Program-made: the position numbers and the translations under genes
The notes under the pieces: model-generated
The model's database searches: none
Told to the model about the DNA's origin: nothing
Seen by the model: the letters and a program-made list of their open reading frames with translations, nothing else
Source: a virus
Virus record (IMG/VR): IMGVR_UViG_3300024262_003767
Strand: one strand, 5' to 3'
DNA length: 64,000 nt
Shown here: piece after piece, positions 1-64,000 of the stretch
Layout of the letters: every line of letters begins with the position of its first letter
Position numbering within the stretch: the first letter of the stretch is position 1

Positions 1-1279
1 AAGAAAAAGGCTAGTTTCTTAATATTTTTACCTTCACATTTTGGATTAACACACATAATTTCAACTCCACTTTTATTCCAAACTAACTCAGAACCACAAC
101 TTGGACAATGTGTTGGAACATCTGCTTGTGTCGGTACTGAAACTCCAACGATTTTAGGAATAACAGATCCTGAACGAATAATTTCCACAACAGCATCTTT
201 ACCAATTTTATTATCTAAAATAAATTTCGCATTATAACCAGTCGCTCTTGAAATTGTCACACCTTCAACGTCAAATGGTACAACATTCACAACAGGTTTT
301 ACATAACCATTTTTTGATGTTTCCCAATCATTGAAAAGTGTTGGTGTTGATATTGGTTTTGCCCAATCTGATTTGTATGCAATTGCGTATGATGGATTGT
401 TATTTGTTTCTCTACCTAATTGTTTTCGTAATTTTTCATCATTGACATCAAGAACAATACCATCAATTTCATATTTTTCACCCCAAGTGTAATATAATTC
501 ATCTAACATTTCTGATGTTAGTTCAGAAATGCGAATTTTTTTGAAAGGAACTTTAAATCCTGTTTCTTTTTCAATGAGTTCAATTTGTTCTAACTTGCTC
601 ATATCTTCATCAGCAACACCATAACGAACATGATCAACAAATTCCCAATAAGGCGATACTTCATCGTGATTAACTAAGCCAGCAACCATATTACGAGGAT
701 TTTTATAAGGTTCACCATTACTTCTCACAAAATTATTTTCTTCAAAAACTTGTCTTGGAATAATGAGTTCTCCAATTGTGTAAAATTCAACAGTTGATGG
801 TTTAGAATCTGTGAATGTGTTTAGATGTTCTGTGATATTTTGACCTTCAATACCATCACCTCTTGAGTGTGATACTTGTGTAAATTCATTTCTAAGTGCG
901 GAAACGCCATCATATTTGGCTGTTGCGATTAATATTGTATTTAAAGGTATACCTTTATTTTTTGCCCATTTTTTTACTTCTTCAACAGTTTTCTTTTTTT
1001 CAAGTGAGTACATTGGTTTATCCAATGTTTCCATTCTTTCTGTTGAACCTAAATCTTCAACATTTTCAATAACAGCGTTATCAAAAAGTTCATCATTTGG
1101 TTTGATTTCTTTCATTTTTTCAACTAATCTATCATAGTCTCTATCAGAAAGTTCACCACTTTTTTTACCTAAAAATTCTTGAATATCTTCTGTAAGTTCT
1201 GATATATCTACTGGATTACCAATTCTATACCTTGCATTTGAGATTAAAATTGCGTCTTTTAGGTTCTGTTGAAATGTCA
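1..1279 (-). CDS. ligA: NAD+-dependent DNA ligase (LigA), N-terminal ~426 codons; 3' end runs off the left edge
   Basis: Own translation of minus strand from ATG at 1279 (absent from the ORF track because it is open-ended): ATAKYDGVS (KxDG adenylation site), SRGDG, NPRN, OB-fold region, CPSCGSEL..CVNPKC zinc finger. Confidence 0.9.
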
Positions 1280-1362
1280 TATTTTATGATTTTAATTTTT
1301 TGTTTTAAATTATAGTACAAAAGTAAGGATAATATTTGAATAAAAAAAGAAAATTTAATTTT

Positions 1363-1370
1363 TATATATA
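1363..1370 (+). promoter_or_regulatory. TATATATA box (candidate phage promoter core)
   Basis: tttTATATATAag, 51 nt upstream of the ATG at 1422. Confidence 0.35.
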
Positions 1371-1421
1371 AGATATACTGTCTTTGTTTTTGATGTGTCA
1401 AAAAAAAATAAATAAAAATTA

Positions 1422-2321
1422 ATGATAAAAGAAAAAGAAATTGAAATATCTATAGGTTCTAGCAATTATTCACATTATGAAAAATACAAACCATATAAAA
1501 AGGGTGATAAAATTTTAGTTAAGATATATGACTTAATAGAAAATTCCACAGTTATCATTACCGCAATTTGTGATATTTGTAATAAAGAGAAGAAAATAAA
1601 ATATCAACCATACAACAATCAAATAAAAAAAAGCAATTTTTATTGTTGTTCTGAATGTAAAATGGTGAAAACTAGAGCTACAAATAAAAAAAAATATGGA
1701 TTTGATTATCCTATGCAAAGAGTGGAGGTTATGGTAAAGTCTAAAAATACATTATTAGAAAAATATGGAATAGAAAACATATCACAACGAGATGATATTA
1801 AACAAAAACGGAGTAAAATAATGTGTGATCCAAAATACCAAAAAAAACTTAAAAATGGGGTAATTAAAAAATATGGAGTCGATAATGCATCTTCTTTACA
1901 ATATGTTAAAGATAAAAAGAAAGAAACTACATTATCAAACTATGGTGTTGAGAATCCTTCTCAATCATCCGAAATTTTCATTAAGGCTCAAAAATCAGGA
2001 AAAAAAATTAAAGAGCATCACACAGGATTATTCTATAGAGGTACATATGAAAAAGATTTTTTAGACTTTTGTTATAAACATAAAGTACCTATCGAAAAGG
2101 GTAAAACACTTAAATATACACTAAATGGTAAAGAACGATATTATCATTCTGACTATTATATGAAAAATCTAAATTTAATAATTGAAATAAAATCAAATTA
2201 TTATTATGAGAAGTATAAAGAACAAAATATACAAAAAAAGATTTCTTCTATTAAAAATGGCTTTAACTACATTATTATTATTGATAAAGAATATGACGAA
2301 TTTTTAAGTAAATTTTCTTAA
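1422..2321 (+). CDS. Free-standing homing-endonuclease-like protein (zinc ribbon + KYG repeats + PD-(D/E)xK-like C-terminus)
   Basis: CDICNKE..CCSECK zinc ribbon, four KYG[FIV][DE]N..SQ repeats, C-terminal HSDYY..IIEIKS (D..E.K). Antisense to both neighbours; 3' end overlaps GH16 gene by 4 nt; TATATATA box at 1363. Confidence 0.5.
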   Translation: MIKEKEIEISIGSSNYSHYEKYKPYKKGDKILVKIYDLIENSTVIITAICDICNKEKKIKYQPYNNQIKKSNFYCCSECKMVKTRATNKKKYGFDYPMQRVEVMVKSKNTLLEKYGIENISQRDDIKQKRSKIMCDPKYQKKLKNGVIKKYGVDNASSLQYVKDKKKETTLSNYGVENPSQSSEIFIKAQKSGKKIKEHHTGLFYRGTYEKDFLDFCYKHKVPIEKGKTLKYTLNGKERYYHSDYYMKNLNLIIEIKSNYYYEKYKEQNIQKKISSIKNGFNYIIIIDKEYDEFLSKFS

Positions 2322-3175
2322 TAATTTCTTTCATACACTCGTATATAATCAACTACAAAATCAGCGGGCATTTCTGATGGTTCAGGTAAATATCCTAAAT
2401 CTCCTGCGGTGTTGACAATAACACTCATTTTATTATTAGGTACATTATAAATTTGTCTATATACTGGAACATTATCGATATACCATTCAACATAATTCCA
2501 TTCCCATCTACAAGCATATGTGTGAAAGTCTTTACTCCAATCAATTCTATTATTATAAGTTCTACCCAATTGTGTGCCAAAGTATCCAGTTTTTTCTTTT
2601 TTTCCAGGTGTACCAAAATGTGTGGTTAAACTAATACCTTTTGTATAATCTTTTCCAACATCACTTGTACTCATAAATTCAAAAATGTCAATCTCTGGGG
2701 GCCAGGTACTTCCATACAACCAGAACGCTGTCCACCATTTTAAACCTTGTGTTGGTGGTTTACATCGTATTTCAAAATATCCATATTGTTGATCAAATCC
2801 AATATCTTCCCATCTTGCAGTATTTAACCACCCTCTTTTGAGTTTATACTCACCCCCTGGGTTATCTTTAACATATAAATGTAAATAATTATCTTTTAAT
2901 TCTATACAGTCCAATGAAGATTCACCAGCAACCTGTTGTGGTGTGTGTTCTGTATGAGTAGAATACCATTTATTCCATTTTGTCCAATCCATTTCAGTAC
3001 CATTAAACTCATCATTAAATGTTAGTGTCCAACCTTCTTTGTCTATTGGATTGATTGGTGGGTTTGAGAACAGTTTTTTATTTGAAAAATAAAATTTACA
3101 GTAATAGTAACCATTTAAGAAAATAACATAAATGTTCCATAAAATCTCTTTAATAGCGTATAGTAAATAAGTCAT
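2318..3175 (-). CDS. Glycoside hydrolase family 16 (laminarinase/beta-glucanase-like) with N-terminal hydrophobic anchor
   Basis: GH16 catalytic motif ExDxxE present as WPPEIDIFEF; jelly-roll-like W/Y-rich sequence; hydrophobic N-terminus ILWNIYVIFLNGYYY. Confidence 0.75.
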   Translation of the reverse strand: MTYLLYAIKEILWNIYVIFLNGYYYCKFYFSNKKLFSNPPINPIDKEGWTLTFNDEFNGTEMDWTKWNKWYSTHTEHTPQQVAGESSLDCIELKDNYLHLYVKDNPGGEYKLKRGWLNTARWEDIGFDQQYGYFEIRCKPPTQGLKWWTAFWLYGSTWPPEIDIFEFMSTSDVGKDYTKGISLTTHFGTPGKKEKTGYFGTQLGRTYNNRIDWSKDFHTYACRWEWNYVEWYIDNVPVYRQIYNVPNNKMSVIVNTAGDLGYLPEPSEMPADFVVDYIRVYERNY

Positions 3176-3190
3176 ATCTATTTTTATTTT

Positions 3191-3198
3191 TATATATA
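3191..3198 (-). promoter_or_regulatory. TATATATA box
   Basis: 15 nt upstream of the GH16 start at 3175. Confidence 0.4.
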
Positions 3199-3222
3199 AA
3201 AATGTTATGGTAATGTTATATT

Positions 3223-3483
3223 CTAATTTAGATTTTGTAACTTTTTTATTCTAACATATTTTAATAAGTCTGAAAAGTCTAATTTTACAACATTCAACAT
3301 TTGTCTCATATTAAATCTATTATAACTAGGTGTGGATTCAACATCAACAAAATATGCTATCTCACAATCACAATTAATATCTATAATACCGATATTTTTA
3401 TTATCAATTTGATAAATTGATTTGACACTCAAATTGTATTTGTGTTCTAAATAATCATTTATTATTTGTTCTTTGAAAACCAT
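3223..3483 (-). CDS. Hypothetical protein
   Basis: ORF track; same-strand tight packing; ends VRIKKLQNLN (recurrent basic C-terminal motif). Confidence 0.5.
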   Translation of the reverse strand: MVFKEQIINDYLEHKYNLSVKSIYQIDNKNIGIIDINCDCEIAYFVDVESTPSYNRFNMRQMLNVVKLDFSDLLKYVRIKKLQNLN

Positions 3484-3671
3484 TTTCTTGTGATTTTATC
3501 GAAAATCTTATCTCCATAATATTTTATAACGGTGGCAATTGTTGATATAACAAAAGATGCAACGATACTATCAAGTAATCCGAAACCATAAAATACCATA
3601 GATATTGTTATTACTATAAATATTAGTAAAAATAAGATTTTATATTTCTCCATTATTTGTGTAACTTTCAT
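3462..3671 (-). CDS. Small membrane protein (two predicted TM helices)
   Basis: Hydrophobic stretches ILFLLIFIVITISMVFYGFGLL and IVASFVISTIATVI. Confidence 0.45.
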   Translation of the reverse strand: MKVTQIMEKYKILFLLIFIVITISMVFYGFGLLDSIVASFVISTIATVIKYYGDKIFDKITRKWFSKNK

Positions 3672-3689
3672 ATTATGATTTATTTATTT

Positions 3690-4088
3690 TTAGTAATAAT
3701 TTATATAATTTACAATTGGTAAAAATAAATTTTTAGGGAAATTTTTCCAATCAAACCATCCAATTTCTGTACATTTTTCAGGTTCCATAATTTTGGCATC
3801 ATACGATTTAGATTGACACCTTACAAAAATTGTAATATAATGCAAATCCTCTTCAATAAACATATCATTAGTAAATCTATCAACTTGTAAATTGATGATA
3901 TCTAGTCCTGTTTCTTCTTTTGCTTCTCTGATTGCACAATCTACAATTGTTTCAAATTTGTCTAATTTTCCACCAGGGAAACTCCAGGTTCCTTCGCTGT
4001 GAGCACCTTTTCTTTTCATTAGAAGAACTTTACCATCGTAATCTTCTATTATAACACCTACGCCTATGTGTGGTCTATTACATTTCAT
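3690..4088 (-). CDS. Nudix hydrolase
   Basis: Nudix box GGKLDKFETIVDCAIREAKEETGL (Gx5Ex7REuxEExGu). Confidence 0.8.
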   Translation of the reverse strand: MKCNRPHIGVGVIIEDYDGKVLLMKRKGAHSEGTWSFPGGKLDKFETIVDCAIREAKEETGLDIINLQVDRFTNDMFIEEDLHYITIFVRCQSKSYDAKIMEPEKCTEIGWFDWKNFPKNLFLPIVNYINYY

Positions 4089-4437
4089 TTTCTATTTTAT
4101 TTAATTTGGTTTTTCTTATATCTTTTTCTAATTTTTTCTTTAATCTATCAAAATCTGATATTTCAAAGAAATACTCAAATGCATTTTCATATGTTTCTTT
4201 TGTGATATAATATGTCTCTCCGTCTTTGGTATATGTTCGGGGTGGTAGTATTTTAAAAAAGTATGTAGTATCACGATTAAATCCAGAACTTCTTTCTAAT
4301 CTGATTATATCACCACTATATAAAAAAGTAAACATTCCTCTATCTACATATTTAGTATTGGTATTTTCATCGGGTATATCATATCCTTTCTGAACCCCAA
4401 TATCAATCAATCCTAATATAAATTCATCATTCATCAT
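4078..4437 (-). CDS. Hypothetical protein
   Basis: ORF track; overlaps neighbours by 11 nt on the same strand; ends DIRKTKLNKIENEM. Confidence 0.5.
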   Translation of the reverse strand: MMNDEFILGLIDIGVQKGYDIPDENTNTKYVDRGMFTFLYSGDIIRLERSSGFNRDTTYFFKILPPRTYTKDGETYYITKETYENAFEYFFEISDFDRLKKKLEKDIRKTKLNKIENEM

Positions 4438-4705
4438 TTATTTGCTCTAATTTCTTTTTTCTCAAATTTTTTCTCAAATGTTCTTTATATCTATCAGATT
4501 TTAATAAGAAGTTTTTTATTTCATTTTGTGTTGATTTTAAACCACAAGTAATAGATCCACTTGAGTATGTTAGCCAACCATTATGAAAAAAAAGATATTG
4601 ACCTCTATTAATAATTATACATTCTCCTAGTAAACCACTATCTTTTTTCAAAACATATATATCCTCGGGTATATCAAAAAAATCTATTGCTTCTAATAAA
4701 GTCAT
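4427..4705 (-). CDS. Hypothetical protein
   Basis: ORF track; ends NLRKKKLEQINDE. Confidence 0.5.
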   Translation of the reverse strand: MTLLEAIDFFDIPEDIYVLKKDSGLLGECIIINRGQYLFFHNGWLTYSSGSITCGLKSTQNEIKNFLLKSDRYKEHLRKNLRKKKLEQINDE

Positions 4706-5215
4706 TTAAATGTTATTTTGTCTAATTATTTCTTCGAAAATAGTTGATTTTAAATCTTCATACAAATCTTCAAGTGAATTATTAATTTTCTGAGATGTTC
4801 GTATCACTCTTGTTTGTATTATTACATCATCTTTTCTTTCATATTCTGGATCTATACCAACCACTAATCTCATTGCTGTAGGTAAATATTTGCCATATTC
4901 AAATAATGTAATAGGATTTAGTGAACCTTTAGAAAACCAAAAAAGTATAATATTTGATTCTTTTAATTTATTATGTTCCCAAATGATTTGTTCTTTTAAT
5001 TTATTTCTTGATATTTTCTTTGACATTTTCTTCCGTCTCGGATTAAAAATGTCCGTGTGTTCAAACATATTTTTAGTTTGTGGATATTTTTCAGACTTTA
5101 TCTTTTCAATTATTTCATTTTGCCAATTTGGACAATTTGAAATTCCACCTGCTAAAAATAATTTAATTTTATTCAGGCTTTTAAGTTTACTCGGGGCTTC
5201 TAATATTTTTAACAT
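4706..5215 (-). CDS. Nucleoside 2-deoxyribosyltransferase-like protein
   Basis: KIKLFLAGGISNCPNWQ near the N-terminus, and W..L..SNIILFWFS...PITLFEYG, resemble the Nuc_deoxyri_tr2 pattern; motif-level only. Confidence 0.4.
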   Translation of the reverse strand: MLKILEAPSKLKSLNKIKLFLAGGISNCPNWQNEIIEKIKSEKYPQTKNMFEHTDIFNPRRKKMSKKISRNKLKEQIIWEHNKLKESNIILFWFSKGSLNPITLFEYGKYLPTAMRLVVGIDPEYERKDDVIIQTRVIRTSQKINNSLEDLYEDLKSTIFEEIIRQNNI

Positions 5216-5216
5216 T

Positions 5217-5651
5217 TTAATAGTCTGTTATTAATTTTCCAATTAGATGATCATATTCGTGTTGAATTATACGTGCCATAACACCTTCAAATTCTTGTTG
5301 TTTATACTCCCATGCTCTATTGTGATATTGTATTCTAACTCTACCTTTTCGTGTGACAGTTATTGGTATATCAGGCACACTCAAACAACCTTCAGTCATT
5401 TGTTCTGAATGACCAAATGCGTATATTTTAGGATTTATATATGTTTCCTCAAAACCTTCATATGAAACAATAAATAGGTTTAAATTTTTACTAACTTGTG
5501 GTGCTGCTAATCCAACCCCAGTTGATGATCTCAAAGTTTCAAACATATCCGATATTAACTTTTTAGAATGTTCATTATTTATAACATCTATGTTTGGTTT
5601 TCTTAATATACCTCTTGGATCTTGATTATATTTTATTACATCTAATATCAT
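5217..5651 (-). CDS. def: Peptide deformylase
   Basis: All three PDF motifs: GVGLAAPQ, EGCLSVP, QHEYDHL. Confidence 0.9.
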   Translation of the reverse strand: MILDVIKYNQDPRGILRKPNIDVINNEHSKKLISDMFETLRSSTGVGLAAPQVSKNLNLFIVSYEGFEETYINPKIYAFGHSEQMTEGCLSVPDIPITVTRKGRVRIQYHNRAWEYKQQEFEGVMARIIQHEYDHLIGKLITDY

Positions 5652-5657
5652 TATTTG

Positions 5658-6491
5658 TTATATAATTTTTAATTTTTTAAGTTTATCTTTATCATAAACT
5701 TCTATTTTTTTGTCTCTATATTGTTTTTTAAAAGCAAGATATTTATCTTTTGCATCATCTCTCCACCAGCCTTTAACTTCAACATATAAATCACAATCAA
5801 TAAGGTAAAAATCTGGTCTATATGTTCCTTCAGCATTATTATAATTGATAGGAAATGCTTCTGGTTCAAAGAACCATTCTATGTTATTTTTATCCAAATA
5901 AGTTGCATATTTTATTTCCCAAGAACTTCTCATCCACACAGAATCACCATTTTTACATTTATACCATTCACCTTTACCATGATAACATTTACCATAAAAA
6001 TTAGATTCCTTACCTCTTTTTACATTTTTACTTTTATTGATTAGCATTTTTTGATATCTTATGTTTGCTTCTATTTCGCCATATTTTTCTAACCAAACAC
6101 TAAATACTGAACGACCATACATTGGATTTTTATCACCAGACATTTTGACACTTATCTTTTTTTTAGTTTTGTCTGAATGATAATTACCTATGTTAGATTG
6201 ACTTATTTTTTTCTTTACCTCGTCTGTTCTATGCTTACCTTTAAAATGATGTGTATTATTTTTGTGCCATTCGATAAGTTTTTCAATCTTAACATCTTTA
6301 TTTGTATTCGCATTCACTTTATTAGAACACGATAAGCATAGATCATTTTTAACTGCATATCTATATTTTTTTTCTACTTCAGCATCACAATCTTTACATT
6401 TCCAAATTACAGTCTTTTCGCTACTTGGTTTCAAATCATTTGAATAATACCCAAACATATCCTTTGTTTTTTGTTCTAAAATAATACCCAT
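5658..6491 (-). CDS. Homing-endonuclease-like protein (NUMOD3 repeats + PD-(D/E)xK core)
   Basis: CKDCDAEV..CLSC zinc ribbon; NUMOD3-like KISQSNIGNYHSDKTKKKISVKMSGDKNPMYGR; C-terminal YRPDFYLID..LYVEVKGWW; TATATATA box at 6514. Confidence 0.6.
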   Translation of the reverse strand: MGIILEQKTKDMFGYYSNDLKPSSEKTVIWKCKDCDAEVEKKYRYAVKNDLCLSCSNKVNANTNKDVKIEKLIEWHKNNTHHFKGKHRTDEVKKKISQSNIGNYHSDKTKKKISVKMSGDKNPMYGRSVFSVWLEKYGEIEANIRYQKMLINKSKNVKRGKESNFYGKCYHGKGEWYKCKNGDSVWMRSSWEIKYATYLDKNNIEWFFEPEAFPINYNNAEGTYRPDFYLIDCDLYVEVKGWWRDDAKDKYLAFKKQYRDKKIEVYDKDKLKKLKII

Positions 6492-6513
6492 AACATTTAT
6501 ATATTTTTCGATT

Positions 6514-6521
6514 ATATATAA
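6514..6521 (-). promoter_or_regulatory. TATATATA box
   Basis: 22 nt upstream of the start at 6491. Confidence 0.4.
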
Positions 6522-6554
6522 ATATATACCAGTTGTATTTGTACCAAAAACAAA

Positions 6555-7016
6555 TTATATTATATATTTCCAAAATTCTTCAGGTAAATGAATATTTGTT
6601 AAAAACAAAACATTTTTAAATAATGGTGCAATGTCTGATGCTGCATAACCTGCTAACCCGCAACCTATTGGAGTAACTAAAAATATTTGTTCCTTATGTT
6701 TACAAGCATATTCAATAAAATTACCAACATACTTTTGGATTTCGATTACTGATAATGTTTTAATATTTTTATCTTTTGTTGGTATTGCATATGTTTGACC
6801 CTGAATTCCTTCACCTTGACCATAAATTGCGCCCCATTTAATTGCTTGTTTTGCTGCCCCTTTACCATGTCTTCCCGATTTGTTAGATCCAAAAATAAAC
6901 ACTTCATTGTCTTTTAATTTAGTAATTTTTTCTGGTGTTACTCTTTTTTCTTTATTAATATATTTACTATCACTAAAGTAAGAACCTCTCATTGCTTCTG
7001 ATCTTCCATCTGACAT
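6555..7016 (-). CDS. Conserved phage-type hypothetical protein (FGSN..GxHGKGAA..IPTK..GCGLAG pattern)
   Basis: Motifs VFIFGSNKSGRHGKGAAKQA, QTYAIPTKD, PIGCGLAGY look like a nucleotide-binding Rossmann-like fold; family not identified. Confidence 0.5.
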   Translation of the reverse strand: MSDGRSEAMRGSYFSDSKYINKEKRVTPEKITKLKDNEVFIFGSNKSGRHGKGAAKQAIKWGAIYGQGEGIQGQTYAIPTKDKNIKTLSVIEIQKYVGNFIEYACKHKEQIFLVTPIGCGLAGYAASDIAPLFKNVLFLTNIHLPEEFWKYII

Positions 7017-7137
7017 TGTTTTAATTGTTTTAATTTTAATTTTCTTAAATAACTATTTAATCCTTTTTCATTATTTACAAAATGTGATAACCCCATATTT
7101 TATATAATGTATTTTACTTTTTGTGATTTGTTTAAAT

Positions 7138-7166
7138 AAAAAAAGGGCTACAATAGCCCTTTTTCA
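7138..7166 (-). terminator. Terminator hairpin overlapping the stop of 7148..7390
   Basis: aaaaaaagggcta caa tagcccttttt. Confidence 0.6.
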
Positions 7167-7390
7167 ATCCATTTTCCATTAATTTTAACTTTATCAAGTT
7201 TTGTTAATGTAAATCTCCATTTTTCAGGAAAATCTAATAATCTTAGATTCATTTGTGTTACCATTTTATGAGCAGTTTTATACTCATTTTGATTAGTGTT
7301 CACCTCTATCAATTGATAAGGTGCGTGATACCCATTACGGTGTATCAGATCAACTCTCCAAAGTTGACATCTTTCGCTTGTGTTTGCCAT
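7148..7390 (-). CDS. Hypothetical protein
   Basis: ORF track; stop codon embedded in terminator hairpin 7138-7166. Confidence 0.5.
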   Translation of the reverse strand: MANTSERCQLWRVDLIHRNGYHAPYQLIEVNTNQNEYKTAHKMVTQMNLRLLDFPEKWRFTLTKLDKVKINGKWIEKGLL

Positions 7391-7446
7391 AATCTGAACT
7401 AGTCAGACTACGATGTATTAAAATACCTCATACAACTATATATTAT

Positions 7447-7818
7447 TTATTCTGTGTGAAGTTTTCTTATTTTTGATTTTTTATTTAGTTCATCAAGTTT
7501 CATCTTTCTCAACGCCAAATTACCTAAAAATCGTTTAACAGTGGTCCAAACCATGGTGCCTTTATCACCTTGTATTTTTATTTTACCTGGTTTTTTATCT
7601 AAAACTTTATATACCTTACCAACTGTAAAAGATTGTATCTTTTCTGCTGTTCCATTTTTAGAAAATCTTGGATCAAATGATAAATCTCTATCATCAAAAC
7701 ACAATATAGTATCACCTATATTACAATCTCCATGTTTCAACAACATTCTATCAAGTTCTATTTGTTTTTGGTAGAAATGTAAATTATAAAATTTTTTTGA
7801 ACGTAATTTATTTATCAT
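7447..7818 (-). CDS. Hypothetical protein
   Basis: ORF track; ends LRKMKLDELNKKSKIRKLHTE. Confidence 0.5.
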   Translation of the reverse strand: MINKLRSKKFYNLHFYQKQIELDRMLLKHGDCNIGDTILCFDDRDLSFDPRFSKNGTAEKIQSFTVGKVYKVLDKKPGKIKIQGDKGTMVWTTVKRFLGNLALRKMKLDELNKKSKIRKLHTE

Positions 7819-7838
7819 ATAATGATATATGATAAACT

Positions 7839-8660
7839 TTAAGAAATGTTTTCAAGTTTTAATGCTCTGATTTGTTTTTTAGAAAAAATATTAGTTTTTG
7901 ACTTCTTTATTAAATGTGAAAATATTTTATTTTGTATTAATTTTTTCTTTACGGAAAAATCCGCATTTACTATTTTTTCTTCAAATTCAATTAAACATTC
8001 AGGCTCACGACCATCACCTAAATAAACTTTATCTCCTACTGTGTGAAACCAAAACCATTCTATTTTAATGTCATTTTCTTTAAACAATTTATCTACTTCT
8101 GAACTTAAATAATAATAAAAATATGTTAATAATTCAGTTAAAAATTCAGTTTCAGAAAATCCATCATTACTATTTAAATAATAATACCAAAAATTACTAG
8201 GTTCAACACCTAACTCAAGACAAAGATTATCAATTTTATCAATATTTTTGTTGGTTTTATTAAAAACATAGTCATTAAACAAACTTTTAAATGATTTAGT
8301 ATCTCCATTACCTTTATCACAATTACATTTTGAACACATTGTCTGATAATTGGTAGAAGTGTTTTTACCACCTTTAGATTTTGGTATGATGTGATCTTTC
8401 GTCATTAAAATTTCATCACCGTTTTCATTTACACCATACATATTGATGTGATATTTTTCAATTTCGGGTAAATGCTTCTCAATTGCTAAAAAAATTCCTT
8501 CAAGTCCACATTCAACACAGAATCTATTTTCTTGAAATAATTTGTATCGTTGTGAGGTTATCTTAACAGTAACCCCGTTAATTGTTCGGTATCTATTTGG
8601 TCCTACACTATCCTTTAGTTTTTTTAAATAACTTATATCTAATTTACTATGTCTTATCAT
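7839..8660 (-). CDS. HNH homing endonuclease
   Basis: CVECG zinc knuckle, then HNH core LMTKDHIIPKSKGGKNTSTNYQTMCSKCNCDKGN. Confidence 0.75.
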   Translation of the reverse strand: MIRHSKLDISYLKKLKDSVGPNRYRTINGVTVKITSQRYKLFQENRFCVECGLEGIFLAIEKHLPEIEKYHINMYGVNENGDEILMTKDHIIPKSKGGKNTSTNYQTMCSKCNCDKGNGDTKSFKSLFNDYVFNKTNKNIDKIDNLCLELGVEPSNFWYYYLNSNDGFSETEFLTELLTYFYYYLSSEVDKLFKENDIKIEWFWFHTVGDKVYLGDGREPECLIEFEEKIVNADFSVKKKLIQNKIFSHLIKKSKTNIFSKKQIRALKLENIS

Positions 8661-8675
8661 CTTTTTATTTAAAAA

Positions 8676-9188
8676 TTATTTCAGGTAAATAGGATCAACG
8701 TGATCAACTAACCATACACCATTTTCTGATTGATAAAATTTAATTTTATCAACAATCATTGGATAAGTATCAATTTTGAAGATATATGGAGTATCATTTT
8801 TACAATATCTATTTGCAACATCTAAAGCAGTATCATAATCAGCACTTAGATGTACATGATTTCTTTTCATTTTAGAAAGTCCATTTTTTCTAATTGATTT
8901 AACATTTCTAGATGCTGTGCCGTGATATAAAAATTTTGGTGGCATCTTTGATTTCAATTCAACATCAACTTTTAAAGAATGTCCTTGATTTGCTCTAATT
9001 TTAGTTTCATCTTCATTAAAACTAAATCTTTTCTTATCATTATTATCTACAATCCATTGTAAATCTTCAAATGATATATTAACTTTATTCAATAAATCAT
9101 CAACATCAACCCAACCATTTTTATCCATAGACAAATCTTCTGGGTTATGTCTTAATAAATAACTTATTTGTATTCCTTTATTTTTCAT
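8676..9188 (-). CDS. kptA: RNA 2'-phosphotransferase Tpt1/KptA
   Basis: Near end-to-end match to KptA landmarks: LSYLLRHNP, GWVDVDDLL, DKKRFSF, IRANQGHS, PPKFLYHGTASR, HVHLSAD, ENGVWL. Confidence 0.93.
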   Translation of the reverse strand: MKNKGIQISYLLRHNPEDLSMDKNGWVDVDDLLNKVNISFEDLQWIVDNNDKKRFSFNEDETKIRANQGHSLKVDVELKSKMPPKFLYHGTASRNVKSIRKNGLSKMKRNHVHLSADYDTALDVANRYCKNDTPYIFKIDTYPMIVDKIKFYQSENGVWLVDHVDPIYLK

Positions 9189-9227
9189 TTATTCCTTTAT
9201 TTTTCATCTATTTTATCTAATTACTCA

Positions 9228-9689
9228 TTATAATTGATTAAGTTTTAATTTTCTATTTTCTTTAATGAAAGAATTGTTGATTTTATTCCATAATTGTTCT
9301 TCTGAAAGTAGTTTTTGTATTTTATCATCAGAACAATACTCACATAAATATTTTTGTTTGATTAATCCCAAACAGACAGGACAATCTATGTCGCCATATT
9401 TACAGCCGTGGTTAATACAACAATGAGTTTCATGTACACCATATTTTTCCTTGGGTATTGTCGTTTTACCTTTTTTTACAGCTATCTCTTTTTCTTTTTG
9501 TTTTCGTTCAAACTCAGTTGTACTTTTGATATCTTCTAAAATATCATCACAAGTGAATTTGGAAAATTGATCTGATAATTTTTCATCCAAACCTTCAGTT
9601 CTCATTTTTTTAATAAAATCCGAAAATTCTTTCCTTTGCTCTTCATTTAAAGCAAATATTAAACTTGATATATCACTAAACATCTTCAT
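9228..9689 (-). CDS. Hypothetical Cys/His-rich (zinc-binding?) protein
   Basis: HETHCCINHGCKYGDIDCPVCLG..CEYC cluster; ends ENRKLKLNQL. Confidence 0.5.
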   Translation of the reverse strand: MKMFSDISSLIFALNEEQRKEFSDFIKKMRTEGLDEKLSDQFSKFTCDDILEDIKSTTEFERKQKEKEIAVKKGKTTIPKEKYGVHETHCCINHGCKYGDIDCPVCLGLIKQKYLCEYCSDDKIQKLLSEEQLWNKINNSFIKENRKLKLNQL

Positions 9690-9840
9690 CTTTCAACTTA
9701 TTATAAATTTCAAAATCAACACTACCATCTTCATTAATGTATTGTTCGTAAGTAAACTCACAACATGCTCTAATATGCATCATTGAAAATCCTTTTCGGT
9801 GACACATACACATACAAATATTTTCTTTTTTCTTTTCCAT
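9676..9840 (-). CDS. Small Cys-rich hypothetical protein (start moved to internal ATG)
   Basis: The ORF-track N-terminal extension is low-complexity; MEKKKENICMCMCHRKG.. from ATG at 9840. Confidence 0.3.
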   Translation of the reverse strand: MEKKKENICMCMCHRKGFSMMHIRACCEFTYEQYINEDGSVDFEIYNKLKDEDV

Positions 9841-10019
9841 ACGGCAAATATAAACAAAAATATGTAAATAAAAAATGTTCACTAAATAGAAAATGTGTTC
9901 GTTTTTGATGCACATTTTTAATTCATTATTATCACATTATTATATAATATAATGCTAATTAAGTACTTAGTATTTTTGGCACACTTTATGAGATAGTAAT
10001 AAAAAACAATATAGAAATT

Positions 10020-10265
10020 ATGAAAAATTACTTTAAACAAAGATTAAAAAGAGACAAACAAAATAAGATGATTGCTGGCGTTTGTTCAGGAATCGCAAAT
10101 TATTTTGATGTAGATCCAGTATTAGTAAGATCGGTATTTCTCGTTGGATTATTAATGCCGATTAATGGTTTTCCATTGATATATATTGTATTATGGATTT
10201 TAACACCATACGAAGAAGTTGAAGTTAAACATTATAGTAATGAAAAATATTCAGATGAAAAATAA
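10020..10265 (+). CDS. PspC-domain membrane protein
   Basis: KMIAGVCSGIANYFDVDPVLVRSVFLV followed by a TM helix. Confidence 0.75.
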   Translation: MKNYFKQRLKRDKQNKMIAGVCSGIANYFDVDPVLVRSVFLVGLLMPINGFPLIYIVLWILTPYEEVEVKHYSNEKYSDEK

Positions 10266-10275
10266 AATTAATAAA

Positions 10276-10515
10276 ATGAAAACAATGAAAACTATGCTAA
10301 TAATTTTAGCAATCCTAATGTTAGGAACAACACTTGGAACATCAACACCAAAAGTAAATGAATCTATTTTTGATTTTCCTGAAGAAGAATATATTGATGA
10401 TATTCCTTTTGATACAGATAAGGTAATTAACCAGGACACTTTTAAAATGGAAGAAGAAGGTTATATTGATGATATTCCATTTAATACAGAAAAAGTTGTA
10501 GAAGAATTATCATAA
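10276..10515 (+). CDS. Signal-peptide/anchor protein with two EE.YIDDIPF[DN]T.KV repeats
   Basis: MKTMKTMLIILAILMLGTTLG hydrophobic N-terminus; start uncertain (10219, 10255 or 10276); internal tandem repeat. Confidence 0.5.
   Translation: MKTMKTMLIILAILMLGTTLGTSTPKVNESIFDFPEEEYIDDIPFDTDKVINQDTFKMEEEGYIDDIPFNTEKVVEELS
10381..10500 (+). repeat. Imperfect direct repeat (about 45-50 nt units) encoding the IDDIPF motif twice
   Basis: gaagaagaatatattgatgatattccttttgatacagataaggta versus gaagaagaaggttatattgatgatattccatttaatacagaaaaagttgta. Confidence 0.7.
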
Positions 10516-11070
10516 TTCCTCTACAACTATATTTGTCTTATTGTGTTCGTGATCTGAATAAATATATTTACTTCCAAATAATGGCACTTCTTTCAAATTA
10601 TCTTTTACATACTTACCCCCCATTCCTTTCTTAACATAAGCAATTGTCATGTGTGCATGATAATCTGGATGATTATTTGTGTATTCAAATCTAAAGCACA
10701 TAGTCTTATTAAGTTCTCTTAACTTATCTGAGTGAATATCAAATTTAACAACATCATATTCATCTTGTTCAAATATTGTTATATCACCTCTCATAATATC
10801 ATCTATATCTTCCAATTTAGGTAAATATGTTTTGATATCTTTTGCTATACCATCATAGTGATGAAATCCATATAAAATTGTACAATGTGCCTCATCTTCA
10901 TATCCATAATCATTTGTATCATCATCATCTTGTGATGTGTAAATATCTTCTTCTGGTATCATTCTTCTAATAAATTCGATCCAATTACTAAAAGAAAAAT
11001 ATAACATCAGACAACCTAATTTTGGTTTATCATCTTCCATATAGTTATCAAATTTTAGTATTTCAGCCAT
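10510..11070 (-). CDS. 2H phosphoesterase superfamily protein (LigT/CPDase-like)
   Basis: Two HxT motifs, AHCTILYGF and AHMTIAYV. Start moved to MAEILKF (ATG at 11070), 20 nt from the TATATATA box. Confidence 0.65.
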   Translation of the reverse strand: MAEILKFDNYMEDDKPKLGCLMLYFSFSNWIEFIRRMIPEEDIYTSQDDDDTNDYGYEDEAHCTILYGFHHYDGIAKDIKTYLPKLEDIDDIMRGDITIFEQDEYDVVKFDIHSDKLRELNKTMCFRFEYTNNHPDYHAHMTIAYVKKGMGGKYVKDNLKEVPLFGSKYIYSDHEHNKTNIVVEEL

Positions 11071-11090
11071 AATTTTAATGCTTTTTCTTT

Positions 11091-11098
11091 TATATATA
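11091..11098. promoter_or_regulatory. TATATATA box centred in a divergent intergenic region
   Basis: 20 nt from the minus-strand ATG at 11070 and 22 nt from the plus-strand ATG at 11121. Confidence 0.45.
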
Positions 11099-11120
11099 AA
11101 TAAAAATATTTTTTGTTTAA

Positions 11121-11684
11121 ATGACTGAAAATTTAATAATTGTTGATGTACAACCAACATATAACAAATTTATAGATTTTGATATTGGTGAATTTGTTAG
11201 TTGGATAAATAACTCATCTTTTGATGAGGTTTTTTGTTTATATAATGGTCCTGAATTAGGTTATGAAGATGATGAATGGAGAATATCAAATTGGTATTAT
11301 GATTGGGGATTAGATAGGGATATAAGTTTTAGATTTTTTGAAAAATCTTATGGTTGGTTTCGTGATTTTATGGAAGATATGGATGATGATAATATAATTT
11401 CTATTGGTAAATATATGATAGAACACGACATATGGGATTCGAGATATTTTAAAAAGAAAGATATAAAAATTTTAAAAGATAGAGGAATAAGTACAAGGTA
11501 TTTAGGTAAAGAAAGTAGAGTAATGTATATACCTGAATTAAAAGATTACTTATCAAATAATATATATACTAACGAAGAAATTATTATTTGTGGTGGTGGT
11601 GTCGATGAATGTTACAAAGAAGTTAATATGTTATTGGAAATGATGGGATATAAATTTAAAGAAAAAATAAAATTTGTCTATTAA
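11121..11684 (+). CDS. Hypothetical protein, weak isochorismatase-like pattern
   Basis: LIIVDVQPTY at the N-terminus and IICGGGVDECY near the C-terminus resemble the cysteine-hydrolase fold; weak. Confidence 0.5.
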   Translation: MTENLIIVDVQPTYNKFIDFDIGEFVSWINNSSFDEVFCLYNGPELGYEDDEWRISNWYYDWGLDRDISFRFFEKSYGWFRDFMEDMDDDNIISIGKYMIEHDIWDSRYFKKKDIKILKDRGISTRYLGKESRVMYIPELKDYLSNNIYTNEEIIICGGGVDECYKEVNMLLEMMGYKFKEKIKFVY

Positions 11685-12703
11685 TGTATAGTAAAGAACC
11701 AATTATAAAGTTATTAACATCTATGATCAAATCTTATGTAGAATATGGAGATGAGATAGGTTATACAAAAAAAGAGATGGATGATATTATTGAAAAATAT
11801 GAGTTATTATATTTAGATTATGACTATAACGATGCAATCTTATTATATGACGAAAAATATGTAACAAAAAAAGAGTTTACAGATAAAATTCGTGAACTTT
11901 TTGATGATGCCCAAAATGGTCATTTAGATATTGATATCGTAGAATATATTGAGTTTTTAGAAAAAAATAGTTTAGTTAATATTTGTATAGATAAAATGGA
12001 ACGATCTGATATTAAAAAAGATGATGATGGTAATTGGTATTTTTATGCAAAAGGTGGTTGGGATTATTTTTGTGATTGGTTTAAGGTTGATAGTGATTAT
12101 AGAGACAATGTTGTTAAAATGATATTAAATGGTGAAGGTTATGAATTGTTTGATTATAATCCTAGCGATTATTCTGATTTTTCGTATATAAATATAAATG
12201 ATGATAATTTGAAATATTTGAAAACTATTGTTCAAAATATGAAAGATGATTTTGAACTTGATCAAGATGAAATAGATAATATAGGTGATATAGATGATGT
12301 TTATAGTATTGCTAAAAATAATGATTTAGATGATTTAGAGACTGCATTAACAATGGTAAATTGTAGAGCGCAGGGTTATGCTGATGAGGGTGAAGCATAT
12401 GACTACACAACTAATCTAATTCTAGAACATTTTAATCTTACTCTTGATGGATTAAAATGGGTAAAATTTAATAAAAATTCCGAATATGATGATACTTTAA
12501 AAATAAAATTTAAAGATGAAGAATCCGCAAAAAATGCTATAATTTTATTATATAAGATCGAAAATAGAACTTATGATGATGATGATTTTTTTATAGAATG
12601 GAGTTCACCCTACGGTGGTTGGATTGGAGACGCAGATAAATATATTGATGATGAAATACAAGAAAGAGTTCCAGATTATGTTGATGAAAAATATTTGCCT
12701 TAA
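11684..12703 (+). CDS. Highly acidic hypothetical protein
   Basis: ORF track; D/E-rich throughout (DDDDFFIEW, DQDEIDNIGDIDD). Confidence 0.55.
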   Translation: MYSKEPIIKLLTSMIKSYVEYGDEIGYTKKEMDDIIEKYELLYLDYDYNDAILLYDEKYVTKKEFTDKIRELFDDAQNGHLDIDIVEYIEFLEKNSLVNICIDKMERSDIKKDDDGNWYFYAKGGWDYFCDWFKVDSDYRDNVVKMILNGEGYELFDYNPSDYSDFSYININDDNLKYLKTIVQNMKDDFELDQDEIDNIGDIDDVYSIAKNNDLDDLETALTMVNCRAQGYADEGEAYDYTTNLILEHFNLTLDGLKWVKFNKNSEYDDTLKIKFKDEESAKNAIILLYKIENRTYDDDDFFIEWSSPYGGWIGDADKYIDDEIQERVPDYVDEKYLP

Positions 12704-12724
12704 AAAATTAATATATACAGTACA

Positions 12725-12934
12725 ATGAAAAGATTGAAAAAGTTAAACGAATTATTTTTTGATAGAAGTGAATTAGATGATGGTAATGTTAGATTTTACC
12801 TATTAAATCCCGATACAAATAAAGGTTTTGCGTTTGATGTAGAACGTGAAGATATGAATACTTTAGAAGATATCCTGAAACGCAACAATGTAGTATATGA
12901 AATTGATGATGGTGGAAATGATTTACCGTTTTAA
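12725..12934 (+). CDS. Small acidic hypothetical protein
   Basis: ORF track. Confidence 0.45.
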   Translation: MKRLKKLNELFFDRSELDDGNVRFYLLNPDTNKGFAFDVEREDMNTLEDILKRNNVVYEIDDGGNDLPF

Positions 12935-12985
12935 AAAATGAAATAAAAAATTAAATATATACATTTGGAAAATAAAATACAACAC

Positions 12986-13342
12986 ATGTTTAAAAATACC
13001 TCTGAAAGATTTAAAGATATGAATTTCGGGCAAAAAATAATTATCGGCATTTTAACAACCGTTGGTGCCGCAATAATTATAGGGTTATTTATTATGGCAA
13101 CAAAAGTATATTCTTTTGAAGTTGATATAACAGACATTAAAGGTGATATGAAAGAAAAAGCGGCAATAGAGTATGTTGACAAATCTATCGAAAATATAGA
13201 TATTAGTGTTGGTACAAATGGCGAAAAAATAAAAGCTATCAAAGAAGAAGATATCAAAGACATAAAGGAAGGTATCAAAGATTTAAATAATAAAATAGAT
13301 GAAAACCAAAAATTCATCCTTGAGTATATCAAAAACAAATAA
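12986..13342 (+). CDS. Membrane-anchored coiled-coil protein
   Basis: The ORF-track start at 12965 is TTG; the first ATG is at 12986. TM helix IIIGILTTVGAAIIIGLFIM. Preferred over the antisense ORF 12931..13377. Confidence 0.45.
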   Translation: MFKNTSERFKDMNFGQKIIIGILTTVGAAIIIGLFIMATKVYSFEVDITDIKGDMKEKAAIEYVDKSIENIDISVGTNGEKIKAIKEEDIKDIKEGIKDLNNKIDENQKFILEYIKNK

Positions 13343-13423
13343 AAATTTCCATAAATTATACATTTTTTAAACTTCACAATATTTTTTAATATATAATCAT
13401 CAAATTAAAAAATAATTTGTGAT

Positions 13424-13771
13424 ATGAAAAGAAAATATAGTGATTATTTGGACGCATCAGGAAATTGGCAATTATTAGTAAATGGTGACGAAGATAGTTG
13501 GTGGGATTATAAAGGTGATTGTATTGAAAGAATTTTAGAATTATTAAGTTCAGAAAGTGGTTTACAGGAATTTGATTATGAAGGTGACATTCTAGATTTA
13601 GAAGATCTTAAATATGAATTGGAAAGTCTTTCTGAAGAAGATTTTTATACTGTATTAGAAGAAATAAAAAGAGAGTGTGATTTTTCAGGTGATATTAAAA
13701 TGTTTAATATATCAGATGAAGATGAAATAGATTTCTTAAAAGAAGAAAAAGAGTATTACGATTTCGATTAA
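13424..13771 (+). CDS. Highly acidic hypothetical protein
   Basis: ORF track; D/E-rich. Confidence 0.5.
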   Translation: MKRKYSDYLDASGNWQLLVNGDEDSWWDYKGDCIERILELLSSESGLQEFDYEGDILDLEDLKYELESLSEEDFYTVLEEIKRECDFSGDIKMFNISDEDEIDFLKEEKEYYDFD

Positions 13772-14487
13772 TCTTTATCCAACATAAATAAAGCCAAATC
13801 ATATTTTATTGGATCTTGGCTATCCATCTTTTTCAAATTATTAGTTAGTTCAATAACTGATTTCCAATCGTTTTGATTTCTGGTAAGTAATCCAAATTCT
13901 CTTGACATGTTTCCAACATGAACATCAAGAGGTATGTATAAATTGGACTTATCTATATTTTTCCATAATCCAAAATCTACATTATCATCTCTAACCATCC
14001 ATCTTAAAAACATATTTAATCTTTTTGCCGCTGAATTGTTTTCTACGTTGGAAAGGTGTTTTTCACTTCGTTGTTCATGTTCAAGAGAGAAAAAAATTTT
14101 CCAAAATCTAATTAAACTATTTTTTATATCATTCGTGAAAAATGTTTCCAATCCACTATAATTCAAATAAATATATCTTAGAGATTTCATATAATATATC
14201 ATATCAATATCCTTAATTGTTCTATGTTTAAATCCTTTAAGATTATTAAAATCTCCATATAAAATATAATTGTGAGGTTCATTATTCATTAATTCCATTA
14301 ATGAGTTTGACTTATTTATGATAATATCTCTCCTACCAAATGATATTATAGAAGTTAAAAATGCTGAGATTTCTATATCATAGAAACATTCAAATCTATG
14401 TGGAATTGATATTGGGTCATTTTCTATGAATAATTTATTATTATTAATTTTATAACTTTCTTCAAGTTGCTCTTTTATGTCTTTCAT
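13768..14487 (-). CDS. TIGR02757/DUF2400-like protein (HhH-GPD glycosylase-related fold)
   Basis: FGRRD, KRLNMFLRWMVRDDNVDFGLW, IPLDVHV pattern as recalled for this family. Confidence 0.5.
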   Translation of the reverse strand: MKDIKEQLEESYKINNNKLFIENDPISIPHRFECFYDIEISAFLTSIISFGRRDIIINKSNSLMELMNNEPHNYILYGDFNNLKGFKHRTIKDIDMIYYMKSLRYIYLNYSGLETFFTNDIKNSLIRFWKIFFSLEHEQRSEKHLSNVENNSAAKRLNMFLRWMVRDDNVDFGLWKNIDKSNLYIPLDVHVGNMSREFGLLTRNQNDWKSVIELTNNLKKMDSQDPIKYDLALFMLDKD

Positions 14488-14500
14488 TCTGTATTTCCAT

Positions 14501-15514
14501 TTATAAATTTTTTAAATTATATTTTAAATACCAATCTATAAATTTCTTTATTCCAATTTTGTATGATGTTGAAGGTTTAAAATCTATTGCTTCTTCCAGT
14601 AATGTGGTGTCTGCACCAGCATATCGAATATTTGTTATGTTGTTTCCAACAAAATCTTTTTCTGACTCTTTATTTAAATTTTTTTCAATCTCTTTAATAA
14701 AATCCATAATATTAATTGGTTCAGAATTACCAATATTATAAATTTTACATAAACCTATACTATTATCCTTCATTAATAAATAAATGCTTTTTACAACATC
14801 ATCAATATAAGTAAAATCTCTATAAATTTTACCATCATTATAAATTGTTATTGGTTTATTATTTATTATTTTTTTAGTAAAAATATAAGCGGCACTATCT
14901 GGTCTACCCCAAGGACCATAAACACTAAATAATCTCATACCTATTGTTTTAATGTTATGTATATGGCTATATGTGTGAGCCATTAATTCGTTAGATTTTT
15001 TAGTTGATGCACACATAGATATTGGTAAATTGGTGTTGTCTGTTTCTTTTAATAATATTTTACTTCTATCTGCTGTTAATCCATATACTGAAGATGCGCT
15101 TGCATACATTATTTTATCTACACCATAATCTTTTGATATTTCTAAAACACTATTAAACCCATGAATATTAATATTAATAAATTTGCTTGGATATACTTCA
15201 CTTAATTTTATTCCCGTAAGAGCAGCAAGATGTATAACAATTTTTACATGAAATTCTGAAAATATTTCTCTTAACCTTTTTGTATCGTTAATTTCTACAT
15301 ACGAAAAATCAAAATTTGAATATTTTTTACTTGTTACTGCTCTACCAATTTCTATTGTATCTATTCCTAATTCTTTAAGTCTATCTAATTTAATAGTATT
15401 ACTATAACCTATTTCTTCAAGAAAATCAACGCCAATAACATCTTCACCTTGTTCAATTAAATATTTTGCCAAATTAAACCCTACAAATCCAGCAACACCA
15501 GTAATTAGTATCAT
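14501..15514 (-). CDS. Extended SDR NAD-dependent sugar-nucleotide epimerase (UDP-glucuronate 4-epimerase-like) with CxxxK in place of YxxxK
   Basis: ILITGVAGFVGFNL, YASASSVYG, PISMCASTKKSNELMAHTYSH; start moved to ATG at 15514. Confidence 0.75.
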   Translation of the reverse strand: MILITGVAGFVGFNLAKYLIEQGEDVIGVDFLEEIGYSNTIKLDRLKELGIDTIEIGRAVTSKKYSNFDFSYVEINDTKRLREIFSEFHVKIVIHLAALTGIKLSEVYPSKFININIHGFNSVLEISKDYGVDKIMYASASSVYGLTADRSKILLKETDNTNLPISMCASTKKSNELMAHTYSHIHNIKTIGMRLFSVYGPWGRPDSAAYIFTKKIINNKPITIYNDGKIYRDFTYIDDVVKSIYLLMKDNSIGLCKIYNIGNSEPINIMDFIKEIEKNLNKESEKDFVGNNITNIRYAGADTTLLEEAIDFKPSTSYKIGIKKFIDWYLKYNLKNL

Positions 15515-15535
15515 AATTTTTTGATGTTTTATTTT

Positions 15536-15543
15536 TATATATT
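15536..15543 (-). promoter_or_regulatory. TATATATT box
   Basis: 21 nt upstream of the epimerase ATG at 15514. Confidence 0.4.
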
Positions 15544-15604
15544 GATTTTTTATAAATAAAAAATAATTTTTAATATATAGATAGAGAAAAAATAACAATT
15601 TCTA

Positions 15605-16657
15605 ATGAAACATATTACACCTTTTAAAATTTTTGAAAATATCTCATATGATAAATTAGTTCCAATAGCAACAAATGAAATTAATTGGGGTTGGGAAGAC
15701 GATTCTGTTCATATTAAAGCGACAGTATTTTTCGATCCAACTGGTTCAGGCGAATTATTTTTAAGTATAAGAAGAGTACACACAAAACATGGACTTGGTG
15801 CTGGCAAATTTCCAAGTGATGTAATATCTTACGAACCAATAGGAACAATTGATAAACCAGATTTAAGAAAAGTACAACAATTATTGAGTAAACATAAATA
15901 TGGAACTTCATCTCGTGCGGGTGGAGGTGGTTTCAAAAGACAGTGGACTGACAATAAAGGTGATAATGTAGCTCTTGGTAAAATTATAACTAATTCTAGA
16001 TATCTTAAAATGTCCAATTTAAAAAACAAATTAGCAAAAAAACATACACCAAAAACTGAGATAATTGAAGATATAAAGATTATGAAATATGGTAGAGGTT
16101 ATGTTGTTTATGGACAAGGTACAAAGGCTATTAAGGATAAATTAAAACAAATTGGTGCTAGATTTAATTTTAGATTAACACATCCTGTAACAAAAGAAAA
16201 ATTTGTAGGTTGGGTTATTTCACCAAGCAAATTAAATGATGTTAAACAACTAGCTGGGGTTAAAATTATAACAGAATCTTATGTTTCCCAAAATTTAAAA
16301 AATGATATAAAAGAAAATTTTGATGATGGCGAATTGGTTAGATTTTTTCCAAAAATATATGAAGAATTTTTTGATATTATAACTGAAGATGATGAATTGG
16401 ATTATTCTGATTCTGATGAAGATGATATAGAATTTGATTTTGCTGAAGCCGTCAAAATGTACATTATGGATAATTTTGATGAAACATTAGAAATTAATTT
16501 CTTAGAATCATATTTAAATGAAAAGGAATTTAGTTCACCTTCAAAAGATTATAGAGATCTAAGTGAAAATGCTAAAATTATTTATGATAATTTAGAACAA
16601 AGATTAGAAATAGTTTTTTGGACTGCGTTAGAAAATCAATTAATAAGTAGTTTATGA
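15605..16657 (+). CDS. Hypothetical protein with acidic C-terminal half
   Basis: ORF track; contains DDIEFDFAEA, shared with the next ORF. Confidence 0.55.
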   Translation: MKHITPFKIFENISYDKLVPIATNEINWGWEDDSVHIKATVFFDPTGSGELFLSIRRVHTKHGLGAGKFPSDVISYEPIGTIDKPDLRKVQQLLSKHKYGTSSRAGGGGFKRQWTDNKGDNVALGKIITNSRYLKMSNLKNKLAKKHTPKTEIIEDIKIMKYGRGYVVYGQGTKAIKDKLKQIGARFNFRLTHPVTKEKFVGWVISPSKLNDVKQLAGVKIITESYVSQNLKNDIKENFDDGELVRFFPKIYEEFFDIITEDDELDYSDSDEDDIEFDFAEAVKMYIMDNFDETLEINFLESYLNEKEFSSPSKDYRDLSENAKIIYDNLEQRLEIVFWTALENQLISSL

Positions 16658-16986
16658 AATATTTAAAAGTTTACGAAGAACACACCAAAAAGTATATGCC
16701 TATCTGTATATGGATTGGAGAAGGTGAGGATAGTTGGGATAGTTATTTTTCTGATGATATTGAATTTGATTTTGATGAGGCTCAAACTCGGTTATCAACT
16801 ATGAGAAGCGATTGGGAAAAGAATCAACCTGATGTGTATGATCATTATAAATTATCATTTATGGTTATACCATATTACAAATATGTTGCTATTCAAGATA
16901 TCGAAAAAGGTAGTGAGATAATGGAGTTATTAAATGATAATGAAAGATTAAATTTATTGATACAGTCAAAAAAATATAATTTATGA
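16654..16986 (+). CDS. Hypothetical protein
   Basis: ORF track; 4-nt ATGA overlap with upstream gene; DDIEFDFDEA; ends KKYNL. Confidence 0.5.
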   Translation: MKYLKVYEEHTKKYMPICIWIGEGEDSWDSYFSDDIEFDFDEAQTRLSTMRSDWEKNQPDVYDHYKLSFMVIPYYKYVAIQDIEKGSEIMELLNDNERLNLLIQSKKYNL

Positions 16987-17408
16987 AAAAATTTGAAGAA
17001 TTTAAAATTAATGAATCTTCAACACTCAAATACTCTGTTGTTGGAAGATTTATGACTAATAATGTTAAAAAATGGTTTTTTTCTGAGAATGACAATTTTG
17101 CTGAACTTAATTATTGGAACAAGAATCCAGATTATGCTTTTGAATTTAAACTCAAAAATTTCGATAAAGATATAATATCAAGGGTTGAAAAAATGAGAGA
17201 TTTTTTTAACTTAAAAAGAGATTGGAAAATAGTAGCAATAACATCAAGTAGAGTAGGGTTTTATTTTCATATAAAATCTGATGATATGCCTATAATCTTA
17301 GAAAGATTAAAAGAAATAGATCCTGAAAATATTAAAACAATTGATAGTCTTTTAAAAGGTTTAGAACAACGAAAAATATTAAATACTGCTAATAAATATA
17401 ATTTATAA
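16983..17408 (+). CDS. Hypothetical protein
   Basis: ORF track; 4-nt overlap with upstream gene; ends ANKYNL. Confidence 0.5.
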   Translation: MKKFEEFKINESSTLKYSVVGRFMTNNVKKWFFSENDNFAELNYWNKNPDYAFEFKLKNFDKDIISRVEKMRDFFNLKRDWKIVAITSSRVGFYFHIKSDDMPIILERLKEIDPENIKTIDSLLKGLEQRKILNTANKYNL

Positions 17409-17434
17409 TTATAAACTTTTTGACTAAATTTTTT

Positions 17435-17442
17435 TATATATA
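17435..17442 (+). promoter_or_regulatory. TATATATA box
   Basis: 58 nt upstream of the ATG at 17501. Confidence 0.35.
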
Positions 17443-17500
17443 GACAAGTTTTAAAAGAATTAATTGGAGGTAATTTACTTACCTTTAAAAAAAAATTTTT

Positions 17501-18367
17501 ATGACGAAAGTAGATTACAAAACGAATTATATTGAACCTCAAGATTTTAACCTCTTAATTTCAAAATTAAGAGGATTTTTTATGGAAAATGGTTTCCTTG
17601 AGACATTTCCACAACCTAAATTAACAATACTTGCAGCGTGTGAAGACCCAAAAACTGTTAGAAGTTTTGAATTTGGTGGTGAAAAATTTCCACTACCCCA
17701 AACAAATCAGATGAACTTGGAAGAAGAACTTATGGTAGACTCAACAATAGATGGACTTTTTTGCTTAACAGCATCATATAGAGATGAACCAAACCCTATT
17801 GAAGGTCGCCACATGAAATCATTTCCAATGTTTGAAGCAGAACATAAAGGGGATTTTTCAAATCTAATACAAACAATAAGTGAGTGTTGTGTGTATTTAG
17901 GTTTAGTCGAAAAGGTTGCCGATATCCCAATATTCACATATGATGAACTTTGTGAACATTATAAAGTTGAAGATTTAACTTCTACTGAAGAAACATTGAT
18001 GTGTAAAGAATATGGTGATGTTGTCGCTATTACTATGTTTCCTGATAGGACAGATCCATTTTTCAACATGCGTGTTGATGGTTGTAACTTAAAAGGTGAA
18101 AAATTGTCCAACAAAGTAGATTTTATTGTTTGTGGACAGGAAACATTTGGTTGTGCTGAAAGAGAGATAGACATAAACTTAATGAGGAATAACTTCCACA
18201 CAATTAGTAATGGCGGGTATTCTGGACTATTATTTGAAAAATTTGGTAAGGAAAGAGTTGAAAAGGAATTGGAAGACTTTTTGAAATTGCCAATGATTGA
18301 AAGGTGGGGATTTGGTTGTGGTTTGACTAGATTATCAAGAGCAATGAAAAAGAAAGGATTAATTTAA
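17501..18367 (+). CDS. Stand-alone class-II aminoacyl-tRNA-synthetase catalytic core (AsnA/EpmA/AspRS-AsnRS-like), no anticodon-binding domain
   Basis: Motif-2-like ASYRDEPNPIEGRHMKSFPMFEAE and motif-3-like GFGCGLTRLSRAM; 288 aa. Confidence 0.6.
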   Translation: MTKVDYKTNYIEPQDFNLLISKLRGFFMENGFLETFPQPKLTILAACEDPKTVRSFEFGGEKFPLPQTNQMNLEEELMVDSTIDGLFCLTASYRDEPNPIEGRHMKSFPMFEAEHKGDFSNLIQTISECCVYLGLVEKVADIPIFTYDELCEHYKVEDLTSTEETLMCKEYGDVVAITMFPDRTDPFFNMRVDGCNLKGEKLSNKVDFIVCGQETFGCAEREIDINLMRNNFHTISNGGYSGLLFEKFGKERVEKELEDFLKLPMIERWGFGCGLTRLSRAMKKKGLI

Positions 18368-19362
18368 TTAATCCTTTCTTTTTTTAGTAAAATATAATTT
18401 TTACTGATGGAATTATTTATTATTCCTTCATAACTTATTCTATTTGAACCTATCAAATTTAATTTGATATTAAGTTCATTAAAATATTTTCTCATTTCAT
18501 TTCTACCTTGAAATTCTTCAATTTTATCATCTGGACATTTTATTGTATATAACATCAATTTTCTATGTGACATTTGTGATGATTTATTTGTTCTTTTATT
18601 TACACTCCAACTCATATTTCGATAATCATTAGATTTATTATATAGATTATATCCTTTAGATCCATTTTTATATAATATTGCTGCTGGGCTTATTTTGTGT
18701 TTACCTGTTAATTTTTTTTCTTCATTCAATTCTCTAAAATACCCATGTACATTTTTTGAACCACTCATTTTTATTATATCTCCTTGTGGTGTCTTTATTT
18801 CATAAATTACTGATAGTGTTTTTTTTATTTTGTCAATAGTAATGCTAGTTTTATTTTTTTTGTAATTGGCGTTTTTGTGTGTCTCATAATACCTTTTTAA
18901 AGAGTCTCCAATTTTTTTCAATTTAGTTGCACTTCGTTTACTTTCTTGAAATTTTTTTGATATTTTTAACGATGCTGATATATTCTTTTTATGTTTATCT
19001 GTAAAAATTACACCACTTTCACCTTCACCACCATCACTTAAATTTATTAATGATCCTAATTTTAAATCTTTCCTTCCTATCTTTTTTATTGTAAGTTTTT
19101 CTAAATTAAATGATATATTTTCCTTTAAATTTTCATACAATTTAATAATTATTGGTTCTACCCCACTCTCTCTAATTTTTTTAATTTTATAGTACCGTAT
19201 TTTACTTTTTTTTATAACACTTTCATATAAGTGTACTTTAAATCTATCACCCTTACCTTTACCGACATAAAATGGTTCATGATCAAAAATTAAATCATCA
19301 AAAATATATTTACCAGGTTTTCTTGGATCTAAATAAACATAAACATAAAATTCATCACACAT
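18364..19362 (-). CDS. GIY-YIG homing endonuclease
   Basis: FYVYVYLDPRKPGKY ... PFYVGKGKGDRF; NUMOD3-like KHKKNISASLK; antisense, with 3' overlap with the aaRS-like gene. Confidence 0.75.
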   Translation of the reverse strand: MCDEFYVYVYLDPRKPGKYIFDDLIFDHEPFYVGKGKGDRFKVHLYESVIKKSKIRYYKIKKIRESGVEPIIIKLYENLKENISFNLEKLTIKKIGRKDLKLGSLINLSDGGEGESGVIFTDKHKKNISASLKISKKFQESKRSATKLKKIGDSLKRYYETHKNANYKKNKTSITIDKIKKTLSVIYEIKTPQGDIIKMSGSKNVHGYFRELNEEKKLTGKHKISPAAILYKNGSKGYNLYNKSNDYRNMSWSVNKRTNKSSQMSHRKLMLYTIKCPDDKIEEFQGRNEMRKYFNELNIKLNLIGSNRISYEGIINNSISKNYILLKKERIN

Positions 19363-19379
19363 TTCTTTTCTTTTTATTC

Positions 19380-19387
19380 TATATATA
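19380..19387 (-). promoter_or_regulatory. TATATATA box
   Basis: 17 nt upstream of the GIY-YIG start at 19362. Confidence 0.4.
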
Positions 19388-19442
19388 AAATAAAAAATGT
19401 CATATTTTTACACTTTTTTGTAAAAGTAGAACTTTATGAATT

Positions 19443-19450
19443 TATATATA
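19443..19450 (+). promoter_or_regulatory. TATATATA box
   Basis: 14 nt upstream of the RHH ATG at 19465. Confidence 0.4.
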
Positions 19451-19464
19451 AATATAAAAAGAAT

Positions 19465-19614
19465 ATGAAAAAAAAGAAAATAAAAGTATATTTTACTATG
19501 GACGAAGAATTATATATAGAATTTGAGAAACATATTGATAGAAATTTGGTAAATAAATCTAAACTTATTGAAAAATTAATAAAAGAATATATGAAAATTA
19601 AAAAATTAATATAA
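19465..19614 (+). CDS. Ribbon-helix-helix (CopG/Arc-like) small DNA-binding protein, 49 aa (below ORF-track cutoff)
   Basis: Own translation: MKKKKIKVYFTMDEELYIEFEKHIDRNLVNKSKLIEKLIKEYMKIKKLI; strand-helix-helix pattern; TATATATA box 14 nt upstream. Confidence 0.5.
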   Translation: MKKKKIKVYFTMDEELYIEFEKHIDRNLVNKSKLIEKLIKEYMKIKKLI

Positions 19615-19619
19615 TAAAA

Positions 19620-19808
19620 ATGGAAAACAAAAAACGAATTTTTTGTCACACTTGCGAAAAAGAGTATGTTATTACTTCAAAAGAAAATAGTGAAAAATTA
19701 AAAAAAGATTATAAATGTGATTATTGTGACAATGAATTTATTCATGTTGAAAATGATAGAGGTCATAGCATATCTTTTAGATTCCAAAATTTAGATATGA
19801 TATATTAA
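19620..19808 (+). CDS. Small zinc-ribbon protein
   Basis: CHTCEKEY ... CDYCDNEF. Confidence 0.45.
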   Translation: MENKKRIFCHTCEKEYVITSKENSEKLKKDYKCDYCDNEFIHVENDRGHSISFRFQNLDMIY

Positions 19809-20017
19809 GGATTTTTCAAATGTTTATTACAATTGTTATACATACATACACCCAAAATAATTGTAGACAATGCAACCAAACCTATAATTATTTTGTGGTA
19901 TAACATTGTGTCTACACCAGCGCAACAGCTAAAAAAACTAAATGTTATTATAAGTAGATAAGTTACAAATCCTATAGATGAACCTAATAGTGCAAAATTT
20001 ATTAAAAATGTTTTCAT
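19805..20017 (-). CDS. Small membrane protein (2 TM)
   Basis: Hydrophobic segments FALLGSSIGFVTYLLIITFSFF and IIIGLVALSTIILGV. Confidence 0.45.
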   Translation of the reverse strand: MKTFLINFALLGSSIGFVTYLLIITFSFFSCCAGVDTMLYHKIIIGLVALSTIILGVCMYNNCNKHLKNP

Positions 20018-20113
20018 ACACTATATATACTTATAATAACATTAAGTTGCTATTTTTGTGTGTGATAGATAATTCTATTTAATGTGATAAAAATCACATT
20101 TTTATTTTAGTTT

Positions 20114-20431
20114 TTAATTTTTTTCAACTAAAATAATATCTTTTTTTGAAAATCTAATAATGAAAAATTTACTGAGAATATTTTTTAGTTCATTATCCAA
20201 ATTTGAATCTGGTAGGGTTTCAAAATCAAAAATTCGTAATTGCTTTCCAAATATCTTATTTTCTAAAATTAATTTAAATAGAAATTCTCCCGCATTTAAA
20301 ATTTCACCTTTAATATCCAATTCAATATCATTGGTAGTTTCACCATTAATTTTAATCTGCCCATTTTTAAACCGTTGTCTTATATCATTCGAAAAAAGCC
20401 CCATCGATTTAAGCACTTCTGAAATTTTCAT
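20114..20431 (-). CDS. Hypothetical protein (possible S4-like RNA-binding motif)
   Basis: SNDIRQRFKNGQIKINGE resembles the S4 domain turn; weak. Confidence 0.45.
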   Translation of the reverse strand: MKISEVLKSMGLFSNDIRQRFKNGQIKINGETTNDIELDIKGEILNAGEFLFKLILENKIFGKQLRIFDFETLPDSNLDNELKNILSKFFIIRFSKKDIILVEKN

Positions 20432-20433
20432 TA

Positions 20434-20676
20434 TTATATAATTTGTTCAATCTTGATTTGCGTATCAATGATTGTAAAAGTTAAACATTTCTTTATTTTT
20501 GATCCAAAGTAGATATATAATACTCTTACACTATCATAATGTTCATCTTTTACTTTACTTATTTTCACGTCAATAGAGTCTTTAAGCAAAGTTCTAACAT
20601 CTGATATTTTAAACTTGAAGTTGTTTTGTATAATAAAAGATTTTACAATAGCACTTATTAATTCACCATCTCTCAT
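20434..20676 (-). CDS. Hypothetical protein
   Basis: ORF track. Confidence 0.45.
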   Translation of the reverse strand: MRDGELISAIVKSFIIQNNFKFKISDVRTLLKDSIDVKISKVKDEHYDSVRVLYIYFGSKIKKCLTFTIIDTQIKIEQII

Positions 20677-20790
20677 TTATATTAATTTTGAAGTTATTTA
20701 TACCATTTATATATTCAATGTTTTACACAAGTTTAAAAATTATTATATAAACTACATTGCAAAACTACTAAAAAGATTTAGAAATAAAAA

Positions 20791-21897
20791 CTATTTACCA
20801 AATCTACTTTTTGTTGAATTGTAAATTTGTAAACTCTCATCTGATGTTAAATTTCTATCATATATCATCAATTTACCAATAGAACCATTGCCGAAAGTAA
20901 AACTTCCATATTGGTTGAATTGTATCTGAGTCCATGATGATAATGCAACATTTTTAAATTCTAACATATGCCATTCACCATCTCGGATATAATCATATAT
21001 GTTTGGTGTATCAACCGTGTCCATATAAAAATCAGGAGTACCACAATTACCATAATATTCTTTGTTAGATGAACTATATGCACCAAGGTAAAATGCTGTC
21101 GTTTGTGCACCTAAAAATAATGCCTGTGTGTCTGTTGTTTTTATCCAAAATATAACCGTACAAGTATTTGAGTTTGTTATTGTGTCTGTACAGGTTATAC
21201 CACCATCAGTTAAATTAAATATTTCTTCAAAACTGTCATGAACTATACCAGAACCGTCAAGAGAGAAAGATAAGTTTCTATTCACATCATACCAAGTAGT
21301 GTTGGTTCGTTGAGGTCCAGTAAAATTTGTCATATAAGATTTCTGTTCTATTTGTGGCGCATAAAAAGCATATTTATTTCCAGTTGAACCACCATAAGAA
21401 CTAATATACATTGAAGTCACATCTGTAGCAGGAGTTGTAAAAGTTTTAGATATTCTTATCCATCTATTTGAGGGCCAGGTGTTCCACGATGAACTTCCTT
21501 TATATTCTAAATATCCTTGATTTGTGTTGTGTGGTTGAGGTCTACAATACGGTGAACTTCCACCAATTATAGGTTCATTTTGCCAGAACCAAACAGATGC
21601 GGTATATTCTGTAGATGTTGTGACTGCGGCATTTCCACATCCCATATGGAGACTACCTGTTGTTGTAACTAGTTCAGATAATACACTATAACCTGGAAAA
21701 GGAGGATCAATAGTCAAATCGTTTGAACTCCAAGTAGCAGCACCAGAATTAACCCAACTAGATCTCCAACTTAATGAATTGTCAGATTGATATGATAGAT
21801 TAGTAGTAGATTCACCAGGAAATGAATTCAAATCTTTGGCATCTAAATTTATTAAAAGTCCATCTGTTACTATTTTTGGTCCTATTGATACTCCCAT
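20791..21897 (-). CDS. LamG/concanavalin-A-like jelly-roll structural protein (fibre or receptor-binding candidate), paralogue 2
   Basis: MGVSIGPKIVTDGLLINLDA.. N-terminus and ..MIYDRNLTSDESLQIYNSTKSRFGK Laminin_G_3-type ending; paralogous to the upstream gene. Confidence 0.6.
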   Translation of the reverse strand: MGVSIGPKIVTDGLLINLDAKDLNSFPGESTTNLSYQSDNSLSWRSSWVNSGAATWSSNDLTIDPPFPGYSVLSELVTTTGSLHMGCGNAAVTTSTEYTASVWFWQNEPIIGGSSPYCRPQPHNTNQGYLEYKGSSSWNTWPSNRWIRISKTFTTPATDVTSMYISSYGGSTGNKYAFYAPQIEQKSYMTNFTGPQRTNTTWYDVNRNLSFSLDGSGIVHDSFEEIFNLTDGGITCTDTITNSNTCTVIFWIKTTDTQALFLGAQTTAFYLGAYSSSNKEYYGNCGTPDFYMDTVDTPNIYDYIRDGEWHMLEFKNVALSSWTQIQFNQYGSFTFGNGSIGKLMIYDRNLTSDESLQIYNSTKSRFGK

Positions 21898-23243
21898 TAT
21901 TTACCAAATTTACTTTTTGTTGAATTATAATTTTGAATGGCTTCTGACTCTAAAATTGCTCTATTGTAATATTTAAAAATTGATATATATCCGTCAAAAT
22001 AAGATCCATATGATGCGTGAGCAGTTCCATACCCTTTACCAATACTACTAATAGTCACATTATTGGTTGTGAATGATGGAGAATACACTCCGATATATTC
22101 CCCATCAAAATAAAGAGTTTGTGCTCCATTAGTTGATGTTATTATCACATGGTGCCAGTTTAAATCGGCAACAACACCAGTATTAAAAACTCCCCAATAT
22201 TCTTCATTAATATCTCTTTCACCTCTAAATTGAAATGTATTTGAAACTATTGTATAATCAAGAAGTTGCATATAACCAGCAACACCATTCAATAATCGTA
22301 ATGCGTTATTAGTATTTGTTACATCTTGTGAAGTTAATGTGTTTCGTTTAACCCAAAATTCAACAGTACAAGAATTGAGATCTATTATTGTTGTGTTTAT
22401 ATCAACTTTATTGCCGCTTGTTACACCACCACTAAAATATATTTGTTTGTTACTATCATAGGACATATTTGTAATGTCTCCATTATTGTTACCTATTAAA
22501 TCCACCCAACCTTTTGTTGGTGATACACCCAATAAATCTCTAATATAAGGTTCTGAACCATCACACTTATCCATTCTTGGGTCATAAAATTGTAATTGAG
22601 TTGTACCATCAGTACAATAGTAATGATAAGTTCTATGATATGATGTTGTTGTTGATGGGTTCCACTTACAATCAACACCTATATTACAACCATTAATATC
22701 ACCAATTCTACCACTAGTTGAATACACACCCGTATCATTGTGTCTAGTTGTACCGTCATATGTATGGTAAAAACAATGTCCAACATATAAATACCATTGA
22801 TCTTTTATTAAAGATGATGTTGCTGAACAATTCCAATATGGATTACCACCTTCAGAACCATCTAATTTTACAACAGTAGGACCTAATCCAAAATAAAAAG
22901 TGCCACCACCAGAATCAGAAATTCGTTTTACCCAAATGGAAAATCTATAAGTATAATTAACATCTACACTATAAGATGATGTATTCCAACCACCATCTGC
23001 GTCACTAATTGTGTTTCCACTTGTCTTCCATACAACTGCCGATTCCCCCATAGGGTTTATATCTACAATTCTACTATTCTCACTAGTTGCACCATTTTGA
23101 CTAAATCCAGTCACACCACCTGTTCCAACAGTCCAATTATCCATATTAATATCAGAATGTCTAACATAAGATCTACTATTTGTTGCATCTAAACATAAAA
23201 CTAAACCGTCTGTTACTATTTTAGGACCAACAGTTACACCCAT
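21897..23243 (-). CDS. LamG/concanavalin-A-like jelly-roll structural protein, paralogue 1
   Basis: MGVTVGPKIVTDGLVLCLDA.. and ..KYYNRAILESEAIQNYNSTKSKFGK; TAATG stop/start overlap with paralogue 2. Confidence 0.6.
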   Translation of the reverse strand: MGVTVGPKIVTDGLVLCLDATNSRSYVRHSDINMDNWTVGTGGVTGFSQNGATSENSRIVDINPMGESAVVWKTSGNTISDADGGWNTSSYSVDVNYTYRFSIWVKRISDSGGGTFYFGLGPTVVKLDGSEGGNPYWNCSATSSLIKDQWYLYVGHCFYHTYDGTTRHNDTGVYSTSGRIGDINGCNIGVDCKWNPSTTTSYHRTYHYYCTDGTTQLQFYDPRMDKCDGSEPYIRDLLGVSPTKGWVDLIGNNNGDITNMSYDSNKQIYFSGGVTSGNKVDINTTIIDLNSCTVEFWVKRNTLTSQDVTNTNNALRLLNGVAGYMQLLDYTIVSNTFQFRGERDINEEYWGVFNTGVVADLNWHHVIITSTNGAQTLYFDGEYIGVYSPSFTTNNVTISSIGKGYGTAHASYGSYFDGYISIFKYYNRAILESEAIQNYNSTKSKFGK

Positions 23244-23265
23244 AAAACTTTATTAGTTTTACAAA

Positions 23266-23273
23266 TATATATT
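23266..23273 (-). promoter_or_regulatory. TATATATT box
   Basis: 22 nt upstream of the LamG paralogue 1 start at 23243. Confidence 0.4.
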
Positions 23274-23295
23274 TTAATAAAAAATTGGGTATTTT

Positions 23296-24060
23296 TTAAC
23301 CGTAGTATTTTTCACACAAAACCTTATCATTATACATATCACCAGTTTCTAAAACCATAGGTATATCGTATAATTTAATCATATTTACAATATTATCAAC
23401 CTCACGATTATTAAATTTTCCTGTTTCATCGAAAAGAGAAATATTATGTCTATCAAGGTGTTTTCCAAATTCAACTTCGGGACTTGGATTATTTAGGTGA
23501 ACTAAATCAATATACTTATGATATTTTTCAATAATTTCAAGAACATCATAACCAGCAGCGTAAGAATGTGCAGTATCAAAACACATACCTAAATTTAATT
23601 CAGGATTATTATCAATAAATTCAATAATATCATTAAGATTTAACCGATTACCACCTTCAGCAGTACTTTCAATTAAAATTTTAGTTTTTGCATTTGTTTT
23701 TTGGTAGGCTCTTTTTAGATTATAAAGTGTGTTTTTAATACCTTCTTCTTTGTCTTTATTTGAACCCATATGTATAACTAATCCACTTGCTTCAATAGCA
23801 TCACAAAAATTAAGATTGTCGGCTAATGATTTAGGTAAAACTGGTTTATCTGATGCAAGGTTTACATAATAATTAATGTGTACAAATATAGGAATGCGCA
23901 ATTCTTTCATTGCTTGAACATTTTCGTTTGTGTGGTTTGAAGGAAAATAACTTCTTGGACTACCAGGAAAAATCTGTATAGAACCAAGTTTCTCAATCTT
24001 TGCTTGTTCAGCAGCGATTTTTAATCCTTTTGATATTGATAAGTGATATCCTATTTTCAT
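23296..24060 (-). CDS. nfo: Endonuclease IV (AP endonuclease, xylose-isomerase-like TIM barrel)
   Basis: MKIGYHLS, IQIFPGSPRSY, VHINYYVNLAS, VIHMGS, LIESTAEGGN, CFDTAHSYAAGYD, HLNN. Confidence 0.8.
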   Translation of the reverse strand: MKIGYHLSISKGLKIAAEQAKIEKLGSIQIFPGSPRSYFPSNHTNENVQAMKELRIPIFVHINYYVNLASDKPVLPKSLADNLNFCDAIEASGLVIHMGSNKDKEEGIKNTLYNLKRAYQKTNAKTKILIESTAEGGNRLNLNDIIEFIDNNPELNLGMCFDTAHSYAAGYDVLEIIEKYHKYIDLVHLNNPSPEVEFGKHLDRHNISLFDETGKFNNREVDNIVNMIKLYDIPMVLETGDMYNDKVLCEKYYG

Positions 24061-24073
24061 ATATTTTAAAATT

Positions 24074-24111
24074 AAAAGTGTTTACCCATTATATAATGAG
24101 TAAACACTTTT
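24074..24111 (-). terminator. Terminator between the phosphatase and nfo genes
   Basis: aaaagtgtttac (24074-24085) pairs with gtaaacactttt (24100-24111); the 14-nt loop contains ttatataat. Confidence 0.55.
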
Positions 24112-24113
24112 GT

Positions 24114-24908
24114 TTATTTGATATTTACAACATAAAATGCTTTCTTCTTATGAAGAACATCAATGAAAGTGATGCTAGTGTTGTCACCTTTATATGGTTT
24201 TAAAGTGTGAACATCACCACAAGGATTATGTCCAACTATCTGATGATATCCAACTATTGGTTTATTTGCCAATTCTTTATCTAACCATAGTGGTCCACCT
24301 ACTTTACAATGTCCACCTCTACGATGACCAACATCAAACATACATTCCATTCTATGAGTAAATGCCAAATTCAATTTATCTGCAAGGTTGTTGATTGTAT
24401 AATCAATTTCCATTCTTTTTAGAAATTCTTCTACTTTATAGAATTCTTTATCAAATCTAGTATTGTACCAACCTTTGTGTACGCCTGCGTGAGTGAATAG
24501 ATAATTTTCAACTTGAAATGCCATTTGAAACAACTCAAAGTTTTTATTAAATAGTTCATATAAATCAAATCGCATTTCTGGACGATAACCACTACATTCA
24601 TATTTATTGCTATGAATCCAAGGTGAAGTTAATGCGTAATGTAATTCGTGATTACCCCACAACAGAATAACATTCCGTGGATAAAGTGTTTTGAATTTAA
24701 TTAAATCAATTATATTTTCTCGTATCTGATTGTTATCTTTATCAAAAGCATCACAGTAGTCACCAAGAAAAACATAATAATCATAATCCATATCAACAAT
24801 ATCATATATCTGGTTGCCTTCTTCCATTTGAAGAAGGTAACTGATATCGGCAAAAGTTTTCCAAACATTTCTACCGTGCAAATCTCCTATGACCATTATT
24901 TTTTTCAT
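24114..24908 (-). CDS. Calcineurin-like metallophosphoesterase (Ser/Thr phosphatase/ApaH-like)
   Basis: IMVIGDLHGR, FLGDYCD, WGNHE; start moved to MKKIMVIG (ATG at 24908). Confidence 0.7.
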   Translation of the reverse strand: MKKIMVIGDLHGRNVWKTFADISYLLQMEEGNQIYDIVDMDYDYYVFLGDYCDAFDKDNNQIRENIIDLIKFKTLYPRNVILLWGNHELHYALTSPWIHSNKYECSGYRPEMRFDLYELFNKNFELFQMAFQVENYLFTHAGVHKGWYNTRFDKEFYKVEEFLKRMEIDYTINNLADKLNLAFTHRMECMFDVGHRRGGHCKVGGPLWLDKELANKPIVGYHQIVGHNPCGDVHTLKPYKGDNTSITFIDVLHKKKAFYVVNIK

Positions 24909-24949
24909 AATGCAAAGATACAACTTTTCTTATTATAAAAAAAGAGGTA

Positions 24950-25249
24950 TTACCTCTCTTTTTTTAATCGTTTTGTTTTTTGTTTTCGTAATTGCCTTCG
25001 TAATGCTTCAGTTGCCATATCAATTGAACGTTCAAAGTTTTCAGATTGTTTTTTTGAATATAAAGAACAACCTTGACAATTTAATTTAATTTCAACAATT
25101 TTATTTTCAGGTTTATTCCCTATTCCTAATATTACGTCAACATCTATAATATGTTGATGATGTTCTGTTAATTTTTTAATTTTTTCTTTTATAAAAAAAA
25201 CGAGTTTATTGTCTGTTTTAAAATGAACAGATTCAATGTTTAAATTCAT
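24950..25249 (-). CDS. hpf: Ribosome hibernation promoting factor (short HPF/RaiA)
   Basis: MNLNIESVHFKTDNKLVFFIKEKIKKL ... ATEALRRQLRKQKTK; matches short HPFs over the full length. Confidence 0.85.
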   Translation of the reverse strand: MNLNIESVHFKTDNKLVFFIKEKIKKLTEHHQHIIDVDVILGIGNKPENKIVEIKLNCQGCSLYSKKQSENFERSIDMATEALRRQLRKQKTKRLKKER

Positions 25250-25333
25250 TGTGCGAATTTTTATTTGTGAAATGAGATTTGATCATCTTATGTTTTATAT
25301 AAGATATTTGAAATGAAGTTTTAAACTTTGGTA

Positions 25334-25684
25334 TTATTTTTCAACATTTTTTGGAATAAACACAGATTTGTTATATCTATTTGTTGTTTCATTATTTAGA
25401 GTGGCAACTTTTTGCACATTTCTAACATTTTTACTTGCATTAAGTACATCCATTTTAAATGCATCTATATAATGATATCTGATGATTTTATTCTTTTTAA
25501 CTTTAGTATAATCCTTTTCAAGATTGATTACTTTTTTTACTTCTAAAAGTGCATCTTCATACCTCTTAAATGGTAATTTATTATATTTTCTCCAATATTT
25601 TATAAATAAAAACCATTTGGTATATTGAATGGTATACTCTTTACTTTCTCCAATAATTATTTCTTTTATTCTAAAATGTCTCAT
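25334..25684 (-). CDS. Hypothetical protein
   Basis: ORF track. Confidence 0.45.
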   Translation of the reverse strand: MRHFRIKEIIIGESKEYTIQYTKWFLFIKYWRKYNKLPFKRYEDALLEVKKVINLEKDYTKVKKNKIIRYHYIDAFKMDVLNASKNVRNVQKVATLNNETTNRYNKSVFIPKNVEK

Positions 25685-25701
25685 ATGTTATATATTATTA
25701 A

Positions 25702-25974
25702 TTAAAAATCCCCAGAAGTAGTAATTTTTTTCACCAAACCATTCTCATCAATTCTAACTGTGTCACCTTCAACTAATGATTTGCTGATTGCATTTGTGGT
25801 TGCTGTTTTATAAATAGTAAACACCTTATTATCACCATCTCTTAATACAATAGAACTTGTTTCTGGATCTATTGCTACCACAATTACTGGTGGTTTGCGA
25901 TTATTTATTCTATTATTTGATGAATAATGACACCCAAACATTAAGAATAATAATAATATGAGTATTTTTTTCAT
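25702..25974 (-). CDS. Lipoprotein
   Basis: MKKILILLLFLMFGC lipobox signal peptide. Confidence 0.6.
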   Translation of the reverse strand: MKKILILLLFLMFGCHYSSNNRINNRKPPVIVVAIDPETSSIVLRDGDNKVFTIYKTATTNAISKSLVEGDTVRIDENGLVKKITTSGDF

Positions 25975-25992
25975 ACTACTTTCTTTTTTTAT

Positions 25993-26000
25993 TATATATT
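25993..26000. promoter_or_regulatory. TATATATT box in a divergent region
   Basis: 18 nt from the minus-strand ATG at 25974; 30 nt from the plus-strand ATG at 26031. Confidence 0.4.
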
Positions 26001-26030
26001 AAATATTATATTTGTAAAAAAATTGTACAT

Positions 26031-26282
26031 ATGTTTGATAAATTACCATATACATCTAAGTTGAAAGTTTGTGAATTGTTTTATCTTGAAACAATTAGGA
26101 TTCCTAAAGATTATTTGTTACCGAAAAAAATATTTTTTTCGTGGAGTTGGATAACTGTTGAAACGTTATCAGGTGAAAGACTATTTAGAAGGGTTGAGGT
26201 TGAGAATTGGTATAATAATAATTTAAAATCAATTAGAAAACATAAATTACTTAGCATAACAAAAAGAGAAATGGTTAGCTAA
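26031..26282 (+). CDS. Hypothetical protein
   Basis: ORF track; ends SIRKHKLLSITKREMVS. Confidence 0.45.
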   Translation: MFDKLPYTSKLKVCELFYLETIRIPKDYLLPKKIFFSWSWITVETLSGERLFRRVEVENWYNNNLKSIRKHKLLSITKREMVS

Positions 26283-26320
26283 ACTAACTACCTCTCTTTA
26301 ATGTATATTTCTTAGGATGA

Positions 26321-26473
26321 CTATTTATCTTTTTTAGTCTCTTTGGTTTCCTTTTCTTCTTTCTTTTCAAGAACATCTTTAGCAACGTCTGTTCTCTTAG
26401 TTTTCTTTGCTGGCTTGTTGTACTTTTCACTATGTTCTGTGAAAGAAAGTAAGTTATTTAATTTATCTGCCAT
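26321..26473 (-). CDS. Small lysine-rich hypothetical protein, 50 aa (below ORF-track cutoff)
   Basis: Own translation: MADKLNNLLSFTEHSEKYNKPAKKTKRTDVAKDVLEKKEEKETKETKKDK; TATATATT box 20 nt upstream. Preferred over the antisense ORF 26343..26525. Confidence 0.3.
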   Translation of the reverse strand: MADKLNNLLSFTEHSEKYNKPAKKTKRTDVAKDVLEKKEEKETKETKKDK

Positions 26474-26493
26474 TTCTTTGTTTTATTTTTTAT

Positions 26494-26501
26494 TATATAT
26501 T
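26494..26501 (-). promoter_or_regulatory. TATATATT box
   Basis: 20 nt upstream of the small-ORF ATG at 26473. Confidence 0.35.
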
Positions 26502-26596
26502 AAAAATATAAACTCATTTTTATAGTCTATATATTAATATTTTTCTTTGTTTTTTCTAACTATCAGAAAAAAGAAAAAACTTATCATACACTTTTT

Positions 26597-26606
26597 TATA
26601 TATATT
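26597..26606 (+). promoter_or_regulatory. TATATATATT box upstream of the leader ORF/structured leader
   Basis: 17 nt upstream of the ATG at 26624. Confidence 0.4.
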
Positions 26607-26623
26607 AGAAATTTAAACTATAA

Positions 26624-26704
26624 ATGAAACATATTTATTCATACAAATCAGGTCTAACAGCGGATTTTTGTTTTAGTGGTTTTAAACAAAAATTCCGTAT
26701 ATGA
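26624..26704 (+). CDS. 26-codon leader/mini-ORF upstream of the YkuK-like gene
   Basis: Own translation: MKHIYSYKSGLTADFCFSGFKQKFRI; ATG 17 nt after the TATATATATT box; covers the left arm of the 13-bp stem. Confidence 0.3.
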   Translation: MKHIYSYKSGLTADFCFSGFKQKFRI

Positions 26705-26728
26705 TTTGCTATATAGTTTAAAACCACT
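26675..26728 (+). promoter_or_regulatory. Candidate antiterminator stem (13-bp perfect inverted repeat)
   Basis: agtggttttaaac (26675-26687) pairs with gtttaaaaccact (26716-26728). The right arm overlaps the left arm of terminator 26720-26746. Confidence 0.4.
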
Positions 26729-26752
26729 TCATTACGAGGTGGTTTTTTATTT
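26720..26752 (+). terminator. Intrinsic terminator 20 nt upstream of the YkuK-like start codon
   Basis: aaaaccacttc / gaggtggtttt 11-bp stem (one G-U pair), 5-nt loop attac, then ttttatttt. Confidence 0.6.
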
Positions 26753-26772
26753 TTAAAAACATACTATAAAAA

Positions 26773-27324
26773 ATGGAACAATTAATTTGGAAAAAATGGA
26801 ATCGGGAAACTATTGATGATATCAATCAGTATGTCTTGGATTATGTAAAAAATGTTGATAGGAATGTTAAGATTATTGTTGGTTGTGACTCACATCCACA
26901 TAGAAGAAGATTAGTATATGCTGTCACTATTATTTTATATAATGAATCACTCAGAAAGGGTGCTCACGTTGTTTATGCTAAAGTAAAAATACCAAGATTG
27001 CGTGATGTTAGTGCAAAAATTAGAAAGGAAGCAGAATTTGTTTATACTGTTGCTGAATCCTTAGACCAAACATTAAGGGGCACTTACTATCATAAGTTTG
27101 ATAAAAATACTTACGATGATACTATCCCAACCAAATTAGTTGAAGTTCACGTTGATGTTAATCCTAAGAGAAACACAAGAAATGGTAGAAAATATTCAAA
27201 TAACTTATCTAATGATGTATATCAAGAAATTATGGGTTGGTTATGTGGTTCAGGTTTCAAGGTGTTCGCTAAACCACATGCGTATGGTTCAACTGGATCT
27301 GCGGATAAATTATCAAAAAGTTAA
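26773..27324 (+). CDS. YkuK/DUF458-like RNase H-fold protein
   Basis: IIVGCDSH, YAVTIILY, VEVHVDVNP, GSGFKVFAKPHAYGSTGSADKLSK match the recalled YkuK pattern. Confidence 0.55.
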   Translation: MEQLIWKKWNRETIDDINQYVLDYVKNVDRNVKIIVGCDSHPHRRRLVYAVTIILYNESLRKGAHVVYAKVKIPRLRDVSAKIRKEAEFVYTVAESLDQTLRGTYYHKFDKNTYDDTIPTKLVEVHVDVNPKRNTRNGRKYSNNLSNDVYQEIMGWLCGSGFKVFAKPHAYGSTGSADKLSKS

Positions 27325-27361
27325 ATTAAAAAGCCTAATTATATTAGGCTTTTTAATTTAA
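27321..27361. terminator. Bidirectional terminator, ~19-bp perfect palindrome including both stop codons
   Basis: ttaaattaaaaagcctaat tat attaggctttttaatttaa between convergent genes. Confidence 0.7.
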
Positions 27362-28216
27362 TTCACCTTCCCAAACAATTTTATATTCATATTTACCTGG
27401 TAGTAGTATAATTTCTCTTTGATTTGTATGGTAATATTGTGTTGGTAATTTCTGTACGTCAACTAGTACATCTTTAGGTTGTACTTCCATCATAATAACA
27501 AAAGGTGGTGATGATGGTTGTTCATCCACAAATCTTCTAGCCACTAATATATTTGTAGTCCAAGATGTCGACATATTGAAATCGGATATAACTTTTTCAC
27601 CAACTTTGTATGGTGGGGTTTTTTTTGAAAAATGTTTTATTTGAACTTCTTCAATACCTTTATAAATCTTTAAAGGTTTATCTGGTTTAAAAGGTTTTAA
27701 TTCGTCTATAATATCTTGTGTTAATTTTGATAATAACAAAGAGCCAGAACCTATATATGAATATAACCAATCATCAGTTTTTTCAGATAATTCAACATTT
27801 ATCCTTTCAGGTGTATGTTTATCATATTTAGTAAATCCTCCAATGTAACGAAAAGATATCACATCTCCATTTTTAATTCTTGCTAACCATTCACCTGTTA
27901 TTGAATGTTTATAAAAATAACCAGAATAATCATCAACATCAACTTCTTCATCTTCACTAAATCCAAAAAAATCTACAATTTGTTTATATAGAGGTTTTTT
28001 TGTTTTAATTTGATAGATATATTCACTATTTATATCAGATGCGTCTGCTCTATTTGTTAAATAGATTCTTTTTAAATGATTTAGATTACTAAAATCTATA
28101 TCTTCTAATTTTAATGGTTCATCAGAATATAAATATAAATTTCCATTATATGTTTTTTGATCGTAATCTACTTCATTATAATCTACAAGTTCAAATAATT
28201 TGAATTTAGTTATCAT
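27353..28216 (-). CDS. Candidate ADP-ribosyltransferase (C3/Vip2-like R-S-E class, variant K-STS-QxE) with unknown N-terminal domain
   Basis: KIYKG (aa 183-187), FNMSTSW (aa 213-219), TNQREIILLPGKYEYKI (aa 264-280; compare the C3 exoenzyme QxE ARTT loop as recalled, roughly Q.E.LLPR....Y.I). 11-nt overlap with the CCA-enzyme gene. Confidence 0.4.
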   Translation of the reverse strand: MITKFKLFELVDYNEVDYDQKTYNGNLYLYSDEPLKLEDIDFSNLNHLKRIYLTNRADASDINSEYIYQIKTKKPLYKQIVDFFGFSEDEEVDVDDYSGYFYKHSITGEWLARIKNGDVISFRYIGGFTKYDKHTPERINVELSEKTDDWLYSYIGSGSLLLSKLTQDIIDELKPFKPDKPLKIYKGIEEVQIKHFSKKTPPYKVGEKVISDFNMSTSWTTNILVARRFVDEQPSSPPFVIMMEVQPKDVLVDVQKLPTQYYHTNQREIILLPGKYEYKIVWEGELN

Positions 28217-29465
28217 TCATAAGATATTCATTTTTGAAACGCACAATCTCTCGTCTTTTCTTTTCTATTTCAATTTCAATTCCTTTGAAACCTTCAGCAG
28301 CTAAATCATTACCATTAACCACAAATCCATCATTACAATAATCAACAAATGGTTTATAGAATTCTTCACCCAAAAACTCATAAATTAAATCATCATCAAT
28401 ATGATATTGATTTTTCATTTTAGCCAAACCGTAAACATTTGAAACGTCAATGTTTTTAAATGATTTCCAATGTAAATCTAATTCCTTCTCAAGTTTGAGC
28501 AAAAATTCAATCTGGTTCACTAACTTGGAACTAAATTTCAATTCACTAATCATATATTTTCTCAATTTACGAATATCATTATCACGAAGTAAATGTGCAA
28601 ATAATATTGCGGAAATAGGTTTTGGTGTAAATCCATCGGGAGATATTTTCAATTTGGGAAACATTTGTTCCCACATATCATATTCAGTTAATAGTCTGAT
28701 ATAATTTTCTAATATTTTGTTTCCGCCTTTTTCTGCGTGTTCAATTACCTTATTCCATTCTTCATGTATTCTTTCTTGTGATACATCTTCTTTGGTACTT
28801 ATACCACGTAGTCTGTTATCACTTTTAATGGCTCTTGATGTCTCAGGTGATATGATACCACCTTTTCTACCTTGGGCTCTTGCAGCGAATCTAAATACTC
28901 TTAAAATTCTTAATCTATCTTCTTTAAATCTCTCAGCAGGATCACCAACAGCACGTATAACATTATTTTCAATATCTTTAACTCCACCAACCAAATCTAC
29001 AATTTCTTTTTTATTTATATCATAGAAAAGAGCATTGATAGTTAAATCTCTACGTTTAACATCATCTTCGATTGTAATATGGTTTCCAATTTCTACTTTA
29101 TCATCATCACCTTTTGTATCTCTACCTCCAGAAATATCTTTTCTAAAAGTTGCTAATTCGTGTCCGAGTGGTTCATCTTCAGTATAAATTCTAAGTACGC
29201 CAAAATTTTTACCTTGTTCATCAGAAACATTCCAACCTTTCAAAATTCTTTTACTTTCTTCTGGTAGAGCATTTGTGACTAAATCAAAATCATGTGGTAT
29301 CTTTTTTTGCAAAAAATCACGAACCGCTCCACCAACAACATAGATATCTTTACCAGCATTATTGAAGGCTCTTGATATTTCTTTAATGTCATAAGGAATA
29401 GGCATCTCAACAGAGATAGTATTTTCAGTTATAAATTCTAAATATTTTTTTAATTTTTCTACCAT
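28206..29465 (-). CDS. cca: tRNA nucleotidyltransferase (CCA-adding enzyme / poly(A) polymerase family)
   Basis: VVGGAVRDFLQKKIPHDFDLVT, RRDLTINALFYD, ERFKEDRLRILRVFRFAAR. Confidence 0.85.
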   Translation of the reverse strand: MVEKLKKYLEFITENTISVEMPIPYDIKEISRAFNNAGKDIYVVGGAVRDFLQKKIPHDFDLVTNALPEESKRILKGWNVSDEQGKNFGVLRIYTEDEPLGHELATFRKDISGGRDTKGDDDKVEIGNHITIEDDVKRRDLTINALFYDINKKEIVDLVGGVKDIENNVIRAVGDPAERFKEDRLRILRVFRFAARAQGRKGGIISPETSRAIKSDNRLRGISTKEDVSQERIHEEWNKVIEHAEKGGNKILENYIRLLTEYDMWEQMFPKLKISPDGFTPKPISAILFAHLLRDNDIRKLRKYMISELKFSSKLVNQIEFLLKLEKELDLHWKSFKNIDVSNVYGLAKMKNQYHIDDDLIYEFLGEEFYKPFVDYCNDGFVVNGNDLAAEGFKGIEIEIEKKRREIVRFKNEYLMNDN

Positions 29466-29499
29466 TTTACAAAGATAAGGTTTTTCTGTTTACATTTTT

Positions 29500-29507
29500 T
29501 ATATATA
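29500..29507. promoter_or_regulatory. TATATATA box in a divergent region
   Basis: 22 nt from the plus-strand ATG at 29530; 34 nt from the cca ATG at 29465. Confidence 0.4.
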
Positions 29508-29529
29508 TTAAAAAGAATTTTTTAGTTTC

Positions 29530-30435
29530 ATGAAAATAAAATTATTTGAAAATTTTGGGGGTGACACTATATTAGATAAACCTTTTGTTAAAAAAATAAG
29601 AGGTAAATATTTTTTACCAAATGTTGACTTTACCTGTTTTGATTTGAATTGTCTTAAAACCAGCAAAAAATTATCTACACTTAATTATTCATCACTTATT
29701 AGATTTTATTTATTTGTTTGGTTGTTAAAATATAATGGTACTGATGATTGGACTAATTATATTATTAGTGTTTTGAAAGATCCATCTAATCCAACATATG
29801 ATAAAGTGTGGAGAAATTTAAATCAGATGGGAAATAATAACGCAGTTCTCAAATATTTTAAATCTAAACTTGGGTTAAATATAAAAGATAATAAAGATGA
29901 TAATATTGATACTCTCACCAAAATGGATGAAATGAAAGATATGCTATTTAATGATATGAATTTTAGAGAAATAACATCTATTGTAAGTGATTTAACTAAA
30001 AAGGCAACAGAAAGTGAAACTAATGTTAAATTTTTCTTGAAAAGAATATGGGGTAAATATTATAAGATTAACGACCCTACTGATGCGGAAGATATAAAAG
30101 GTGTTGATTTATGGAGGTTGAATATTAAAACTGGTGATAGAGATAGATTACAAGTTAAAAATATTAGTGAAAGTGTAAGTGTTAATGTGTCTGGTGAAAC
30201 AATTGCGATTAAACCTTCAAGAATAGATCTAAGAGATTACTATTCAGGTACAGATACTTTAAAATTTGACTATTTAATTTTATATGATAAATTTAGAGAA
30301 AAATTGTGGGTTATAAATGGTAAAGCCATTTTCAAAATTAAGAAATATGATAGTATGGTTTTAATTATTTTGAAAAAATGGGATCCTAAATATAATCCTA
30401 TGAAAGAGTATGATATACCTAAAAGATTTACTTAA
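29530..30435 (+). CDS. Hypothetical protein
   Basis: ORF track; TATATATA box 22 nt upstream. Confidence 0.5.
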
Positions 30436-31357
30436 TAGATTCTAAATAAGATTCATATGTCATTTTAATACCTTCTTCTAGAGAATATTTATGTTTCCAA
30501 CCTAAATTGTGTAATTTATCAACATTCAATAATTTTCTTGGTGTACCATCAGGTTTAGTTGTATCATATTTAATTTCACCTTCATAACCAATAACGTTTT
30601 TCATTATTTCAACTAATTCTGTAATCGACACATCTTCACCTGTTCCAATATTTACAATTTCACCATCTTCATATGTTTGCATCAAATAAAAACACGCATC
30701 AGCAACATCATCAACATATAAAAATTCACGTTTTGGTGTTCCTGTTCCCCACATTTCAATAAATGGTGTGTTGTTTATTTTAGCTTCATGAACTTTTCTA
30801 ATTAACGCAGGAAAAACGTGAGATGTTTCTAAATTATAATTATCATTTGGTCCATATAAATTTGTTGGCATCATTGAGATAAATTTAGTGCCATATTGAT
30901 TGTTATAACTTTGGCACATTTTAATTCCTGCAATTTTTGCAGTTGCATAAGCGTCATTAGTTGGTTCTAAGTAACCACTCATCAATTCAGATTCTTCTAT
31001 TGGTTGTTTTGCAAATTTTGGATAAATACAAGAACTACCTAAAAACAACAATTTTTTAACACCAAATACACAAGAATTATGAATTAAATTGTTTTGTATT
31101 TGTAAATTATCATAAATAAATTCTGCTGGATAATCTTTATTTGCCATTATACCACCAACTTTAGCCGCTGCGATAAAAACATAATCTGGTTTTTCTTCTT
31201 CAAAAAATTTTTGAGTATCGATTTGATTTTTTAAATCCAGTTGTGAATGTGTTCTAGTTATTATATTTTCATATCCTTCAGATTGTAATTTTCTAACAAT
31301 TGCACTTCCAACCATACCTCTATGACCTGCAACATAAATTTTATCATATTTATCCAT
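30428..31357 (-). CDS. fcl: GDP-L-fucose synthase (GDP-4-keto-6-deoxymannose 3,5-epimerase/4-reductase)
   Basis: [63 protein letters not shown]; full-length similarity. Confidence 0.9.
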
Positions 31358-31366
31358 TTAATAATA

Positions 31367-31774
31367 TTATTTTTTTTGAAACTTTTTTATACGCTTAATA
31401 GTTTCTTTAAGATCTTCTTCATAATATAATATTAAAAAGTCAACATCCCTCTCATTAATATTATATCTTTTCATTAAATCATCTATCTCTTCTTTTTTAA
31501 ATTTAGATTTGATTTTTGTGGTTTTATTTATTTTAGTTTGCCAATACCAACCAGGTATATTTGTTGTACTACCAAATATTGCGAACCAAATATCTAATGA
31601 TGATGGTTTATTTATATTTTTATTATTAAAAAATTGTGCTTTTTTTATATCCTTATAGGCGAATTTGCGATTGAGAATAAAAAAATTTCTTTCTTTATCA
31701 TCATCAGTAATAAACCTATATTTATCTTTATCTTTGAAGATGATGTTTCCTAAACTTATAAAATCAATTGCCAT
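31367..31774 (-). CDS. Hypothetical protein
   Basis: ORF track; 1-nt overlap with upstream kinase gene. Confidence 0.5.
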   Translation of the reverse strand: MAIDFISLGNIIFKDKDKYRFITDDDKERNFFILNRKFAYKDIKKAQFFNNKNINKPSSLDIWFAIFGSTTNIPGWYWQTKINKTTKIKSKFKKEEIDDLMKRYNINERDVDFLILYYEEDLKETIKRIKKFQKK

Positions 31775-33954
31775 TAATAAAATTGTTTAAATATTTTTGA
31801 GATTTTTTCTTTTGTTATTGGTTTTACAATTTGAAAATCTATATTCTTCTCTACCATATCTGTGGTAGATATTGTAATTATAGTTAACTCTTCATCTATT
31901 TGTTTTAATTTTTCTATGAAATCTAGTATATTAATATTTGATAAACTCATATCTATAAATATTGCATCAATATCACCTAATTTTTCTTCAAGTACATCAA
32001 GTGTTTCCTTTGATGATAGTGTCCATTTAATTTTAACATTCATAGATTTTAACATTATACCTAATAATGAATAGTTTTCAGGTATATCTTCTAATACTAT
32101 CACTTTAATATTAGAAAAATCATACACAATTTTATTAACTTGTTTTGTTTGAATATTTTGAACTTCTTGTAATGGAAGAGTAAAAAAGAATGTGCTTCCT
32201 TCTTTTTGAGTTGAATCTACCCATATATTTCCACCAAGTATATTAACTATACTTTTTGCGATAGATAATCCCAATCCTGTACCTTGGTATTGTTTTTTTG
32301 ATGATGCATCAACTTGCATAAATTTATCAAAAACTATTTCTAATTTATCTTCTGGAATACCAATACCAGTATCTTCAACAAAGAATGTTATAATATTGTC
32401 TTTTATTCTTGTACCAATTCTTATATGTCCACTTTCAGTAAATTTAATTGCATTACTAATCAAATTATATAATACCTGTTTTAATCTAAGAAAATCAGAC
32501 ACTATTATTTCATTATCTTCTCGTTTTTCGAAAGTTAATTTTACCGAATCTATATTCTTTCTAATATTTATATCTATAAAAATTTCTTCTAATTCTTCAA
32601 ATAAATCATTGATTGGGAATCGTTCATATAATAGTTCTAAATTTAATTCACCTGCTTCAATTTTAGCATAATCTAATATGTTATTTAATAATTCTTCTAA
32701 ATGTTTTGCATTAGCATTTATAGTTTTAAGAAATTTTTTATTATTGGTAGTATCAAACTTATCATCTAATAATATATCTGAAAAGCCTATAATCGAATTC
32801 ATTGGCGTTCTTATTTCGTGACTCATATTTGCCAAAAATAGTGACTTTAAAAGATCACTTTTTTCTGCTTCTATTTTTGATTTTTCTAATTCTATTTTAA
32901 TATTTTCTTGTTCTGTAATATCTTTACAATGAATTGCAATATACTCCGTTGAGCCATTATCATTTAAAATGGGATATATGTAATTTTCAAAATATTTATT
33001 ATTTATAACATCAATAAAATGTACTGGTTTGCCTGTAAATATTGCTTCAAGTGTTCTTTTTCTTTTGGGTTCTACACTCTCTTTAGGTAAAATCTGTGAT
33101 ATGTTCACTCCTACTAATTCTTCTCTTGTTTTATTAAAATATTTACAACCTCTATCATTTATTGCTAATAACTCACCTACTTTATTTGTTAAATAAGATG
33201 CACTTAATGTTGAATTTATAATATCTAAGTGTTGTCTCTCCTTTATTTTCATATCAGTAATATCTTGAAATATGGTAACAAAACGATGTGAGTTTTGTTT
33301 ATATGCATCAATTAAAAACCATTTCTGAAAAATATATGAATATTTTTCAAAATGTAAAGTCTTATTATCAGTAAATATTTGAGAATATATCCTTATCCAT
33401 TCACTCGAATCTTTATCTAATATTTCAGTTATATTTTTTCCAATAATTTCTGAATCTAAACCTGTGGTTTCGGTGAACGCTTTATTTATTCTAACAAATT
33501 TATAATCAATAGGTTTGCCACTATTATCAAATATCATTTCATGTAGAGAAAATGCTCGACTCATATTATCAATAATCTTTTCAAGTTCTTCACTTTTAAA
33601 AATATAATCTTTACTTATTTGAGATAAATGTTTTTCATCTTGATATACAACATGTACAAAATTTTCCTCACCTCGATAGATATAATTATATCTCCAACGA
33701 TTAAATTTATCGTCTTTATACTCTTTTAATTCGTGTGTCATACATTCTCCACTATCATACACTTTTAATATTTTATCATAAATACCAAAGTCGATTACTT
33801 TAGAAAAAACATCAACCAATTTTTTATCAATAACATCATATTCAATTCTTTCTACCGTATAAAAATTTTCTGATACTTCGTGAAAATATATATCTTCATC
33901 GATAATTTTATATGTGATAGAAACAAAATCAAAAATTTTTTCAAAATTTTTCAT
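31774..33954 (-). CDS. Soluble PAS-PAS hybrid sensor histidine kinase with C-terminal receiver domain
   Basis: H-box FLANMSHEIRTPMNSIIGF, N-box NLISNAIKFT, G1 DTGIGI, G2 GTGLGLSI. Receiver IKVIVLED..AIFIDMSL..IITIST..IVKPI. No TM segment. Confidence 0.85.
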   Translation of the reverse strand: MKNFEKIFDFVSITYKIIDEDIYFHEVSENFYTVERIEYDVIDKKLVDVFSKVIDFGIYDKILKVYDSGECMTHELKEYKDDKFNRWRYNYIYRGEENFVHVVYQDEKHLSQISKDYIFKSEELEKIIDNMSRAFSLHEMIFDNSGKPIDYKFVRINKAFTETTGLDSEIIGKNITEILDKDSSEWIRIYSQIFTDNKTLHFEKYSYIFQKWFLIDAYKQNSHRFVTIFQDITDMKIKERQHLDIINSTLSASYLTNKVGELLAINDRGCKYFNKTREELVGVNISQILPKESVEPKRKRTLEAIFTGKPVHFIDVINNKYFENYIYPILNDNGSTEYIAIHCKDITEQENIKIELEKSKIEAEKSDLLKSLFLANMSHEIRTPMNSIIGFSDILLDDKFDTTNNKKFLKTINANAKHLEELLNNILDYAKIEAGELNLELLYERFPINDLFEELEEIFIDINIRKNIDSVKLTFEKREDNEIIVSDFLRLKQVLYNLISNAIKFTESGHIRIGTRIKDNIITFFVEDTGIGIPEDKLEIVFDKFMQVDASSKKQYQGTGLGLSIAKSIVNILGGNIWVDSTQKEGSTFFFTLPLQEVQNIQTKQVNKIVYDFSNIKVIVLEDIPENYSLLGIMLKSMNVKIKWTLSSKETLDVLEEKLGDIDAIFIDMSLSNINILDFIEKLKQIDEELTIITISTTDMVEKNIDFQIVKPITKEKISKIFKQFY

Positions 33955-33955
33955 A

Positions 33956-34525
33956 TCATTTTAATTTTTTGAAACAAACTCTACATAAAGGTTTATAACT
34001 TTCATTACCACCAATTTCTATTTGTTCTCCTTCGGTAACTATAATATTATCTTTAAATCTACTATTTACAATGGCTTTTTTGTTTTTACATTCAGAACAT
34101 ATCGTTTTTATTTCTTCTATACTATCTGCCATCGTCATTAAATATTTTGAACCTTCAAATGGTTCCAATCTATAGTCTGATCTTAAACCATAACATATTA
34201 CAGGTATGTTTAATATATCGACAATATCTGACAATTGAAAAATGTGGTCTTTTGTTAAAAATTGTGATTCGTCCACTAAAATAGCCTTTATTTCATATGC
34301 CATTGGTTTAACATATTGGTATATATTTAATTTTTTATCTACAGGAATTGCAGGTTTACTTAAACCTACCCGAGACTTAACCACACCTTCTCCATACCTA
34401 GTATCTAAGGCTGATGTGAAGATTAAAATTTTTTCATTATTCTCTTCATAATTATATGAAACTTTCAGTAAATCAAGGCTTTTACCAGCACCCATGCTGG
34501 AATATCGGAAAAATAATTTTGCCAT
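33956..34525 (-). CDS. tdk: Thymidine kinase
   Basis: P-loop SSMGAGKS, VDESQFL, zinc site CSECKNK..CRVCF. Confidence 0.9.
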   Translation of the reverse strand: MAKLFFRYSSMGAGKSLDLLKVSYNYEENNEKILIFTSALDTRYGEGVVKSRVGLSKPAIPVDKKLNIYQYVKPMAYEIKAILVDESQFLTKDHIFQLSDIVDILNIPVICYGLRSDYRLEPFEGSKYLMTMADSIEEIKTICSECKNKKAIVNSRFKDNIIVTEGEQIEIGGNESYKPLCRVCFKKLK

Positions 34526-34572
34526 TTTTTTAATTATTTTTTGTAAAAAGTCATTTTATATTCTCATAATTT

Positions 34573-34580
34573 TATATATA
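34573..34580. promoter_or_regulatory. TATATATA box in the tdk-divergent region
   Basis: 47 nt from the tdk ATG at 34525; 83 nt from the plus-strand ATG at 34664. Confidence 0.3.
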
Positions 34581-34663
34581 CTTTCGATGACTTTAGTTAT
34601 TATAATTCCGAATTTTATAAAGGTTGAATTCTCAGCCTTATTTTTAAAAAATAATCATTCATT

Positions 34664-34876
34664 ATGGAAGATGTTAAAAAATCTAATGGTAATTTACCAT
34701 GGAAGCTTGTATGGGATGCTGAAACAAAAGAAGTTTTGTTTTGCAATAAAATTGATGGGGAATTTGAAACAATCAACGAACTCTTTGAGTCAAAAACGAA
34801 AGTTGATGTTTTTAGAAAAATAGATGAATTGGGACTCAAATATAACCCAAGTATTTTAGAAGAAGAATGGGTATAA
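34664..34876 (+). CDS. Hypothetical protein
   Basis: ORF track; followed by terminator. Preferred over overlapping ORFs 34494..34823 and 34615..34839. Confidence 0.45.
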   Translation: MEDVKKSNGNLPWKLVWDAETKEVLFCNKIDGEFETINELFESKTKVDVFRKIDELGLKYNPSILEEEWV

Positions 34877-34916
34877 AATAAAAAAAGGGAGATGAAAGTC
34901 TCCCTTTTTTTTATTT
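34876..34916. terminator. Bidirectional terminator
   Basis: aaataaaaaaa gggaga tgaaag tctccc ttttttttattt between convergent genes. Confidence 0.7.
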
Positions 34917-35438
34917 GTAATATAAGTTGTCAAGTTCTTTCCACATATCAGGATATAAACCTCTAACTTTTAATGCGTACTTAAAGATTGGATATTCTTT
35001 TTTATACATTTGAAATAGAGAATCACCATTTGAGTTTGTTTCAAATGATTTTTTACTATTTCGAGTATTTGCGATTCTATCACAAAGTTTTACAAAAATT
35101 GAAAAATCACAACCCCAAATTTTAGGATATGTTTTGAAGTTTTTTTCTTTTCTATCTAATCCTCTTTCATTTGATACATTGAAGATAATTCTACTTACTC
35201 GTTCATTTGTCCATTGAACAATATCTCTTACTGAAACTTCTGTATCTTCTATTAAATCATGACCCAAACAAGCGTGTTCAACATCTTCTTTATCTTCATC
35301 TTTTAGGTAATACTCATATTCTTTCATCACATCGACTACATCTTGTAGATGTTTTGAATAAGGTGCGGAACCGTAACGTTGTGAGCCTGAAGGTTGGTTG
35401 TGTTTTTCTGTTACAAAGATTTTAAATTTTTCGTTCAT
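34911..35438 (-). CDS. HD-domain phosphohydrolase, RelA/SpoT-type (small alarmone hydrolase-like)
   Basis: PYSKHLQDV ... HACLGHDLIEDT; compare the SpoT/Mesh1 LLHDxxEDT motif. Confidence 0.55.
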   Translation of the reverse strand: MNEKFKIFVTEKHNQPSGSQRYGSAPYSKHLQDVVDVMKEYEYYLKDEDKEDVEHACLGHDLIEDTEVSVRDIVQWTNERVSRIIFNVSNERGLDRKEKNFKTYPKIWGCDFSIFVKLCDRIANTRNSKKSFETNSNGDSLFQMYKKEYPIFKYALKVRGLYPDMWKELDNLYYK

Positions 35439-35490
35439 AGTTTTTATCTCCTTTCTTTTGCTAAGATAATAAATATTGTTGAATAAAAAA

Positions 35491-35772
35491 TTAAATATTA
35501 AGCTTATTTTTATTCTTGATAGCAGTTTTTAAGAGATACTTCATTAGAGCATCAAATTTAATTCCTTTTTCTTGACATAGTTCTGATGTTTCTTTTAACA
35601 ATTCATCATCCAAATCTAACAAAACAACATTATCACTTTCTACATAAAACTTGGAGAAGTTTCTGAGAACTTCAGACATTGTTTTATTTTTATCATCACA
35701 AGTCTCTTGAAAATACCCATACAACTCTTCTGATATTCTTAATTTTAAAAATTTTTGTTTTTCCATAGACAT
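35491..35772 (-). CDS. Ribbon-helix-helix-like protein (two RHH-like repeats)
   Basis: FLKLRISEELYGYFQETCDDKNKTMSEVLRNF and VLLDLDDELLKETSELCQEKGIKFDALMKYLL. Confidence 0.4.
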   Translation of the reverse strand: MSMEKQKFLKLRISEELYGYFQETCDDKNKTMSEVLRNFSKFYVESDNVVLLDLDDELLKETSELCQEKGIKFDALMKYLLKTAIKNKNKLNI

Positions 35773-35799
35773 ATATATTATAGAAATTGAGGAAAGTTT

Positions 35800-36228
35800 T
35801 TATAAATAAATTGGATCTCTATATGGATATAATTGATTAAAGAGGTTATTATAAAAATCTAATGACTCTCTTGAAAATATATTATCATAGGAATCTAATA
35901 TAGTATCTGTCACTAATGAAATCATACTACCTTCATACTCATTAATATTAACTACGTATAGTCTATCTTTAAAAGATAATAACCAATAATAATTAACACC
36001 ATCTTCATCAATGTATGGTGTTCCAAATTTTAATTTCATCAAAGCTATTGGTATACCGTGCGGGTTTCTTGTTTTTCTAATTTCATCAGAAGAATCGTAA
36101 AATTTACTTATAAAATAATGTGCGTTTGATATTGGTTCTCTATCATTTTCTTCTAAGAATTTTTTCAATTCATAGTCTGATTTATGTACTTTTTCTATTT
36201 TAGAAAATGTTTTAAGTGAATCTAACAT
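35800..36228 (-). CDS. Hypothetical protein
   Basis: ORF track. Confidence 0.5.
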   Translation of the reverse strand: MLDSLKTFSKIEKVHKSDYELKKFLEENDREPISNAHYFISKFYDSSDEIRKTRNPHGIPIALMKLKFGTPYIDEDGVNYYWLLSFKDRLYVVNINEYEGSMISLVTDTILDSYDNIFSRESLDFYNNLFNQLYPYRDPIYL

Positions 36229-36229
36229 A

Positions 36230-36649
36230 TTATATATATTTTTCTTTTATTATTACAATTTCTCTTGCTTTTGAGTTATGAAATTTTCTGATAAATCTAT
36301 CAAGAGTGCGAACAAAATCATCATTATGGTTTGCTCCTGATTTAAAATGGTAATTGTGTGCGTGTGCGAATTCGTGAACTAATGTACCAACACTTTTGTC
36401 ACAATTTGCAATGGTGACAAAAGGTTTACCTCTCCTTTTACCACCCCAAGAACGATTACAATTTCTGAAATTGATATTCAATTCCATTTGGCATGAACGA
36501 GCCAACCATTTCAGTATTGTTTCAGATTCTTCTTGTGTTACACGAATCTTATTATATTTAAGTAATAACTCATATTCTTTGGTTTTATATGAAACCATAT
36601 GATATTCCCCTGGTATTTTTTCACGATTAGTGTACGTTGTTAATTTCAT
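36230..36649 (-). CDS. SprT-like zinc metallopeptidase-fold protein
   Basis: HExxH as TLVHEFAHAHNYH, with a downstream H..D. Confidence 0.45.
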   Translation of the reverse strand: MKLTTYTNREKIPGEYHMVSYKTKEYELLLKYNKIRVTQEESETILKWLARSCQMELNINFRNCNRSWGGKRRGKPFVTIANCDKSVGTLVHEFAHAHNYHFKSGANHNDDFVRTLDRFIRKFHNSKAREIVIIKEKYI

Positions 36650-36650
36650 A

Positions 36651-36773
36651 TTACTTTTGTTCTAAGTTAAATAATCTAAATTCGAGCCATTCTACGTATT
36701 CATATGTGTTTCCAACATATGATAATCCTGTTTCTTTTTTGAATTCTTTTTTAAGTTTATCTGTATAACTCAT
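36651..36773 (-). CDS. Small hypothetical protein, 40 aa (below ORF-track cutoff)
   Basis: Own translation: MSYTDKLKKEFKKETGLSYVGNTYEYVEWLEFRLFNLEQK; stop 1 nt before the next ATG. Confidence 0.3.
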   Translation of the reverse strand: MSYTDKLKKEFKKETGLSYVGNTYEYVEWLEFRLFNLEQK

Positions 36774-36869
36774 AATTTCTACCCATTTTTATTTTTTAAA
36801 TAGTTAAACACCAATTATGATACAAAGATATAAATTTAGTTTCGATTAAAAAAATTAATATATAATGAT

Positions 36870-37331
36870 ATGATTACCATTTTTAAAATATATGAGACTT
36901 GGAATGATGATACCATAGATAAATCGTTATTTGTTAGTGGTCGTGCTAAACATAATCCTAAAGTAAAAAACGATATAATAGAGTATAAAACTGATAATGG
37001 TAAATATGTAGCAAAGATTAAAAAATTGTCAAATGGTAAGTTTATTTGCAAAGTATATAGAATAAGAGACGATGGTAGTAAAATTAGAATTAGAAAGAAA
37101 GTAAAAAAAACGTTACAAACCGCTCATAATTTTATTAGAGAATTTCTAAATGATAGACTTGAAGGTAAAAAAATTAAAAAATCTAAAAAGAAAGAAAACA
37201 AAAAACAAAAGGATGATGATCCTCTTGATAAATTATTTGTGGATATTGACGAACCTGGGTTTTCAGATTCAGATTTTGATTTTAGCGAACCTAAAAAACC
37301 AAGAAAAACTATAATTAGAAGGTTTACTTAA
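36870..37331 (+). CDS. Basic (Lys-rich) hypothetical protein
   Basis: ORF track; KKIKKSKKKENKKQK tract. Confidence 0.45.
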   Translation: MITIFKIYETWNDDTIDKSLFVSGRAKHNPKVKNDIIEYKTDNGKYVAKIKKLSNGKFICKVYRIRDDGSKIRIRKKVKKTLQTAHNFIREFLNDRLEGKKIKKSKKKENKKQKDDDPLDKLFVDIDEPGFSDSDFDFSEPKKPRKTIIRRFT

Positions 37332-38334
37332 TCTTATTTTCTAAAATATTTTCAATATTTTTAAATTGAGTGTAGGCTATTCTCAACATTTTTATATCAT
37401 TTTCCTTACAATATTTATTTTTAATTTTATCATTTTGTTTCGTATATTTTAATCTTTCTTCACCTCCAAAATGTTCAACAGATTTATAATGTTGTATACC
37501 ATCATATTCCACACACATATTAAGTTCAGGTAAATAAAAATCAAAATGTAAAACTTGTTTATTTTTACATCCATTGAAAGTATATTGAGGTTCAAATTTA
37601 ATATTATTTTCTTTCAAATAATTTAATATTATTTCTTCTCCTTTAGATTGTTTACAACCTGGACAACCAACACCTCGCAAAATAGCGTTTGGTGTTATTT
37701 CCCATATATTATCACATTGATTACATTTTATTTTAACTTTATTATTTGCTTTAATATATTTACCTATAACTTCATATTTATCACCATGTACATTAAAAAC
37801 ATCTTTGATAAATTGTTCAGGTGTTTTTCTTTGTTTTTCACCCTTTTCTTTTGCTGAACATTCTGGACATTCACATTTTGTGTGTGATAAATGATACGGT
37901 TTAATTTTCCATATATTTTCACATATTTTACACCTAACCTTTACTTTTGTATTAGCATTAATATAATCTGATAAAAGTTCATACTTATCACCATAGTTAT
38001 TATTAAATTCTTCTTTAAATTTTTCTGGGGTTTTTCTTTGTTTTAAAACTGCACATTGTTTACAACCTCTACCCCTTAATAATGAATTACCGTTAGTTTT
38101 CCATTTATATCCACATTCATTACATCTAACTTCTATTTCTGATTTAGAATTTATGTAAGGTGATAATGTTGTAAATTTATCACCATAATTTTCCTTTAGT
38201 CTTTTTTGAAACCTTTCTTCTGAAAAACTTTTTGGTGCTAATTCGTGTGTTTCCCTATATTTTTCTTTTAGTTTTTTAAGTATTTTTTCTTTATTTTTTA
38301 GATAATATTGTTTATGCCATTCCTTATTATACAT
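37324..38334 (-). CDS. Homing-endonuclease-like protein (three zinc-ribbon repeats + Vsr/DUF559-type nuclease core)
   Basis: 3x [VRC.EC/IC..W...P..L..G.GCP.C]; C-terminal HFDFYLPELNMCVEYDGIQHY; TATATATT box at 38350. Confidence 0.55.
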   Translation of the reverse strand: MYNKEWHKQYYLKNKEKILKKLKEKYRETHELAPKSFSEERFQKRLKENYGDKFTTLSPYINSKSEIEVRCNECGYKWKTNGNSLLRGRGCKQCAVLKQRKTPEKFKEEFNNNYGDKYELLSDYINANTKVKVRCKICENIWKIKPYHLSHTKCECPECSAKEKGEKQRKTPEQFIKDVFNVHGDKYEVIGKYIKANNKVKIKCNQCDNIWEITPNAILRGVGCPGCKQSKGEEIILNYLKENNIKFEPQYTFNGCKNKQVLHFDFYLPELNMCVEYDGIQHYKSVEHFGGEERLKYTKQNDKIKNKYCKENDIKMLRIAYTQFKNIENILENKIK

Positions 38335-38349
38335 ATAAGTTTTTATTCT

Positions 38350-38357
38350 TATATATT
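38350..38357 (-). promoter_or_regulatory. TATATATT box
   Basis: 15 nt upstream of the start at 38334. Confidence 0.4.
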
Positions 38358-38389
38358 AAAATAAAATTATGGCTTTTTTCTCCCATCAA

Positions 38390-39280
38390 TCAAAATATAA
38401 GGCTACTTTTCGTTTCCCAACGTGAATATAATTTTCCGTTCTCCCTCAATATCAAATATTTGTATGTATCTTTAACTTCTTCATTCATACAATCATCATC
38501 AACTACGACAGACATTTCATCAATATCGTAAATTGATGCACCAAAAGGAAGTTTACCTAAATATCTACCATTCTTTACAACATATTCAGAAATTTTATCA
38601 TAAAATATTGAAGATGCGTTTTCTTCAATCCATTTATCAATTTCATTGTTTGTTTCTGATTTGTAAAGTTTCCTAAATGTAATCTGATCTGCACCCATTT
38701 CTTTACATTTATTTAAAACTTCATCAACTGAATATTTATCATAATCATCAACAAGATTTAATGATAATCTAAGATTGAAATCATATTTTTTGATAAGAGA
38801 AATAATTTCATTCATATCAAATTTCAATTTATCTTTACATCCAATTATACTCATATTTTTTTCATTATCAAAAACATTAGATATTGAAAGTGAGATTGTT
38901 GTTACTCCAATATTCCTTAAAAATTTAAGGCTTATATCATCTAATAACACACCTGTACTTTGAATTTCAATACTTTTAAAAGGTGTAATCAATTTTGAAT
39001 TTGTCTCAGAAAAGAATTTCAAAAATGGAAAATTTTGTGTTGGTTCACCTGTACCTGTTAATATAACAACATTACAACCATTATCTCTTGCAAATTGTAA
39101 ACGATTAAAATAATCTTTATATTCAATTGTAGTAGTATCTACATCAACCCAAAATTTATCTTTCTTTTTTAAACAATTAGAAACTTTATCACTATAAGGA
39201 TTTGTGTGCGTCCTACTCACACAAAATTTTACACATTTGTTTTTTGTAGGGACAACAATCGATAAACTCTGTATATTCAT
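38390..39280 (-). CDS. Radical-SAM-fold-like protein with incomplete cluster motif (CX3CX2R)
   Basis: SIVVPTKNKCVKFCVSR, VVILTGTGEPT, TTISLSIS. DNA confirms AGG (Arg) where the third Cys is expected. Confidence 0.35.
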   Translation of the reverse strand: MNIQSLSIVVPTKNKCVKFCVSRTHTNPYSDKVSNCLKKKDKFWVDVDTTTIEYKDYFNRLQFARDNGCNVVILTGTGEPTQNFPFLKFFSETNSKLITPFKSIEIQSTGVLLDDISLKFLRNIGVTTISLSISNVFDNEKNMSIIGCKDKLKFDMNEIISLIKKYDFNLRLSLNLVDDYDKYSVDEVLNKCKEMGADQITFRKLYKSETNNEIDKWIEENASSIFYDKISEYVVKNGRYLGKLPFGASIYDIDEMSVVVDDDCMNEEVKDTYKYLILRENGKLYSRWETKSSLIF

Positions 39281-39402
39281 TTCTTTGTATTTTAACGTTA
39301 TAATTTTATTTTATATTGCAAATATATAACTTTTATTCAACACAAAAAAGAAATGTGAAATAATTTATATTAATTATTAACAAATAAAAATCAAAAATAT
39401 TT

Positions 39403-39912
39403 ATGAATTGGTATGTAATACGAGTAGTAACTAGTAAAGAAAAGAAAACAAAAGAATTAATTGAAAAAGAATTGGAACTATATAAATTAGATAATAAAGT
39501 GTCTCAAATTTTGGTTCCAAGTAAGAAAGTGATGCAAATGAGAAATGGTAAAAAATATACTATTGAAAAGAATGATTTTCCAGGATATATTCTCATCGAA
39601 ACGGATAAAGTTGATGAACTAGTTTCAACTATTAAAAATGTTTCAAATGTTTTAGGGTTTTTAGGTGTGACTCACCCAGAACCACTAAGGCAAAGAGAGG
39701 TGGAAACAATCGTTGGTAGACAAAATAACACAATAGTTGAAGATAAATATTTTATTGGTGAAGTTGTAAAAGTCACCGACGGTCCTTTTAACTCATTTGT
39801 TGGTGAAATTATTCTAGTGAATGATAAGAAGAAAGCTGTAAAAGTGAACATTAAAGTTTTTGGACGTGATGTTCCAGTAGATTTGACTTATATTCAGATA
39901 GAAAAGAATTAG
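39403..39912 (+). CDS. nusG: Transcription termination/antitermination factor NusG
   Basis: NGN start NWYVIRVVTSKEKK; KOW GEVVKVTDGPFNSFVGEIILVNDKKKAVKVNIKVFGRDVPVDL. Confidence 0.85.
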   Translation: MNWYVIRVVTSKEKKTKELIEKELELYKLDNKVSQILVPSKKVMQMRNGKKYTIEKNDFPGYILIETDKVDELVSTIKNVSNVLGFLGVTHPEPLRQREVETIVGRQNNTIVEDKYFIGEVVKVTDGPFNSFVGEIILVNDKKKAVKVNIKVFGRDVPVDLTYIQIEKN

Positions 39913-39923
39913 AACAAAAACTT

Positions 39924-39967
39924 TTCTAAACAAAAAAAGAGGCTCACGCCTCTTTTTTTGTTTAGAA
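39924..39967. terminator. Bidirectional terminator, 20-bp perfect palindrome
   Basis: ttctaaacaaaaaaagaggc tcac gcctctttttttgtttagaa between nusG and the S1 gene. Confidence 0.75.
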
Positions 39968-39975
39968 AAAATGGA

Positions 39976-41106
39976 TTATTCCTCTTTTTCTTTAACTAAG
40001 TTAAGATATATCTTTCTATCATCTTTGATAACAGAAATAACCTTAACTTTTACTTGATCACCTTTCGTTAATTTGGCATTATTCTTCACAAGGTATGTGG
40101 TTTGTATTAACCCCATAGTTTCATAGTCAAGTGAAATTAATGCTCCAAAATTTTTCACATCAATTACTTTTCCTGATAATATTTTACCTACTTTAATTTT
40201 ATCCCAAAGAGACTCTTTTAAAGATTGTGTTAGTATAATCTTTTGACTTTTTGTGATTTCCTTAACATAAAAATCAATTGCCATACCAGGTAGGATTTGG
40301 TGCCATCTATCTTGCCACTCAGTATTTATGTTCATTTTATGAATCATACCTGTAAGACAATTATTGAATTGAACAAATACTCCAAATGGTGTTGTTCCAG
40401 TAACTTCGCCTGCATAAACGACATCATTTTTTAGTTTTTTGATCTCTTCTGGTATAAGTGTCTTAAGATATTTTCTTCGTGAAACAACATAAACCCCCTT
40501 TTCTTGTTGCAATGTCTCTAACATCACATTTAGAGTTTCACCAATAATTGATTCAGGATTTGCGAGTTTATTAACATCAGCTAATGTATTTGGCATAAAC
40601 GCATCGATAGTTACATTATCCATATAAATATCAAGCATATAGCCTGCTGGTATTAATTCCTTCACCTTAGCAACAAGTGATAATCTTTCTTCATAATAAG
40701 TTTTCAATTTATTATGAACATTCATTTTAATTAATTCTGTAATAGATCCTCTTATTAAGAATGGATCGTCTTGAATTGATGTTATTAGTACATCAATTTG
40801 TGAACCAGGCTCTAACCCTATCACTAATTTTCCTTTTGGTGTGTCAACATAAATGTAGTCTTTATACCCAAAATCAACAGTTATTTCTGTATCATCTATA
40901 GATACTATCACACCTTTGATTATTTCCCCTTCTCTTACTTCTCTTAAATCAAGAAAAGTTTTTTCCATCATACGATAAAGATTTTGATAATCTTCAGTAA
41001 GATTAGATAAATCACCTTTTACTTTGATTATTTCTCTATCATTAGTTAGAAACGGAAAAGGATCAGGAAGTGATCCTACATTTACGCCTTCGATTAATTT
41101 CGACAT
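39976..41106 (-). CDS. rpsA: Ribosomal protein S1-like protein (four S1/OB domains, 376 aa)
   Basis: GEIIKGVIVSIDDTEITVDFG, GYMLDIYMDNVTIDAFMP, YAGEVTGTTPFGVFVQF..LTGMIH, LSGKVIDVKNFGALISL..GLI. Confidence 0.8.
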   Translation of the reverse strand: MSKLIEGVNVGSLPDPFPFLTNDREIIKVKGDLSNLTEDYQNLYRMMEKTFLDLREVREGEIIKGVIVSIDDTEITVDFGYKDYIYVDTPKGKLVIGLEPGSQIDVLITSIQDDPFLIRGSITELIKMNVHNKLKTYYEERLSLVAKVKELIPAGYMLDIYMDNVTIDAFMPNTLADVNKLANPESIIGETLNVMLETLQQEKGVYVVSRRKYLKTLIPEEIKKLKNDVVYAGEVTGTTPFGVFVQFNNCLTGMIHKMNINTEWQDRWHQILPGMAIDFYVKEITKSQKIILTQSLKESLWDKIKVGKILSGKVIDVKNFGALISLDYETMGLIQTTYLVKNNAKLTKGDQVKVKVISVIKDDRKIYLNLVKEKEE

Positions 41107-41175
41107 ACGATTTTTTTTAAGTTAAACATTTATTTTAATTACTCACAATATTATAGAACCATTAAAAATAAAGGT

Positions 41176-41832
41176 TTACTTTTCTTTATCTTCTTTGTAA
41201 ATATTTTGTTTTCTTTGTGAAGGTAATTGCTCGGTATGAGTCCAAACTTCTGTATCATAGATACTTTCTTCTTGAATTTCTTGTGTTGTGCTAAGAGCCC
41301 AATCTATATCCAAATATAAAAATTTGAAAGTTAATGAGAATGTTTGTTCTGATATGTCTTGTATATTATATGCAAGTCTAAGTTCAGATTCTGATTTCCA
41401 TAAAACTGAACGAAACTTAACTACATAAATCACATCTCCATCCTTATCAAGAATATCTAAAGTTAACCAAGGCATATAATATTTTCTTGTATTATTATAA
41501 TATTCAGTTAGTATTTGTCTTAACATGAAATAGTTGGCATGCGAATCTATACTTCTAAATGTTATATCTAATTCTTGGGAATTTAAATCGTGAATATTTT
41601 GTGTTGGTTTATATTCAATTTGTTTACTATATTTATGAACCTGTTGTGAACCATCAATTTGCATTGATGGAAAAACAATTTCTTTTATTGTTGAATTTAA
41701 GTAATCAATAGGTTTATTATATGGTATAAAATTCTTATCCATAAACCTTTGAAGTTTATCATTTGTTTCTTCTGAAACAAAATCAGTTGGAAAATTAAAC
41801 TTAAATTGATTATTTTGTGATCCTAATCTCAT
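41176..41832 (-). CDS. T4 gp19-family tail tube-like protein (tube / tube initiator)
   Basis: NQFKFNFP, IKEIVFPSMQIDG, ELDITFRSID, and C-terminal EQTFSLTFKFLYLDIDW (compare T4 gp19 EIQTFEVTLALDYWE). Confidence 0.4.
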   Translation of the reverse strand: MRLGSQNNQFKFNFPTDFVSEETNDKLQRFMDKNFIPYNKPIDYLNSTIKEIVFPSMQIDGSQQVHKYSKQIEYKPTQNIHDLNSQELDITFRSIDSHANYFMLRQILTEYYNNTRKYYMPWLTLDILDKDGDVIYVVKFRSVLWKSESELRLAYNIQDISEQTFSLTFKFLYLDIDWALSTTQEIQEESIYDTEVWTHTEQLPSQRKQNIYKEDKEK

Positions 41833-41846
41833 TTTTAAACATTATT

Positions 41847-42188
41847 TTATCCTGCAACACCACCTGCGCCAGGAACATTTTCACTATCATCTGTACTTTC
41901 ATTTGATAAATCTTGAAAGGCGATAGTCGTATTTTGTACTGTTACTGTTGGAATATCAGAAGTTTGATTGTTGCTGTATCTCTTTAATGGTAGCACTTCT
42001 AATGCTTCTATGTATGGACTTTTTAACAATTCTCTATATAACTCTTCTGATATTTCAGAAGCTACAATTATATTACCAGATTGATATACAACTGAACCAC
42101 CTTCATTTTTAATTAAGTTAGATATTTCAGGATTAAATGTTGAAGCTATTACTGATTCTGCTGTATTATTAGATGATGATGTTGCCAT
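41847..42188 (-). CDS. Hypothetical protein (structural module)
   Basis: ORF track; lies between two putative structural genes. Confidence 0.45.
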   Translation of the reverse strand: MATSSSNNTAESVIASTFNPEISNLIKNEGGSVVYQSGNIIVASEISEELYRELLKSPYIEALEVLPLKRYSNNQTSDIPTVTVQNTTIAFQDLSNESTDDSENVPGAGGVAG

Positions 42189-42205
42189 TTTTATATTATT
42201 AATTT

Positions 42206-44050
42206 TTAAGTTGCTCTTATTTGCTCTGCTGGTGAACTTGTTACAGAACTTCGTGATTTCGTGTAAATTATTAACGTTTTACCTGCTTTTGGTTGCCATC
42301 CAGTATTTCCAATATTTACTGGTTTAATATTTGATGTATTAGATGAACTTAATGAACCATCATCCGTTATAGTTATACCATCTTCAACAAATCTAACATC
42401 TTCATAAAATGTGAACGTACCTGAGTATAATAATGTTTTTAATTTGTTGGCTTCTAACGCTATATAAAAATTATTATATCCCTTATCATATATTTTCTTT
42501 AGTACATTTAAATCATTTTCAGCAATTTTAAAATTAACTATACCTAATGTGAAATTATTTGTAGATTCTTTAAAAATTGATTTTTCAATTGATTCTGAAT
42601 CAGATTTAAATATTAATTTAACATCTGAACCTTTTGTTAATTCTGATAAATTAAAAGGTTGTAAACTTTTATTATTTATTAATTTTCCAAGTTTAAATTG
42701 AATCACATTATCAAACGGGGTTATAATTATGTTCAATAACCCCATACCTTTATAATTTTGTGGTTGTGAACTCTTTGGACTATTTACAATAACTTTACCA
42801 ACATCTATTAGAAGAGGATAAGGTATTTTTCTAATTTCAGTCACAAGAGGCTTAGTGCTAAAATCCCTATTAAGTTGAATTTGCTCTGGTTTAGCATTGT
42901 ATATCTTTAAATTATTAATATTTCCAACATCAAGAGAAATTAATCTTTTACCATATTTATGAATACTATCCCTAATTCCAAGTGTTGTAAATCTCACAAT
43001 TTGTGACATATCAACCAAATCAACAACTCTCATTGTAACTTTAATGGCAGCGGTTGTATTAGAGAATGTCATAATTGGTCTATAATATAATTTCTTTGTG
43101 AATATAGCTAAACCTAATGTTGGATCTTCTTCAACAGAAAATGTTTGTTTTGACGTTTGAATATTTTCTTCATAAAGATATACATCATATTCAAATTTTA
43201 CTCGTCTACCTTTTGTATATACATCTTCAATAAATTCGTTAAGATTCTCATTTGATTCACCATAAGTGCCATATATTTCAAAAAAATCACCTTCAGTAGA
43301 TTCTTCGACTTTAACTGCAAGAGTTTGATATTCAGGTGTTTGTGGTATAGACATTCTATACTCATTTGTGGCATAATAGTAATTCACCCCTAATATCGTA
43401 TCTTTACTAGTTAAAAATCTAAAATCTAAGAATATAGGTGCAGTTTGACTTAATCCTTCATGACTTGTTGTTAAATTATAATTTATAGTATTAGGTATTA
43501 CACTATTTGTGTTATCACTTAAAACTCGTTGATTAGATACGTAATTTATAGAAGGCACCTCAAATTCAAAATATTTACCCCATTCAATTTCATCATATAT
43601 GAATGGTATTGCCAAATTCAATAATGTTGAACCACTACGAGCATCTGTATTATCATAGAAAATGTTACTTAGATTATATGTTTTTGTATTATCAAATCCA
43701 TAAGCGAATGTTTTTAAATAAAATCCAACATAACCTTCTGTTTCAAAATTGTAATTTGTTGGTAAATAAACTCTTACCCTATCATATTGTATTGGTGCTG
43801 AACTATAATCTTGTTCTTGTAGATAATTATAACTATTATCAAATACGGTATATTTTCTTAAAACTGGATCGATTTGAAATAAGTTTCTACTTTTACTATT
43901 TAAAAGTGATGTTGAAAGGAAATTTTTCGTATTGTTTTCGTTAATATTTGTTATTATCTGATAATTCTCTGATATAAAATTATTACTATCAAATCCCCAC
44001 TCAATTAATACTTTTGGGTTTATTTTTATATACTTAGAAACAGTCGCCAT
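42206..44050 (-). CDS. Large virion-structural candidate (occupies the sheath position upstream of the tube-like gene)
   Basis: 614 aa, N/S/T/Y-rich and beta-rich. Position only; no sheath motif recognised. Confidence 0.55.
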   Translation of the reverse strand: MATVSKYIKINPKVLIEWGFDSNNFISENYQIITNINENNTKNFLSTSLLNSKSRNLFQIDPVLRKYTVFDNSYNYLQEQDYSSAPIQYDRVRVYLPTNYNFETEGYVGFYLKTFAYGFDNTKTYNLSNIFYDNTDARSGSTLLNLAIPFIYDEIEWGKYFEFEVPSINYVSNQRVLSDNTNSVIPNTINYNLTTSHEGLSQTAPIFLDFRFLTSKDTILGVNYYYATNEYRMSIPQTPEYQTLAVKVEESTEGDFFEIYGTYGESNENLNEFIEDVYTKGRRVKFEYDVYLYEENIQTSKQTFSVEEDPTLGLAIFTKKLYYRPIMTFSNTTAAIKVTMRVVDLVDMSQIVRFTTLGIRDSIHKYGKRLISLDVGNINNLKIYNAKPEQIQLNRDFSTKPLVTEIRKIPYPLLIDVGKVIVNSPKSSQPQNYKGMGLLNIIITPFDNVIQFKLGKLINNKSLQPFNLSELTKGSDVKLIFKSDSESIEKSIFKESTNNFTLGIVNFKIAENDLNVLKKIYDKGYNNFYIALEANKLKTLLYSGTFTFYEDVRFVEDGITITDDGSLSSSNTSNIKPVNIGNTGWQPKAGKTLIIYTKSRSSVTSSPAEQIRAT

Positions 44051-44075
44051 GTTATTTGATTATTTATTATTTACT

Positions 44076-44083
44076 TATATATA
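44076..44083. promoter_or_regulatory. TATATATA box in a divergent region
   Basis: 25 nt from the minus-strand ATG at 44050; 56 nt from the plus-strand ATG at 44140. Confidence 0.4.
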
Positions 44084-44139
44084 TTAAATTGTAAACTTTA
44101 AACCGAAAAATTAATAAAAAGTAAAAATAAAGTCCAACA

Positions 44140-44694
44140 ATGTCATTAACAACAACTGCGGTAAGTTCTAACTATGGCACATTAACCGTCTCAGGTACAC
44201 TTTCAGGTTACACAACAACATCATCGACAATAACAATATGTACAGGGTACACTTACGCAGGTTATGGGTATTCACCTTATCTAATGGGTGTTGATGTTGC
44301 TTATTCAAAATTATCAAATTTAGATTATGAAATAGAATTTTCATATGATGTTGACGATCATTTAAAAAATAGTGTAAGTTTTATAAATCATAAAAAAATC
44401 ACATTTAATTGTGATTTTGTGGAGAAAGATAGAATTCAACCTTATGAACTAATAATGAAAATGATAAGTGAAAAAATAAAATTCGATATCACAATTGATG
44501 TGAGTGATATTTTAACAGTTAAATATCTAGATGTTAGGTTTAAAGATATTGAAAATAATTTTTTATTTAATGGTAAGTGTGACTTTAGTACATTACAAGT
44601 TAAAATTAAATATAAGAGTATAATTTACGATAACCATAAATTACACATAACAGAAAAACGAAAAGATAAATTAAATAAAATAATGGAATTGTGA
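44140..44694 (+). CDS. Hypothetical protein
   Basis: ORF track; ends EKRKDKLNKIMEL. Confidence 0.5.
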   Translation: MSLTTTAVSSNYGTLTVSGTLSGYTTTSSTITICTGYTYAGYGYSPYLMGVDVAYSKLSNLDYEIEFSYDVDDHLKNSVSFINHKKITFNCDFVEKDRIQPYELIMKMISEKIKFDITIDVSDILTVKYLDVRFKDIENNFLFNGKCDFSTLQVKIKYKSIIYDNHKLHITEKRKDKLNKIMEL

Positions 44695-45284
44695 TAGATA
44701 GAAGAAATGATATATACAAAATTCTCAATTTAAAAAATTATAAACTTGGTATAGAAGTGGGTACTTTTGAAGGTGATTTTTCAAGAACTATTTTAAGTAC
44801 TTGGAATGGTACATTATATTCTTTAGATATTTGGAAAACATTAGATAATGAAGAATATGTTGATACTAGTAATAATATCACACCATTTGACACATTAGGT
44901 AAGACTATTATTAATATTGAAGGATTTGAAGATAGGAGTGTCTTAATAAGAACCTCATCAGAAAATGGTTCAAAAATATTTCCTAATGAATATTTTGATT
45001 TTGTTTATATTGATGCAAATCATAAATATTCTTATGTTAAACAAGATATAGAATTGTGGTATCCAAAAATAAAACATGGTGGTATGATATCAGGTCACGA
45101 TTATATTAACGATTATAAACCTGATCAAACGGTTAATGGATATGATACTAATGTATGGATAGATAATAATTTTTGTGGATTGTTTGGAGTAAATCCTGCG
45201 GTTGATGAATTTGTTAAAAAATATAATCTAGATTTAAATATAACAAGTGAATATTTTGGTACATGGTACACATTTAAAAAATAA
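44691..45284 (+). CDS. Class I SAM-dependent methyltransferase (Methyltransf_24-like)
   Basis: LGIEVGTFEGDFS, FDFVYIDANHKYSYVKQDIELWYPKIKHGGMISGHDY. Confidence 0.6.
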   Translation: MIDRRNDIYKILNLKNYKLGIEVGTFEGDFSRTILSTWNGTLYSLDIWKTLDNEEYVDTSNNITPFDTLGKTIINIEGFEDRSVLIRTSSENGSKIFPNEYFDFVYIDANHKYSYVKQDIELWYPKIKHGGMISGHDYINDYKPDQTVNGYDTNVWIDNNFCGLFGVNPAVDEFVKKYNLDLNITSEYFGTWYTFKK

Positions 45285-45291
45285 TTAAATT

Positions 45292-45495
45292 ATGAAAACG
45301 TTAAAGAAAAACAATGAAATTAAAAGAGTAAAAGATTCTTCACCATCAGACGAGGCACAAATTCAAAGTTTATTAAACTCTGGATGGAAATATTGTCCGA
45401 AAAGTGAATGGAAAGCAACAAGACCTGTAAAGGAAAAAGTTGACAAGAAAAAAGTTGACAAGAAAGAGAATAAAAAAAGAGGTATAGATTCGTGA
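45292..45495 (+). CDS. Small basic hypothetical protein
   Basis: ORF track; KVDKKKVDKKENKKR. Confidence 0.4.
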   Translation: MKTLKKNNEIKRVKDSSPSDEAQIQSLLNSGWKYCPKSEWKATRPVKEKVDKKKVDKKENKKRGIDS

Positions 45496-54567: not shown

Positions 54568-55134
54568 TTAATTTGATTTACTTACTTTAACTAAATTATC
54601 TGTGATAAATTCAGTTACAATTACTTGTGAATTTGTATCAATTTTTTCACCAGTTTCTGAAAGAGCGTCAATAGTTCTCAATGCGCCACGAATGGACATT
54701 TGAATTTTTCCTCTCTTATCTTTTCCTGGTATAACCAGATACACGGTTGCAGGTTGTTTCAATACATCATTTTTATCGATGTCATTTGGTGTTGCTTGAA
54801 GTTTTTTGAAACCGAACATAATAGATGCGAAGATGATAGTTAGAACTAAACCAGAACCAACCGAAATTATAATTGATAGCCAAGTATTATAACCTTGTTC
54901 AATGCAAAAAACACCTACCCAACCAAAGAATGCTAAAAAATTAATCAAACTTCTTAGAGTAAATGCTTCACCCATTATACCACTTGCACCATCAACATCA
55001 AAATCACCATCTACGTCACCTATACCATCAGCATCCATATCTGAATCCATTCCGAAAAAGGCAGAACCATTCAAAAATAAAAAAATCGCACCGAATACGA
55101 TTGCGATGATGTAAAATACTGTTAAAAGTGTCAT
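54568..55134 (-). CDS. YqiJ/NfeD-like membrane protein (TM helices + C-terminal OB-like domain)
   Basis: TM-acidic loop (DSDMDADGIGDVDGDFDVDG)-TM-TM, then KQPATVYLVIPGKDKRGKIQMSIRGALRTIDA; immediately upstream of the flotillin gene. Confidence 0.65.
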   Translation of the reverse strand: MTLLTVFYIIAIVFGAIFLFLNGSAFFGMDSDMDADGIGDVDGDFDVDGASGIMGEAFTLRSLINFLAFFGWVGVFCIEQGYNTWLSIIISVGSGLVLTIIFASIMFGFKKLQATPNDIDKNDVLKQPATVYLVIPGKDKRGKIQMSIRGALRTIDALSETGEKIDTNSQVIVTEFITDNLVKVSKSN

Positions 55135-55195
55135 TTGTGTTAATTTAGAGATTAAACTTAATTATTTATCTGTATTTCTTAGTAATCGAAAAATA

Positions 55196-55233
55196 AAAAG
55201 TTTAGAAATTTTAATTAAAATCACTAAACTTTT
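55196..55233 (-). terminator. Terminator between orf151 and the NfeD-flotillin pair
   Basis: aaaagtttag (55196-55205) pairs with ctaaactttt (55224-55233); 18-nt loop; T-rich tail on the minus strand. Confidence 0.5.
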
Positions 55234-55265
55234 ATACCCCATAAGGGTTTTTGATCACCTTTCAG

Positions 55266-55721
55266 TTATAAATTATATTTATCCATTTGATCCATTTGAT
55301 CTTTCACATTCTTTCTCAAATCATCCAAATTTGTGAGTTGTTGTCTTGGATGACGAATTTTCAGTCTATCAGATATTGCATCCAATATAAAAGGTTCTAT
55401 ATCTTGATATCCTTTATTTTCTACCATATCACTAATATCTTTTGGTAACCAAATTTGATAATATTTAAGTTCACTATCAAAATTTCCTCTTGCTTGCAAT
55501 CCTTGTATATTAGACATTCCTTGACGGTCTTTATTAATTTTTATCATCTTTTCAATACCTAGAACTTTTTTAAATCTACCATCTTTTTCTTCAATAAATT
55601 CAGGTCTTGCCACAAAAGCAAATAAGTCATGTTCTTTACTATTTGGATTCATATCAAATAGTTCTTGAAATACTTTTAAATCTTCTTCACTATATCCTTC
55701 AAAATATTTTAAATGTTCCAT
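55266..55721 (-). CDS. Hypothetical protein
   Basis: ORF track; ends MDKYNL. Confidence 0.5.
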   Translation of the reverse strand: MEHLKYFEGYSEEDLKVFQELFDMNPNSKEHDLFAFVARPEFIEEKDGRFKKVLGIEKMIKINKDRQGMSNIQGLQARGNFDSELKYYQIWLPKDISDMVENKGYQDIEPFILDAISDRLKIRHPRQQLTNLDDLRKNVKDQMDQMDKYNL

Positions 55722-56407
55722 TATATTACGTTTATTTCATTAGCCATACAAACTTCACCATAATCTTTGATAAGTTTGTCCATATCATCAAATGAGATAT
55801 ATGCAAATCCTTTTTTACCCCATTCTCTACCCCAAGAATTTTTAATTCTTATTAGTTTCTTTTTAACATTAACACCATCTAATAAATATGCGTGTCCGCC
55901 CATTTTATTTCCTGTTGGAGTTATAATACCTTCACTATTTGGAAAAAACATATCATAGTACCACCAAGTACCAACAACAACAGGACCTAATGTTAATAAT
56001 GCGTTTACTGTTGTGTCAATATCCCAAGCCCAATTATATCCATTAATATACCCTGCAGATTGTAAAACTTTAGCACCAGCTCTAACACTAGTTCCATCAT
56101 AATCTTCACCAGGCCAACGATCTATCTTTTGTGCTTCATTATATAAATATTCTGTATCATAAGGTGCTACTCCACCTTTTCTACTTGCTTTTTGTGTTAT
56201 TGGACCAGAGGCTAACCAATGTATCCAACTAAATGCAACACAATGAGGTTTATAACCTTGATTTCCCCACCATCCATTTGTCCACCAATATTTATAATCT
56301 ATACCTGGTAATTTTTTAGGTAGCATTGAACTAATTAGGAATTGATGATCCCTATCATCAGGTTTTATAAATCTACCTAATCTTGATTTTAATTGATTTT
56401 CATTCAT
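55721..56407 (-). CDS. Papain-like cysteine peptidase (C1 family)
   Basis: Catalytic-Cys context QGYKPHCVAFSW, His GGHAYLLDG, Asn/Trp IKNSWGREWGKKGFAYI. Confidence 0.7.
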   Translation of the reverse strand: MNENQLKSRLGRFIKPDDRDHQFLISSMLPKKLPGIDYKYWWTNGWWGNQGYKPHCVAFSWIHWLASGPITQKASRKGGVAPYDTEYLYNEAQKIDRWPGEDYDGTSVRAGAKVLQSAGYINGYNWAWDIDTTVNALLTLGPVVVGTWWYYDMFFPNSEGIITPTGNKMGGHAYLLDGVNVKKKLIRIKNSWGREWGKKGFAYISFDDMDKLIKDYGEVCMANEINVI

Positions 56408-56425
56408 AGAATGTGATTTTTATTC

Positions 56426-56433
56426 TATATATT
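56426..56433 (-). promoter_or_regulatory. TATATATT box
   Basis: 18 nt upstream of the C1 peptidase ATG at 56407; overlaps the stop of the M16 gene. Confidence 0.4.
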
Positions 56434-57583
56434 AAAATTCAGAATTATAAATGGATTTGTAAAATTTACCCCAATTAAAATACTTATCCATTGTTTGAAA
56501 TATATCATCAAGAGTTATCTTATGAATAAGGTGTTCCATACTCCAACATTCAGGTTCAATATATTTATTGACATTTGCGTGTCTTAATATGTCGTTCTTT
56601 TTTAGTTTAACTAAAAAATTATCTTTAATAATATCAAATCTATCTTGTGTCAAATAAATTTCTTTATTACTTAATACTTTACCTATTTCTTCTTGCAAAT
56701 GCTCTACATTCTTATTTGAAGTCTCAGTTAAGATTGTAACAACTGAAGATGTATTATTTAATTTTTGGTTAATACATTGAACATAATATGCTAATCCTGA
56801 TTTTTCTCTAATTTCTTGATATAGTGGAGAATTTAATCCAGAACCTAACATACTACAAGTATAACTAATTAATGGAAAATCTTCAGTTGCAACATTTGAA
56901 ATATTTATAATTGATTGTTTATTTTTATATTCGTTAATTAACTCTAACGGCACTAAACCTTCGGGTATAATGATATCATCATTAGTTCTAATTCCAAATG
57001 TTTCCGTTTCGATAAATTTGAATGGGGTATTTATAATACTATCTCTAAAATCAACATTAAAATCAAAATCATTGTTTTTAGATACATTAATTATCATTGT
57101 AGGTTTCTTATAGAAAAGATTTAAATATTCTTTACAATCATCTAAAGTGAAATTTTCTATATCACACCTTAATCCTATTGGGTGATAATAACCAAACATT
57201 TTTCTATTTAAATTTAGAAAATGGTTATTCATCTGTTCATTAAATGAATCTTTATATTCTTCCAAAACAATTTTTTTCTCATTTTCTAATTCTTCTTCTG
57301 TTGGATCATAAGATAGAATCAATTCTAGAAATTCATATTTATATTTATTAACATATTCATCCAATCCATTCATATAAAAAACTACTTCTGTATTAGATGT
57401 ATATGCGTTCCAAGCGACACCATATCTTTGAAAATCATCTTGTAAATGTTCAAATGACTTACAAATTAAATGCTCACAGATATGGGAGGCTCCAAATGTT
57501 CCAACTTTTTCTACCATTGTAGATCCATCAAATATTATATAAAATGAGGATAATTCTATTTCACTTTTAATGTTTTTTATCAT
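56432..57583 (-). CDS. M16 (pitrilysin-family) zinc peptidase
   Basis: Inverted zinc motif HxxEH in GASHICEHLICKS; GVAWNAYTSNTEVVFY; EKKIVLEEY. Confidence 0.7.
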   Translation of the reverse strand: MIKNIKSEIELSSFYIIFDGSTMVEKVGTFGASHICEHLICKSFEHLQDDFQRYGVAWNAYTSNTEVVFYMNGLDEYVNKYKYEFLELILSYDPTEEELENEKKIVLEEYKDSFNEQMNNHFLNLNRKMFGYYHPIGLRCDIENFTLDDCKEYLNLFYKKPTMIINVSKNNDFDFNVDFRDSIINTPFKFIETETFGIRTNDDIIIPEGLVPLELINEYKNKQSIINISNVATEDFPLISYTCSMLGSGLNSPLYQEIREKSGLAYYVQCINQKLNNTSSVVTILTETSNKNVEHLQEEIGKVLSNKEIYLTQDRFDIIKDNFLVKLKKNDILRHANVNKYIEPECWSMEHLIHKITLDDIFQTMDKYFNWGKFYKSIYNSEF

Positions 57584-57879
57584 AATATTCTTTTTAATTT
57601 TATTTTACGAATTCTTTTTTCTATTTCTCTTAATTGTTTATCTGATATTTCACCTTTATCTATCTTACTTAAATATACATCAAATAGTGCTTCATCAGGT
57701 TCTTTACCTGTATATCCTAAAACACAATGTTTAAAGGCTTCTAATATTTCTTCACCATTTTCAACCTTTTTAATGTCACCATGATGATTATAATACACAT
57801 CCCCATTATTTCTAAATTCGAGTAATGGTTTATCTATTCCATTAATTGTGAATACTACTCCTGGAGTTAATCCTATCAC
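57580..57879 (-). CDS. Hypothetical protein
   Basis: ORF track; 4-nt overlaps on both sides; ends EKRIRKIKLKRIL. Confidence 0.5.
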   Translation of the reverse strand: MIGLTPGVVFTINGIDKPLLEFRNNGDVYYNHHGDIKKVENGEEILEAFKHCVLGYTGKEPDEALFDVYLSKIDKGEISDKQLREIEKRIRKIKLKRIL

Positions 57880-58097
57880 ATACCTAATATTTTTTTATAA
57901 TATTCTGATTGAATATTTTTTAATGAGCCATATAATTTATCTAAAAAATCTATTCTATCTTCAAGATTATCTATTTCTTCATCTGAACCATCTGTTATTT
58001 TTTCATCAAGTTCATCTCTAGTCTTTTTTACTTCTTCCATTAAATCTTCTAAACTAATATAAGGTTTCCCATCATCCCCACGCATTGTTTTTAACAT
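57876..58097 (-). CDS. Small acidic hypothetical protein
   Basis: ORF track. Confidence 0.45.
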   Translation of the reverse strand: MLKTMRGDDGKPYISLEDLMEEVKKTRDELDEKITDGSDEEIDNLEDRIDFLDKLYGSLKNIQSEYYKKILGM

Positions 58098-58111
58098 ATA
58101 TTCTATTATTT

Positions 58112-61100
58112 TTAAAAATCTGTTATCAAAGATGATATCAAATTATCATTTTTCTTAACAGTTATTAATCCATCATAATTTATTGGATGAACATGCTCAA
58201 TTATAATAATTTTATCAATTTTATTTTTTATTTCGTCTAATAGTTCAATAAATTCCATAACAGATTTTTCATATAATTTGCCCATAATCTCATCAAGAAT
58301 AATAAAATTAGGTCTTGATTTTACATTAATTTGTCTTAATGCAATTTTTAATGTTAATGCACAAAATGTTCTTTCTTTACCTGATGATTCGATTGCATTT
58401 TGTGAAACATCTAATCTATCATCCATACTTAATTTTAAAATTAAATCATCATTAAAGAATAATGTAAAATCAACATTAGTCAATAAGTCGTTCAATTCTT
58501 TATTTATTAGATGTATAGATTTTTTTAGAAGATAAGTAGGAATACCGTCTCTGGATATACATCTCTGGTACTCTTTCATTAGTTCTTCTTGCTTTTTTTG
58601 TTGAATAAATTTCTCAATTCGTGATTGAATATCTTCTATTGATTTTTCTAATAATGCTATTTCTTTTTTAATTTCAGATATTACTATATATTTTTCATCA
58701 ATATTACTTTTCAATTCTAAAATATACACATCTTTATCATCAATGTCTAATTGAGTTTGTTTATTTTCCTCAATTTGTGATTCATACATTTTAAAATTAT
58801 TAATAGTTTGTTCTATTTCTTTAATCTTCAAAAGATAATTATCAATATTTAATGTTAGTTTTTCTTTTAAATTGACTTTATCTTTTCTTAGTTCGTAATT
58901 TTCTTTAATTTTTTCTTCATGTTGAATATCATCTTCAATAGATTCAATATTTAATGATTTTAACTCGTTTTCAAGATTTTTAATTACCGATAAATTGTCA
59001 TTTTTATCTTTATCTAATTTTTTCAATAACATTTTACCTTTATCAAATTTATTTTTTAATTCTTCATTAATTGATAAATCATTATTTTTTAATCTTTCAA
59101 TTAACGATTCAATCATTAATATTTCATTCTCAAGATATTTAGTATCTTGAAGAACGTTTAATTCTGATAATATTTCTTCGTCATATTCACCACTTGTTAA
59201 TTTATCTCGTTTTAATCTGAGAGTCTGAATTTTTTCCTCTAATTCGGGTATAATAGGTGTTAAATCTTTATATTCCTCAATTAAATCCTTTATTTTAATA
59301 GTATTAATTTCTATATCATGTTCTAATGTTTTAATCTTTTCTTGAATGTGTTCTAAATGATCGGGTGTAGATTCGTCATAATCTCTACCACATGCAGGAC
59401 AAAAACTTGAATTTTTAAATTCTTCAATTTCTTGAAGTTTCTCATCATTTCGTGATTTTAAATTTGAACCATCTTTTTTCAGATTTCTAATTTTATTTTC
59501 GAGATTAATTTTTTCAAGTTCATTCTTCTTTATCTCATCTTTAATTGATATTATTTTTGAGTTTATTATACTCAATTTTTCACTTTCAACATTAGAAATT
59601 TCTTTTTCTTTAATGTTAATTTTGTCTTTTAAATTATTAATTTCTTTATCTCTAAACTCTCTAAGTTTTTGTTTTACTTTATCAACCTTCGTATCAATTT
59701 CATTATTATTTGTTTTAACTGATGATATTTCTTCTTTTATTTTTGAAATTTTATCATTAGTTAATTTTAATTTATCTTTTAAATTGTTAAGTTTATCTGG
59801 CTCAAATTTAGAAGGTAATTCATTTATATCTCTATCATAGATACTTATTTGTACTTTATTATCATCAATCTTTTGATTATAATTTGATAATGTATTATTT
59901 GAAATATTCAGATCAAAATTGATCATCGATTCATCAATTTTATTTAATTTTTTAATTAAATTATCTCTTAAAGAATTTTCACTATCCAATTCTAATTTAA
60001 AATCTATAATCAATTTCTTTTGTTCTTTTATCGTATTTTTCTTCTCTTCTATTACATTTACGATTTCAGAAATCTCTTGCTCTGATTGACTAACATCAAC
60101 TATAATTTTTTCAATGTTGAGATCTTTTTTATAATCTTTATATTCATTTTGTTTCTTTTCAAAAATATCATAACCAGCATCTCTAATGATGCTATCCATA
60201 AACACACTTCTATCAGCAGATAAAAGTTCATTCAAATTATCTGCATTAGTTAATGATATTCTAACAAAATCTTTAAAATCACCAAGAATAAGATCTAATT
60301 TCTTTTGAGTTTGAGTTTTTCTTTCACCAGTTTGTTTATTCTTTTCTTTTATTTCTTCAGTATCATAATAGTCCACATTGGTAGAACAAGATTTTATTTC
60401 TCCACTTCTATTTTCATCTCGTTCAGTTTTTCTCAAAATTGTAATTTTTTCACCATCAATATCTAAAACAGCGCCACCTGAACATTTATTTAATTTTCGT
60501 TTATTGTTAATATATCTATTATCACCGTGTTTTTCTCTTTTTACGGTAGTTGTGGTTGTACCATAAAGAATATATGTTATAACATCTAAAATAGTAGTTT
60601 TTCCTTGTTGGTTTTCACCATGAATTTGTATGATACCATTTAAATCTTTCCAATCAATTTTATTTTTATCACCAAAAACTCTAAAATTATCAAACCAAAA
60701 TTTTTCAATTTTCCACTCAATGTTAGTTTTTTGTTCTTTAATCTCTAATCTATCATTAATTAAATCATCAATTTTTAAAATTTCATCAATATCATTTTTT
60801 TTATATCCTTGTTCTTCAAGATATTCTTTAAATATTTTACGTTGAGTTTCAACATTTGTTAAATCTAATGTTTCAGATAACATTTTAGATGAAACCATAT
60901 CTGTATAAATGTATGTTTTATCAAATTTTACTTTGGTTGAATCATATTTATTTTTAATAAAGTTTCGTATTTTTCTTTCATTTTCAGTATTGATGTTGGA
61001 ACTTAAATCTTTCCAATGCACTTTAAATTCAGGAAAATTTCCAATTCTTTCATTTGTGTGTAATGTCAAATTATCATAATCTTCACCTTCATTGATATAT

Positions 61101-61279
61101 AAATTGATAAATGTATATTCATTAAGAATATCTATTTCTTCAACTCTAAAGTCAGTTTTACTTTTTATATCCCAAACCAAAAATCCATGTTTATCAACAT
61201 CTTCACCAAATGATTGTTGAACTGGACTACCAGGGTAACCAATAGTTGGTATTTTTTTCTTTATTTTTATTTTAGACAT
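58112..61279 (-). CDS. Fusion protein: C-terminal fragment of Mre11/SbcD nuclease (aa 1-~187) + Rad50/SbcC SMC-like ATPase (aa ~188-1055)
   Basis: IGYPGSPVQQSFGEDVDKHGF (post-motif-V segment of SbcD); P-loop HGENQQGKTT at aa 220-229; CPACG zinc hook; very long coiled coils; Walker B FIILDEIMG. Confidence 0.85.
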   Translation of the reverse strand: MSKIKIKKKIPTIGYPGSPVQQSFGEDVDKHGFLVWDIKSKTDFRVEEIDILNEYTFINLYINEGEDYDNLTLHTNERIGNFPEFKVHWKDLSSNINTENERKIRNFIKNKYDSTKVKFDKTYIYTDMVSSKMLSETLDLTNVETQRKIFKEYLEEQGYKKNDIDEILKIDDLINDRLEIKEQKTNIEWKIEKFWFDNFRVFGDKNKIDWKDLNGIIQIHGENQQGKTTILDVITYILYGTTTTTVKREKHGDNRYINNKRKLNKCSGGAVLDIDGEKITILRKTERDENRSGEIKSCSTNVDYYDTEEIKEKNKQTGERKTQTQKKLDLILGDFKDFVRISLTNADNLNELLSADRSVFMDSIIRDAGYDIFEKKQNEYKDYKKDLNIEKIIVDVSQSEQEISEIVNVIEEKKNTIKEQKKLIIDFKLELDSENSLRDNLIKKLNKIDESMINFDLNISNNTLSNYNQKIDDNKVQISIYDRDINELPSKFEPDKLNNLKDKLKLTNDKISKIKEEISSVKTNNNEIDTKVDKVKQKLREFRDKEINNLKDKINIKEKEISNVESEKLSIINSKIISIKDEIKKNELEKINLENKIRNLKKDGSNLKSRNDEKLQEIEEFKNSSFCPACGRDYDESTPDHLEHIQEKIKTLEHDIEINTIKIKDLIEEYKDLTPIIPELEEKIQTLRLKRDKLTSGEYDEEILSELNVLQDTKYLENEILMIESLIERLKNNDLSINEELKNKFDKGKMLLKKLDKDKNDNLSVIKNLENELKSLNIESIEDDIQHEEKIKENYELRKDKVNLKEKLTLNIDNYLLKIKEIEQTINNFKMYESQIEENKQTQLDIDDKDVYILELKSNIDEKYIVISEIKKEIALLEKSIEDIQSRIEKFIQQKKQEELMKEYQRCISRDGIPTYLLKKSIHLINKELNDLLTNVDFTLFFNDDLILKLSMDDRLDVSQNAIESSGKERTFCALTLKIALRQINVKSRPNFIILDEIMGKLYEKSVMEFIELLDEIKNKIDKIIIIEHVHPINYDGLITVKKNDNLISSLITDF

Positions 61280-62148
61280 TTATTTAATTTTATTTTAAAT
61301 TCACCATTTAGAATATTGGTTTCCCAGAACCTTAAAATATTAAAATTATTAGATTTTGAAAGTTCATCTTTAAAAATATCATTTTCAATATTTAACATCT
61401 GAGTCTTATTTAATTCATTTATATTAAATATGTTGGGGTTAGCATGCCAATAATCACCATCTGCCTCAATAATTATATTTTTATCTATTAACATAAAATC
61501 ATATATTTTATATCTTAATTTACCATCAAGTTTATAGTATATTCTAAATTGTGGTTTATATTTTATTGATTTTTCATCTAAAAAATCACCTATAATTTTT
61601 TCTATTTTAGTTTTACTTTTTTTAAATAACCCTTTATGTGCGATTTCCGTCATACTTAAACCATATCTTTCAATGCAAGTATTATTAATTTTTTTTCTAC
61701 ATTCATCGTCTTTCCAATTATGTGTTGTACCATATCGTTCTAAGAACGTATTTTTTCTTTTTATTTTTGATTCAGGTTTCCATCCAAATGGAAATTCATT
61801 ATTTTGATTATATTCTAATTTAGATTTCCTAACTTTATTTTTATAATTTTCATCACTCCACAATTTTTTAGTTATTTTTGAATGTAAATCTTTACTTTCT
61901 TGTGTTTTTACCTTACCAAACATTGGATTTTTTTCACCAACATATATAATTTTTTTATGCTCATCACAACATTTCCTTGAGCAATATTTTTTATCATCAG
62001 ATACTAATACTTCAATATCAACTCCACAATTTATACAATAAATAATTTTTCTTTCAACCTTAGATTTCTTATAATCTTTATATTGACATTTCCTTGAACA
62101 ATATTTCTTATTATTATGTTTCTCACCACAAACTATACATTTTTTCAT
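61267..62148 (-). mobile_element. Free-standing homing-endonuclease-like gene inserted inside the mre11/sbcD coding region
   Basis: CIVCGE..CSRKC and CINCG..CSRKCC knuckles, NUMOD3-like GEKNPMFGK, ERYG repeats, Vsr/DUF559 core YDFMLID..IIIEADGDYWH; own TATATATA box at 62170. Confidence 0.65.
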
Positions 62149-62169
62149 AGATTTTTTGTTGTTTTATAG

Positions 62170-62177
62170 TATATATA
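62170..62177 (-). promoter_or_regulatory. TATATATA box
   Basis: 21 nt upstream of the endonuclease ATG at 62148, inside the split mre11 locus. Confidence 0.4.
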
Positions 62178-62191
62178 AAAATATAATACTA

Positions 62192-62848
62192 CTATTCTGA
62201 TAATATCCAACCATTTTTTAAATATTCATCTAAGTCTTTATCATCTATCTCCATTTCTACTTCTTTATATTTGAAAAACTGCCTTTTATGTATATCACCA
62301 AGAAAAAGAAAATCATTCTTTTTAAAATCATTAATACTCTTGTACATACTATCAGTAAAAAATTTACCTCTATCGGTAGAACTATTTTGTATAGGGTCAT
62401 GAAACAAACCTATATAAATTTGTTCTTTTTTCTTTGTTTGTCCAACCCAAGGATCATTTAATTTGTCAGGGTGATCATATACAACCCAAGATATATTACC
62501 TTCATCATAAATACCTGTTGTGTCATAATATGTCACATTAGGATTATCAATCAATTTAACTACAACCTTTATACTATCAGTTCTATTTAAATTTTTCTTA
62601 CGCAAATCGTGATTACCTCTTGTTATAATAACTTTGGCTATATGTGAAAGTTTGTTTAAAAATTCACCACCGAGTATTTTTGCTTCATTGGAAATTTCAA
62701 TAAAATTTTCAAATAAATCACCAACAATTACAATTTTTTCTGGTTGTCTTATTTTTAATTCGTTATATATTTTTTCAAATACTTCTCTATACTCATCATG
62801 TCTCTCTACATTTCTAATGTGTACATCTGCTAAATGTGCTATCTTCAT
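62192..62848 (-). CDS. N-terminal fragment of Mre11/SbcD nuclease (phosphoesterase motifs I-V)
   Basis: LADVHIR (I), IVGDLFE (II), TRGNHD (III), GLFHD (IV), LGDIHKRQ (V), then a 26-aa non-conserved tail and stop. Confidence 0.8.
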   Translation of the reverse strand: MKIAHLADVHIRNVERHDEYREVFEKIYNELKIRQPEKIVIVGDLFENFIEISNEAKILGGEFLNKLSHIAKVIITRGNHDLRKKNLNRTDSIKVVVKLIDNPNVTYYDTTGIYDEGNISWVVYDHPDKLNDPWVGQTKKKEQIYIGLFHDPIQNSSTDRGKFFTDSMYKSINDFKKNDFLFLGDIHKRQFFKYKEVEMEIDDKDLDEYLKNGWILSE

Positions 62849-62936
62849 TCAACTTCTTATTTTTTATTTAGAATAAATCTAATTATTATATGTTATACCC
62901 TTGAAATAGTTTAATGAAAAATAAATTATGAATTTT

Positions 62937-62944
62937 TATATATA
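62937..62944 (+). promoter_or_regulatory. TATATATA box
   Basis: 23 nt upstream of the deoC ATG at 62968. Confidence 0.4.
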
Positions 62945-62967
62945 AAAGAAAATTAATCATTAGTCAC

Positions 62968-63768
62968 ATGAAAAATATTACAAGTAGAGAAAAATTTCTA
63001 AAAAAAGTATATGAATATAGTCAAGGAATCCAAGATTATATAGGTTTAGTAGATTATACTATGTTAGGTTTAGATGCCACGGAAGGAGATATACTAGGTT
63101 TGTGTAAAAGAGCAAAAGAATATGGAGTCGCAACTGTTTGCGTTAGACCTAATATGGTATCTTTAGCAAAAAGAGAACTCGATGGTTCAGATGTTGGAGT
63201 TACAACAGTTATATCGTTCCCTGAAGGTACAAATTCTAAAGAAGCAAAATTATTTGAATGTAAGAAAGCGATTTCTGATGGTGCTGATGATATTGATATG
63301 GTTTTAAATTATCAAAAACTTAAAGAAGTATGGAATAAAATTGGTTCCGCTGATGAAGATGAACGTGAAGAGGAAATGTTTGATGTTATCTATTATGAAT
63401 TGGTTGATGAAGTTAAAGCATTAGTGGATATGTGTCATAATGCTAGTAAAATTTTAAAAGTTATTGTTGAATCTGGTAAATTAAATTCTGAACAAACAAA
63501 ATTTGTTACAGAGATATGTATAGAAGCAGGAGCAGATTTTATTAAAACATCAACTGGTATGGTAGATATTGGTGCGGAATTAGATAAAATTAAAATTTTC
63601 TATGATACAATTAAAGAAAAAGGTTCAGATATGTTAATTAAAGCATCAGGTGGAATTAGAACAATTGAAGATATTAAAAAATTCGCACCATACACAGATA
63701 GATTTGGTGTTGGTTCGGGTTCTATTGATAATATGATGGGTGTTAGTTCGGGTAGTTCATCATACTAA
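62968..63768 (+). CDS. deoC: Deoxyribose-phosphate aldolase
   Basis: TVCVRPNMV, VISFPEG, DIDMVLNY, LKVIVESG, DFIKTSTGM (Schiff-base Lys), IKASGGIRT. Confidence 0.88.
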   Translation: MKNITSREKFLKKVYEYSQGIQDYIGLVDYTMLGLDATEGDILGLCKRAKEYGVATVCVRPNMVSLAKRELDGSDVGVTTVISFPEGTNSKEAKLFECKKAISDGADDIDMVLNYQKLKEVWNKIGSADEDEREEEMFDVIYYELVDEVKALVDMCHNASKILKVIVESGKLNSEQTKFVTEICIEAGADFIKTSTGMVDIGAELDKIKIFYDTIKEKGSDMLIKASGGIRTIEDIKKFAPYTDRFGVGSGSIDNMMGVSSGSSSY

Positions 63769-63780
63769 ATGAAATTCTAA

Positions 63781-63828
63781 ATACAAATAAAAAAACCAAT
63801 CATTTTTGATTGGTTTTTTTATTTGTAT
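63781..63828. terminator. Terminator, 22-bp perfect palindrome
   Basis: atacaaataaaaaaaccaatca tttt tgattggtttttttatttgtat. Confidence 0.75.
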
Positions 63829-63868
63829 TTTTTTATTACTTTTGTGACATTATTATAAAATTTTTAAT

Positions 63869-64000
63869 ATGTCATATCATAATAAATTATCAGAAGTCAC
63901 ACACAAATTAAATACTCTTAAAATTAGGGTTACTATTTTATCGGTTTTTACCATATTGATATGGTTATTTAATGTTAGTTTATCAACATCTATTTTACTA
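63869..64000 (+). CDS. Hypothetical membrane protein, 5' fragment (runs off the right edge)
   Basis: Own translation: MSYHNKLSEVTHKLNTLKIRVTILSVFTILIWLFNVSLSTSILL... Confidence 0.3.
   Translation, partial: MSYHNKLSEVTHKLNTLKIRVTILSVFTILIWLFNVSLSTSILL

Follow-up and report, generated by a model that had tools for sequence, protein, structure and literature searches.

Late promoters of phage T4 carry an 8-bp element of A and T only at about -10, which is sufficient without a -35 element, and their leaders are short. According to PMC8948821, phage phiEco32 uses host-sigma promoters for early genes, and a sigma-70-family phage protein, gp36, redirects the host core to middle and late promoters with a short AT-rich -10 element (tAATGTAtA), no -35 and a start 6-8 bp downstream. 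In Bacteroidota, primary-sigma promoters combine -7 TAnnTTTG with -33 TTTG and give A-rich leaders free of Shine-Dalgarno (SD) sequences, of 33 nt on average and longer than 10 nt in 87% of cases (PMC6847099). Early promoters of RNAP-encoding jumbo phages (phiKZ, AR9 virion RNAP) share a conserved AT-rich motif of ~10 nt near -10 (PMC7598289). Bacterial leaderless promoters (Mycobacterium-type, GeneMarkS-2 group C) place a -10 box ~6-8 nt from the start codon, and 408 of 450 Bacteroidetes/Chlorobi species fall in the non-SD leadered group B (PMC6028130).

The window, the whole 64,000-nucleotide stretch analysed here, is DNA of a Mahaphage-type huge phage (27% GC; 7,840 nt intergenic), from a lineage whose hosts are Bacteroidota. 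To judge from sequence, this giant phage lineage very probably uses the recurrent TATATATA box as core promoter for its own genes. As with T4 late promoters (TATAAATA; gp55/gp33/gp45), genes behind the box include large terminase and structural-looking proteins; unlike them, the megaphage box requires a T-run upstream, is perfectly palindromic and apparently used in both directions, and precedes many non-late-looking genes. It resembles the phiEco32 element as a single short AT-rich -10 element with no -35, the sigma-box link being our proposal here, but differs in sequence and host (E. coli versus Bacteroidota), and its leaderless class is not described in the part of PMC8948821 used. Bacteroidota primary-sigma promoters resemble it in register, their 8-mer ending 4-5 nt before +1, in AT-rich sequence roughly one helical turn further upstream and in A-rich leaders without SD sequences. 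The box, however, has no nearly invariant TTTG and predicted leaders of 0 or ~9-23 nt, and in these phages TAnnTTTG makes up a class of its own that is conserved independently. The phiKZ/AR9 motifs were likewise found bioinformatically upstream of operons (PMC7598289), but multisubunit RNA polymerases of the phages read them; the NADFDGD/DFDGD motif of such enzymes was not found among the ORFs of LR756501, a complete 735-kb relative. As in Mycobacterium-type promoters, a -10 box at fixed distance would mark a start on the ATG; here, however, the putative leaderless genes belong to a phage of a phylum that is mostly group B, and genes with predicted short leaders have the same box.

We consider it probable that the box is a lineage-specific -10-type promoter with starts set relative to the ATG, read by host core with a phage sigma, next to a separate host-type class. 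Such a reading would give a testable view, the first of its kind, of how genes are switched on in uncultured megaphages.

The box is enriched, oriented and conserved upstream of genes

Recurrence of the box was confirmed, although the initial count of 21 was too low: the + strand of the window holds 20 TATATATA and 23 TATATATT (sites in Table 1). Compared with dinucleotide-preserving shuffles, TATATATA was in ~9-fold excess between genes (15 observed, 1.6 expected, z=10), as was TATATAT (29 versus 5.3), which was slightly depleted in coding DNA (17 versus 27.8). This comparison upheld intergenic enrichment, and the description of boxes as nearly all intergenic mostly stood, except that those at 36231, 50097 and 56426 overlap 3′ ends of upstream genes. 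Box density in LR756501 was 1.51/kb in intergenic and 0.038/kb in coding DNA (~40-fold). The full motif, TTTT-W-A-TATATA followed by A-rich sequence, is wider than the TATATATW first described, and many functional-looking sites read AATATATA instead. It is oriented by gene direction: TTTTWATATA occurred upstream of genes 19 times in sense (2.1 expected, z=11.8) and 12 times in antisense (4.0 expected). Since TATAAATA was not enriched in the window (5 observed, 5.4 expected), the likeness to a T4 late box proposed by the initial annotation survives as a functional analogy only, and identity with the T4-type element was rejected.

Boxes upstream of orthologous genes were kept in nine related genomes, at protein identities down to 31%. 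The box of the 614-aa gene was present in L002-L006 (35-60% protein identity; L005 and L006 carry identical sequence) and in four complete genomes of 634-735 kb (31-41%), always 17-25 nt from the ATG; it was also conserved at ClpB, TK, ClpS and a 153-aa gene. In crAss001, an unrelated Bacteroides phage, TTTWATATA was absent and TATATA reached z=1.3, against z=5.0 for TAHHTTTG. A genome of 27% GC, in which slippage readily yields (TA)n tracts, might carry such boxes as functionless low-complexity sequence in AT-rich spacers. This reading, to which we give practically no weight, is refuted by the 5- to 9-fold excess over dinucleotide-matched shuffles (z ~10), by box positions kept between proteins 31-60% identical while flanks diverge, and by sharp spacing peaks; absence from crAss001 also speaks against it.

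Table 1. Boxes, host-type elements and context genes in the window (distances to start codons in nt)
Feature	Position	Strand	Gene and distance
Box, short-leader	3191..3198	-	GH16 glycosidase gene 2318-3175, 15; T-run upstream, A-rich downstream
Box, short-leader	6513..6520	-	endonuclease-like gene 5658-6491, 21
Second box for gene 5658-6491	6498-6504		same ATG 6491, 6
Shared palindromic box, divergent region	11091..11098	.	start 11121 (+), 22; start 11070 (-), 20
Box, AATATATAA form	13389..13395	+	gene 13424-13771, 28
Box	15536..15542	-	epimerase gene, corrected start 15514, 21
Box	15573..15579	+	gene 15605-16657, 25
Box	19380..19387	-	endonuclease-like gene 18364-19362, 17
Box	19443..19450	+	small ORF 19465-19614 (49 aa, weak ribbon-helix-helix match), 14
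Box fused to host-type element (TATATATTTG)	23265..23272	-	LamG-like virion-protein gene 21897-23243, 21
Shared box, divergent region	25993..25999	.	start 25974 (-), 18; start 26031 (+), 31
Box	26494..26500	-	small ORF 26321-26473, 20
Shared box, divergent region	29500..29508	.	start 29530 (+), 21; start 29465 (-, CCA-adding enzyme), 34
Box	38350..38356	-	gene 37324-38334, 15
Best-conserved box	44076..44084	.	614-aa gene 42206-44050 (-), start 44050, 25; also faces gene 44140 (+), 55
Box	49496..49502	-	ClpB gene 46956-49472, 23; conserved in L002 and L003
Hexamer box within pncB 3′ end	50097..50102	-	ClpS gene 49778-50080, 16; box also in L002
Box	56426..56432	-	papain-like peptidase gene 55721-56407, 18
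Box	62170..62177	-	DUF7487 endonuclease-like gene 61267-62148, 21
Box	62937..62944	+	DeoC gene 62968-63768, 23
Box, outlier spacing	1363..1370	+	start 1422, 51
Box, outlier spacing	17435..17442	+	class II aaRS-like gene, start 17501, 58
Box, leaderless-type	52975..52982	-	gene 52621-52968, ATG 52968, 6; terminator hairpin 52984-53015 directly before box
Box, leaderless-type	36858..36864	+	ATG 36870, 5
Box, leaderless-type	36231..36239	-	ATG 36228, 2-4; covers last codons of gene 36230-36649
Box, leaderless-type	25689..25695	-	ATG 25684, 4
Box, leaderless-type	20022..20029	-	70-aa membrane ORF, ATG 20017, 4
Box, leaderless-type	12711..12717	+	69-aa ORF, ATG 12725, 7; also called in ENA contig L008
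Hexamer box, weaker close-class member	5659..5664	-	peptide deformylase ATG 5651, 7
Host-type -7 element TACTTTTG	52103..52110	-	pncA (51377-52078), NAD-salvage operon head, 24
Host-type TATATTTG	39319..39326	-	radical-SAM gene 38390-39280, 38; TAnnTTTG conserved in L002-L004
Host-type TATTTTTG	9971..9978	+	PspC-like gene 10020-10265, 41
Host-type TACTTTTG	1318..1325	-	NAD-dependent DNA ligase, start 1280, 37; gene exceeds window
NusG homologue, bacterial type (context)	39403..39912	+	
S1-domain protein (context)	39976..41106	-	

Two spacing classes and a start-site signature

Instead of the fixed short distance first proposed, box-to-ATG spacing was bimodal, with one class at 2-7 nt and another at 14-28 nt (mode 21-22). 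Among 176 window-lineage genes, hexamers lay at 2-7 nt in 21 cases, at 8-11 nt in 2 and at 12-25 nt in 46. The same two classes appeared when no annotation was used, and also in LR756501 (953 ORFs; a spike of 37 at 5 nt and a broad peak at 15-25) and among 296 genes of contigs that carry the sigma gene. An A-rich tract at -10 to -19 (60-66% A), by excluding TATATA, may account for part of the trough at 8-13 nt. Remeasurement of the six boxes quoted as examples (3191, 6513, 19380, 23265, 49496 and 62937) reproduced their spacings (15, 21, 17, 21, 23 and 23 nt), and the figure of 15 boxes at 14-25 nt was right or conservative, since ~19 boxes have a first-ATG ORF start at 14-28 nt. Near-symmetry of box 11091-11098 between divergent starts was likewise confirmed (22 and 20 nt), the 20-nt spacing requiring an internal ATG rather than that of the longest ORF.

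In the close class of LR756501, a pyrimidine preceded the ATG in 36 of 37 genes, compared with 323/640 in the background (p=1e-9), whereas far-class ATGs showed no such bias (61/116, 53%, p=0.69). When far-class sequences were aligned on the box, A occupied the 6th to 8th nt past the hexamer at 87, 90 and 83%, the register held by the ATG in the close class. The window lineage behaved similarly, with a -1 pyrimidine in 13 of 14 close-class genes (p=0.003) and 73-76% A in the far class. Furthermore, boxes directly abutted terminators, with no space for a further promoter in between. We infer that in both classes transcription begins 6 nt downstream of TATATA, which would make close-class mRNAs leaderless and give far-class mRNAs short leaders.

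TTTT-W-A-TATATA would thus be the -10-region core element of Mahaphage-type promoters, with the hexamer at about -11 to -6, a start on the A six nt downstream and no need for a -35 element. Because TATATATA with flanking T-run and A-run reads the same on both strands, a single box could fire both ways in divergent regions. A box ending 4-7 nt before the ATG would start the mRNA on or beside the start codon; one ending 14-28 nt before it would yield an A-rich, SD-free leader of 9-23 nt. Predicted leader length moves from the ~5-15 nt of the initial annotation to ~9-23 nt (mode 16-17). Its single leaderless case (52975) grew into a leaderless-type class of ~9 genes here and 37 in the 735-kb relative. 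For the gene starting at 36870, spacing is 5 nt in the window and L003, and its L002 and L004 orthologues have the box at 2-4 and 22 nt, respectively. Taken together, strand-aware enrichment, conservation at orthologues, the register-locked start signature, placement after terminators and absence from crAss001 argue for the phage-specific promoter core first suggested.

The same data bear on three other functions. S1 favours A/U-rich leaders, the phage encodes an S1-domain protein, SD sequences precede only 8 of 176 window-lineage genes, and box-to-start distance is constrained, as for an AU-rich translational enhancer acting in RNA, for instance a site for ribosomal S1 or the phage S1-like protein. 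We regard this as improbable: one palindromic box serving two divergent genes is a symmetry of DNA, boxes abutting terminators leave no space for an upstream promoter, and the T-run and box are oriented by gene direction. The register of the conserved A triplet follows the box rather than the ATG, and the 97% pyrimidine at -1 is a feature of transcription starts, with no translational role known to us. The S1-domain protein is nevertheless a possible helper in SD-independent translation of A-rich or leaderless mRNAs.

A role as operator, bound by a dimeric phage protein, would explain the perfect palindrome, and two small window proteins have weak RHH/CopG-like matches, though below Pfam thresholds. 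A mere operator would not need the register-locked A, the -1 pyrimidine or two sharp spacing classes, and most boxes have no other promoter motif nearby, TAnnTTTG standing mostly at other genes; we hold it to be quite unlikely. Sigma-70-like sites were not enriched (147 versus 139 expected), and a sigma-70 promoter reading was rejected.

TTTATATA agrees with the archaeal TATA consensus. Leaderless archaeal genes have 22-24 nt from box to start (PMC6028130), in line with the distal mode of 22 nt, and 'TFIIB' is named in a figure legend of huge-phage-encoded functions. An archaeal or eukaryotic-style TATA box ~26 nt before the start would make the 22-nt class leaderless, but this geometry was rejected: far-class ATGs lack the start signature, and the same element 5 nt from an ATG would initiate inside genes. 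Bacterial-type genes in the window (NusG, PF02357; S1; ClpB; PDF), Bacteroidota hosts and the polymerase motif missing from LR756501 also oppose it, making it highly implausible.

Two promoter classes, phage box and host-type TAnnTTTG

Operons lacking the box had been suspected of belonging to a different class, and this proved right: the pncA operon and the radical-SAM, PspC-like and DNA ligase genes have TAnnTTTG. Upstream of genes this element occurred 26 times in sense (9.6 expected, z=5.4) and 19 times in antisense (17.2 expected), and it was conserved at radical-SAM and NAD-salvage genes. In LR756501, host-type elements precede NAPRTase, ligase, peptidase and efflux genes, and boxes precede large terminase, a collagen-like protein and ORFans. 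The sequences thus divide into two promoter classes, the phage box and the Bacteroidota host element at cell-derived metabolic genes; host sigma-A would drive the latter as a separate auxiliary gene set. A plain 'late' label fits poorly because genes behind boxes include ClpB, TK, DeoC and homing-endonuclease-like ones, and any early or late assignment of the classes is what we infer.

Candidate reader of the box

The search for a phage sigma factor or RNA polymerase, made in the complete relative LR756501, yielded the former and not the latter. Its one sigma-70-family protein is ECF-like (Sigma70_r2 2e-10, r4_2 6.5e-7); 163 homologues occur on contigs of up to 736 kb, and others on IMG/VR contigs that share their samples with relatives of the window. 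The gene lies outside the window and could not be linked to the window's own genome; box and sigma are associated by co-distribution, with no sigma-less relative as control. This conserved ECF-like sigma is the leading candidate reader, and the enzyme would most probably be host RNA polymerase core redirected by it. Region 4, missing from phiEco32 gp36, is intact in the short megaphage form and carries ~85 aa inserted in its helix-turn-helix in the long form. No gp55 homologue was detected in LR756501, a weak test that a divergent gp55-like protein or other factor would escape.

A promoter with another reader, be it host sigma-A that accepts a variant -7, host polymerase altered by some small factor of the phage, or a gp55-like protein that escaped detection, is a less likely but serious alternative. 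The box stands in the host -7 register, an 8-mer ending ~5 nt before the start, with its T-run at the place of the AT-rich -18 motif in Flavobacterium promoters (PMC6847099). G at -5 is common to TAnnTTTG and the LR756501 close class (76%), the two motifs are fused as TATATATTTG at three window sites, and the AAC -35 element that ECF sigmas normally need is lacking at ordinary boxes. However, the host allows almost no variation at six positions of TAHHTTTG (PMC6847099), and the box has neither T-7 nor G-5; it is not enriched in crAss001, a phage dependent on a Bacteroides host, and the two motifs are split by gene function and separately conserved in orthologues.

A reader of the ECF type might also control itself. 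No good box was present at the sigma gene of LR756501 itself, but a TATATA box lay within 45 nt of the ATG in 25 of 39 sigma genes, and most of those of the short form read AAACAAA-N14-16-TTAC-TATATA, as expected if the ECF sigma were autoregulated.

Enrichment and conservation of a palindromic box

The window has a GC content of 26.9%, and its small genes are tightly packed, the majority on the minus strand. We compared counts of the box with expectations from dinucleotide-preserving shuffles. In intergenic DNA of the window, TATATATA was observed 15 times against 1.6 expected and TATATAT 29 times against 5.3 expected (z ~10), whereas coding DNA held 17 copies of TATATAT against 27.8 expected. 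This agrees with the initial annotation, which had reported a recurrent box near start codons and whose example coordinates were all verified; its count was nevertheless too low, because many sites read AATATATA and not TATATATW. An EM search returned the motif TTTT-W-A-TATATA, with A/G-rich sequence after it. Upstream of genes, TTTTWATATA was found 19 times in sense (2.1 expected) and 12 times in antisense (4.0 expected), the antisense signal being due largely to divergent gene pairs that use one common palindromic box.

Upstream of the box, base composition by position was flat except for the adjoining T-run. Candidates for a general -35 element (AAAC, AAAGTTT) were inconsistent across boxes, AAAGTTT being confined to the region of a gene encoding a 614-aa protein. 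The idea that the T-run is a terminator tail was rejected, since a GC hairpin precedes just 3-4% of T-run boxes, equal to controls.

In the phage collection searched, the only relatives by DNA or protein are uncultured genomes of 634-735 kb (LR756501-4 and LR745206), which have been assigned to the Bacteroidetes-infecting 'Mahaphage' clade (Al-Shayeb et al.). Consistent with this placement, an SD-like sequence precedes only 8 of 176 genes, and A accounts for 60-66% of nucleotides at positions -10 to -19. IMG/VR relatives are closer: the 614-aa protein, for which no sequence match was found in Pfam, PHROG or PDB, is 56-60% identical in contigs L002-L004 and 35% in L005 and L006. The box upstream of its gene was found in all relatives examined, 17-25 nt from the ATG in these five contigs and in four complete megaphage genomes (identity down to 31%); in the complete genomes it lies immediately 3′ of a terminator hairpin. 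Boxes at ClpB, thymidine kinase and ClpS are also conserved. In the complete relative LR756501 (735,411 bp), the density of TATATATA is 1.51 per kb between genes and 0.038 per kb within ORFs. In the unrelated AT-rich Bacteroides phage crAss001, the box was not enriched (z=1.3), TTTWATATA did not occur and the spacing had no peak. Taken together, shuffles and conservation exclude the possibility that the box is chance low complexity.

Spacing of the box and the predicted transcription start

The box had been thought to lie at a fixed distance from start codons. Its spacing proved bimodal instead: across 176 genes of the window lineage, 21 TATATA hexamers lie 2-7 nt from the ATG, 2 lie at 8-11 nt and 46 at 12-25 nt (mode 22), and other AT hexamers are evenly distributed over the same genes. 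When the lineage was scanned without annotation, first ATGs showed both peaks, the near one at 4-7 nt, and non-first ATGs were flat. In LR756501, 37 genes form a spike at exactly 5 nt, and a second, broad peak spans 15-25 nt. Hereafter, genes of the near and distant peaks are referred to as close and far class.

The consensus of the 37 close-class genes of LR756501 is T(95%)-W-A-TATATA-G(76%)-NNN-Y-ATG. A pyrimidine at -1 relative to the ATG was found in 36/37 of them versus 323/640 box-less genes (p=1e-9), and far-class ATGs showed no such bias (61/116, p=0.69). Alignment of the far class on the box, however, revealed A at 87, 90 and 83% at the sixth to eighth nucleotides past the hexamer, in the register occupied by the A of the ATG in the close class. 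The window lineage repeats this signature, with a -1 pyrimidine in 13/14 genes (p=0.003) and A at 73-76%. One orthologous gene differs in this distance between genomes: 5 nt separate box and ATG in the window, as they do in L003, against 2-4 nt in L002 and 22 nt in L004.

Multisubunit RNA polymerases generally prefer a pyrimidine at -1 and a purine at +1 of start sites. From the -1 pyrimidine, the register-locked A triplet and the variable box distance of one gene among its orthologues, we infer a single geometry, in which the hexamer would span about -11 to -6 and transcription would initiate at the A six nucleotides past it. Such a geometry would give the close class leaderless mRNAs and the far class A-rich leaders of 9-23 nt. 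The predicted 5′ end of close-class mRNAs at the A of the AUG is supported indirectly by the -1 pyrimidine counts of both lineages. The trough at 8-13 nt could be partly owed to the A-rich tract before start codons.

A -10 box placed 6-8 nt before the start codon is generally taken to mark bacterial leaderless genes, and archaeal TATA boxes lie 22-24 nt from it (PMC6028130). The close class resembles the former in its fixed short distance, 5 nt at the LR756501 spike and 4-7 nt in the window lineage. The archaeal spacing agrees with the far mode of 22 nt, but an archaeal or eukaryotic TATA geometry (~26 nt upstream of the start) was rejected because far-class ATGs lack the -1 pyrimidine bias and because the A triplet lies 6 nt past the box.

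The proposal that the box acts on RNA as an S1 enhancer is contradicted by the use of one palindromic box in both directions, by boxes that adjoin terminators and by the start-site signature itself. An operator for a palindrome-binding regulator would leave the register-locked features without account. We consider it quite probable that the box is a promoter core. These patterns support the view that it is a phage-specific, palindromic, single-element promoter of the -10 region, used clade-wide in the largest known phages, and that it exposes a putative class of leaderless genes in a Bacteroidota system.

In four window genes the longest-ORF start is probably wrong, box position and homology favouring internal ATGs (Table); the box rule is thus usable for start-codon correction. 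Two strong intrinsic terminators were identified (Table), and the 40-60 kb interval holds 12 terminator-like sites versus 4.0 expected.

A candidate sigma factor

Sigma-70 promoters with -35 and -10 elements were not enriched (147 versus 139 expected), and neither were TTGACA or TATAAT. The initial annotation had likened the box to the T4 late promoter. The likeness holds for a single -10-region element without a -35, but not for the consensus: TATAAATA/TATTTATA was observed 5 times in intergenic DNA against 5.4 expected, and relatives L010-L013 were also without enrichment. Looking for a phage sigma factor or RNA polymerase elsewhere, as had been suggested, yielded the former in LR756501 and no signature of the latter there. 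The NADFDGD/DFDGD polymerase signature is absent from its 953 ORFs, a search that a very divergent enzyme could escape, and no convincing T7-like polymerase motif was found in this genome. An early promoter for a jumbo-phage virion RNA polymerase is disfavoured by the same lack of a multisubunit signature (beta/beta' DFDGD) in LR756501. A phmmer search of LR756501 for gp55, a weak test, gave no match.

LR756501 encodes one sigma-70-family, ECF-like protein (Table). Its homologues number 163, on contigs as long as 736 kb. Among the 47 IMG/VR contigs that carry it are some from the samples of L002, L003 and L004 and from the sample in which a window gene recurs as an exact copy. The gene is absent within the 64-kb window, and a single-protein IMG/VR scan for the window genome's own sigma returned just a near-identical copy. 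Genes of the sigma-bearing contigs show the same box spacing: 58% of their hexamers fall 18-26 nt from the ATG, and the 8-12 nt interval is empty. A TATATA box lies within 45 nt of the ATG in 25/39 sigma genes, and most short-form sigma genes (L041-L070) carry the variant AAACAAA-N14-16-TTAC-TATATA, ~20-25 nt before the ATG. ECF sigmas typically have an AAC-containing -35 and autoregulation. The prediction of a cascade, with the sigma gene on a host-type promoter only, failed, since most carry the variant box and five also TAnnTTTG. A look-alike of the variant, AAACAAA-N16-TGC-TATATA followed by a hairpin, is present in the window upstream of an RNase H-like gene (Table).

In the 289-aa form of the sigma, the region-4 helix-turn-helix (YKDIAD ... 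TTNLSTIKSQIKKGR) is interrupted by a ~85-aa insertion (alignment A1); inspection by eye indicated that the region 4.2 helix-turn-helix is intact in the ~205-aa form (e.g., L065, L042). The nearest known parallel is gp36 of phage phiEco32, a sigma that recognizes one element, tAATGTAtA, has no need of a -35 and starts transcription 6-8 bp downstream (PMC8948821); the start deduced here lies 6 nt past the hexamer. However, gp36 lacks region 4, which accounts for its missing -35, whereas the short megaphage sigma keeps it. Recognition of the box by the ECF-like sigma is plausible at a little under an even chance: ordinary boxes without a -35, the intact region 4 of the short form and the placement of the sigma in relatives only argue against it.

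A broader scheme, which we regard as unlikely, would make these elements a host-orthogonal expression channel. The phage ECF-like sigma would steer host core polymerase to the palindromic, -35-less TATATATA promoter, the sigma of some members having a large domain inserted into the -35-reading helix-turn-helix, and the leaderless or very short A-rich-leader mRNAs would be preferentially translated via phage S1 and other phage translation factors. If true, promoter choice and mRNA architecture would jointly keep phage and host expression apart.

Two small window proteins, one of them box-driven, show weak, sub-threshold ribbon-helix-helix/CopG-like matches and are possible transcription regulators (Table).

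A host-type promoter class and other window genes

The -7 element of the Bacteroidota primary sigma is TAnnTTTG (PMC6847099). Its enrichment was confined to the sense strand (26 versus 9.6 expected, z=5.4; antisense, 19 versus 17.2), and the same method finds TAHHTTTG in crAss001 (z=5.0). The element is conserved upstream of a radical-SAM gene (26 nt to the ATG, three relatives) and of NAD-salvage genes. This class precedes cell-derived auxiliary genes (Table) and independently indicates a Bacteroidota host. The box itself is not a Bacteroidota sigma-A promoter, as TATATATA departs from the nearly invariant T-12 A-11 T-8 T-7 T-6 G-5 of TAHHTTTG.

In LR756501, TAHHTTTG precedes genes for NAPRTase, an ATP-dependent ligase, M42 and M28 peptidases, a flavoprotein and a cation-efflux protein. 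The short-leader class of the box includes the T4-type large terminase, a 1,664-aa collagen-like protein, a hybrid kinase and large ORFans, and its leaderless class consists almost exclusively of ORFans. This split by gene function supports the earlier suggestion that box-less operons form a separate class.

Phage genomes of the greatest size known, up to 735 kb, come exclusively from metagenomes. Our literature search found no account of how the largest phages are transcribed and nothing relevant on TATATATA phage promoters, crAss-like promoter motifs or megaphage promoters. A clade-wide promoter rule permits annotation of transcription units and correction of start codons, sorts genes into host-promoter and phage-promoter regulons, and points to one sigma factor as a biochemical candidate. 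Under this rule, a sizeable class of mRNAs in a Bacteroidota system would also be leaderless; in F. johnsoniae, 87% of predicted transcripts have leaders >10 nt (PMC6847099). Such a class is relevant to the proposed redirection of translation by huge phages through their own S1 and initiation factors, and the short palindromic promoter could serve as a compact orthogonal expression part in Bacteroidota.

Table. Positions of promoter elements, genes and other features (window coordinates unless another sequence is named)
Feature	Position	Remarks
Conserved box of the 614-aa gene	44076-44084	gene at 42206-44050 (-)
Host-type element TACTTTTG	52103-52110	before pncA
Host-type element	39319-39326	before radical-SAM gene
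Host-type element	9971-9978	before PspC-like gene
Host-type element	1318-1325	before DNA ligase
ORF with probable internal start	10510-11160	favoured ATG 11070
ORF with probable internal start	14501-15598	favoured ATG 15514
ORF with probable internal start	24114-24923	favoured ATG ~24908
ORF with probable internal start	52621-52974	favoured ATG 52968
Intrinsic terminator	46900-46933	bidirectional hairpin, convergent genes
Intrinsic terminator	52984-53015	adjoins box
ECF-like sigma gene	LR756501 491201-492070	L023:41201-42070, minus
Look-alike of sigma-gene variant box	26684-26715	RNase H-like gene at 26773-27324
RHH/CopG-like small proteins	35491-35772, 19465-19614	
Hybrid sensor kinase	31774-33954	PAS-HisKA-HATPase-receiver; LR756501 orthologue 36067-38280
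SbcC/SbcD-like locus	58112-62848	
SbcC/Rad50-like gene	58112-61279	1,055 aa
Endonuclease-like gene	61267-62148	DUF7487; own box promoter
Mre11/SbcD-like nuclease gene	62192-62848	Metallophos
Acb1/2H phosphoesterase-like gene	10510-11070	bidirectional box 11091
Genes with Lys/Leu/Asn-rich tails	9228-9689, 16654-16986, 16983-17408, 55266-55721, 3223-3483, 57580-57879, 44140-44694, 7839-8660	and others

Bacterial-type genes of the window encode NusG (PF02357), an S1-domain protein, a hybrid histidine kinase and an SbcC-like ATPase; precomputed Pfam assignments of identical ENA contigs add ClpB, ClpS, thymidine kinase, peptide deformylase, NUDIX, PspC-like and GH16 proteins, and likewise flotillin, C1 and M16 peptidases and DeoC. 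No tRNA and no known RNA families were found in the long gaps. The hybrid sensor kinase is clade-conserved, with orthologues in L002-L004 and LR756501; this unusual cargo suggests an ability of the phage to sense host signalling or to rewire it. The Mre11/SbcD-like gene is split from the SbcC/Rad50-like gene by a free-standing endonuclease-like gene. In the SbcC/Rad50-like protein the ATPase domain does not begin until about residue 197, and the stretch before it may therefore correspond to a displaced C-terminal portion of the nuclease. A possible counter-defence gene encodes a product with weak, sub-threshold resemblance to anti-CBASS Acb1 and 2H phosphoesterases (PF23474, 4.6e-5; PF13563, 1.6e-4). 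Finally, similar Lys/Leu/Asn-rich tails (...KLKLNQL, ...KKYNL, ...NKYNL, ...DKYNL, ...KLQNLN) recur at the C-termini of many small proteins that are unrelated in other respects; they may represent a common tail signal or may arise because the next gene requires an A-rich, SD-free initiation region.

Follow-up and report, generated by a model that had tools for sequence, protein, structure and literature searches.

The yeast Tpt1-Cpd1-Poa1 route is one of the described systems closest to the locus presented here; in it, a 2'-phosphate is transferred to NAD+, and the resulting Appr>p is converted to Appr-1''-p and then to ADP-ribose. The same three enzyme types are found at the phage locus, but the phage shows no fungal-type ligase for an internal 2'-phosphate in the DNA inspected, its genes are not co-transcribed, its 2H protein is no orthologue of Cpd1 or LigT, and its macrodomain comes from a divergent phage family. 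For jumbo phages, an NAD+-dependent RNA repair by KptA, 2H and Macro/cREC proteins has been predicted (Iyer et al. 2021, PMC7824862; Iyer et al. 2022, PMC9503650), so that the idea of KptA acting together with 2H, Macro and cREC is already published. In that prediction, as proposed here, KptA would clear 2'-phosphates while 2H, Macro, cREC and Nudix proteins would process ADPr>P, and NAD+ salvage genes are present in the genome. However, it assumes RNA ligase partners, whereas none is seen here and the partners of the 2H family are CCA-type nucleotidyltransferases; moreover, the macrodomain of the present locus belongs to an unannotated family. Anticodon-loop repair by T4 Pnkp-Rnl1 is likewise a phage answer to host tRNA cleavage that starts, as we propose here, at 2',3'-cyclic phosphate ends; it relies on a HAD phosphatase, a kinase and an ATP-dependent ligase and uses no NAD+, and none of these three enzymes was found in the 72.6 kb inspected. 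Finally, the E. coli CCA enzyme unites cyclic-phosphate healing and CCA addition in one protein, its HD domain removing 2',3'-cyclic phosphates (Yakunin 2004, as cited in PMC6961547). In this respect it resembles the 2H-CCA fusions described below (L100, P0233 and others), but it heals by a metal-dependent HD domain, and in the phage the 2H and nucleotidyltransferase proteins are encoded by separate genes 17 kb apart.

The source of the DNA is a large, very AT-rich uncultured phage. We inspected a stretch of 64 kb, referred to as the window, together with an 8.6-kb left flank taken from a second assembly (L169), which has 12,321 bases of perfect identity to the window, window position 1 corresponding to L169 position 8580. 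At least 39 kb of further DNA lies on the same contig outside these 72.6 kb, and the genome is probably much larger. Scans of essentially all ORFs of at least 130 aa against Pfam, PHROG or NCBIfam gave no match to an RNA ligase, RtcB or PNK in the window or the flank, and a motif search found no KxDG motif in any unannotated ORF. The initial annotation had noted that no RNA ligase was visible, which thus holds for the window and the flank alike, the search for ligases, RtcB and PNK having come back empty over the whole 72.6 kb. A fungal- or plant-type tRNA heal-and-seal set (Trl1/AtRNL-type ligase plus polynucleotide kinase) is likewise missing from the window and the flank. The sole ligase in the flank is an NAD+-dependent DNA ligase of the LigA type (653 aa; Pfam DNA_ligase_aden/OB/BRCT); the 5' part of its gene occupies 1..1280(-) and runs past the left end of the window, the gene spanning 7898..9859 in L169.

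The Tpt1/KptA gene (8676..9188(-), 170 aa) encodes a member of the NAD+-dependent RNA 2'-phosphotransferases of the ART superfamily. The protein matches PF01885 over profile positions 9-176 of 177 (E 6.6e-47, 160.3 bits for a cut-off of 26) and NF002014 with an E of 1.7e-58, under the equivalog cut-off, its scores against the NCBIfam equivalog models being 94-197 bits for strict cut-offs of 231-279. The best solved structure is that of Runella slithyformis Tpt1 (7kw8, E 1.1e-39). The segments LRHNP, KIRANQGHS and R-x-HVHLS are identical in the two proteins, on which basis we assign R13, H14, R65 and R109 as the catalytic tetrad; the tetrad positions in the Runella enzyme are those described in papers of the Shuman laboratory. 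All four residues are invariant in an alignment (A3) of the window protein with three phage Tpt1 proteins. Tpt1 is therefore intact and, as first annotated, full-length, and it is predicted to catalyze the NAD+-dependent transfer of an RNA 2'-phosphate. Canonically, Tpt1 acts on an internal 2'-phosphate; no other reaction of the enzyme comes near this one in efficiency, and for Runella Tpt1 it alone has been demonstrated. Terminal 2'-phosphates are removed by some Tpt1 enzymes, with specificity differing among orthologues, but poorly by those of Runella, human, yeast and E. coli (PMC6573784). In organisms without a fungal-type tRNA ligase, the role of Tpt1 remains obscure according to the Shuman laboratory (PMC6573784).

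At its longest, the ORF of the 2H gene spans 10510..11160(-) (216 aa). We place the true start at M31 (position 11070), since a 186-aa protein of identical sequence has been recorded (P0001), and this record also supports the start at 11070 given in the initial annotation. The 186-aa protein (10510..11070(-)) carries the two HxT motifs that had been recognized earlier, H62xT64 and H140xT142; across 38 homologues H62, T64 and T142 never vary, and at least 90% keep H140. Its AlphaFold model (pLDDT 88.9) significantly matches 2H-fold proteins only (E <= 1e-3). The earlier description as LigT/CPDase-like could not be retained: the LigT/ThpR model TIGR02258 gives 14.8 bits for a cut-off of 65.7, by which membership in the LigT family was rejected, and the nearest structures are the Acb1 anti-CBASS phosphodiesterases, not LigT or CPDases. 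In the Foldseek search Acb1 takes the first places (7t27 with E 7e-6, 9q2g, 7t26); viral 2'-5' PDEs and a poxvirus cGAMP PDE come next, with LigT and the CPDases lower (E. coli LigT 26th). Acb1, the anti-CBASS 2H phosphodiesterase of T4 and related phages, is also a small phage 2H protein, and in it, as in the window protein, the second catalytic histidine is embedded in the motif [DE]Y-x-PH-[IM]-T-[IL]-[AS]-Y; on the other hand, identity in the structural alignments is 16-17%, and the Pfam scores, 23.5 bits for Acb1 (PF23474) and 21.7 bits for 2_5_RNA_ligase2, both stay under the 27-bit cut-off. We describe the protein as a member of a distinct phage 2H subfamily, with 6,077 representative clusters in the family as a whole.

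The gap between the Tpt1 and 2H genes is 1,322 bases, in agreement with the 1.3 kb reported initially. Two small ORFs on the + strand and a terminator-like hairpin with a 16-bp stem (10494..10528(-)), located at the 3' end of the 2H gene between convergent genes, intervene (three terminator-like sites were found for 0.9 expected). Tpt1 and the 2H gene therefore do not form one operon and are separate transcription units. Between Tpt1 and the downstream genes lies an HNH homing-type endonuclease (7839..8660(-), PF14279 with E 1.6e-12), a mobile interruption outside the pathway, and a NUMOD3/endonuclease-I-like homing endonuclease (5658..6491(-)) is a further mobile interruption. The downstream genes include a DrHyd-type, nucleoside 2-deoxyribosyltransferase-like protein (4706..5215(-), PF15891 with E 1.5e-17), a homologue of which occurs near the 2H gene of one other locus (L003), and a NUDIX hydrolase (3690..4088(-), PF00293 with E 1.9e-21), a candidate pyrophosphatase for ADP-ribose or its derivatives with homologues near the 2H gene in seven loci. 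Together with the NAD+-dependent DNA ligase, NADAR and DUF4326, these make up an NAD+/ADP-ribose gene set. Further off, this set includes a cREC (cyclic-phosphate processing receiver-like) protein (52165..52569(-), PF20274 with E 4.3e-21 and 75.8 bits for a cut-off of 27; PHROG 1479), which bears out the REC-like candidate first proposed, a PncA-like nicotinamidase (51377..52078(-), PF00857; PDB nicotinamidases with E 2.5e-14) and a protein of the nicotinate phosphoribosyltransferase (NAPRTase) family of NAD+ salvage (50077..51375(-), PF04095 with E 2.3e-45 and PF17767 with E 7.9e-32). The immediate context of Tpt1 and the 2H gene is thus this NAD+/ADP-ribose gene set, not an RNA-repair operon. 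A calcineurin-like metallophosphoesterase (24114..24923(-), PF00149 with E 2.2e-10) is a possible phosphate-end processing enzyme; it weakly matches the phosphoesterase part of PHROG 8238 'RNA ligase', and in L002 a homologue with 41% identity is encoded 2.3 kb away from 2H.

The same gene set contains a 153-aa protein (6555..7016(-)) of the A1S_2505 family 'phage non-structural protein', a family of no assigned function until now, which folds as a divergent macrodomain. It has no match to Pfam Macro; its closest structural neighbours are DarG and TARG1, with Poa1p among the matches. DarG and TARG1 strip ADP-ribose from nucleic acids. Conserved glycine-rich loops (GSNxxGxHGxGAA and IGCGLAG), judged by eye, fit phosphate-binding loops. 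The protein, which may bind ADP-ribose, is a candidate processor of ADP-ribose derivatives. With this fold, the locus contains a triad of Tpt1, 2H and Macro proteins. Viral Tpt1 neighbourhoods vary highly, and linkage of Tpt1 to 2H recurs in one other lineage only (44 Tpt1 groups and 65 2H groups compared). In that unrelated lineage (L005/L006) a classical Macro protein (PF01661), Tpt1, a metallophosphoesterase and the 2H protein are all encoded within 4.5 kb; Tpt1 and 2H are 51% and 37% identical to those of the window, the macrodomain is non-orthologous, and the metallophosphoesterase abutting the 2H gene in L006 is not orthologous to 24114..24923. At another locus (L015) an A1S_2505-domain protein is encoded 3.4 kb from Tpt1. 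Among the matches listed from an independent protein library, no 2H domain is fused to Tpt1 or to a macro-like domain.

The partner to which the 2H family is repeatedly linked is a CCA-type nucleotidyltransferase. The window encodes a protein of the class II tRNA nucleotidyltransferase/poly(A) polymerase family without an HD domain (28206..29465(-)); it has both the PolyA_pol head domain (PF01743 with E 1.5e-30) and the RNA-binding region (PF12627 with E 1.1e-3). Its earlier designation as a CCA-adding enzyme stands as regards the class II PolyA_pol-head assignment; the specific activity is probable, not proven, because E. coli poly(A) polymerase (PAP I, 1.5e-31) matches it as well as CCA-adding enzymes do (4.2e-29). 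A CCA-type enzyme is fused to or near the 2H protein in 10 of 65 viral lineages, compared with none of 44 control lineages for Tpt1 (Fisher p = 0.005). In six of the 65, 2H and a complete CCA-adding enzyme form a single polypeptide, such as the 687-aa protein of L100 (2H at 100-265, CCA enzyme at 295-665), and in four further lineages the CCA enzyme lies 2.8-3.6 kb from the 2H gene. In the independent library, 16 of the best 150 2H representatives carry a CCA/PAP-type domain, often abutting the 2H domain, and nine more have another Pol-beta nucleotidyltransferase ahead of it. Many of the 2H-CCA fusions sit in giant polyvalent proteins; simple two-domain proteins exist as well (L100, P0233). 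The CCA-enzyme fusion partners point the 2H family to RNA ends, not to signalling nucleotides. YqeY, a GatB-type, tRNA-binding domain, is found near the 2H gene in nine loci. The term 'CCA' is not mentioned in PMC5512222, nor 'CCA-adding' in PMC9503650.

The best single reading of the locus is a ligase-independent, NAD+-dependent healing of cyclic-phosphate 3' ends of RNA (tRNA), after which the ADP-ribose by-product would be disposed of, and we advance it tentatively, at a little less than an even chance. What the sequences show is that the genes are present with intact catalytic residues and folds, that the triad recurs, and that 2H is repeatedly fused to CCA-type enzymes. The substrates, the order of the steps and the joint action of the genes, as we infer them, would be the following. 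Host metal-independent RNases would leave 2',3'-cyclic phosphates at RNA 3' ends, most likely of tRNA; the 2H esterase would open the cyclic phosphate to a 2'-phosphate, which Tpt1 would move to NAD+, and the class II nucleotidyltransferase would put back the missing CCA nucleotides. Appr>p would then be linearised by the 2H esterase or cREC and either dephosphorylated by the macrodomain or split by NUDIX, and nicotinamide from Tpt1 and NADases would be recycled by the nicotinamidase and NAPRTase. RNA-end healing had already been suggested in the initial annotation; all of the genes named there are present, and the 2H-CCA association speaks for it, whereas the separate transcription units and the distance of the CCA-type and cREC genes (17 and 41 kb from the 2H gene) do not. 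The recurrence of the Tpt1-2H linkage in just one other lineage, the structural matches to Acb1, the Runella-like Tpt1 and the polyvalent fusions also count against it.

Alternatively, the locus may be an accessory island shared by independent counter-defence genes with no RNA-repair pathway, the 2H protein being an Acb1-like degrader of the cyclic oligonucleotide or 2'-5' signals of the host (as in CBASS, type III CRISPR and similar systems), and Tpt1, macrodomain, NADAR, NUDIX and cREC each neutralising NAD+-derived signals or toxins of the host. The rank of Acb1 ahead of LigT and CPDases in Foldseek and as best Pfam match argues for this, as do relatives that pass the Acb1 cut-off (L163 with 36 bits, L090 with 31.7 bits), the separate transcription of Tpt1 and 2H, and the variable Tpt1 surroundings. 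Furthermore, members of the 2H family frequently turn up in polyvalent proteins that carry ART-PolyVal domains, and polyvalent proteins join functionally unrelated counter-defence domains. For phage 2H domains of this kind, which reportedly are never associated with RNA ligases, a function in anti-signalling or as an RNase has been proposed (PMC5512222). Nevertheless, the window protein itself stays under the Acb1 gathering score, the family profile aligns with T4 Acb1 (gene 57B) over 19 columns only (hhalign probability 42%), and the archaeal LigT-like PH0099 outscores Acb1 (3.6e-4 vs. 2.8e-3). The recurrent link to CCA-type and Pol-beta nucleotidyltransferases, the two-domain proteins included, would also be left unexplained, as would the adjacency of YqeY and the Macro-Tpt1-2H arrangement of a second lineage. 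We consider this alternative unlikely; if true, the locus would be one more island of an already catalogued kind of NAD+/nucleotide counter-defence.

A classical heal-and-seal pathway with its ligase elsewhere in the genome would agree with the canonical Tpt1 reaction on internal 2'-phosphates, to which the activity shown for Runella Tpt1 is confined. In the manner of tRNA splicing in fungi and plants, 2H would make 2'-phosphate/3'-OH ends, a 2'-phosphate-dependent ligase would seal them, and Tpt1 would clear the junction. The contig runs on for at least 39 kb beyond the roughly 73 kb inspected; in addition, one viral lineage encodes an RNA ligase (PF09414) at most 3 kb from Tpt1, and AAA_33 kinases, a family that includes polynucleotide kinases, occur near Tpt1 in three. 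However, a ligase adjoins viral Tpt1 in only that one of 44 lineages, the 72.6 kb yielded no RNA ligase or PNK, and we know of no phage ligase requiring a 2'-phosphate. With such 2H domains also reported never to accompany RNA ligases (PMC5512222), sealing is decidedly improbable. Still less credible is the alternative raised in the initial annotation, that Tpt1 is an NAD+-dependent writer capping 5'-phosphate RNA or DNA ends with ADP-ribose; the TARG1/DarG-like macrodomain would then be the eraser and 2H unrelated. 5'-Phospho-ADP-ribosylation is established for some Tpt1 enzymes (PMC6573784; TRPT1, PMC9458441), and DarG and TARG1 are the nearest structures to the macrodomain next door; but the Runella enzyme, to which the window Tpt1 is closest, and the human one were inactive in 5' capping in Shuman laboratory assays (PMC6573784). 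Such capping would also leave the 2H protein unused, though its co-occurrence with Tpt1 and Macro recurs, and what a phage would gain from writer and eraser together is not obvious.

Beyond this phage, phage Tpt1 and, by extension, orphan bacterial Tpt1 might supply the 2'-phosphate step of a ligase-free, NAD+-dependent tRNA 3'-end repair, in which 2H would open, Tpt1 clear and a CCA-adding enzyme rebuild the end, with the A1S_2505 macrodomain disposing of the ADP-ribose phosphate. We hold this wider proposal to be doubtful; if true, it would give Tpt1 a physiological role in taxa without fungal-type ligases and reveal a new countermeasure against host nucleases attacking the tRNA acceptor end. 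Together with the 2H-CCA fusions, the locus turns the obscure role of Tpt1 into a question testable with three small soluble proteins, 2H, Tpt1 and the nucleotidyltransferase, applied sequentially to tRNA-N>p. Two results may be of use however the pathway turns out. A widespread phage 2H subfamily now has a recurrent partner, the Pol-beta/CCA-type nucleotidyltransferases, which argues that not every Acb1-like phage 2H protein degrades signalling nucleotides. The very large A1S_2505 family, with more than 2,800 homologues, is now assigned a macrodomain fold.

The open reading frame at 8676..9188 (minus strand) encodes a Tpt1/KptA (PF01885, E 6.6e-47) that is indeed full-length, as the initial annotation had it, and its best solved relative is the Tpt1 of Runella slithyformis (E 1.1e-39). 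The motifs of the Arg-His-Arg-Arg tetrad are identical in the Runella enzyme and map to R13, H14, R65 and R109 of the viral protein, residues that are invariant in the alignment with three phage Tpt1 proteins; an exact-protein look-up returned no identical Tpt1 on record. The 2H assignment of the open reading frame at 10510..11070 (minus strand; 186 residues from M31) is likewise borne out by the motifs H62xT64 and H140xT142, both conserved across 38 homologues, and by a structural model (pLDDT 88.9) that matches 2H-fold proteins exclusively. The sole record of an identical 2H protein (P0001) is a 1.4-kb contig. The proposed spacing of about 1.3 kb between the two genes holds; they are parted by two small plus-strand open reading frames and a terminator-like hairpin, and are separate transcription units. 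This hairpin, a perfect 16-bp stem followed by a T run, is located at 10494..10528, exactly at the junction of the 2H gene with a convergent plus-strand open reading frame, and is probably a bidirectional terminator. A sigma-70 promoter scan, which gave 38 sites against 43 expected from shuffles and hence no enrichment, was left out of the analysis.

A third protein of this region, encoded at 6555..7016, is a member of the NCBIfam "A1S_2505 family phage non-structural protein" (E 1.9e-42), and 2,863 homologues of it were recovered; it has no match in Pfam, and its PHROG is a function-unknown group. Fold searches reveal that it is a macrodomain and not the SLOG-type Rossmann domain also considered for it. 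Thus Tpt1, the 2H esterase and a macrodomain all lie within 4.5 kb of the window. The minus-strand run that starts at Tpt1 comprises an HNH endonuclease, two small open reading frames, the macrodomain protein, a second homing endonuclease, peptide deformylase, a nucleoside 2-deoxyribosyltransferase-like (DrHyd-type) protein, two further small open reading frames and a NUDIX hydrolase. To its left is an NAD+-dependent DNA ligase, whose 5' part occupies 1..1280 (minus strand). A contig of a second metagenome assembly (ENA ERZ27249621, k141_1281268, 70,065 bp), which matches the window with 0 mismatches over 12,321 bases, extends about 48 kb to the left of it; the 8.6 kb of this extension that were read (L169 1..8579) encode an NADAR protein and a DUF4326 protein, and also carry a membrane gene set of LemA and two TPM-phosphatase genes. 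About 40 kb to the right are the cREC domain at 52165..52569, which proved to be real, a nicotinamidase (PDB nicotinamidases, E 2.5e-14) and an NAPRTase. The same gene set constitutes the large-phage NAD+/ADP-ribose repertoire of Iyer et al. (PMC7824862, PMC9503650). Directly upstream of cREC, an SPFH/Band_7 protein (501 residues) and an adjoining membrane protein are encoded at 53034..55134 (minus strand); a Band_7 gene adjoins NAPRTase in the related locus L003.

The missing ligase was re-examined by scanning essentially all open reading frames of at least 130 residues together with the extra flank: neither an RNA ligase nor RtcB or a polynucleotide kinase was found, and the KxDG motif is absent from the unannotated open reading frames of the window. 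What had been described as a CCA-adding enzyme is present as a class II nucleotidyltransferase, whose matches do not distinguish CCA-adding from poly(A) activity. Its gene is overlapped by 11 bases by an open reading frame of 287 residues (27353..28216, minus strand) that displays, by eye, ADP-ribosyltransferase-like motifs (IYKG, MSTSW, NQREI); this reading found no support in Pfam, PHROGs or PDB sequence searches.

In a Pfam census of the 291 genes within 3 kb of viral Tpt1, the matches listed include at least four Metallophos, three AAA_33 and two NUDIX proteins and at least one each of RNA ligase, NADAR, NAPRTase and NAD synthase, all counts, including those of 2H and Macro, being lower bounds. 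By the matches listed, viral Tpt1 thus rarely adjoins an RNA ligase, and the missing ligase is the rule for viral Tpt1 and not an oddity of the window. The sample of viral Tpt1 comprised 80 loci (44 lineages at 85% identity), that of the 2H family 83 loci (65 lineages). Any one family adjoins Tpt1 in at most 6 of the 44 lineages, and the neighbours of Tpt1 in the annotated phages phiCD211 and Dickeya JA29 are uninformative. The expected conserved Tpt1-2H operon was not recovered, the linkage occurring in just one other lineage: a 2H protein of the window type is encoded within 10 kb of Tpt1 only in L005/L006 among the 80 Tpt1 loci, and Tpt1 near the 2H family only in L005 among the 83 2H loci. 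The linkage is therefore not general. In this unrelated lineage, the Tpt1 and 2H proteins of which are 51% and 37% identical to those of the window, the order is a classical Macro (PF01661), two open reading frames, Tpt1, two open reading frames, a metallophosphoesterase, 2H, YqeY and a PRPP-synthetase-like gene. Since its macrodomain is not orthologous to that of the window, the triad was assembled twice. An A1S_2505-domain protein is also encoded 3.4 kb from Tpt1 in a further locus (L015). The PRPP-synthetase-like gene, at L006 15505..16455 and 5 kb from Tpt1, could encode, in place of a true PRPP synthetase, an ADPR-pyrophosphate synthetase that serves a phage pathway of NAD+ reconstitution.

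The most informative result of the analysis was the association data of the 2H family. In six of the 65 lineages a complete CCA-adding enzyme, with PolyA_pol head, RNA-binding region and tRNA_NucTran2_2, shares a single polypeptide with the 2H domain, either in a simple protein of 687 residues (L100 9695..11758; 2H, residues 100-265; CCA enzyme, 295-665) or within polyvalent proteins of 1,373-2,417 residues (L090, 6755..10876; L092; L112, 6434..10834; L127; L133/L134, with L133 at 4913..12166), the giant ones of which also bear ART-PolyVal and a second 2H-like domain. In four further lineages a CCA enzyme is encoded 2.8-3.6 kb upstream of the 2H gene; within 10 kb of Tpt1, no CCA-type enzyme is encoded in any of the 44 control lineages (Fisher p = 0.005). 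An independent search of 1.84 billion representative proteins yielded 6,077 2H-family clusters; among the best 150 of these representatives, 16 contain a CCA/PAP-type domain, often directly abutting 2H (such fusions include P0292, P0240 and P0233, the last a two-domain protein of 576 residues), and nine more have another nucleotidyltransferase, of Pol-beta type (PF01909), ahead of 2H (P0209, P0194, P0281, P0288, P0266, P0235, P0175, P0195 and P0204). A second recurrent architecture consists of the PF01909 nucleotidyltransferase, 2H and a C-terminal domain of about 120 residues, not assigned to a family, which occurs in 20 of the best 150 representatives. It is present in the viral loci as L098 (9221..10912), which is one of the four lineages with an upstream CCA enzyme and the only one of them whose 2H protein has a Pfam match to an N-terminal PF01909 domain, the corresponding proteins of L093 and L104 giving no nucleotidyltransferase match. 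The N-terminal jackhmmer probe consisted of residues 1-230; the results with L098 1-280 and L093 1-300, which overlap the 2H domain, were excluded. None of the best 150 of the 6,077 representatives has a Tpt1 or macro-like domain fused to 2H. Genes near 2H include YqeY (9 loci, adjoining), NUDIX (7), NAPRTase (5) and cREC (2). According to the polyvalent-protein paper, in which CCA enzymes are unmentioned, the phage 2H domain of this kind never associates with RNA ligases (PMC5512222). In L003 (8535..10543) a dNMP kinase, DUF7220 and a MazG-like gene precede the 2H gene, an order recalling T4 57B (Acb1), 57A and gene 1 (dNMP kinase), which may be a trace of ancestry shared with Acb1.

The reading that we tentatively favour, while holding it somewhat short of probable, is that RNA 3' ends are repaired without a ligase, tRNA acceptor ends being the likeliest target. 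From the gene presence, catalytic residues, folds, recurrences and fusions observed, we infer the following substrates and order of steps. Host metal-independent RNases would leave cyclic-phosphate 3' ends; the 2H esterase would convert the cyclic phosphate to a 2'-phosphate, which Tpt1 would move to NAD+, and the nucleotidyltransferase would then rebuild the end. The by-product Appr>p would be degraded by the 2H esterase or cREC and then by the macrodomain or NUDIX, and nicotinamide recycled by nicotinamidase and NAPRTase. Precedents are the E. coli CCA enzyme, whose HD domain removes 2',3'-cyclic phosphates (Yakunin 2004, as cited in PMC6961547), and some Tpt1 enzymes, which remove terminal 2'-phosphates (PMC6573784). 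On the other hand, the Runella, human, yeast and E. coli enzymes act poorly on such ends (PMC6573784), and the window Tpt1 is closest to that of Runella. Further weaknesses are that Tpt1 and 2H are not co-transcribed and are rarely linked, that polyvalent proteins combine unrelated domains, and that the CCA and poly(A) activities are not separated.

It is possible, if doubtful, that these are instead independent counter-defence genes, 2H degrading signalling nucleotides in the manner of Acb1. The best Foldseek matches of the 2H model are Acb1 structures (E 7e-6 to 1e-4), at E-values barely apart from those of rotavirus VP3, Usb1 and a poxvirus cGAMP PDE, and the hhalign alignment with T4 Acb1 is confined to 19 columns in the region of the second HxT motif. 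The family profile scores the archaeal LigT-like PH0099 (3.6e-4) and Acb1 (2.8e-3) about equally, the window protein itself being under both Pfam cut-offs; its score is far under the LigT equivalog cut-off, so that the LigT-like label first applied to it is not retained. We class it in a phage 2H subfamily of its own, the substrate of which sequence and fold do not discriminate. A classical heal-and-seal repair, with the ligase elsewhere in the genome, outside the window and its 8.6-kb flank, appears unlikely in view of the rarity of ligases beside viral Tpt1. It is quite improbable that Tpt1 is a 5'-phosphate ADP-ribosyl capping enzyme, a role in which the DarG/TARG1-like macrodomain would serve as eraser. 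That a few jumbo phages have KptA, and that 2H and Macro process its ADPr>P product, is explicit in PMC7824862 and developed further in PMC9503650; the locus thus belongs to a known, computationally predicted kind. The apparent additions are the assignment of the A1S_2505 family as a macrodomain, the recurrent 2H-CCA and 2H-Pol-beta nucleotidyltransferase architectures, and the counts showing viral Tpt1 without linkage to ligases, which from gene context alone offer a concrete, testable answer to the role of Tpt1 without a fungal-type ligase.

As for the source genome, the window has a G+C content of about 26% and is densely coding, with most of its genes on the minus strand; its 64 kb contain no tRNA genes. 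A 10-kb stretch compared by Megablast with annotated phages gave no match, leaving the window without a close annotated relative, and its left-end sequence has no match in the viral contig collection. Its genes suggest that the phage is a large one, among them T4-like SbcC/SbcD, thymidine kinase, NusG, peptide deformylase and ClpB; annotated-phage relatives of the 2H protein are found in Maribacter phages and uncultured phages of 480-640 kb. HNH, GIY-YIG and NUMOD endonucleases are numerous, and those of homing type unusually dense (at 5658, 7839, 18364, 37324, 61267 and 1422); a DUF7487/NUMOD3 homing-endonuclease-like gene (61267..62148) splits the SbcC-like (1,055 residues) and SbcD-like (218 residues) genes (58112..62848, minus strand). 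Cell-like genes are those of a ClpB-type disaggregase of 838 residues (46956..49472, minus strand), NusG (39403..39912, plus strand), peptide deformylase (5217..5651, minus strand) and a DUF2400/TIGR02757 protein (13768..14487, minus strand). A hybrid histidine kinase of 726 residues (PAS, HisKA, HATPase and receiver domain; 31774..33954, minus strand) is unusual in an apparent phage genome. The 288-residue protein at 17501..18367 (plus strand) corresponds to the catalytic core alone of a class II aminoacyl-tRNA synthetase (D/K/N type); being below full-synthetase length, it may be AsnA- or EpmA-like. Finally, two weak radical-SAM-like proteins, one of which hits the PHROG "Fe-S-cluster redox domain", and a Methyltransf_24 methyltransferase (38390..39280, minus strand; 45492..46370 and 44691..45284, plus strand) could form a nucleic-acid modification set.

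Follow-up and report, generated by a model that had tools for sequence, protein, structure and literature searches.

Organization of the YkuK leader

The window analysed here, a 64-kb stretch of viral DNA, carries a gene for a YkuK/DUF458 RNase H-like protein, identified by a PF04308 match over residues 19-182 (83.3 bits against a cutoff of 25, E = 2.2e-23) and ending at a bidirectional terminator (27321-27361). Upstream of this gene lie a promoter-like motif, a short open reading frame (mini-ORF) and an intrinsic terminator (Table 1). A first-pass annotation had placed a TATATATATT box at 26597, a 26-codon ORF starting 17 nt later, and a terminator hairpin at 26720-26746 whose T-run is followed about 20 nt later by the YkuK-like ORF, which begins at 26773; our coordinates agree with each of these placements.

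Table 1. Coordinates of the features of the YkuK leader in the window
Feature	Position	Strand	Description
Promoter-like bipartite motif	26577..26606	+	AAACTT (26577-82), 15-nt spacer, TATATATA(TT) box (26597-26606)
P1 5′ strand (UUUAAACUAUA)	26612..26622	+	Just upstream of mini-ORF start; pairs with 26712-26722; MFE fold
Mini-ORF	26624..26704	+	26 codons and stop, MKHIYSYKSGLTADFCFSGFKQKFRI; from the open reading frame list; homologous ORF in relatives
P2b helix	26644..26708	+	26644-50 CAAAUCA with 26702-08 UGAUUUG (stop codon included); encloses P3; MFE fold
P3 hairpin	26660..26699	+	Within the ORF, 26660-73 with 26684-97; -12.2 kcal/mol
Arm1 (AGUGGUUUUAAAC), antiterminator 5′ arm	26675..26687	+	Codons 18-22 of the mini-ORF; complement of 26716-28
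Arm2 (GUUUAAAACCACU), shared segment	26716..26728	+	Pairs with arm1, P1 5′ strand (through 26712-22) or arm3
Intrinsic terminator	26720..26753	+	Hairpin 26720-26746, -12.9 kcal/mol, then U-run UUUUUUAUUUUU
YkuK/DUF458 RNase H-like protein	26773..27324	+	183 aa; PF04308

The box at 26597-26606 is one half of a bipartite promoter-like motif. The pattern AAACTT-N12-22-ATATATA occurs seven times in the 64-kb window against 0.40 copies expected, a count reached in none of 100 shuffles, and each locus among the element-bearing relatives has exactly one motif copy upstream of its mini-ORF. From this enrichment and position we infer that the AAACTT/TATATATA motif acts as a promoter. The motif is of a non-sigma-70 class, and AAACTT-N14-17-TAATATATA is a candidate promoter consensus for this clade of uncultured phages. 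In relatives without the element (L016/17, L028 and L029/30) this motif is found 24-27 nt from the YkuK ATG; as these place the promoter so close to the YkuK start, the mini-ORF element sits within the YkuK leader. An earlier claim that YkuK lacks a promoter of its own is borne out for this type of motif: no element-bearing locus has a copy in the stretch from the terminator to the YkuK ATG.

The terminator hairpin comprises 11 pairs (4 G-C) and a 5-nt loop followed by TTATTTTTAA, and a 1.6-kb scan returned two terminator-like sites where 0.3 were expected. Elsewhere in the window, seven strong hairpins with U-runs stand at gene ends, so we take intrinsic terminators to work in this genome. 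The terminator is kept in all element-bearing relatives, with 90% of its alignment cells pairing and a covariation score reached in none of 500 shuffles.

Conservation across huge-phage loci

The order promoter motif, mini-ORF, terminator and YkuK recurs in about 19 distinct loci on contigs of uncultured huge phages, across which YkuK identity ranges from 53% to 92%; metagenomes hold 41 YkuK homologues at E <= 1e-20. With a covariance model built from eight close relatives, the 64-kb window shows just one copy (164 bits), and the homologous site upstream of YkuK is recovered in L047, L015, L033, L024, L021 and L009 (E from 5e-6 to 0.05), homologues that include sequences outside the training set. 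The element occurs only directly upstream of YkuK, and several YkuK-bearing relatives are without it, as are the distant YkuK homologues LR756502 and LR745206. What all clades have in common is the layout and the terminator core GCCAC, and nothing further. A weak match of the covariance model at L001:4772-4901, a long hairpin and terminator beside a TnpB gene, was rejected as a copy of the element and is probably the end of an IS element. A candidate second attenuator in the window (17551-74) was discarded as a hairpin inside an aaRS-like ORF.

No Rfam family reached its gathering score anywhere in the window. Over 26400-26850 at E <= 10 Rfam gave sub-threshold hits only, the best being a mir-203 hairpin (32 bits against a gathering score of 65), and no T-box or riboswitch model appeared at that threshold. 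A T-box, suggested by possible pairing of the arm1 UGGU with the NCCA end of a tRNA, was rejected, there being no T-box model match and no Stem I. ARAGORN found no tRNA or tmRNA in the window, and megablast of 25000-29500 against phage GenBank records gave no match. Scans of IMG/VR with ATTTTTGYTTTAGTGG and with AGGTG..GCCACYTA..GTGGC yielded, among the matches listed, chance matches only and no new element copies; a scan with TAGTGGTT..AACCACYT..RGTGGTT likewise gave chance matches and no new copies.

A mini-ORF maintained in frame

The mini-ORF begins at the first ATG past the promoter box, about 17-20 nt downstream in the window and 19-23 nt downstream when relatives are included. A homologous ATG ORF of 18-27 codons, with its frame kept, is present in 19 of 20 relatives. 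In 19 of 20 sequences, frame 0 from the conserved ATG meets no stop for 18-27 codons; the averages for frames +1 and +2 are 1.5 and 7.8 codons. Measured from the ATG to a conserved anchor, clade 1 has distances of 34, 37, 40 and 58 nt, all in one phase, and clade 2 has distances of 39, 42 and 45 nt, likewise in a single phase. Length changes inside the ORF are all multiples of 3; indels in the flanks are of 1-2 nt. Two relatives depart from the pattern: in L020 the mini-ORF ATG is replaced by ACG, and L046 keeps a hairpin and T-run and has no ORF. From the conserved frame we infer that the mini-ORF is translated, or at least kept translatable. Stop-free runs on the minus strand were rejected as a gene, having no conserved start or frame and being absent in L018 and L021.

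The encoded peptide shows little constraint at its N terminus. The pN/pS ratio is 0.94 in the N-terminal half and 0.25 in the structure-bearing C-terminal half; with the frame kept, the former value indicates that the N-terminal peptide sequence is unconstrained, as that of a leader peptide would be. From clade to clade the C-terminal halves show no relationship (FCFSGFKQKFRI, KLRQRV and SGDSIRC), and the C terminus is cut off in L018, L047 and L006. Residues that recur between clades are MK.., SY, FN and L-A-D, and clade 1 has the conserved core DFCFSG. A profile search of Pfam and NCBIfam with eight peptides of the family returned no match at E <= 10. The mini-ORF peptide contains no regulatory run of codons for one sensed amino acid. 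Rare codons in the zone where a ribosome could stall are limited to CTA at codon 11 (6.6 per 1000) and GCG at codon 13 (2.8 per 1000), and because both lie in or beside the P3 stem, codon choice is confounded with structure.

Competing pairings of a shared segment

The sequences AGTGGTTTTAAAC (26675-87) and GTTTAAAACCACT (26716-28) form a 13-bp perfect inverted repeat with a 28-nt spacer. The first-pass annotation had described this stem correctly, with its left arm inside the ORF and its right arm overlapping the terminator, and was also right that stem and terminator cannot coexist: arm2 overlaps the terminator 5′ arm at 26720-28, and the two pairings, read from the sequence, are mutually exclusive. 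The ORF stop falls between arm1 and arm2 in every close relative. The window has eight perfect inverted repeats that are 13 bp or longer and have loops of 3-60 nt, against 0.48 expected (16-fold); the other seven are short-loop bidirectional terminators at gene ends. Allowing up to two mismatches, AGTGGTTTTAAAC is found at the two arms only.

The arm1:arm2 duplex has a predicted energy of -17.3 kcal/mol in the window (z = -6.3 against shuffles), and its z-score lies between -2.3 and -7.4 in 10 of 11 close relatives. Of its alignment cells 84.6% are paired, compared with 28-52% when the partner is slid. Three pairs have changed on both sides, from U-A to G-C in L006, to A-U in L018 and to C-G in L047; as 30 of 500 shuffles (10 sequences) reached this number of compensatory changes, their significance is moderate. 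The change in L018 has no mirror change in the terminator arm and is thus specific to the antiterminator. Before arm3 is added, the antiterminator is the minimum free energy (MFE) structure of the nascent RNA in 5 of the 11 close relatives. Covariation, suggested earlier as a check on the structure, was found in the close clade. In clades 2 and 3 and in L001, whose YkuK proteins are 55-63% identical, the antiterminator duplex is not significant (p = 0.17-0.84), and these carry only a recurrent 5-bp AGGUG:CACCU pairing. The AGGUG of clade 2 was considered as a Shine-Dalgarno sequence and rejected, the downstream start codon being inconsistent.

Strong folding is predicted for the 151-nt stretch (z = -5.5 against shuffles; -6.0 for its L001 counterpart). 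The MFE structure of the naked RNA is not the 13-bp stem of the first-pass annotation. It is a previously overlooked rod of helices P1, P2, P2b and P3 followed by the terminator (-35.6 kcal/mol, against -23.5 kcal/mol with arm1:arm2 forced). The P1 duplex (-9.4 kcal/mol, p = 0.017 against shuffles) shows compensatory changes, an inserted A in L007 being matched by an inserted T and T>A in L006 by A>T; it is significant in the window subgroup and L001 and is not conserved in most other relatives. P2b is weakly conserved, with one uncompensated mismatch in L003. P3, which carries arm1 in its 10-nt loop and upper 3′ strand, belongs to the RNAalifold consensus of eight close relatives and has two pairs changed on both sides (L020 and L006), and at the corresponding position in the ORF the other clades have a hairpin whose sequence differs. 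P3 corresponds to the segment 1:2 hairpin of classical attenuators, as a putative anti-antiterminator or perhaps a pause hairpin, and the P1/P2b/P3 rod is predicted to be the thermodynamic ground state and to act as an anti-antiterminator.

A leader-peptide attenuation model

These features suggest that the YkuK-like gene has its promoter and transcribed leader in 26577-26772, a stretch that most likely works as a ribosome-mediated (leader-peptide) transcription attenuator, a reading to which we assign a probability of about 0.5 from the sequence evidence. Transcription would start a few nucleotides past the TATATATA box. The AUG at 26624 opens a 26-codon frame that, as read from the sequence, runs across P3 and arm1 and stops 12 nt before arm2, and arm2 can pair with arm1 (the 13-bp antiterminator), with the 5′ leader (P1) or with arm3 (the terminator), each to the exclusion of the others. 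A ribosome in the last third of the ORF or at its stop during synthesis of arm2 and arm3 would cover arm1, and the terminator would form, releasing a leader RNA of about 135-140 nt with no YkuK produced. A ribosome slowed within the first half of the ORF, with its P-site no further than about codon 13, would hold open P2b and the P3 5′ strand and shield P1; the free arm1 could then pair with the emerging arm2, and the polymerase would read into YkuK. With no ribosome, the window RNA would fold into the P1/P2b/P3 rod and the terminator and transcription would end, although close relatives do not conserve this ribosome-free rod state. Overall, slow translation of the leader would lead to YkuK synthesis. 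Candidate signals are general translation capacity or the supply of a tRNA for the rare codons CTA (codon 11) and GCG (codon 13).

Simulations constrain how such a switch could operate. In an equilibrium scan of ribosome positions, the terminator had a probability of at least 0.98 in the window at every simulated position, and only L018 switched. As the terminator wins at equilibrium wherever the ribosome stands, any switch must be kinetic, as it is in classical attenuators. A nascent-RNA simulation was compatible with a switch and uniform across clades; its sequestration metric did not differ from that of shuffles and is given no weight here, and the nascent-arm sequestration test gave p mostly above 0.1 in clades 2 and 3 and L001. 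The translation-coupled attenuator proposed by the first-pass annotation is thus partly supported, by the motif, the frame, the terminator and the antiterminator of the close clade, but not by the distant antiterminator, a codon run or switching at equilibrium.

Alternative readings of the element

Alternatively, the mini-ORF might be a micropeptide gene in its own right, complete with promoter and terminator, with YkuK expressed by constitutive leaky read-through and the arm1:arm2 pairing being secondary, a complementarity that could reflect mRNA folding or stability. The promoter motif, the ATG 19-23 nt past the box and the canonical terminator do make a self-contained unit. The frame is kept in all clades, some residues recur between them (MK.., SY, FN, L-A-D), the terminator is strongly favoured at equilibrium and distant clades have no significant antiterminator. 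We nonetheless consider such a gene unlikely. An N-terminal pN/pS of about 0.94, C-terminal halves unrelated between clades, an ORF length that varies from 18 to 27 codons with truncated C termini in L018, L047 and L006, and an ATG lost in L020 speak against it, and the peptide has no family match. The element's confinement to the position directly upstream of YkuK, its absence from several YkuK-bearing relatives and the arm1:arm2 covariation also count against it. Quite improbable, in our estimate, is a translation-independent cis-acting RNA switch or released sRNA in which the ORF is incidental and either the P1/P3 rod or the antiterminator is stabilized by a tRNA, a ligand or a protein, perhaps YkuK itself. 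The folding z-scores of the window and L001, a closing helix P1 followed by a terminator in the manner of a riboswitch aptamer and expression platform, the significance of P1 in the window subgroup and L001, the compensatory changes in P3 and the hairpin at the same position in all clades would all suit a switch of this kind. A non-coding RNA, however, needs no reading frame, and so the conserved ATG and frame, with indels of 3n only, argue against it. No block of unpaired nucleotides of the sort expected for an aptamer core is conserved across clades, P1 and junction sequences differ or are absent between clades, with P1 lost in most relatives, and Rfam yields nothing at gathering score and miRNA hairpins as its best sub-threshold hits. 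The ligand-controlled switch earlier listed as an alternative is accordingly disfavoured, given the conserved frame and the lack of a conserved aptamer core or Rfam match.

We regard chance as a very improbable source of the arrangement; the ORF and inverted repeat would then be accidents of AT-rich DNA, and the rest an ordinary terminator or the remnant of a rearrangement. Weak pairings are many in AT-rich sequence, the minus strand of the region also has stretches of 30-50 codons with no stop, and by the nascent-arm sequestration metric the element does not differ significantly from shuffles. The layout is nonetheless conserved in about 19 distinct loci, which are not near-identical strains, and its reading frame is kept, whereas in the minus-strand stretches neither start nor frame is conserved. 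Strong duplex z-scores, covariation in P3, arm1:arm2 and the terminator, and the 16-fold enrichment of perfect inverted repeats of at least 13 bp likewise argue against accident.

Relation to known attenuators

Attenuation through a leader peptide is a textbook mode of control for amino-acid operons in bacteria and for some resistance genes. Like trpL, pheL, hisL, thrL and leuL, the window element has a short ORF right after its promoter. It further resembles trpL-type attenuators in its overlapping segments, which follow the classical order 1:2 (P3), 2:3 (arm1:arm2) and 3:4 (terminator), in a leader stop that precedes segment 3 and in a structural gene without its own promoter; its untranslated RNA is predicted to terminate, as in trp superattenuation. 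The window peptide begins MKHI, as does that of E. coli PheL, presumably by coincidence. Unlike trpL-type leaders, the ORF contains no run of codons for one amino acid and spans both segments 1 and 2, an extra long-range helix (P1) joins the 5′ leader to segment 3, and the regulated gene encodes an uncharacterized RNase H-like nuclease on an uncultured, AT-rich huge phage instead of a biosynthetic operon. Neither the leader families of Rfam nor the leader peptides of NCBIfam gave a match.

With drug- or stall-induced leader peptides, such as those of ermC, cat, cmlA and related translation or transcription attenuators, the element shares an ORF of about 20-30 codons whose own sequence could define a stall site, and a stall in its first half would free the downstream segment. 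The DFCFSG core of clade 1 might in principle be an arrest motif; as this conserved core coincides with RNA structure, peptide-level selection is inseparable from structure. The window differs from these systems in having no antibiotic-resistance gene downstream, and most erm and cat leaders regulate translation, not termination.

Terminator-type riboswitches and conditional terminators of 5′ UTRs make up the PASIFIC class (PMC5314783). The window element is like them in that terminator and antiterminator exclude each other through one shared strand, and in that the P1 3′ strand overlaps the expression platform; it differs in having no conserved ligand-binding core or Rfam match and in its conserved reading frame. 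Attenuators can also give rise to dual-function products, such as the rnTrpL sRNA and peTrpL peptide of Sinorhizobium (PMC6614838, PMC7298713). The terminated window leader would similarly be a stable, structured RNA of about 135-140 nt that encodes a small peptide, and once released it could act in trans.

Implications for huge-phage biology

In the searchable literature we found no description of a leader-peptide attenuator in a phage genome or before a nuclease gene. Read as such an attenuator, the window element has no Rfam, Pfam or NCBIfam family and would be one not yet catalogued for a phage gene of this kind. With about 19 members, it is a new family of cis-regulatory RNA that could enter RNA databases. 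If the attenuator is real, it offers a first regulatory handle on the uncharacterized YkuK/DUF458 family and shows a direct coupling, in huge phages, between ribosome traffic and the expression of an auxiliary gene. A more speculative extension, to which we give only a small chance, makes the element a sensor through which the phage gauges translation capacity: slowed elongation in the host would leave leader ribosomes lagging and switch on the RNase H-like nuclease. Possible causes of such slowing are anticodon-nuclease or other abortive-infection defences, a shortage of the tRNAs that read the rare codons NCG or CTA, and ribosome hibernation. As part of such a sensor, the leader RNA or peptide might also act in trans, and the nuclease would join a translation-maintenance module with the neighbouring genes for HPF, a CCA-adding enzyme and aaRS-like proteins.

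A structured leader precedes the YkuK gene

The leader of the YkuK-like gene (PF04308/DUF458, RNase H-like) carries the box, mini-ORF, 13-bp stem and terminator that the first-pass annotation had described, each where it had placed them. Arm1 lies inside the mini-ORF and pairs with arm2 in a candidate antiterminator of −17.3 kcal/mol (z = −6.3), and the fold of a 151-nt stretch scores z = −5.5. Where chance would give 0.48 perfect inverted repeats of 13 bp or longer, the window has 8; besides the one formed by the two arms there are seven (13-24 bp, loops of 3-6 nt, A- and T-runs on the flanks) that lie at gene ends and resemble bidirectional intrinsic terminators. The features of the leader are beyond chance. 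Because the upstream gene (26321-26473, minus strand) is divergent, the terminator cannot be that of an earlier gene on the same strand. A TATATA-type box at 26487-26514, 86% identical to 26592-26619, reads TAATATATAAT on the minus strand, 24 nt upstream of this 50-aa lysine-rich ORF (26473-26321), and may be its promoter.

Features of the YkuK leader and of the surrounding window
Feature	Position	Strand	Basis or remark
Promoter-like box TATATATATT	26597-26606	+	read in sequence 26577-26775
Mini-ORF, ATG, 26 codons	26624-26704	+	ORF listing
Arm1 AGTGGTTTTAAAC	26675-87	+	perfect 13-bp inverted repeat with arm2
Arm2 GTTTAAAACCACT	26716-28	+	28-nt spacer from arm1
Terminator-like hairpin, then T-run	26720-46	+	terminator scan; 11 pairs (4 G-C)
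YkuK-like ORF	start 26773	+	PF04308, E = 2e-23
Rod helix P1	26612-22 with 26712-22		predicted fold
Rod helix P2	small, at AUG		predicted fold
Rod helix P2b	26644-50 with 26702-08		predicted fold
Rod helix P3	26660-73 with 26684-97		predicted fold; arm1 in loop and upper 3′ strand
AAACTT-N14-17-(T/A)ATATATA	13369-13395, 17413-17442, 23245-23271, 26577-26604	+	motif copies
AAACTT-N14-17-(T/A)ATATATA	7464-7437, 20734-20708, 35799-35772	-	motif copies
Auxiliary gene, huge-phage type, read as class-II aaRS-like	17501-18367	+	
Auxiliary genes, huge-phage type	24950-25249, 28206-29465, 31774-33954, 46956-49472, 50077-51375	-	
Perfect inverted repeats	18347-18383, 27321-27361, 34880-34911, 39922-39969, 46900-46933, 52130-52166, 63779-63830		outside YkuK leader

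The bipartite motif AAACTT-N12-22-ATATATA, of which the TATATATA box forms the downstream half, has 7 copies in the window where 0.40 are expected (none of 100 shuffles gives as many); most stand directly before ORFs of the same orientation. This enrichment points to a promoter class specific to the phage or its host; matches to the sigma-70 consensus are no more frequent in the window than in shuffles (158 versus 161). In all relatives that carry the element, a single copy of the motif precedes the mini-ORF and none lies between terminator and YkuK ATG, in keeping with the earlier proposal that YkuK lacks a separate promoter. The motif lies 168 nt from the YkuK ATG in the window and 24-27 nt from it in the element-less relatives L016/17, L028 and L029/30, indicating that the element was inserted into, or deleted from, the YkuK leader. 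At the related locus L046 (183-275), between the motif and YkuK there is only a plain hairpin, CACAAUAA...UUAUUGUG, with GUUUUUU after it and no mini-ORF, an arrangement that looks like a deletion derivative. The element is absent upstream of the distant YkuK homologues in LR756502 and LR745206.

Two further observations concern the motif. In distant-clade loci (L009, L021, L024, L026, L027, L031, L033, L039 and L001) the box lies only 6-14 nt from the mini-ORF ATG, so that the leader mRNA may be leaderless or nearly so. Elsewhere in the window, a 7-codon ORF (7431-7408, minus strand; ATG AGG TAT TTT AAT ACA TCG TAG) begins 5 nt after another copy, ahead of an ORF starting at 7390, possibly by chance.

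The mini-ORF is maintained as a reading frame

In 19 of 20 distinct loci an ORF of 18-27 codons begins at the first ATG past the box; the mean open length in the other two frames is 1.5 and 7.8 codons. The minus strand also has stop-free runs of 30-50 codons, but no conserved start or frame. Distances from ATG to a conserved anchor (34, 37, 40 and 58 nt in clade 1, the window's group; 39, 42 and 45 nt in the more distant clade 2) keep a constant phase within each clade. At least five independent length changes are all multiples of 3 (chance probability ~(1/3)^5), and indels just upstream of the ATG and between stop and terminator are of 1 or 2 nt. Among seven close relatives, pN/pS is 0.94 over codons 2-13 and 0.25 over codons 14-26, where pS is also depressed. 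Together these patterns indicate that the frame matters and the N-terminal peptide sequence does not, the C-terminal half being constrained at the nucleotide level. C-terminal halves are unrelated across clades (..DFCFSGFKQKFRI, ..ADKLRQRV, ..LSGDSIRC), and neither Pfam nor NCBIfam has a family that the peptides match. The relative L020 (2853-2935) has ACG in place of the start ATG with the frame still open; 15 codons ahead of the stop an internal ATG is retained in frame, and P3 is repaired in L020 by a register-shifting pair of substitutions.

Conservation of the competing pairings

For the three arms (arm3 being the 3′ strand of the terminator), pairing was assessed in a gap-free alignment and an in-register table of the close clade, defined by YkuK identity of at least 72% (window, L003-L007, L020, L045, L047, L018 and L015). 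The antiterminator duplex is significant in 10 of these 11 sequences, with 84.6% of cells paired; sliding the partner lowers this to 28-52%. Both partners have changed in three pairs (G-C in L006, A-U in L018, C-G in L047), a number reached by 30 of 500 shuffles; 20 of 500 reach the covariation score. The L018 change has no mirror in arm3 and is thus specific to the antiterminator. Support for the terminator helix is stronger (90% of cells paired; covariation score reached by 0 of 500 shuffles). The RNAalifold consensus includes P3, with two compensatory pairs; significance of P1 is limited to the window subgroup and L001. Covariation of the arms, proposed earlier as a check, was found in the close clade. 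In clades 2 and 3 and in L001 no antiterminator duplex is significant, and these sequences carry only a recurrent 5-bp AGGUG:CACCU.

The 13-bp stem is present in the sequence, but the naked RNA is predicted to prefer a rod followed by the terminator (−35.6 kcal/mol, against −23.5 with arm1:arm2 forced). Arm2 takes part in both stem and terminator, which are mutually exclusive as had been claimed; counting the rod, it could pair with any of three: arm1, arm3 or the 5′ strand of P1. In nascent RNA lacking arm3, the antiterminator is the minimum-energy fold in L003, L045, L006, L047 and L018 and the rod in the window, L004, L005, L007 and L020, so the outcome without a ribosome is not conserved. 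The mini-ORF stop lies between arm1 and arm2 in all close relatives, or at arm1 itself in L018 and L047, so that a terminating ribosome would always mask arm1; the modelled outcome with a ribosome at the mini-ORF end is conserved among close relatives. A nascent-RNA sequestration metric looked consistent in all clades, yet no different from dinucleotide shuffles, and is not counted as evidence.

Genomic setting and extent of the family

The window (G+C ~26%) has no tRNA genes and encodes HPF (ribosome hibernation factor, PF02482), a CCA-adding enzyme or poly(A) polymerase (PF01743), a ClpB-like AAA+ chaperone ATPase, a hybrid histidine kinase with receiver domain, NAPRTase and similar proteins; from its N-terminal sequence, we read one auxiliary ORF as class-II aaRS-like. 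Several of these genes, flanking the YkuK locus, are translation-linked. Among GenBank phage records the only matches to the YkuK protein are in three genomes of uncultured phages (484-642 kb, 27-36% identity); closer relatives lie in contigs (501 kb at most) from metagenomes and IMG/VR, one in a Muribaculaceae MAG. TnpB/OrfB_IS605 genes are inserted beside the YkuK locus at L001:3557-4720(-) and L016:632-1846(-).

A covariance model trained on 8 close relatives recovers a single copy from the window (164 bits) and, outside its training set, the homologous site upstream of YkuK in L047, L015, L033, L024, L021 and L009 (E 5e-6 to 0.05), with weaker matches in L026 and L001. A 26-bit match at L001:4772-4901(+), a long perfect hairpin and terminator beside TnpB, was rejected as probably an IS end, not an attenuator copy.

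Proposed attenuation and its alternatives

The best available reading, to which we give a probability of about 0.5, is a leader-peptide transcription attenuator, proposed to work like the trp- or pheL-type. The layout and the close-clade antiterminator support this reading of the first-pass annotation in part; the regulatory codon run of classical attenuators is missing, and no antiterminator is significant in the distant clades. With simulated ribosome footprints at equilibrium, the window terminator still forms with P ≥ 0.98 and switching is seen in L018 only, so the attenuator would need kinetic control, as classical attenuators likewise do. Rare codons 11 (CTA, 6.6 per 1000) and 13 (GCG, 2.8 per 1000) are placed where a stall would free arm1, and an NCG codon recurs at the codon-13 position in 8 of 11 close relatives; since their bases lie in or beside the P3 stem, this is only a lead.

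The main rival, a micropeptide gene in its own right whose terminator leaks, is unlikely though worth weighing: clades 2 and 3 and L001 retain the mini-ORF, internal hairpin and terminator, and it must be set against the unconstrained N-terminal sequence and the conserved arm1:arm2 pairing of the close clade. A translation-independent RNA switch or sRNA, which we rank after it as more doubtful still, could draw on the stable rod and P3, and faces a frame kept through every length change.

Literature searches turned up no leader-peptide attenuator in a phage and nothing on the regulation of YkuK/DUF458, a family described only as an RNase H-like clade that is uncharacterised (PMC3985635), and Rfam holds nothing similar to the leader. 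The element belongs to no catalogued family, and the covariance-model matches outside the training set indicate that its clades share one ancestral element.

What the first reader, a model, noticed from the sequence alone, without database searches (positions are those of the whole stretch)
27353..29465. Candidate ADP-ribosyltransferase with a variant K-STS-QxE triad, translationally coupled to a CCA-adding enzyme
The C-terminal ~110 aa of ORF 27353..28216 show the three landmarks of R-S-E type ARTs in the correct order: KIYKG (aromatic-basic-G, but Lys where Arg is expected), FNMSTSW, and TNQREIILLPGKYEYKI. By my recollection the last closely resembles the C3-exoenzyme ARTT loop (Q-x-E followed by LLP and then Y.I). 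The N-terminal 150 aa are unassigned. The gene overlaps the preceding tRNA nucleotidyltransferase gene by 11 nt. An ART next to a 3'-end tRNA repair enzyme, in a genome that also has Tpt1, suggests an RNA-directed or translation-directed ADP-ribosylation module. Relevant precedents are T4 Alt/ModA/ModB (including ModB RNAylation), Tpt1 RNA 5'-phosphate ADP-ribosylation and DarT.
Basis: inference. Interest (0 to 1): 0.65.

Follow-up and report, generated by a model that had tools for sequence, protein, structure and literature searches.

The report
Unannotated two-domain ADP-ribosyltransferase in huge phage
The gene encodes a previously unannotated enzyme of the ADP-ribosyltransferase type, a distant relative of phage T4 ModA/ModB, carried by an uncultured giant phage; such enzymes are common in big phages, so it is a real but moderately novel find, and its supposed link to tRNA repair is not supported.

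Summary
ORF 27353..28216 (-) encodes 287 aa with Y-K186-G, S-T-S218-W and N-Q266-R-E268 at the stated positions, and it overlaps the upstream nucleotidyltransferase gene by 11 nt.

The ART reading of the C-terminal half is supported by three independent lines:
- A profile-profile match to the T4 ModA/ModB family (96.5 %, E 8.6e-10) that aligns all three motifs.
- A wider metagenomic family that carries the canonical Y-R-G / S-W / [QE]-x-E. Lys186 is a subfamily-specific replacement of the Arg (41 K, 2 R of 43).

The CCA-enzyme adjacency is found only in the closest syntenic lineage. Other lineages have unrelated neighbours, so an RNA- or tRNA-directed module is not supported. The target is unknown. 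No family member is annotated, and none occurs in 50,697 deposited phage genomes. ARTs are known in more than 40 % of jumbo phages, so I rate this a new variant of a known kind, of moderate interest.

The parts
27353..28216 (-). Whole gene: 287-aa two-domain ART-family protein, stop codon included
   Evidence: ORF call. 48 close homologs, all unannotated. AF2 model with pLDDT 86.4 and pTM 0.78.
27788..28216 (-). N-terminal domain, residues 1-143: all-beta, probably a second divergent ART-like fold. Conserved NRADAS (28037-28054), EYIYQIK (28004-28024), YSGYF (27914-27928) and IGGFxKYDK (27818-27844).
27356..27787 (-). C-terminal catalytic-type ART domain, residues 144-287: two N-terminal helices plus the beta core. 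ModA/ModB-like, R-S-E clade.
27656..27664 (-). Motif I: Y185-K186-G187 on strand 182-189. Lys replaces the canonical Arg.
   Evidence: Translation. K in 41 and R in 2 of 43 close homologs; R in 33, K in 4 and C in 1 of 38 in the wider family. Aligns with ModB R73-G74.
27560..27571 (-). Motif II: S216-T217-S218-W219 (STS-like). S218 and W219 are invariant.
   Evidence: Aligns with the conserved Ser of ModA/ModB.
27413..27424 (-). Motif III: N265-Q266-R267-E268 (Q-x-E). E268 lies at the start of strand 268-271 and is the predicted catalytic Glu.
   Evidence: Invariant in 43 of 43; E268 invariant in the wider family, where position 266 is Q in 22 and E in 14. Aligns with E171-x-E173 of ModA/ModB.
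28206..28216 (-). 11-nt overlap (ATGATAACTAA) between the ART start and the stop of the upstream nucleotidyltransferase gene
28206..29465 (-). Upstream co-oriented gene: class II nucleotidyltransferase (PolyA_pol head; CCA-adding / PcnB family), 419 aa
   Evidence: PF01743 at 1.5e-30. phrog_2244 tRNA nucleotidyltransferase at 4e-52. Below all NCBIfam cut-offs.
27321..27361 (.). Palindromic hairpin (19 pairs, T-runs on both sides) spanning the 28-nt gap between the convergent stops of the ART gene and ORF 26773..27324. Probable bidirectional terminator that ends the two-gene unit.
   Evidence: Terminator scan: 3 found against 0.8 expected. Sequence.

Best explanation
The gene encodes an NAD+-using mono-ADP-ribosyltransferase of the R-S-E (cholera-toxin/C3-like) clade. 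It belongs to a previously unannotated family that is a remote relative of phage T4 ModA/ModB, and it is carried by an uncultured, very AT-rich huge phage.

**Proposed mechanism.** NAD+ binds in the cleft of the C-terminal domain.
- K186 on the first core strand takes the role of the canonical Arg. The Arg is retained in most of the wider family and in two close homologs.
- S218 of the T-S-W motif also holds the dinucleotide.
- E268, at the start of the strand after the ARTT-type loop, promotes nicotinamide release and transfer of ADP-ribose.
- Q266 (Q-x-E rather than the E-x-E of ModA/ModB) helps select the acceptor. This hints at an acceptor other than arginine.

**N-terminal domain.** Residues 1-143 are probably a second, highly diverged ART-like fold with their own set of invariant polar residues. 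This domain most likely acts as a substrate-recognition or regulatory module, as the degenerate N-terminal ART domains of VIP2, iota and C2-I do.

**Expression and target.** The protein is co-transcribed with the upstream nucleotidyltransferase gene in this phage, but it is not functionally tied to it. The most probable job is modification of a host macromolecule during infection, to reprogram or disarm the cell.

**Shown here:** fold, homology, motif alignment, conservation and gene arrangement. **Inferred:** catalytic activity, the roles of individual residues, the function of the N-domain, and the acceptor, which is unknown.
For: - Homology: the wider-family C-domain profile (A3) matches T4 ModB alone at 92.4 %, E 5e-7. 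It matches a ModA/ModB profile at 96.5 %, E 8.6e-10 over 130 columns, with all three motifs in register.
- Weak but consistent hits: the best PDB profile hit is the SpvB ART, aligned on YRG (E 0.41). Three distant members hit Pfam DRAT and two hit the PHROG 'RNA polymerase ADP-ribosylase'.
- Conservation: S218, W219, Q266 and E268 are invariant in 43 homologs down to 46 % identity. E268 and W219 are invariant in a family reaching ~25 % identity.
- Phage origin: the nucleotidyltransferase's best hits are 634-642-kb uncultured phages, and homologs lie on contigs up to 205 kb with UvsW-type helicases.
- The window encodes NAD+ salvage genes (NAPRTase and an isochorismatase-family protein).
- Literature: more than 40 % of jumbo phages encode ARTs (PMC9503650).
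Against: - No activity data exist.
- The motif-I Arg is replaced by Lys in this subfamily. From my own knowledge, Arg-to-Lys changes weaken characterised R-S-E toxins, so activity could be reduced or altered.
- None of the 48 homologs carries the precomputed PF26816 label that marks ModB homologs.
- The close-family profile alone (A1) does not reach ModB (2.6 %). The link depends on the diverse profile A3.
- I could not inspect model coordinates, so the 3-D placement of the motif residues around a pocket is inferred from secondary structure and alignments only.
Confidence: 0.7

Rival explanations
1. RNA-directed or tRNA-directed ART. The enzyme ADP-ribosylates an RNA end (tRNA 3' end, 5'-phosphate or 2'-OH), or RNAylates proteins with NAD-capped RNA. 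It would work together with the co-transcribed CCA-adding-type nucleotidyltransferase and the phage's Tpt1-based RNA-repair genes.
For: - The 11-nt overlap and a shared terminator with the nucleotidyltransferase gene.
- The adjacency is kept in the syntenic relative L008.
- Q-x-E rather than E-x-E. From memory, Q-x-E is the form found in the guanine-targeting pierisin and Scabin group.
- The nearest sequence relative, ModB, RNAylates proteins (bioRxiv 10.1101/2021.06.04.446905, listed).
- The window holds Tpt1, a weak 2H-like hit, cREC and NUDIX genes.
Against: - Linkage to the nucleotidyltransferase is absent in three other lineages that carry the homolog (L001-L007).
- In L008 another ART gene is inserted between the two.
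- Overlapping starts and stops are generic in these genomes.
- Tpt1 lies 18 kb away and cREC 24 kb away.
- No RNA-binding domain was detected.
Confidence: 0.12
2. Catalytically crippled or repurposed ART fold. The protein could be a pseudo-enzyme, an NAD+/ADP-ribose-binding sensor or decoy (for example against NAD-depleting defence or host ARTs), or a plain NAD+ glycohydrolase without a macromolecular acceptor.
For: - Motif-I Arg is replaced by Lys in 41 of 43 close homologs.
- The subfamily has its own invariant G-I-E-E-V-Q stretch right after it.
- There are two ART-like domains, neither with a fully canonical triad.
- The phage invests in NAD+ salvage.
Against: - Strict invariance of S218, Q266 and E268 across 43 sequences, and of E268 across the wider family, is the pattern of an active site under selection.
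- Close homologs with Arg (2 of 43) are otherwise indistinguishable, which suggests K and R are interchangeable here.
- Known pseudo-ARTs usually lose the Glu (my own knowledge).
Confidence: 0.15
3. Not an ART at all. The three motifs would be a chance pattern in an unrelated alpha/beta protein.
For: No direct HMM hit in Pfam, PHROGs, NCBIfam or PDB sequences.
Against: Independent fold evidence, profile-profile evidence, and canonical R-S-E motifs in the wider family.
Confidence: 0.03

Closest known systems
Phage T4 ModB / ModA mono-ADP-ribosyltransferases (precomputed Pfam label PF26816)
   Same: - Phage-encoded.
- Same R-S-E-type core.
- Profile-profile match of 96.5 % over 130 columns, with motif I (R73-G74 aligned to K186-G187), the motif II Ser and motif III (E171-x-E173 aligned to Q266-x-E268) in register.
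- Similar tail after the Glu: ModB E-W-M-I-P-I-G-K-Y-K-I against E-I-I-L-L-P-G-K-Y-E-Y-K-I.
   Different: - About 20 % identity or less, and not picked up by the PF26816 label.
- Lys instead of Arg.
- Q-x-E instead of E-x-E.
- W after the Ser.
- An extra 143-aa N-terminal domain.
- Found only in uncultured huge-phage contigs.
- The ModA-only comparison is weak (6 %).
C3-like and Vis/Certhrax/VIP2-type bacterial R-S-E toxins
   Same: - Q-x-E as in C3 exoenzymes.
- Alpha-helical N-lobe preceding the beta core.
   Different: - No sequence-level similarity.
- No signal peptide or toxin-delivery context.
- Lys for Arg.
- T-S-W instead of S-T-S.
Enzymatic components of binary toxins (iota Ia, C2-I, CDTa, VIP2): tandem ART folds
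   Same: - Probable two ART-like domains in one chain, with the canonical motifs only in the C-terminal one.
- Foldseek aligns 290-377 columns of the full model to these proteins.
- The N-domain alone returns ART folds.
   Different: - Much smaller: 287 aa against ~410-430.
- The N-domain is as conserved as the C-domain and is rich in invariant polar residues, unlike a mere adaptor.
- No B (translocation) component.
ART-PolyVal (PF18760), ARTs of phage polyvalent proteins
   Same: A 133-aa ART-PolyVal gene sits directly upstream of the homolog in the syntenic phage L008. Both are phage ART-superfamily effectors.
   Different: No detectable sequence relation to either domain. It is absent from this window.

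Membership tests
ART superfamily (fold level) | Split beta-sheet ART fold with an NAD+ cleft | tested here: met
   [not shown]
R-S-E clade ARTs | Motif I: aromatic-Arg(-Gly) on the first core strand | tested here: not met
   The window protein has Y-K186-G: K in 41 and R in 2 of 43 close homologs. The wider family has Y/F-R-G in 33 of 38. The position and context are right, but the residue is Lys.
R-S-E clade ARTs | Motif II: Ser-x-Ser/Thr (STS) on the next core strand, followed by a helix | tested here: met
   S216-T217-S218-W219 lies on strand 217-220, followed by helix 223-229. S218 is invariant. It aligns with the ModA/ModB Ser. The third position of the classical S-T-S is W here.
R-S-E clade ARTs | Motif III: [Q/E]-x-E, with the catalytic Glu at the start of a strand after the ARTT loop | tested here: met
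   Q266-R-E268 is invariant in 43 of 43. E268 starts strand 268-271. It aligns with E171-x-E173 of ModA/ModB.
R-S-E clade ARTs | NAD+-dependent ADP-ribosyl transfer or NADase activity | not testable with these tools
   Needs biochemistry.
T4 ModA/ModB family (PF26816) | Significant match to the family model or profile | tested here: inconclusive
   hhalign of wider-family profile A3 against the ModA/ModB profile gives 96.5 %, E 8.6e-10. The close-family profile A1 gives only 2.6 %. None of the 48 homologs carries the precomputed PF26816 label that ModB homologs carry. The local Pfam copy has no ModA/ModB model. I read this as a remote relative, not a member.
T4 ModA/ModB family (PF26816) | E-x-E motif and a single-domain ~200-aa architecture | tested here: not met
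   Q-x-E, and an additional conserved 143-aa N-terminal domain.
T4 Alt | Sequence similarity to the Alt ART domain | tested here: not met
   hhalign gives 0.6 %.
Tpt1/KptA RNA 2'-phosphotransferase | PF01885 signature | tested here: not met
   [not shown]
Binary-toxin-type tandem ART architecture | Two ART-fold domains in tandem | tested here: inconclusive
   [not shown]
Conserved operon with a CCA-adding enzyme (functional module) | Gene linkage conserved across lineages that carry the homolog | tested here: not met
   Kept only in L008-L011 and absent in L001-L007.

The most novel reading that the evidence does not exclude
The protein is a true double ART, in which both domains are functional. 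On this reading the N-terminal domain carries its own invariant polar cluster: N55-R-A-D-A-S60, E65-Y-I-Y68, K71, S98-G-Y-F, D118 and Y131-D-K. In distant relatives this cluster reads D-A-H...D-Y-x-Y-x-[IV]-K. It would form a second NAD+/ADP-ribose-processing or ADP-ribose-binding site. This site would cooperate with a K-S-(Q-x-E) catalytic domain to modify a non-arginine acceptor, possibly a nucleic-acid end handled by the co-transcribed nucleotidyltransferase. That would be a new two-site ART mechanism in huge phages.
Probability: 0.1. Interest if true: 0.75.

Novelty: new variant of a known kind. Interest (0 to 1): 0.42.

Why it matters
ADP-ribosyltransferases are a main tool by which phages reprogram hosts (T4 Alt, ModA, ModB). 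They are also central to the NAD+-based arms race between phages and bacteria.

This family is invisible to standard annotation. It has no Pfam, PHROG or NCBIfam hit, every member is called 'hypothetical', and none occurs in 50,697 deposited phage genomes. Defining it extends the known ART repertoire of huge phages.

It also offers a natural Arg-to-Lys variant of the R-S-E triad, with Arg-bearing sisters available for comparison. And it offers a compact 287-aa protein with two ART-like folds that could be studied structurally.

It does not by itself open a long-standing question, because ARTs in jumbo phages are expected (PMC9503650).

Tried and rejected
- **Direct HMM and sequence searches of the protein** gave nothing useful: Pfam at E <= 1, PHROGs, NCBIfam and PDB sequences with phmmer. 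The close-family profile against the PDB returned only chance hits to beta-lactamases.
- **tblastn against 50,697 phage records** found no match for the window protein or for two Arg-bearing distant members, P0062 and P0085.
- **Source names:** no member has a name in any source.
- **Convergent downstream gene as a conserved partner:** rejected. The PF04308 RNaseH-like gene (26773..27324) and the 161-aa gene in the same position in L001 and L004 are unrelated.
- **Upstream small ORFs in L001, L004 and L006 as split-off versions of the N-terminal extensions of P0009 and P0047:** by eye there is no obvious similarity beyond the shared MKYIK..FE start. No alignment was run, so this was not pursued.
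- **Internal duplication:** hhalign of the N-domain against the C-domain gives 0.6 %. The N-domain also shows no match to ART-PolyVal or to the window's Tpt1, and gives no hit against PDB sequences.
- **Context of a distant member (L014):** no PHROG annotation beyond one family of unknown function, so the idea that distant members sit in a head-morphogenesis (MuF/gp7) position could not be tested.
- **Sigma-70 promoter scan around the operon:** fewer hits than in shuffles, so uninformative.
- **Paralogs in the window:** none of either domain, of ModA/ModB or of ART-PolyVal.
Full report
**1. The observation**

ORF 27353..28216 on the minus strand is real. It has an ATG start, encodes 287 aa, and is preceded directly by an in-frame TGA.

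- KIYKG at residues 183-187
- STSW at residues 216-219
- NQRE, followed by IILLPGKYEYKI, at residues 265-268 onward

The upstream co-oriented ORF 28206..29465 ends 11 nt inside the gene; the shared bases are ATGATAACTAA. Directly downstream, a 19-pair palindrome with T-runs on both sides (27321-27361) bridges the 28-nt gap to the convergent gene 26773..27324. It looks like a bidirectional terminator. In this phage the nucleotidyltransferase gene and the candidate therefore form a two-gene unit.

**2. What kind of genome this is**

- The window is 24-31 % G+C and has no tRNA genes.
- It mixes phage-type and bacterial-type genes. Among them are a ClpB-like ATPase, an S1-domain protein, an SMC/AAA_23 protein, homing endonucleases, HPF, NusG, peptide deformylase and a truncated class II aaRS-like gene.
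- By tblastn, the best relatives of the nucleotidyltransferase are two uncultured phages of 634 and 642 kb.
- The candidate's homologs lie on metagenomic contigs up to 205 kb, and the loci fetched for them carry UvsW-type helicases.
- I conclude the window comes from an uncultured huge phage.

**3. The family**

The protein has no hit in Pfam (E <= 1), PHROGs, NCBIfam or PDB sequences.

It does have 48 close full-length homologs at 46-69 % identity. All are metagenomic, none has a Pfam label, and none has a name beyond 'hypothetical protein'. In an alignment of 43 of them the following are invariant:
- in the C-terminal half: G187, E189, V191, S218, W219, N222, F229, D231, S235, Y261 and N265-Q266-R267-E268
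- in the N-terminal half: N55, Y66, Y68, K71, S98, G99, G127, Y131 and D132
- position 186 is K in 41 sequences and R in 2

An exhaustive HMMER scan of 1.84 billion representatives found 63 proteins. The distant ones are 19-35 % identical and often sit in larger proteins of 250-610 aa. Over the C-terminal domain they align with the consensus Y-R-G ... S-W-T ... [Q/E]-x-E-[VI]-[IL]-x-P-G-x-Y. Among 38 of them:
- position 186 is R in 33, K in 4 and C in 1
- position 266 is Q in 22 and E in 14
- W219 and E268 are invariant

The wider family therefore has the canonical R-S-E triad, and the Lys is a peculiarity of the window's subfamily.

**4. Fold of the C-terminal domain**

An AlphaFold2 model built on the 43-sequence alignment is confident (pLDDT 86.4, pTM 0.78).

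- The secondary-structure order from residue 182 onward is: strand carrying K186, helix, strand, strand carrying S218, helix, two strands, short helix, strand starting at E268, final strand. From my own knowledge this is the order expected for R-S-E ARTs.
- Foldseek against the PDB gives only weak E-values (0.05-0.5). Its top hits are nevertheless CDTa, iota Ia, C2-I, C3larvin, C3bot1 and ART2.2.

**5. Sequence-profile link to a characterised enzyme**

I took ModA, ModB and Alt from the T4 record and compared them with the wider-family C-domain profile A3.

| Comparison | hhalign result |
|---|---|
| A3 vs ModB alone | 92.4 %, E 5e-7 |
| A3 vs ModA alone | 6 %, but the motifs are aligned |
| A3 vs Alt | 0.6 % |
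| A3 vs a seven-sequence ModA/ModB profile | 96.5 %, E 8.6e-10, 130 columns |
| Close-family profile A1 vs ModB | 2.6 % |

In the profile-profile match, K186-G187 aligns with R73-G74, S218 with the conserved V-S-F serine, and Q266-x-E268 with E171-x-E173.

Weaker, consistent signals:
- The best PDB hit of profile A3 is the SpvB ART, aligned on YRG (E 0.41).
- Three distant members touch Pfam DRAT.
- Two distant members touch the PHROG 'RNA polymerase ADP-ribosylase'.

None of the homologs carries the precomputed PF26816 label that ModB homologs carry. The local Pfam copy holds no ModA/ModB model at all. The family is therefore a remote relative of ModA/ModB, not a member.

**6. The N-terminal domain**

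Residues 1-143 were modelled separately (pLDDT 81). The domain has seven strands and almost no helix.

- There is no sequence-profile support against the C-domain, ART-PolyVal, the window's Tpt1 or PDB sequences.
- The domain is as conserved as the catalytic half.
- It is still recognisable in ~25 %-identical relatives, where NRADAS..EYIYQIK reads D-A-H..D-Y-x-Y-x-[IV]-K.
- I rate 'second, very divergent ART-like fold' at roughly two in three. Its role (adaptor, regulator or second site) is inference only.

**7. The proposed coupling to tRNA repair**

The upstream gene is a PolyA_pol-head nucleotidyltransferase. It falls below every NCBIfam cut-off, with PcnB and CCA models scoring about equally.

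Its adjacency to the candidate is found in two places:
- The same phage, recovered from other samples (L009-L011).
- One syntenic relative, L008 (57 % identity). There a 133-aa PF18760 ART-PolyVal gene lies between the two genes.

In three other lineages (L001-L003, L004-L005, L006-L007; 53-64 % identity) the arrangement differs:
- The homolog follows unrelated small ORFs and an ~800-830-aa unknown protein.
- It is followed by zf-CDGSH, response-regulator, ExoX-like and UvsW-like genes.
- The convergent downstream genes are not homologous to the window's.

Tpt1 is indeed in the window at 8676..9188, but it lies 18 kb away. Conserved linkage therefore does not support an RNA-directed module. 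The idea stays a minority rival, kept alive mainly by the Q-x-E motif and by ModB's RNAylation activity (paper listed).

**8. Mechanism and novelty**

The best-supported reading is an NAD+-dependent mono-ART that modifies a host macromolecule during infection.
- E268 would be the catalytic Glu.
- S218 and K186 would hold NAD+.
- Q266 would bias the enzyme towards a non-arginine acceptor.
- The N-domain would recognise the substrate or regulate the enzyme.

Only the fold, homology, conservation and gene arrangement are shown here. Activity and target are inferred.

According to Iyer et al. 2022 (PMC9503650), ARTs occur in more than 40 % of jumbo phages and are typically fast-evolving conflict effectors. 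An ART here is therefore expected. What is new:
- An unannotated family that is absent from 50,697 deposited phage genomes.
- A natural K-for-R triad.
- A probable tandem-ART architecture in only 287 aa.

I rate it a new variant of a known kind, with interest about 0.4.

Noticed in passing
window 15605, 16654, 16983, 28216(-), 29465(-), 29530, 36870, 55721(-) gene starts; L001, L004, L006 and L008 gene starts: Many otherwise unrelated ORFs start with a shared peptide of the form M-K-Y-I-K-T-F-E. Examples are [35 protein letters not shown] and MEHLKYFEG; the ART family consensus is MKYIKTFELVDY. A post-hoc regex matches 10 of 83 window ORFs, against about 1 % of internal 13-aa windows. From memory it resembles the T4 capsid-targeting sequence MKTYQEFIAE of internal proteins. 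It could equally be a nucleotide-level translation-initiation signal in an AT-rich genome without Shine-Dalgarno sequences.
   Followed up: partly
window 16654-16986, 16983-17408, 35491-35772(-), 55266-55721(-); L001, L004 and L006 small ORFs: Small ORFs of about 90-280 aa end in K-[YFL]-N-[LI]-stop. This is often encoded as AAATATAATTTATGA, in which the stop overlaps the next gene's ATG. A TATAAT-like hexamer lies 0-3 nt before several start codons (for example 16983, 36870, 51375). The gene-junction DNA motif is conserved; its function is unknown.
   Followed up: partly
window 8676-9188(-), 10510-11160(-), 3690-4088(-), 4706-5215(-), 52165-52569(-), 51377-52078(-), 50077-51375(-): The window holds a dense NAD+/ADP-ribose network: Tpt1/KptA (6.6e-47), a weak 2H/Acb1-like phosphoesterase hit, NUDIX, a nucleoside 2-deoxyribosyltransferase-like protein, and a cREC cyclic-phosphate-processing domain. 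The cREC gene lies 86 nt upstream, on the same strand, of an isochorismatase-family (possibly nicotinamidase) gene, which overlaps a NAPRTase gene by 2 nt. This suggests phage-encoded NAD+ salvage plus NAD-dependent RNA-end repair.
   Followed up: partly
L008 5594-5995: In the syntenic relative, a 133-aa ART-PolyVal (PF18760, 3.5e-10) gene is inserted between the nucleotidyltransferase gene and the ART homolog P0009. P0009 itself has an extra N-terminal extension of about 115 aa. That phage therefore has two different ART-superfamily genes in tandem.
   Followed up: partly
P0047 residues 1-125 (N-terminal extension of a family member): The extension contains G-N-C-I-H-F ... E-H-T-W-I-E ... D-G-Y-K-I-D-P. 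This Cys/His/Asp pattern is reminiscent of a papain-like or transglutaminase-like peptidase fused to the ART protein. It has no Pfam hit.
   Followed up: no
window 24950-25249(-), 39403-39912(+), 39976-41106(-), 5217-5651(-), 17501-18367(+), 46956-49472(-): The phage carries a set of translation, transcription and proteostasis genes: ribosome hibernation factor (S30AE/HPF), NusG, an S1-domain protein, peptide deformylase, a 288-aa class II aaRS-like protein (tRNA-synt_2 core only) and a ClpB/ClpC-type AAA+ chaperone.
   Followed up: no
window 20791-21897(-) and 21897-23243(-): Adjacent paralogs share the start MGV[ST][IV]GPKIVTDGL and the end STKS[RK]FGK. The longer one has a Laminin_G_3 / concanavalin-like domain. 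They may be tandem receptor-binding or structural proteins.
   Followed up: no
window 7839-8660(-), 5658-6491(-), 18364-19362(-), 37324-38334(-); L008 3593-4369: Several homing-endonuclease-type genes are scattered among the metabolic genes: HNH, NUMOD3 plus endonuclease I-like, GIY-YIG, and CapR/DUF4379 (with PvuRts1I-like N-terminal hits). L008 has a LAGLIDADG gene just upstream of its nucleotidyltransferase gene. This points to mobile-element-driven reshuffling of this region.
   Followed up: no
window 28206-29465(-): The 'CCA-adding enzyme' cannot be assigned with these tools. The NCBIfam PcnB subfamily (1.4e-47) and CCA tRNA nucleotidyltransferase (3.3e-41) models both score far below their cut-offs. 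It could be a CCA-adding, CC-adding or A-adding enzyme, or a poly(A) polymerase.
   Followed up: partly
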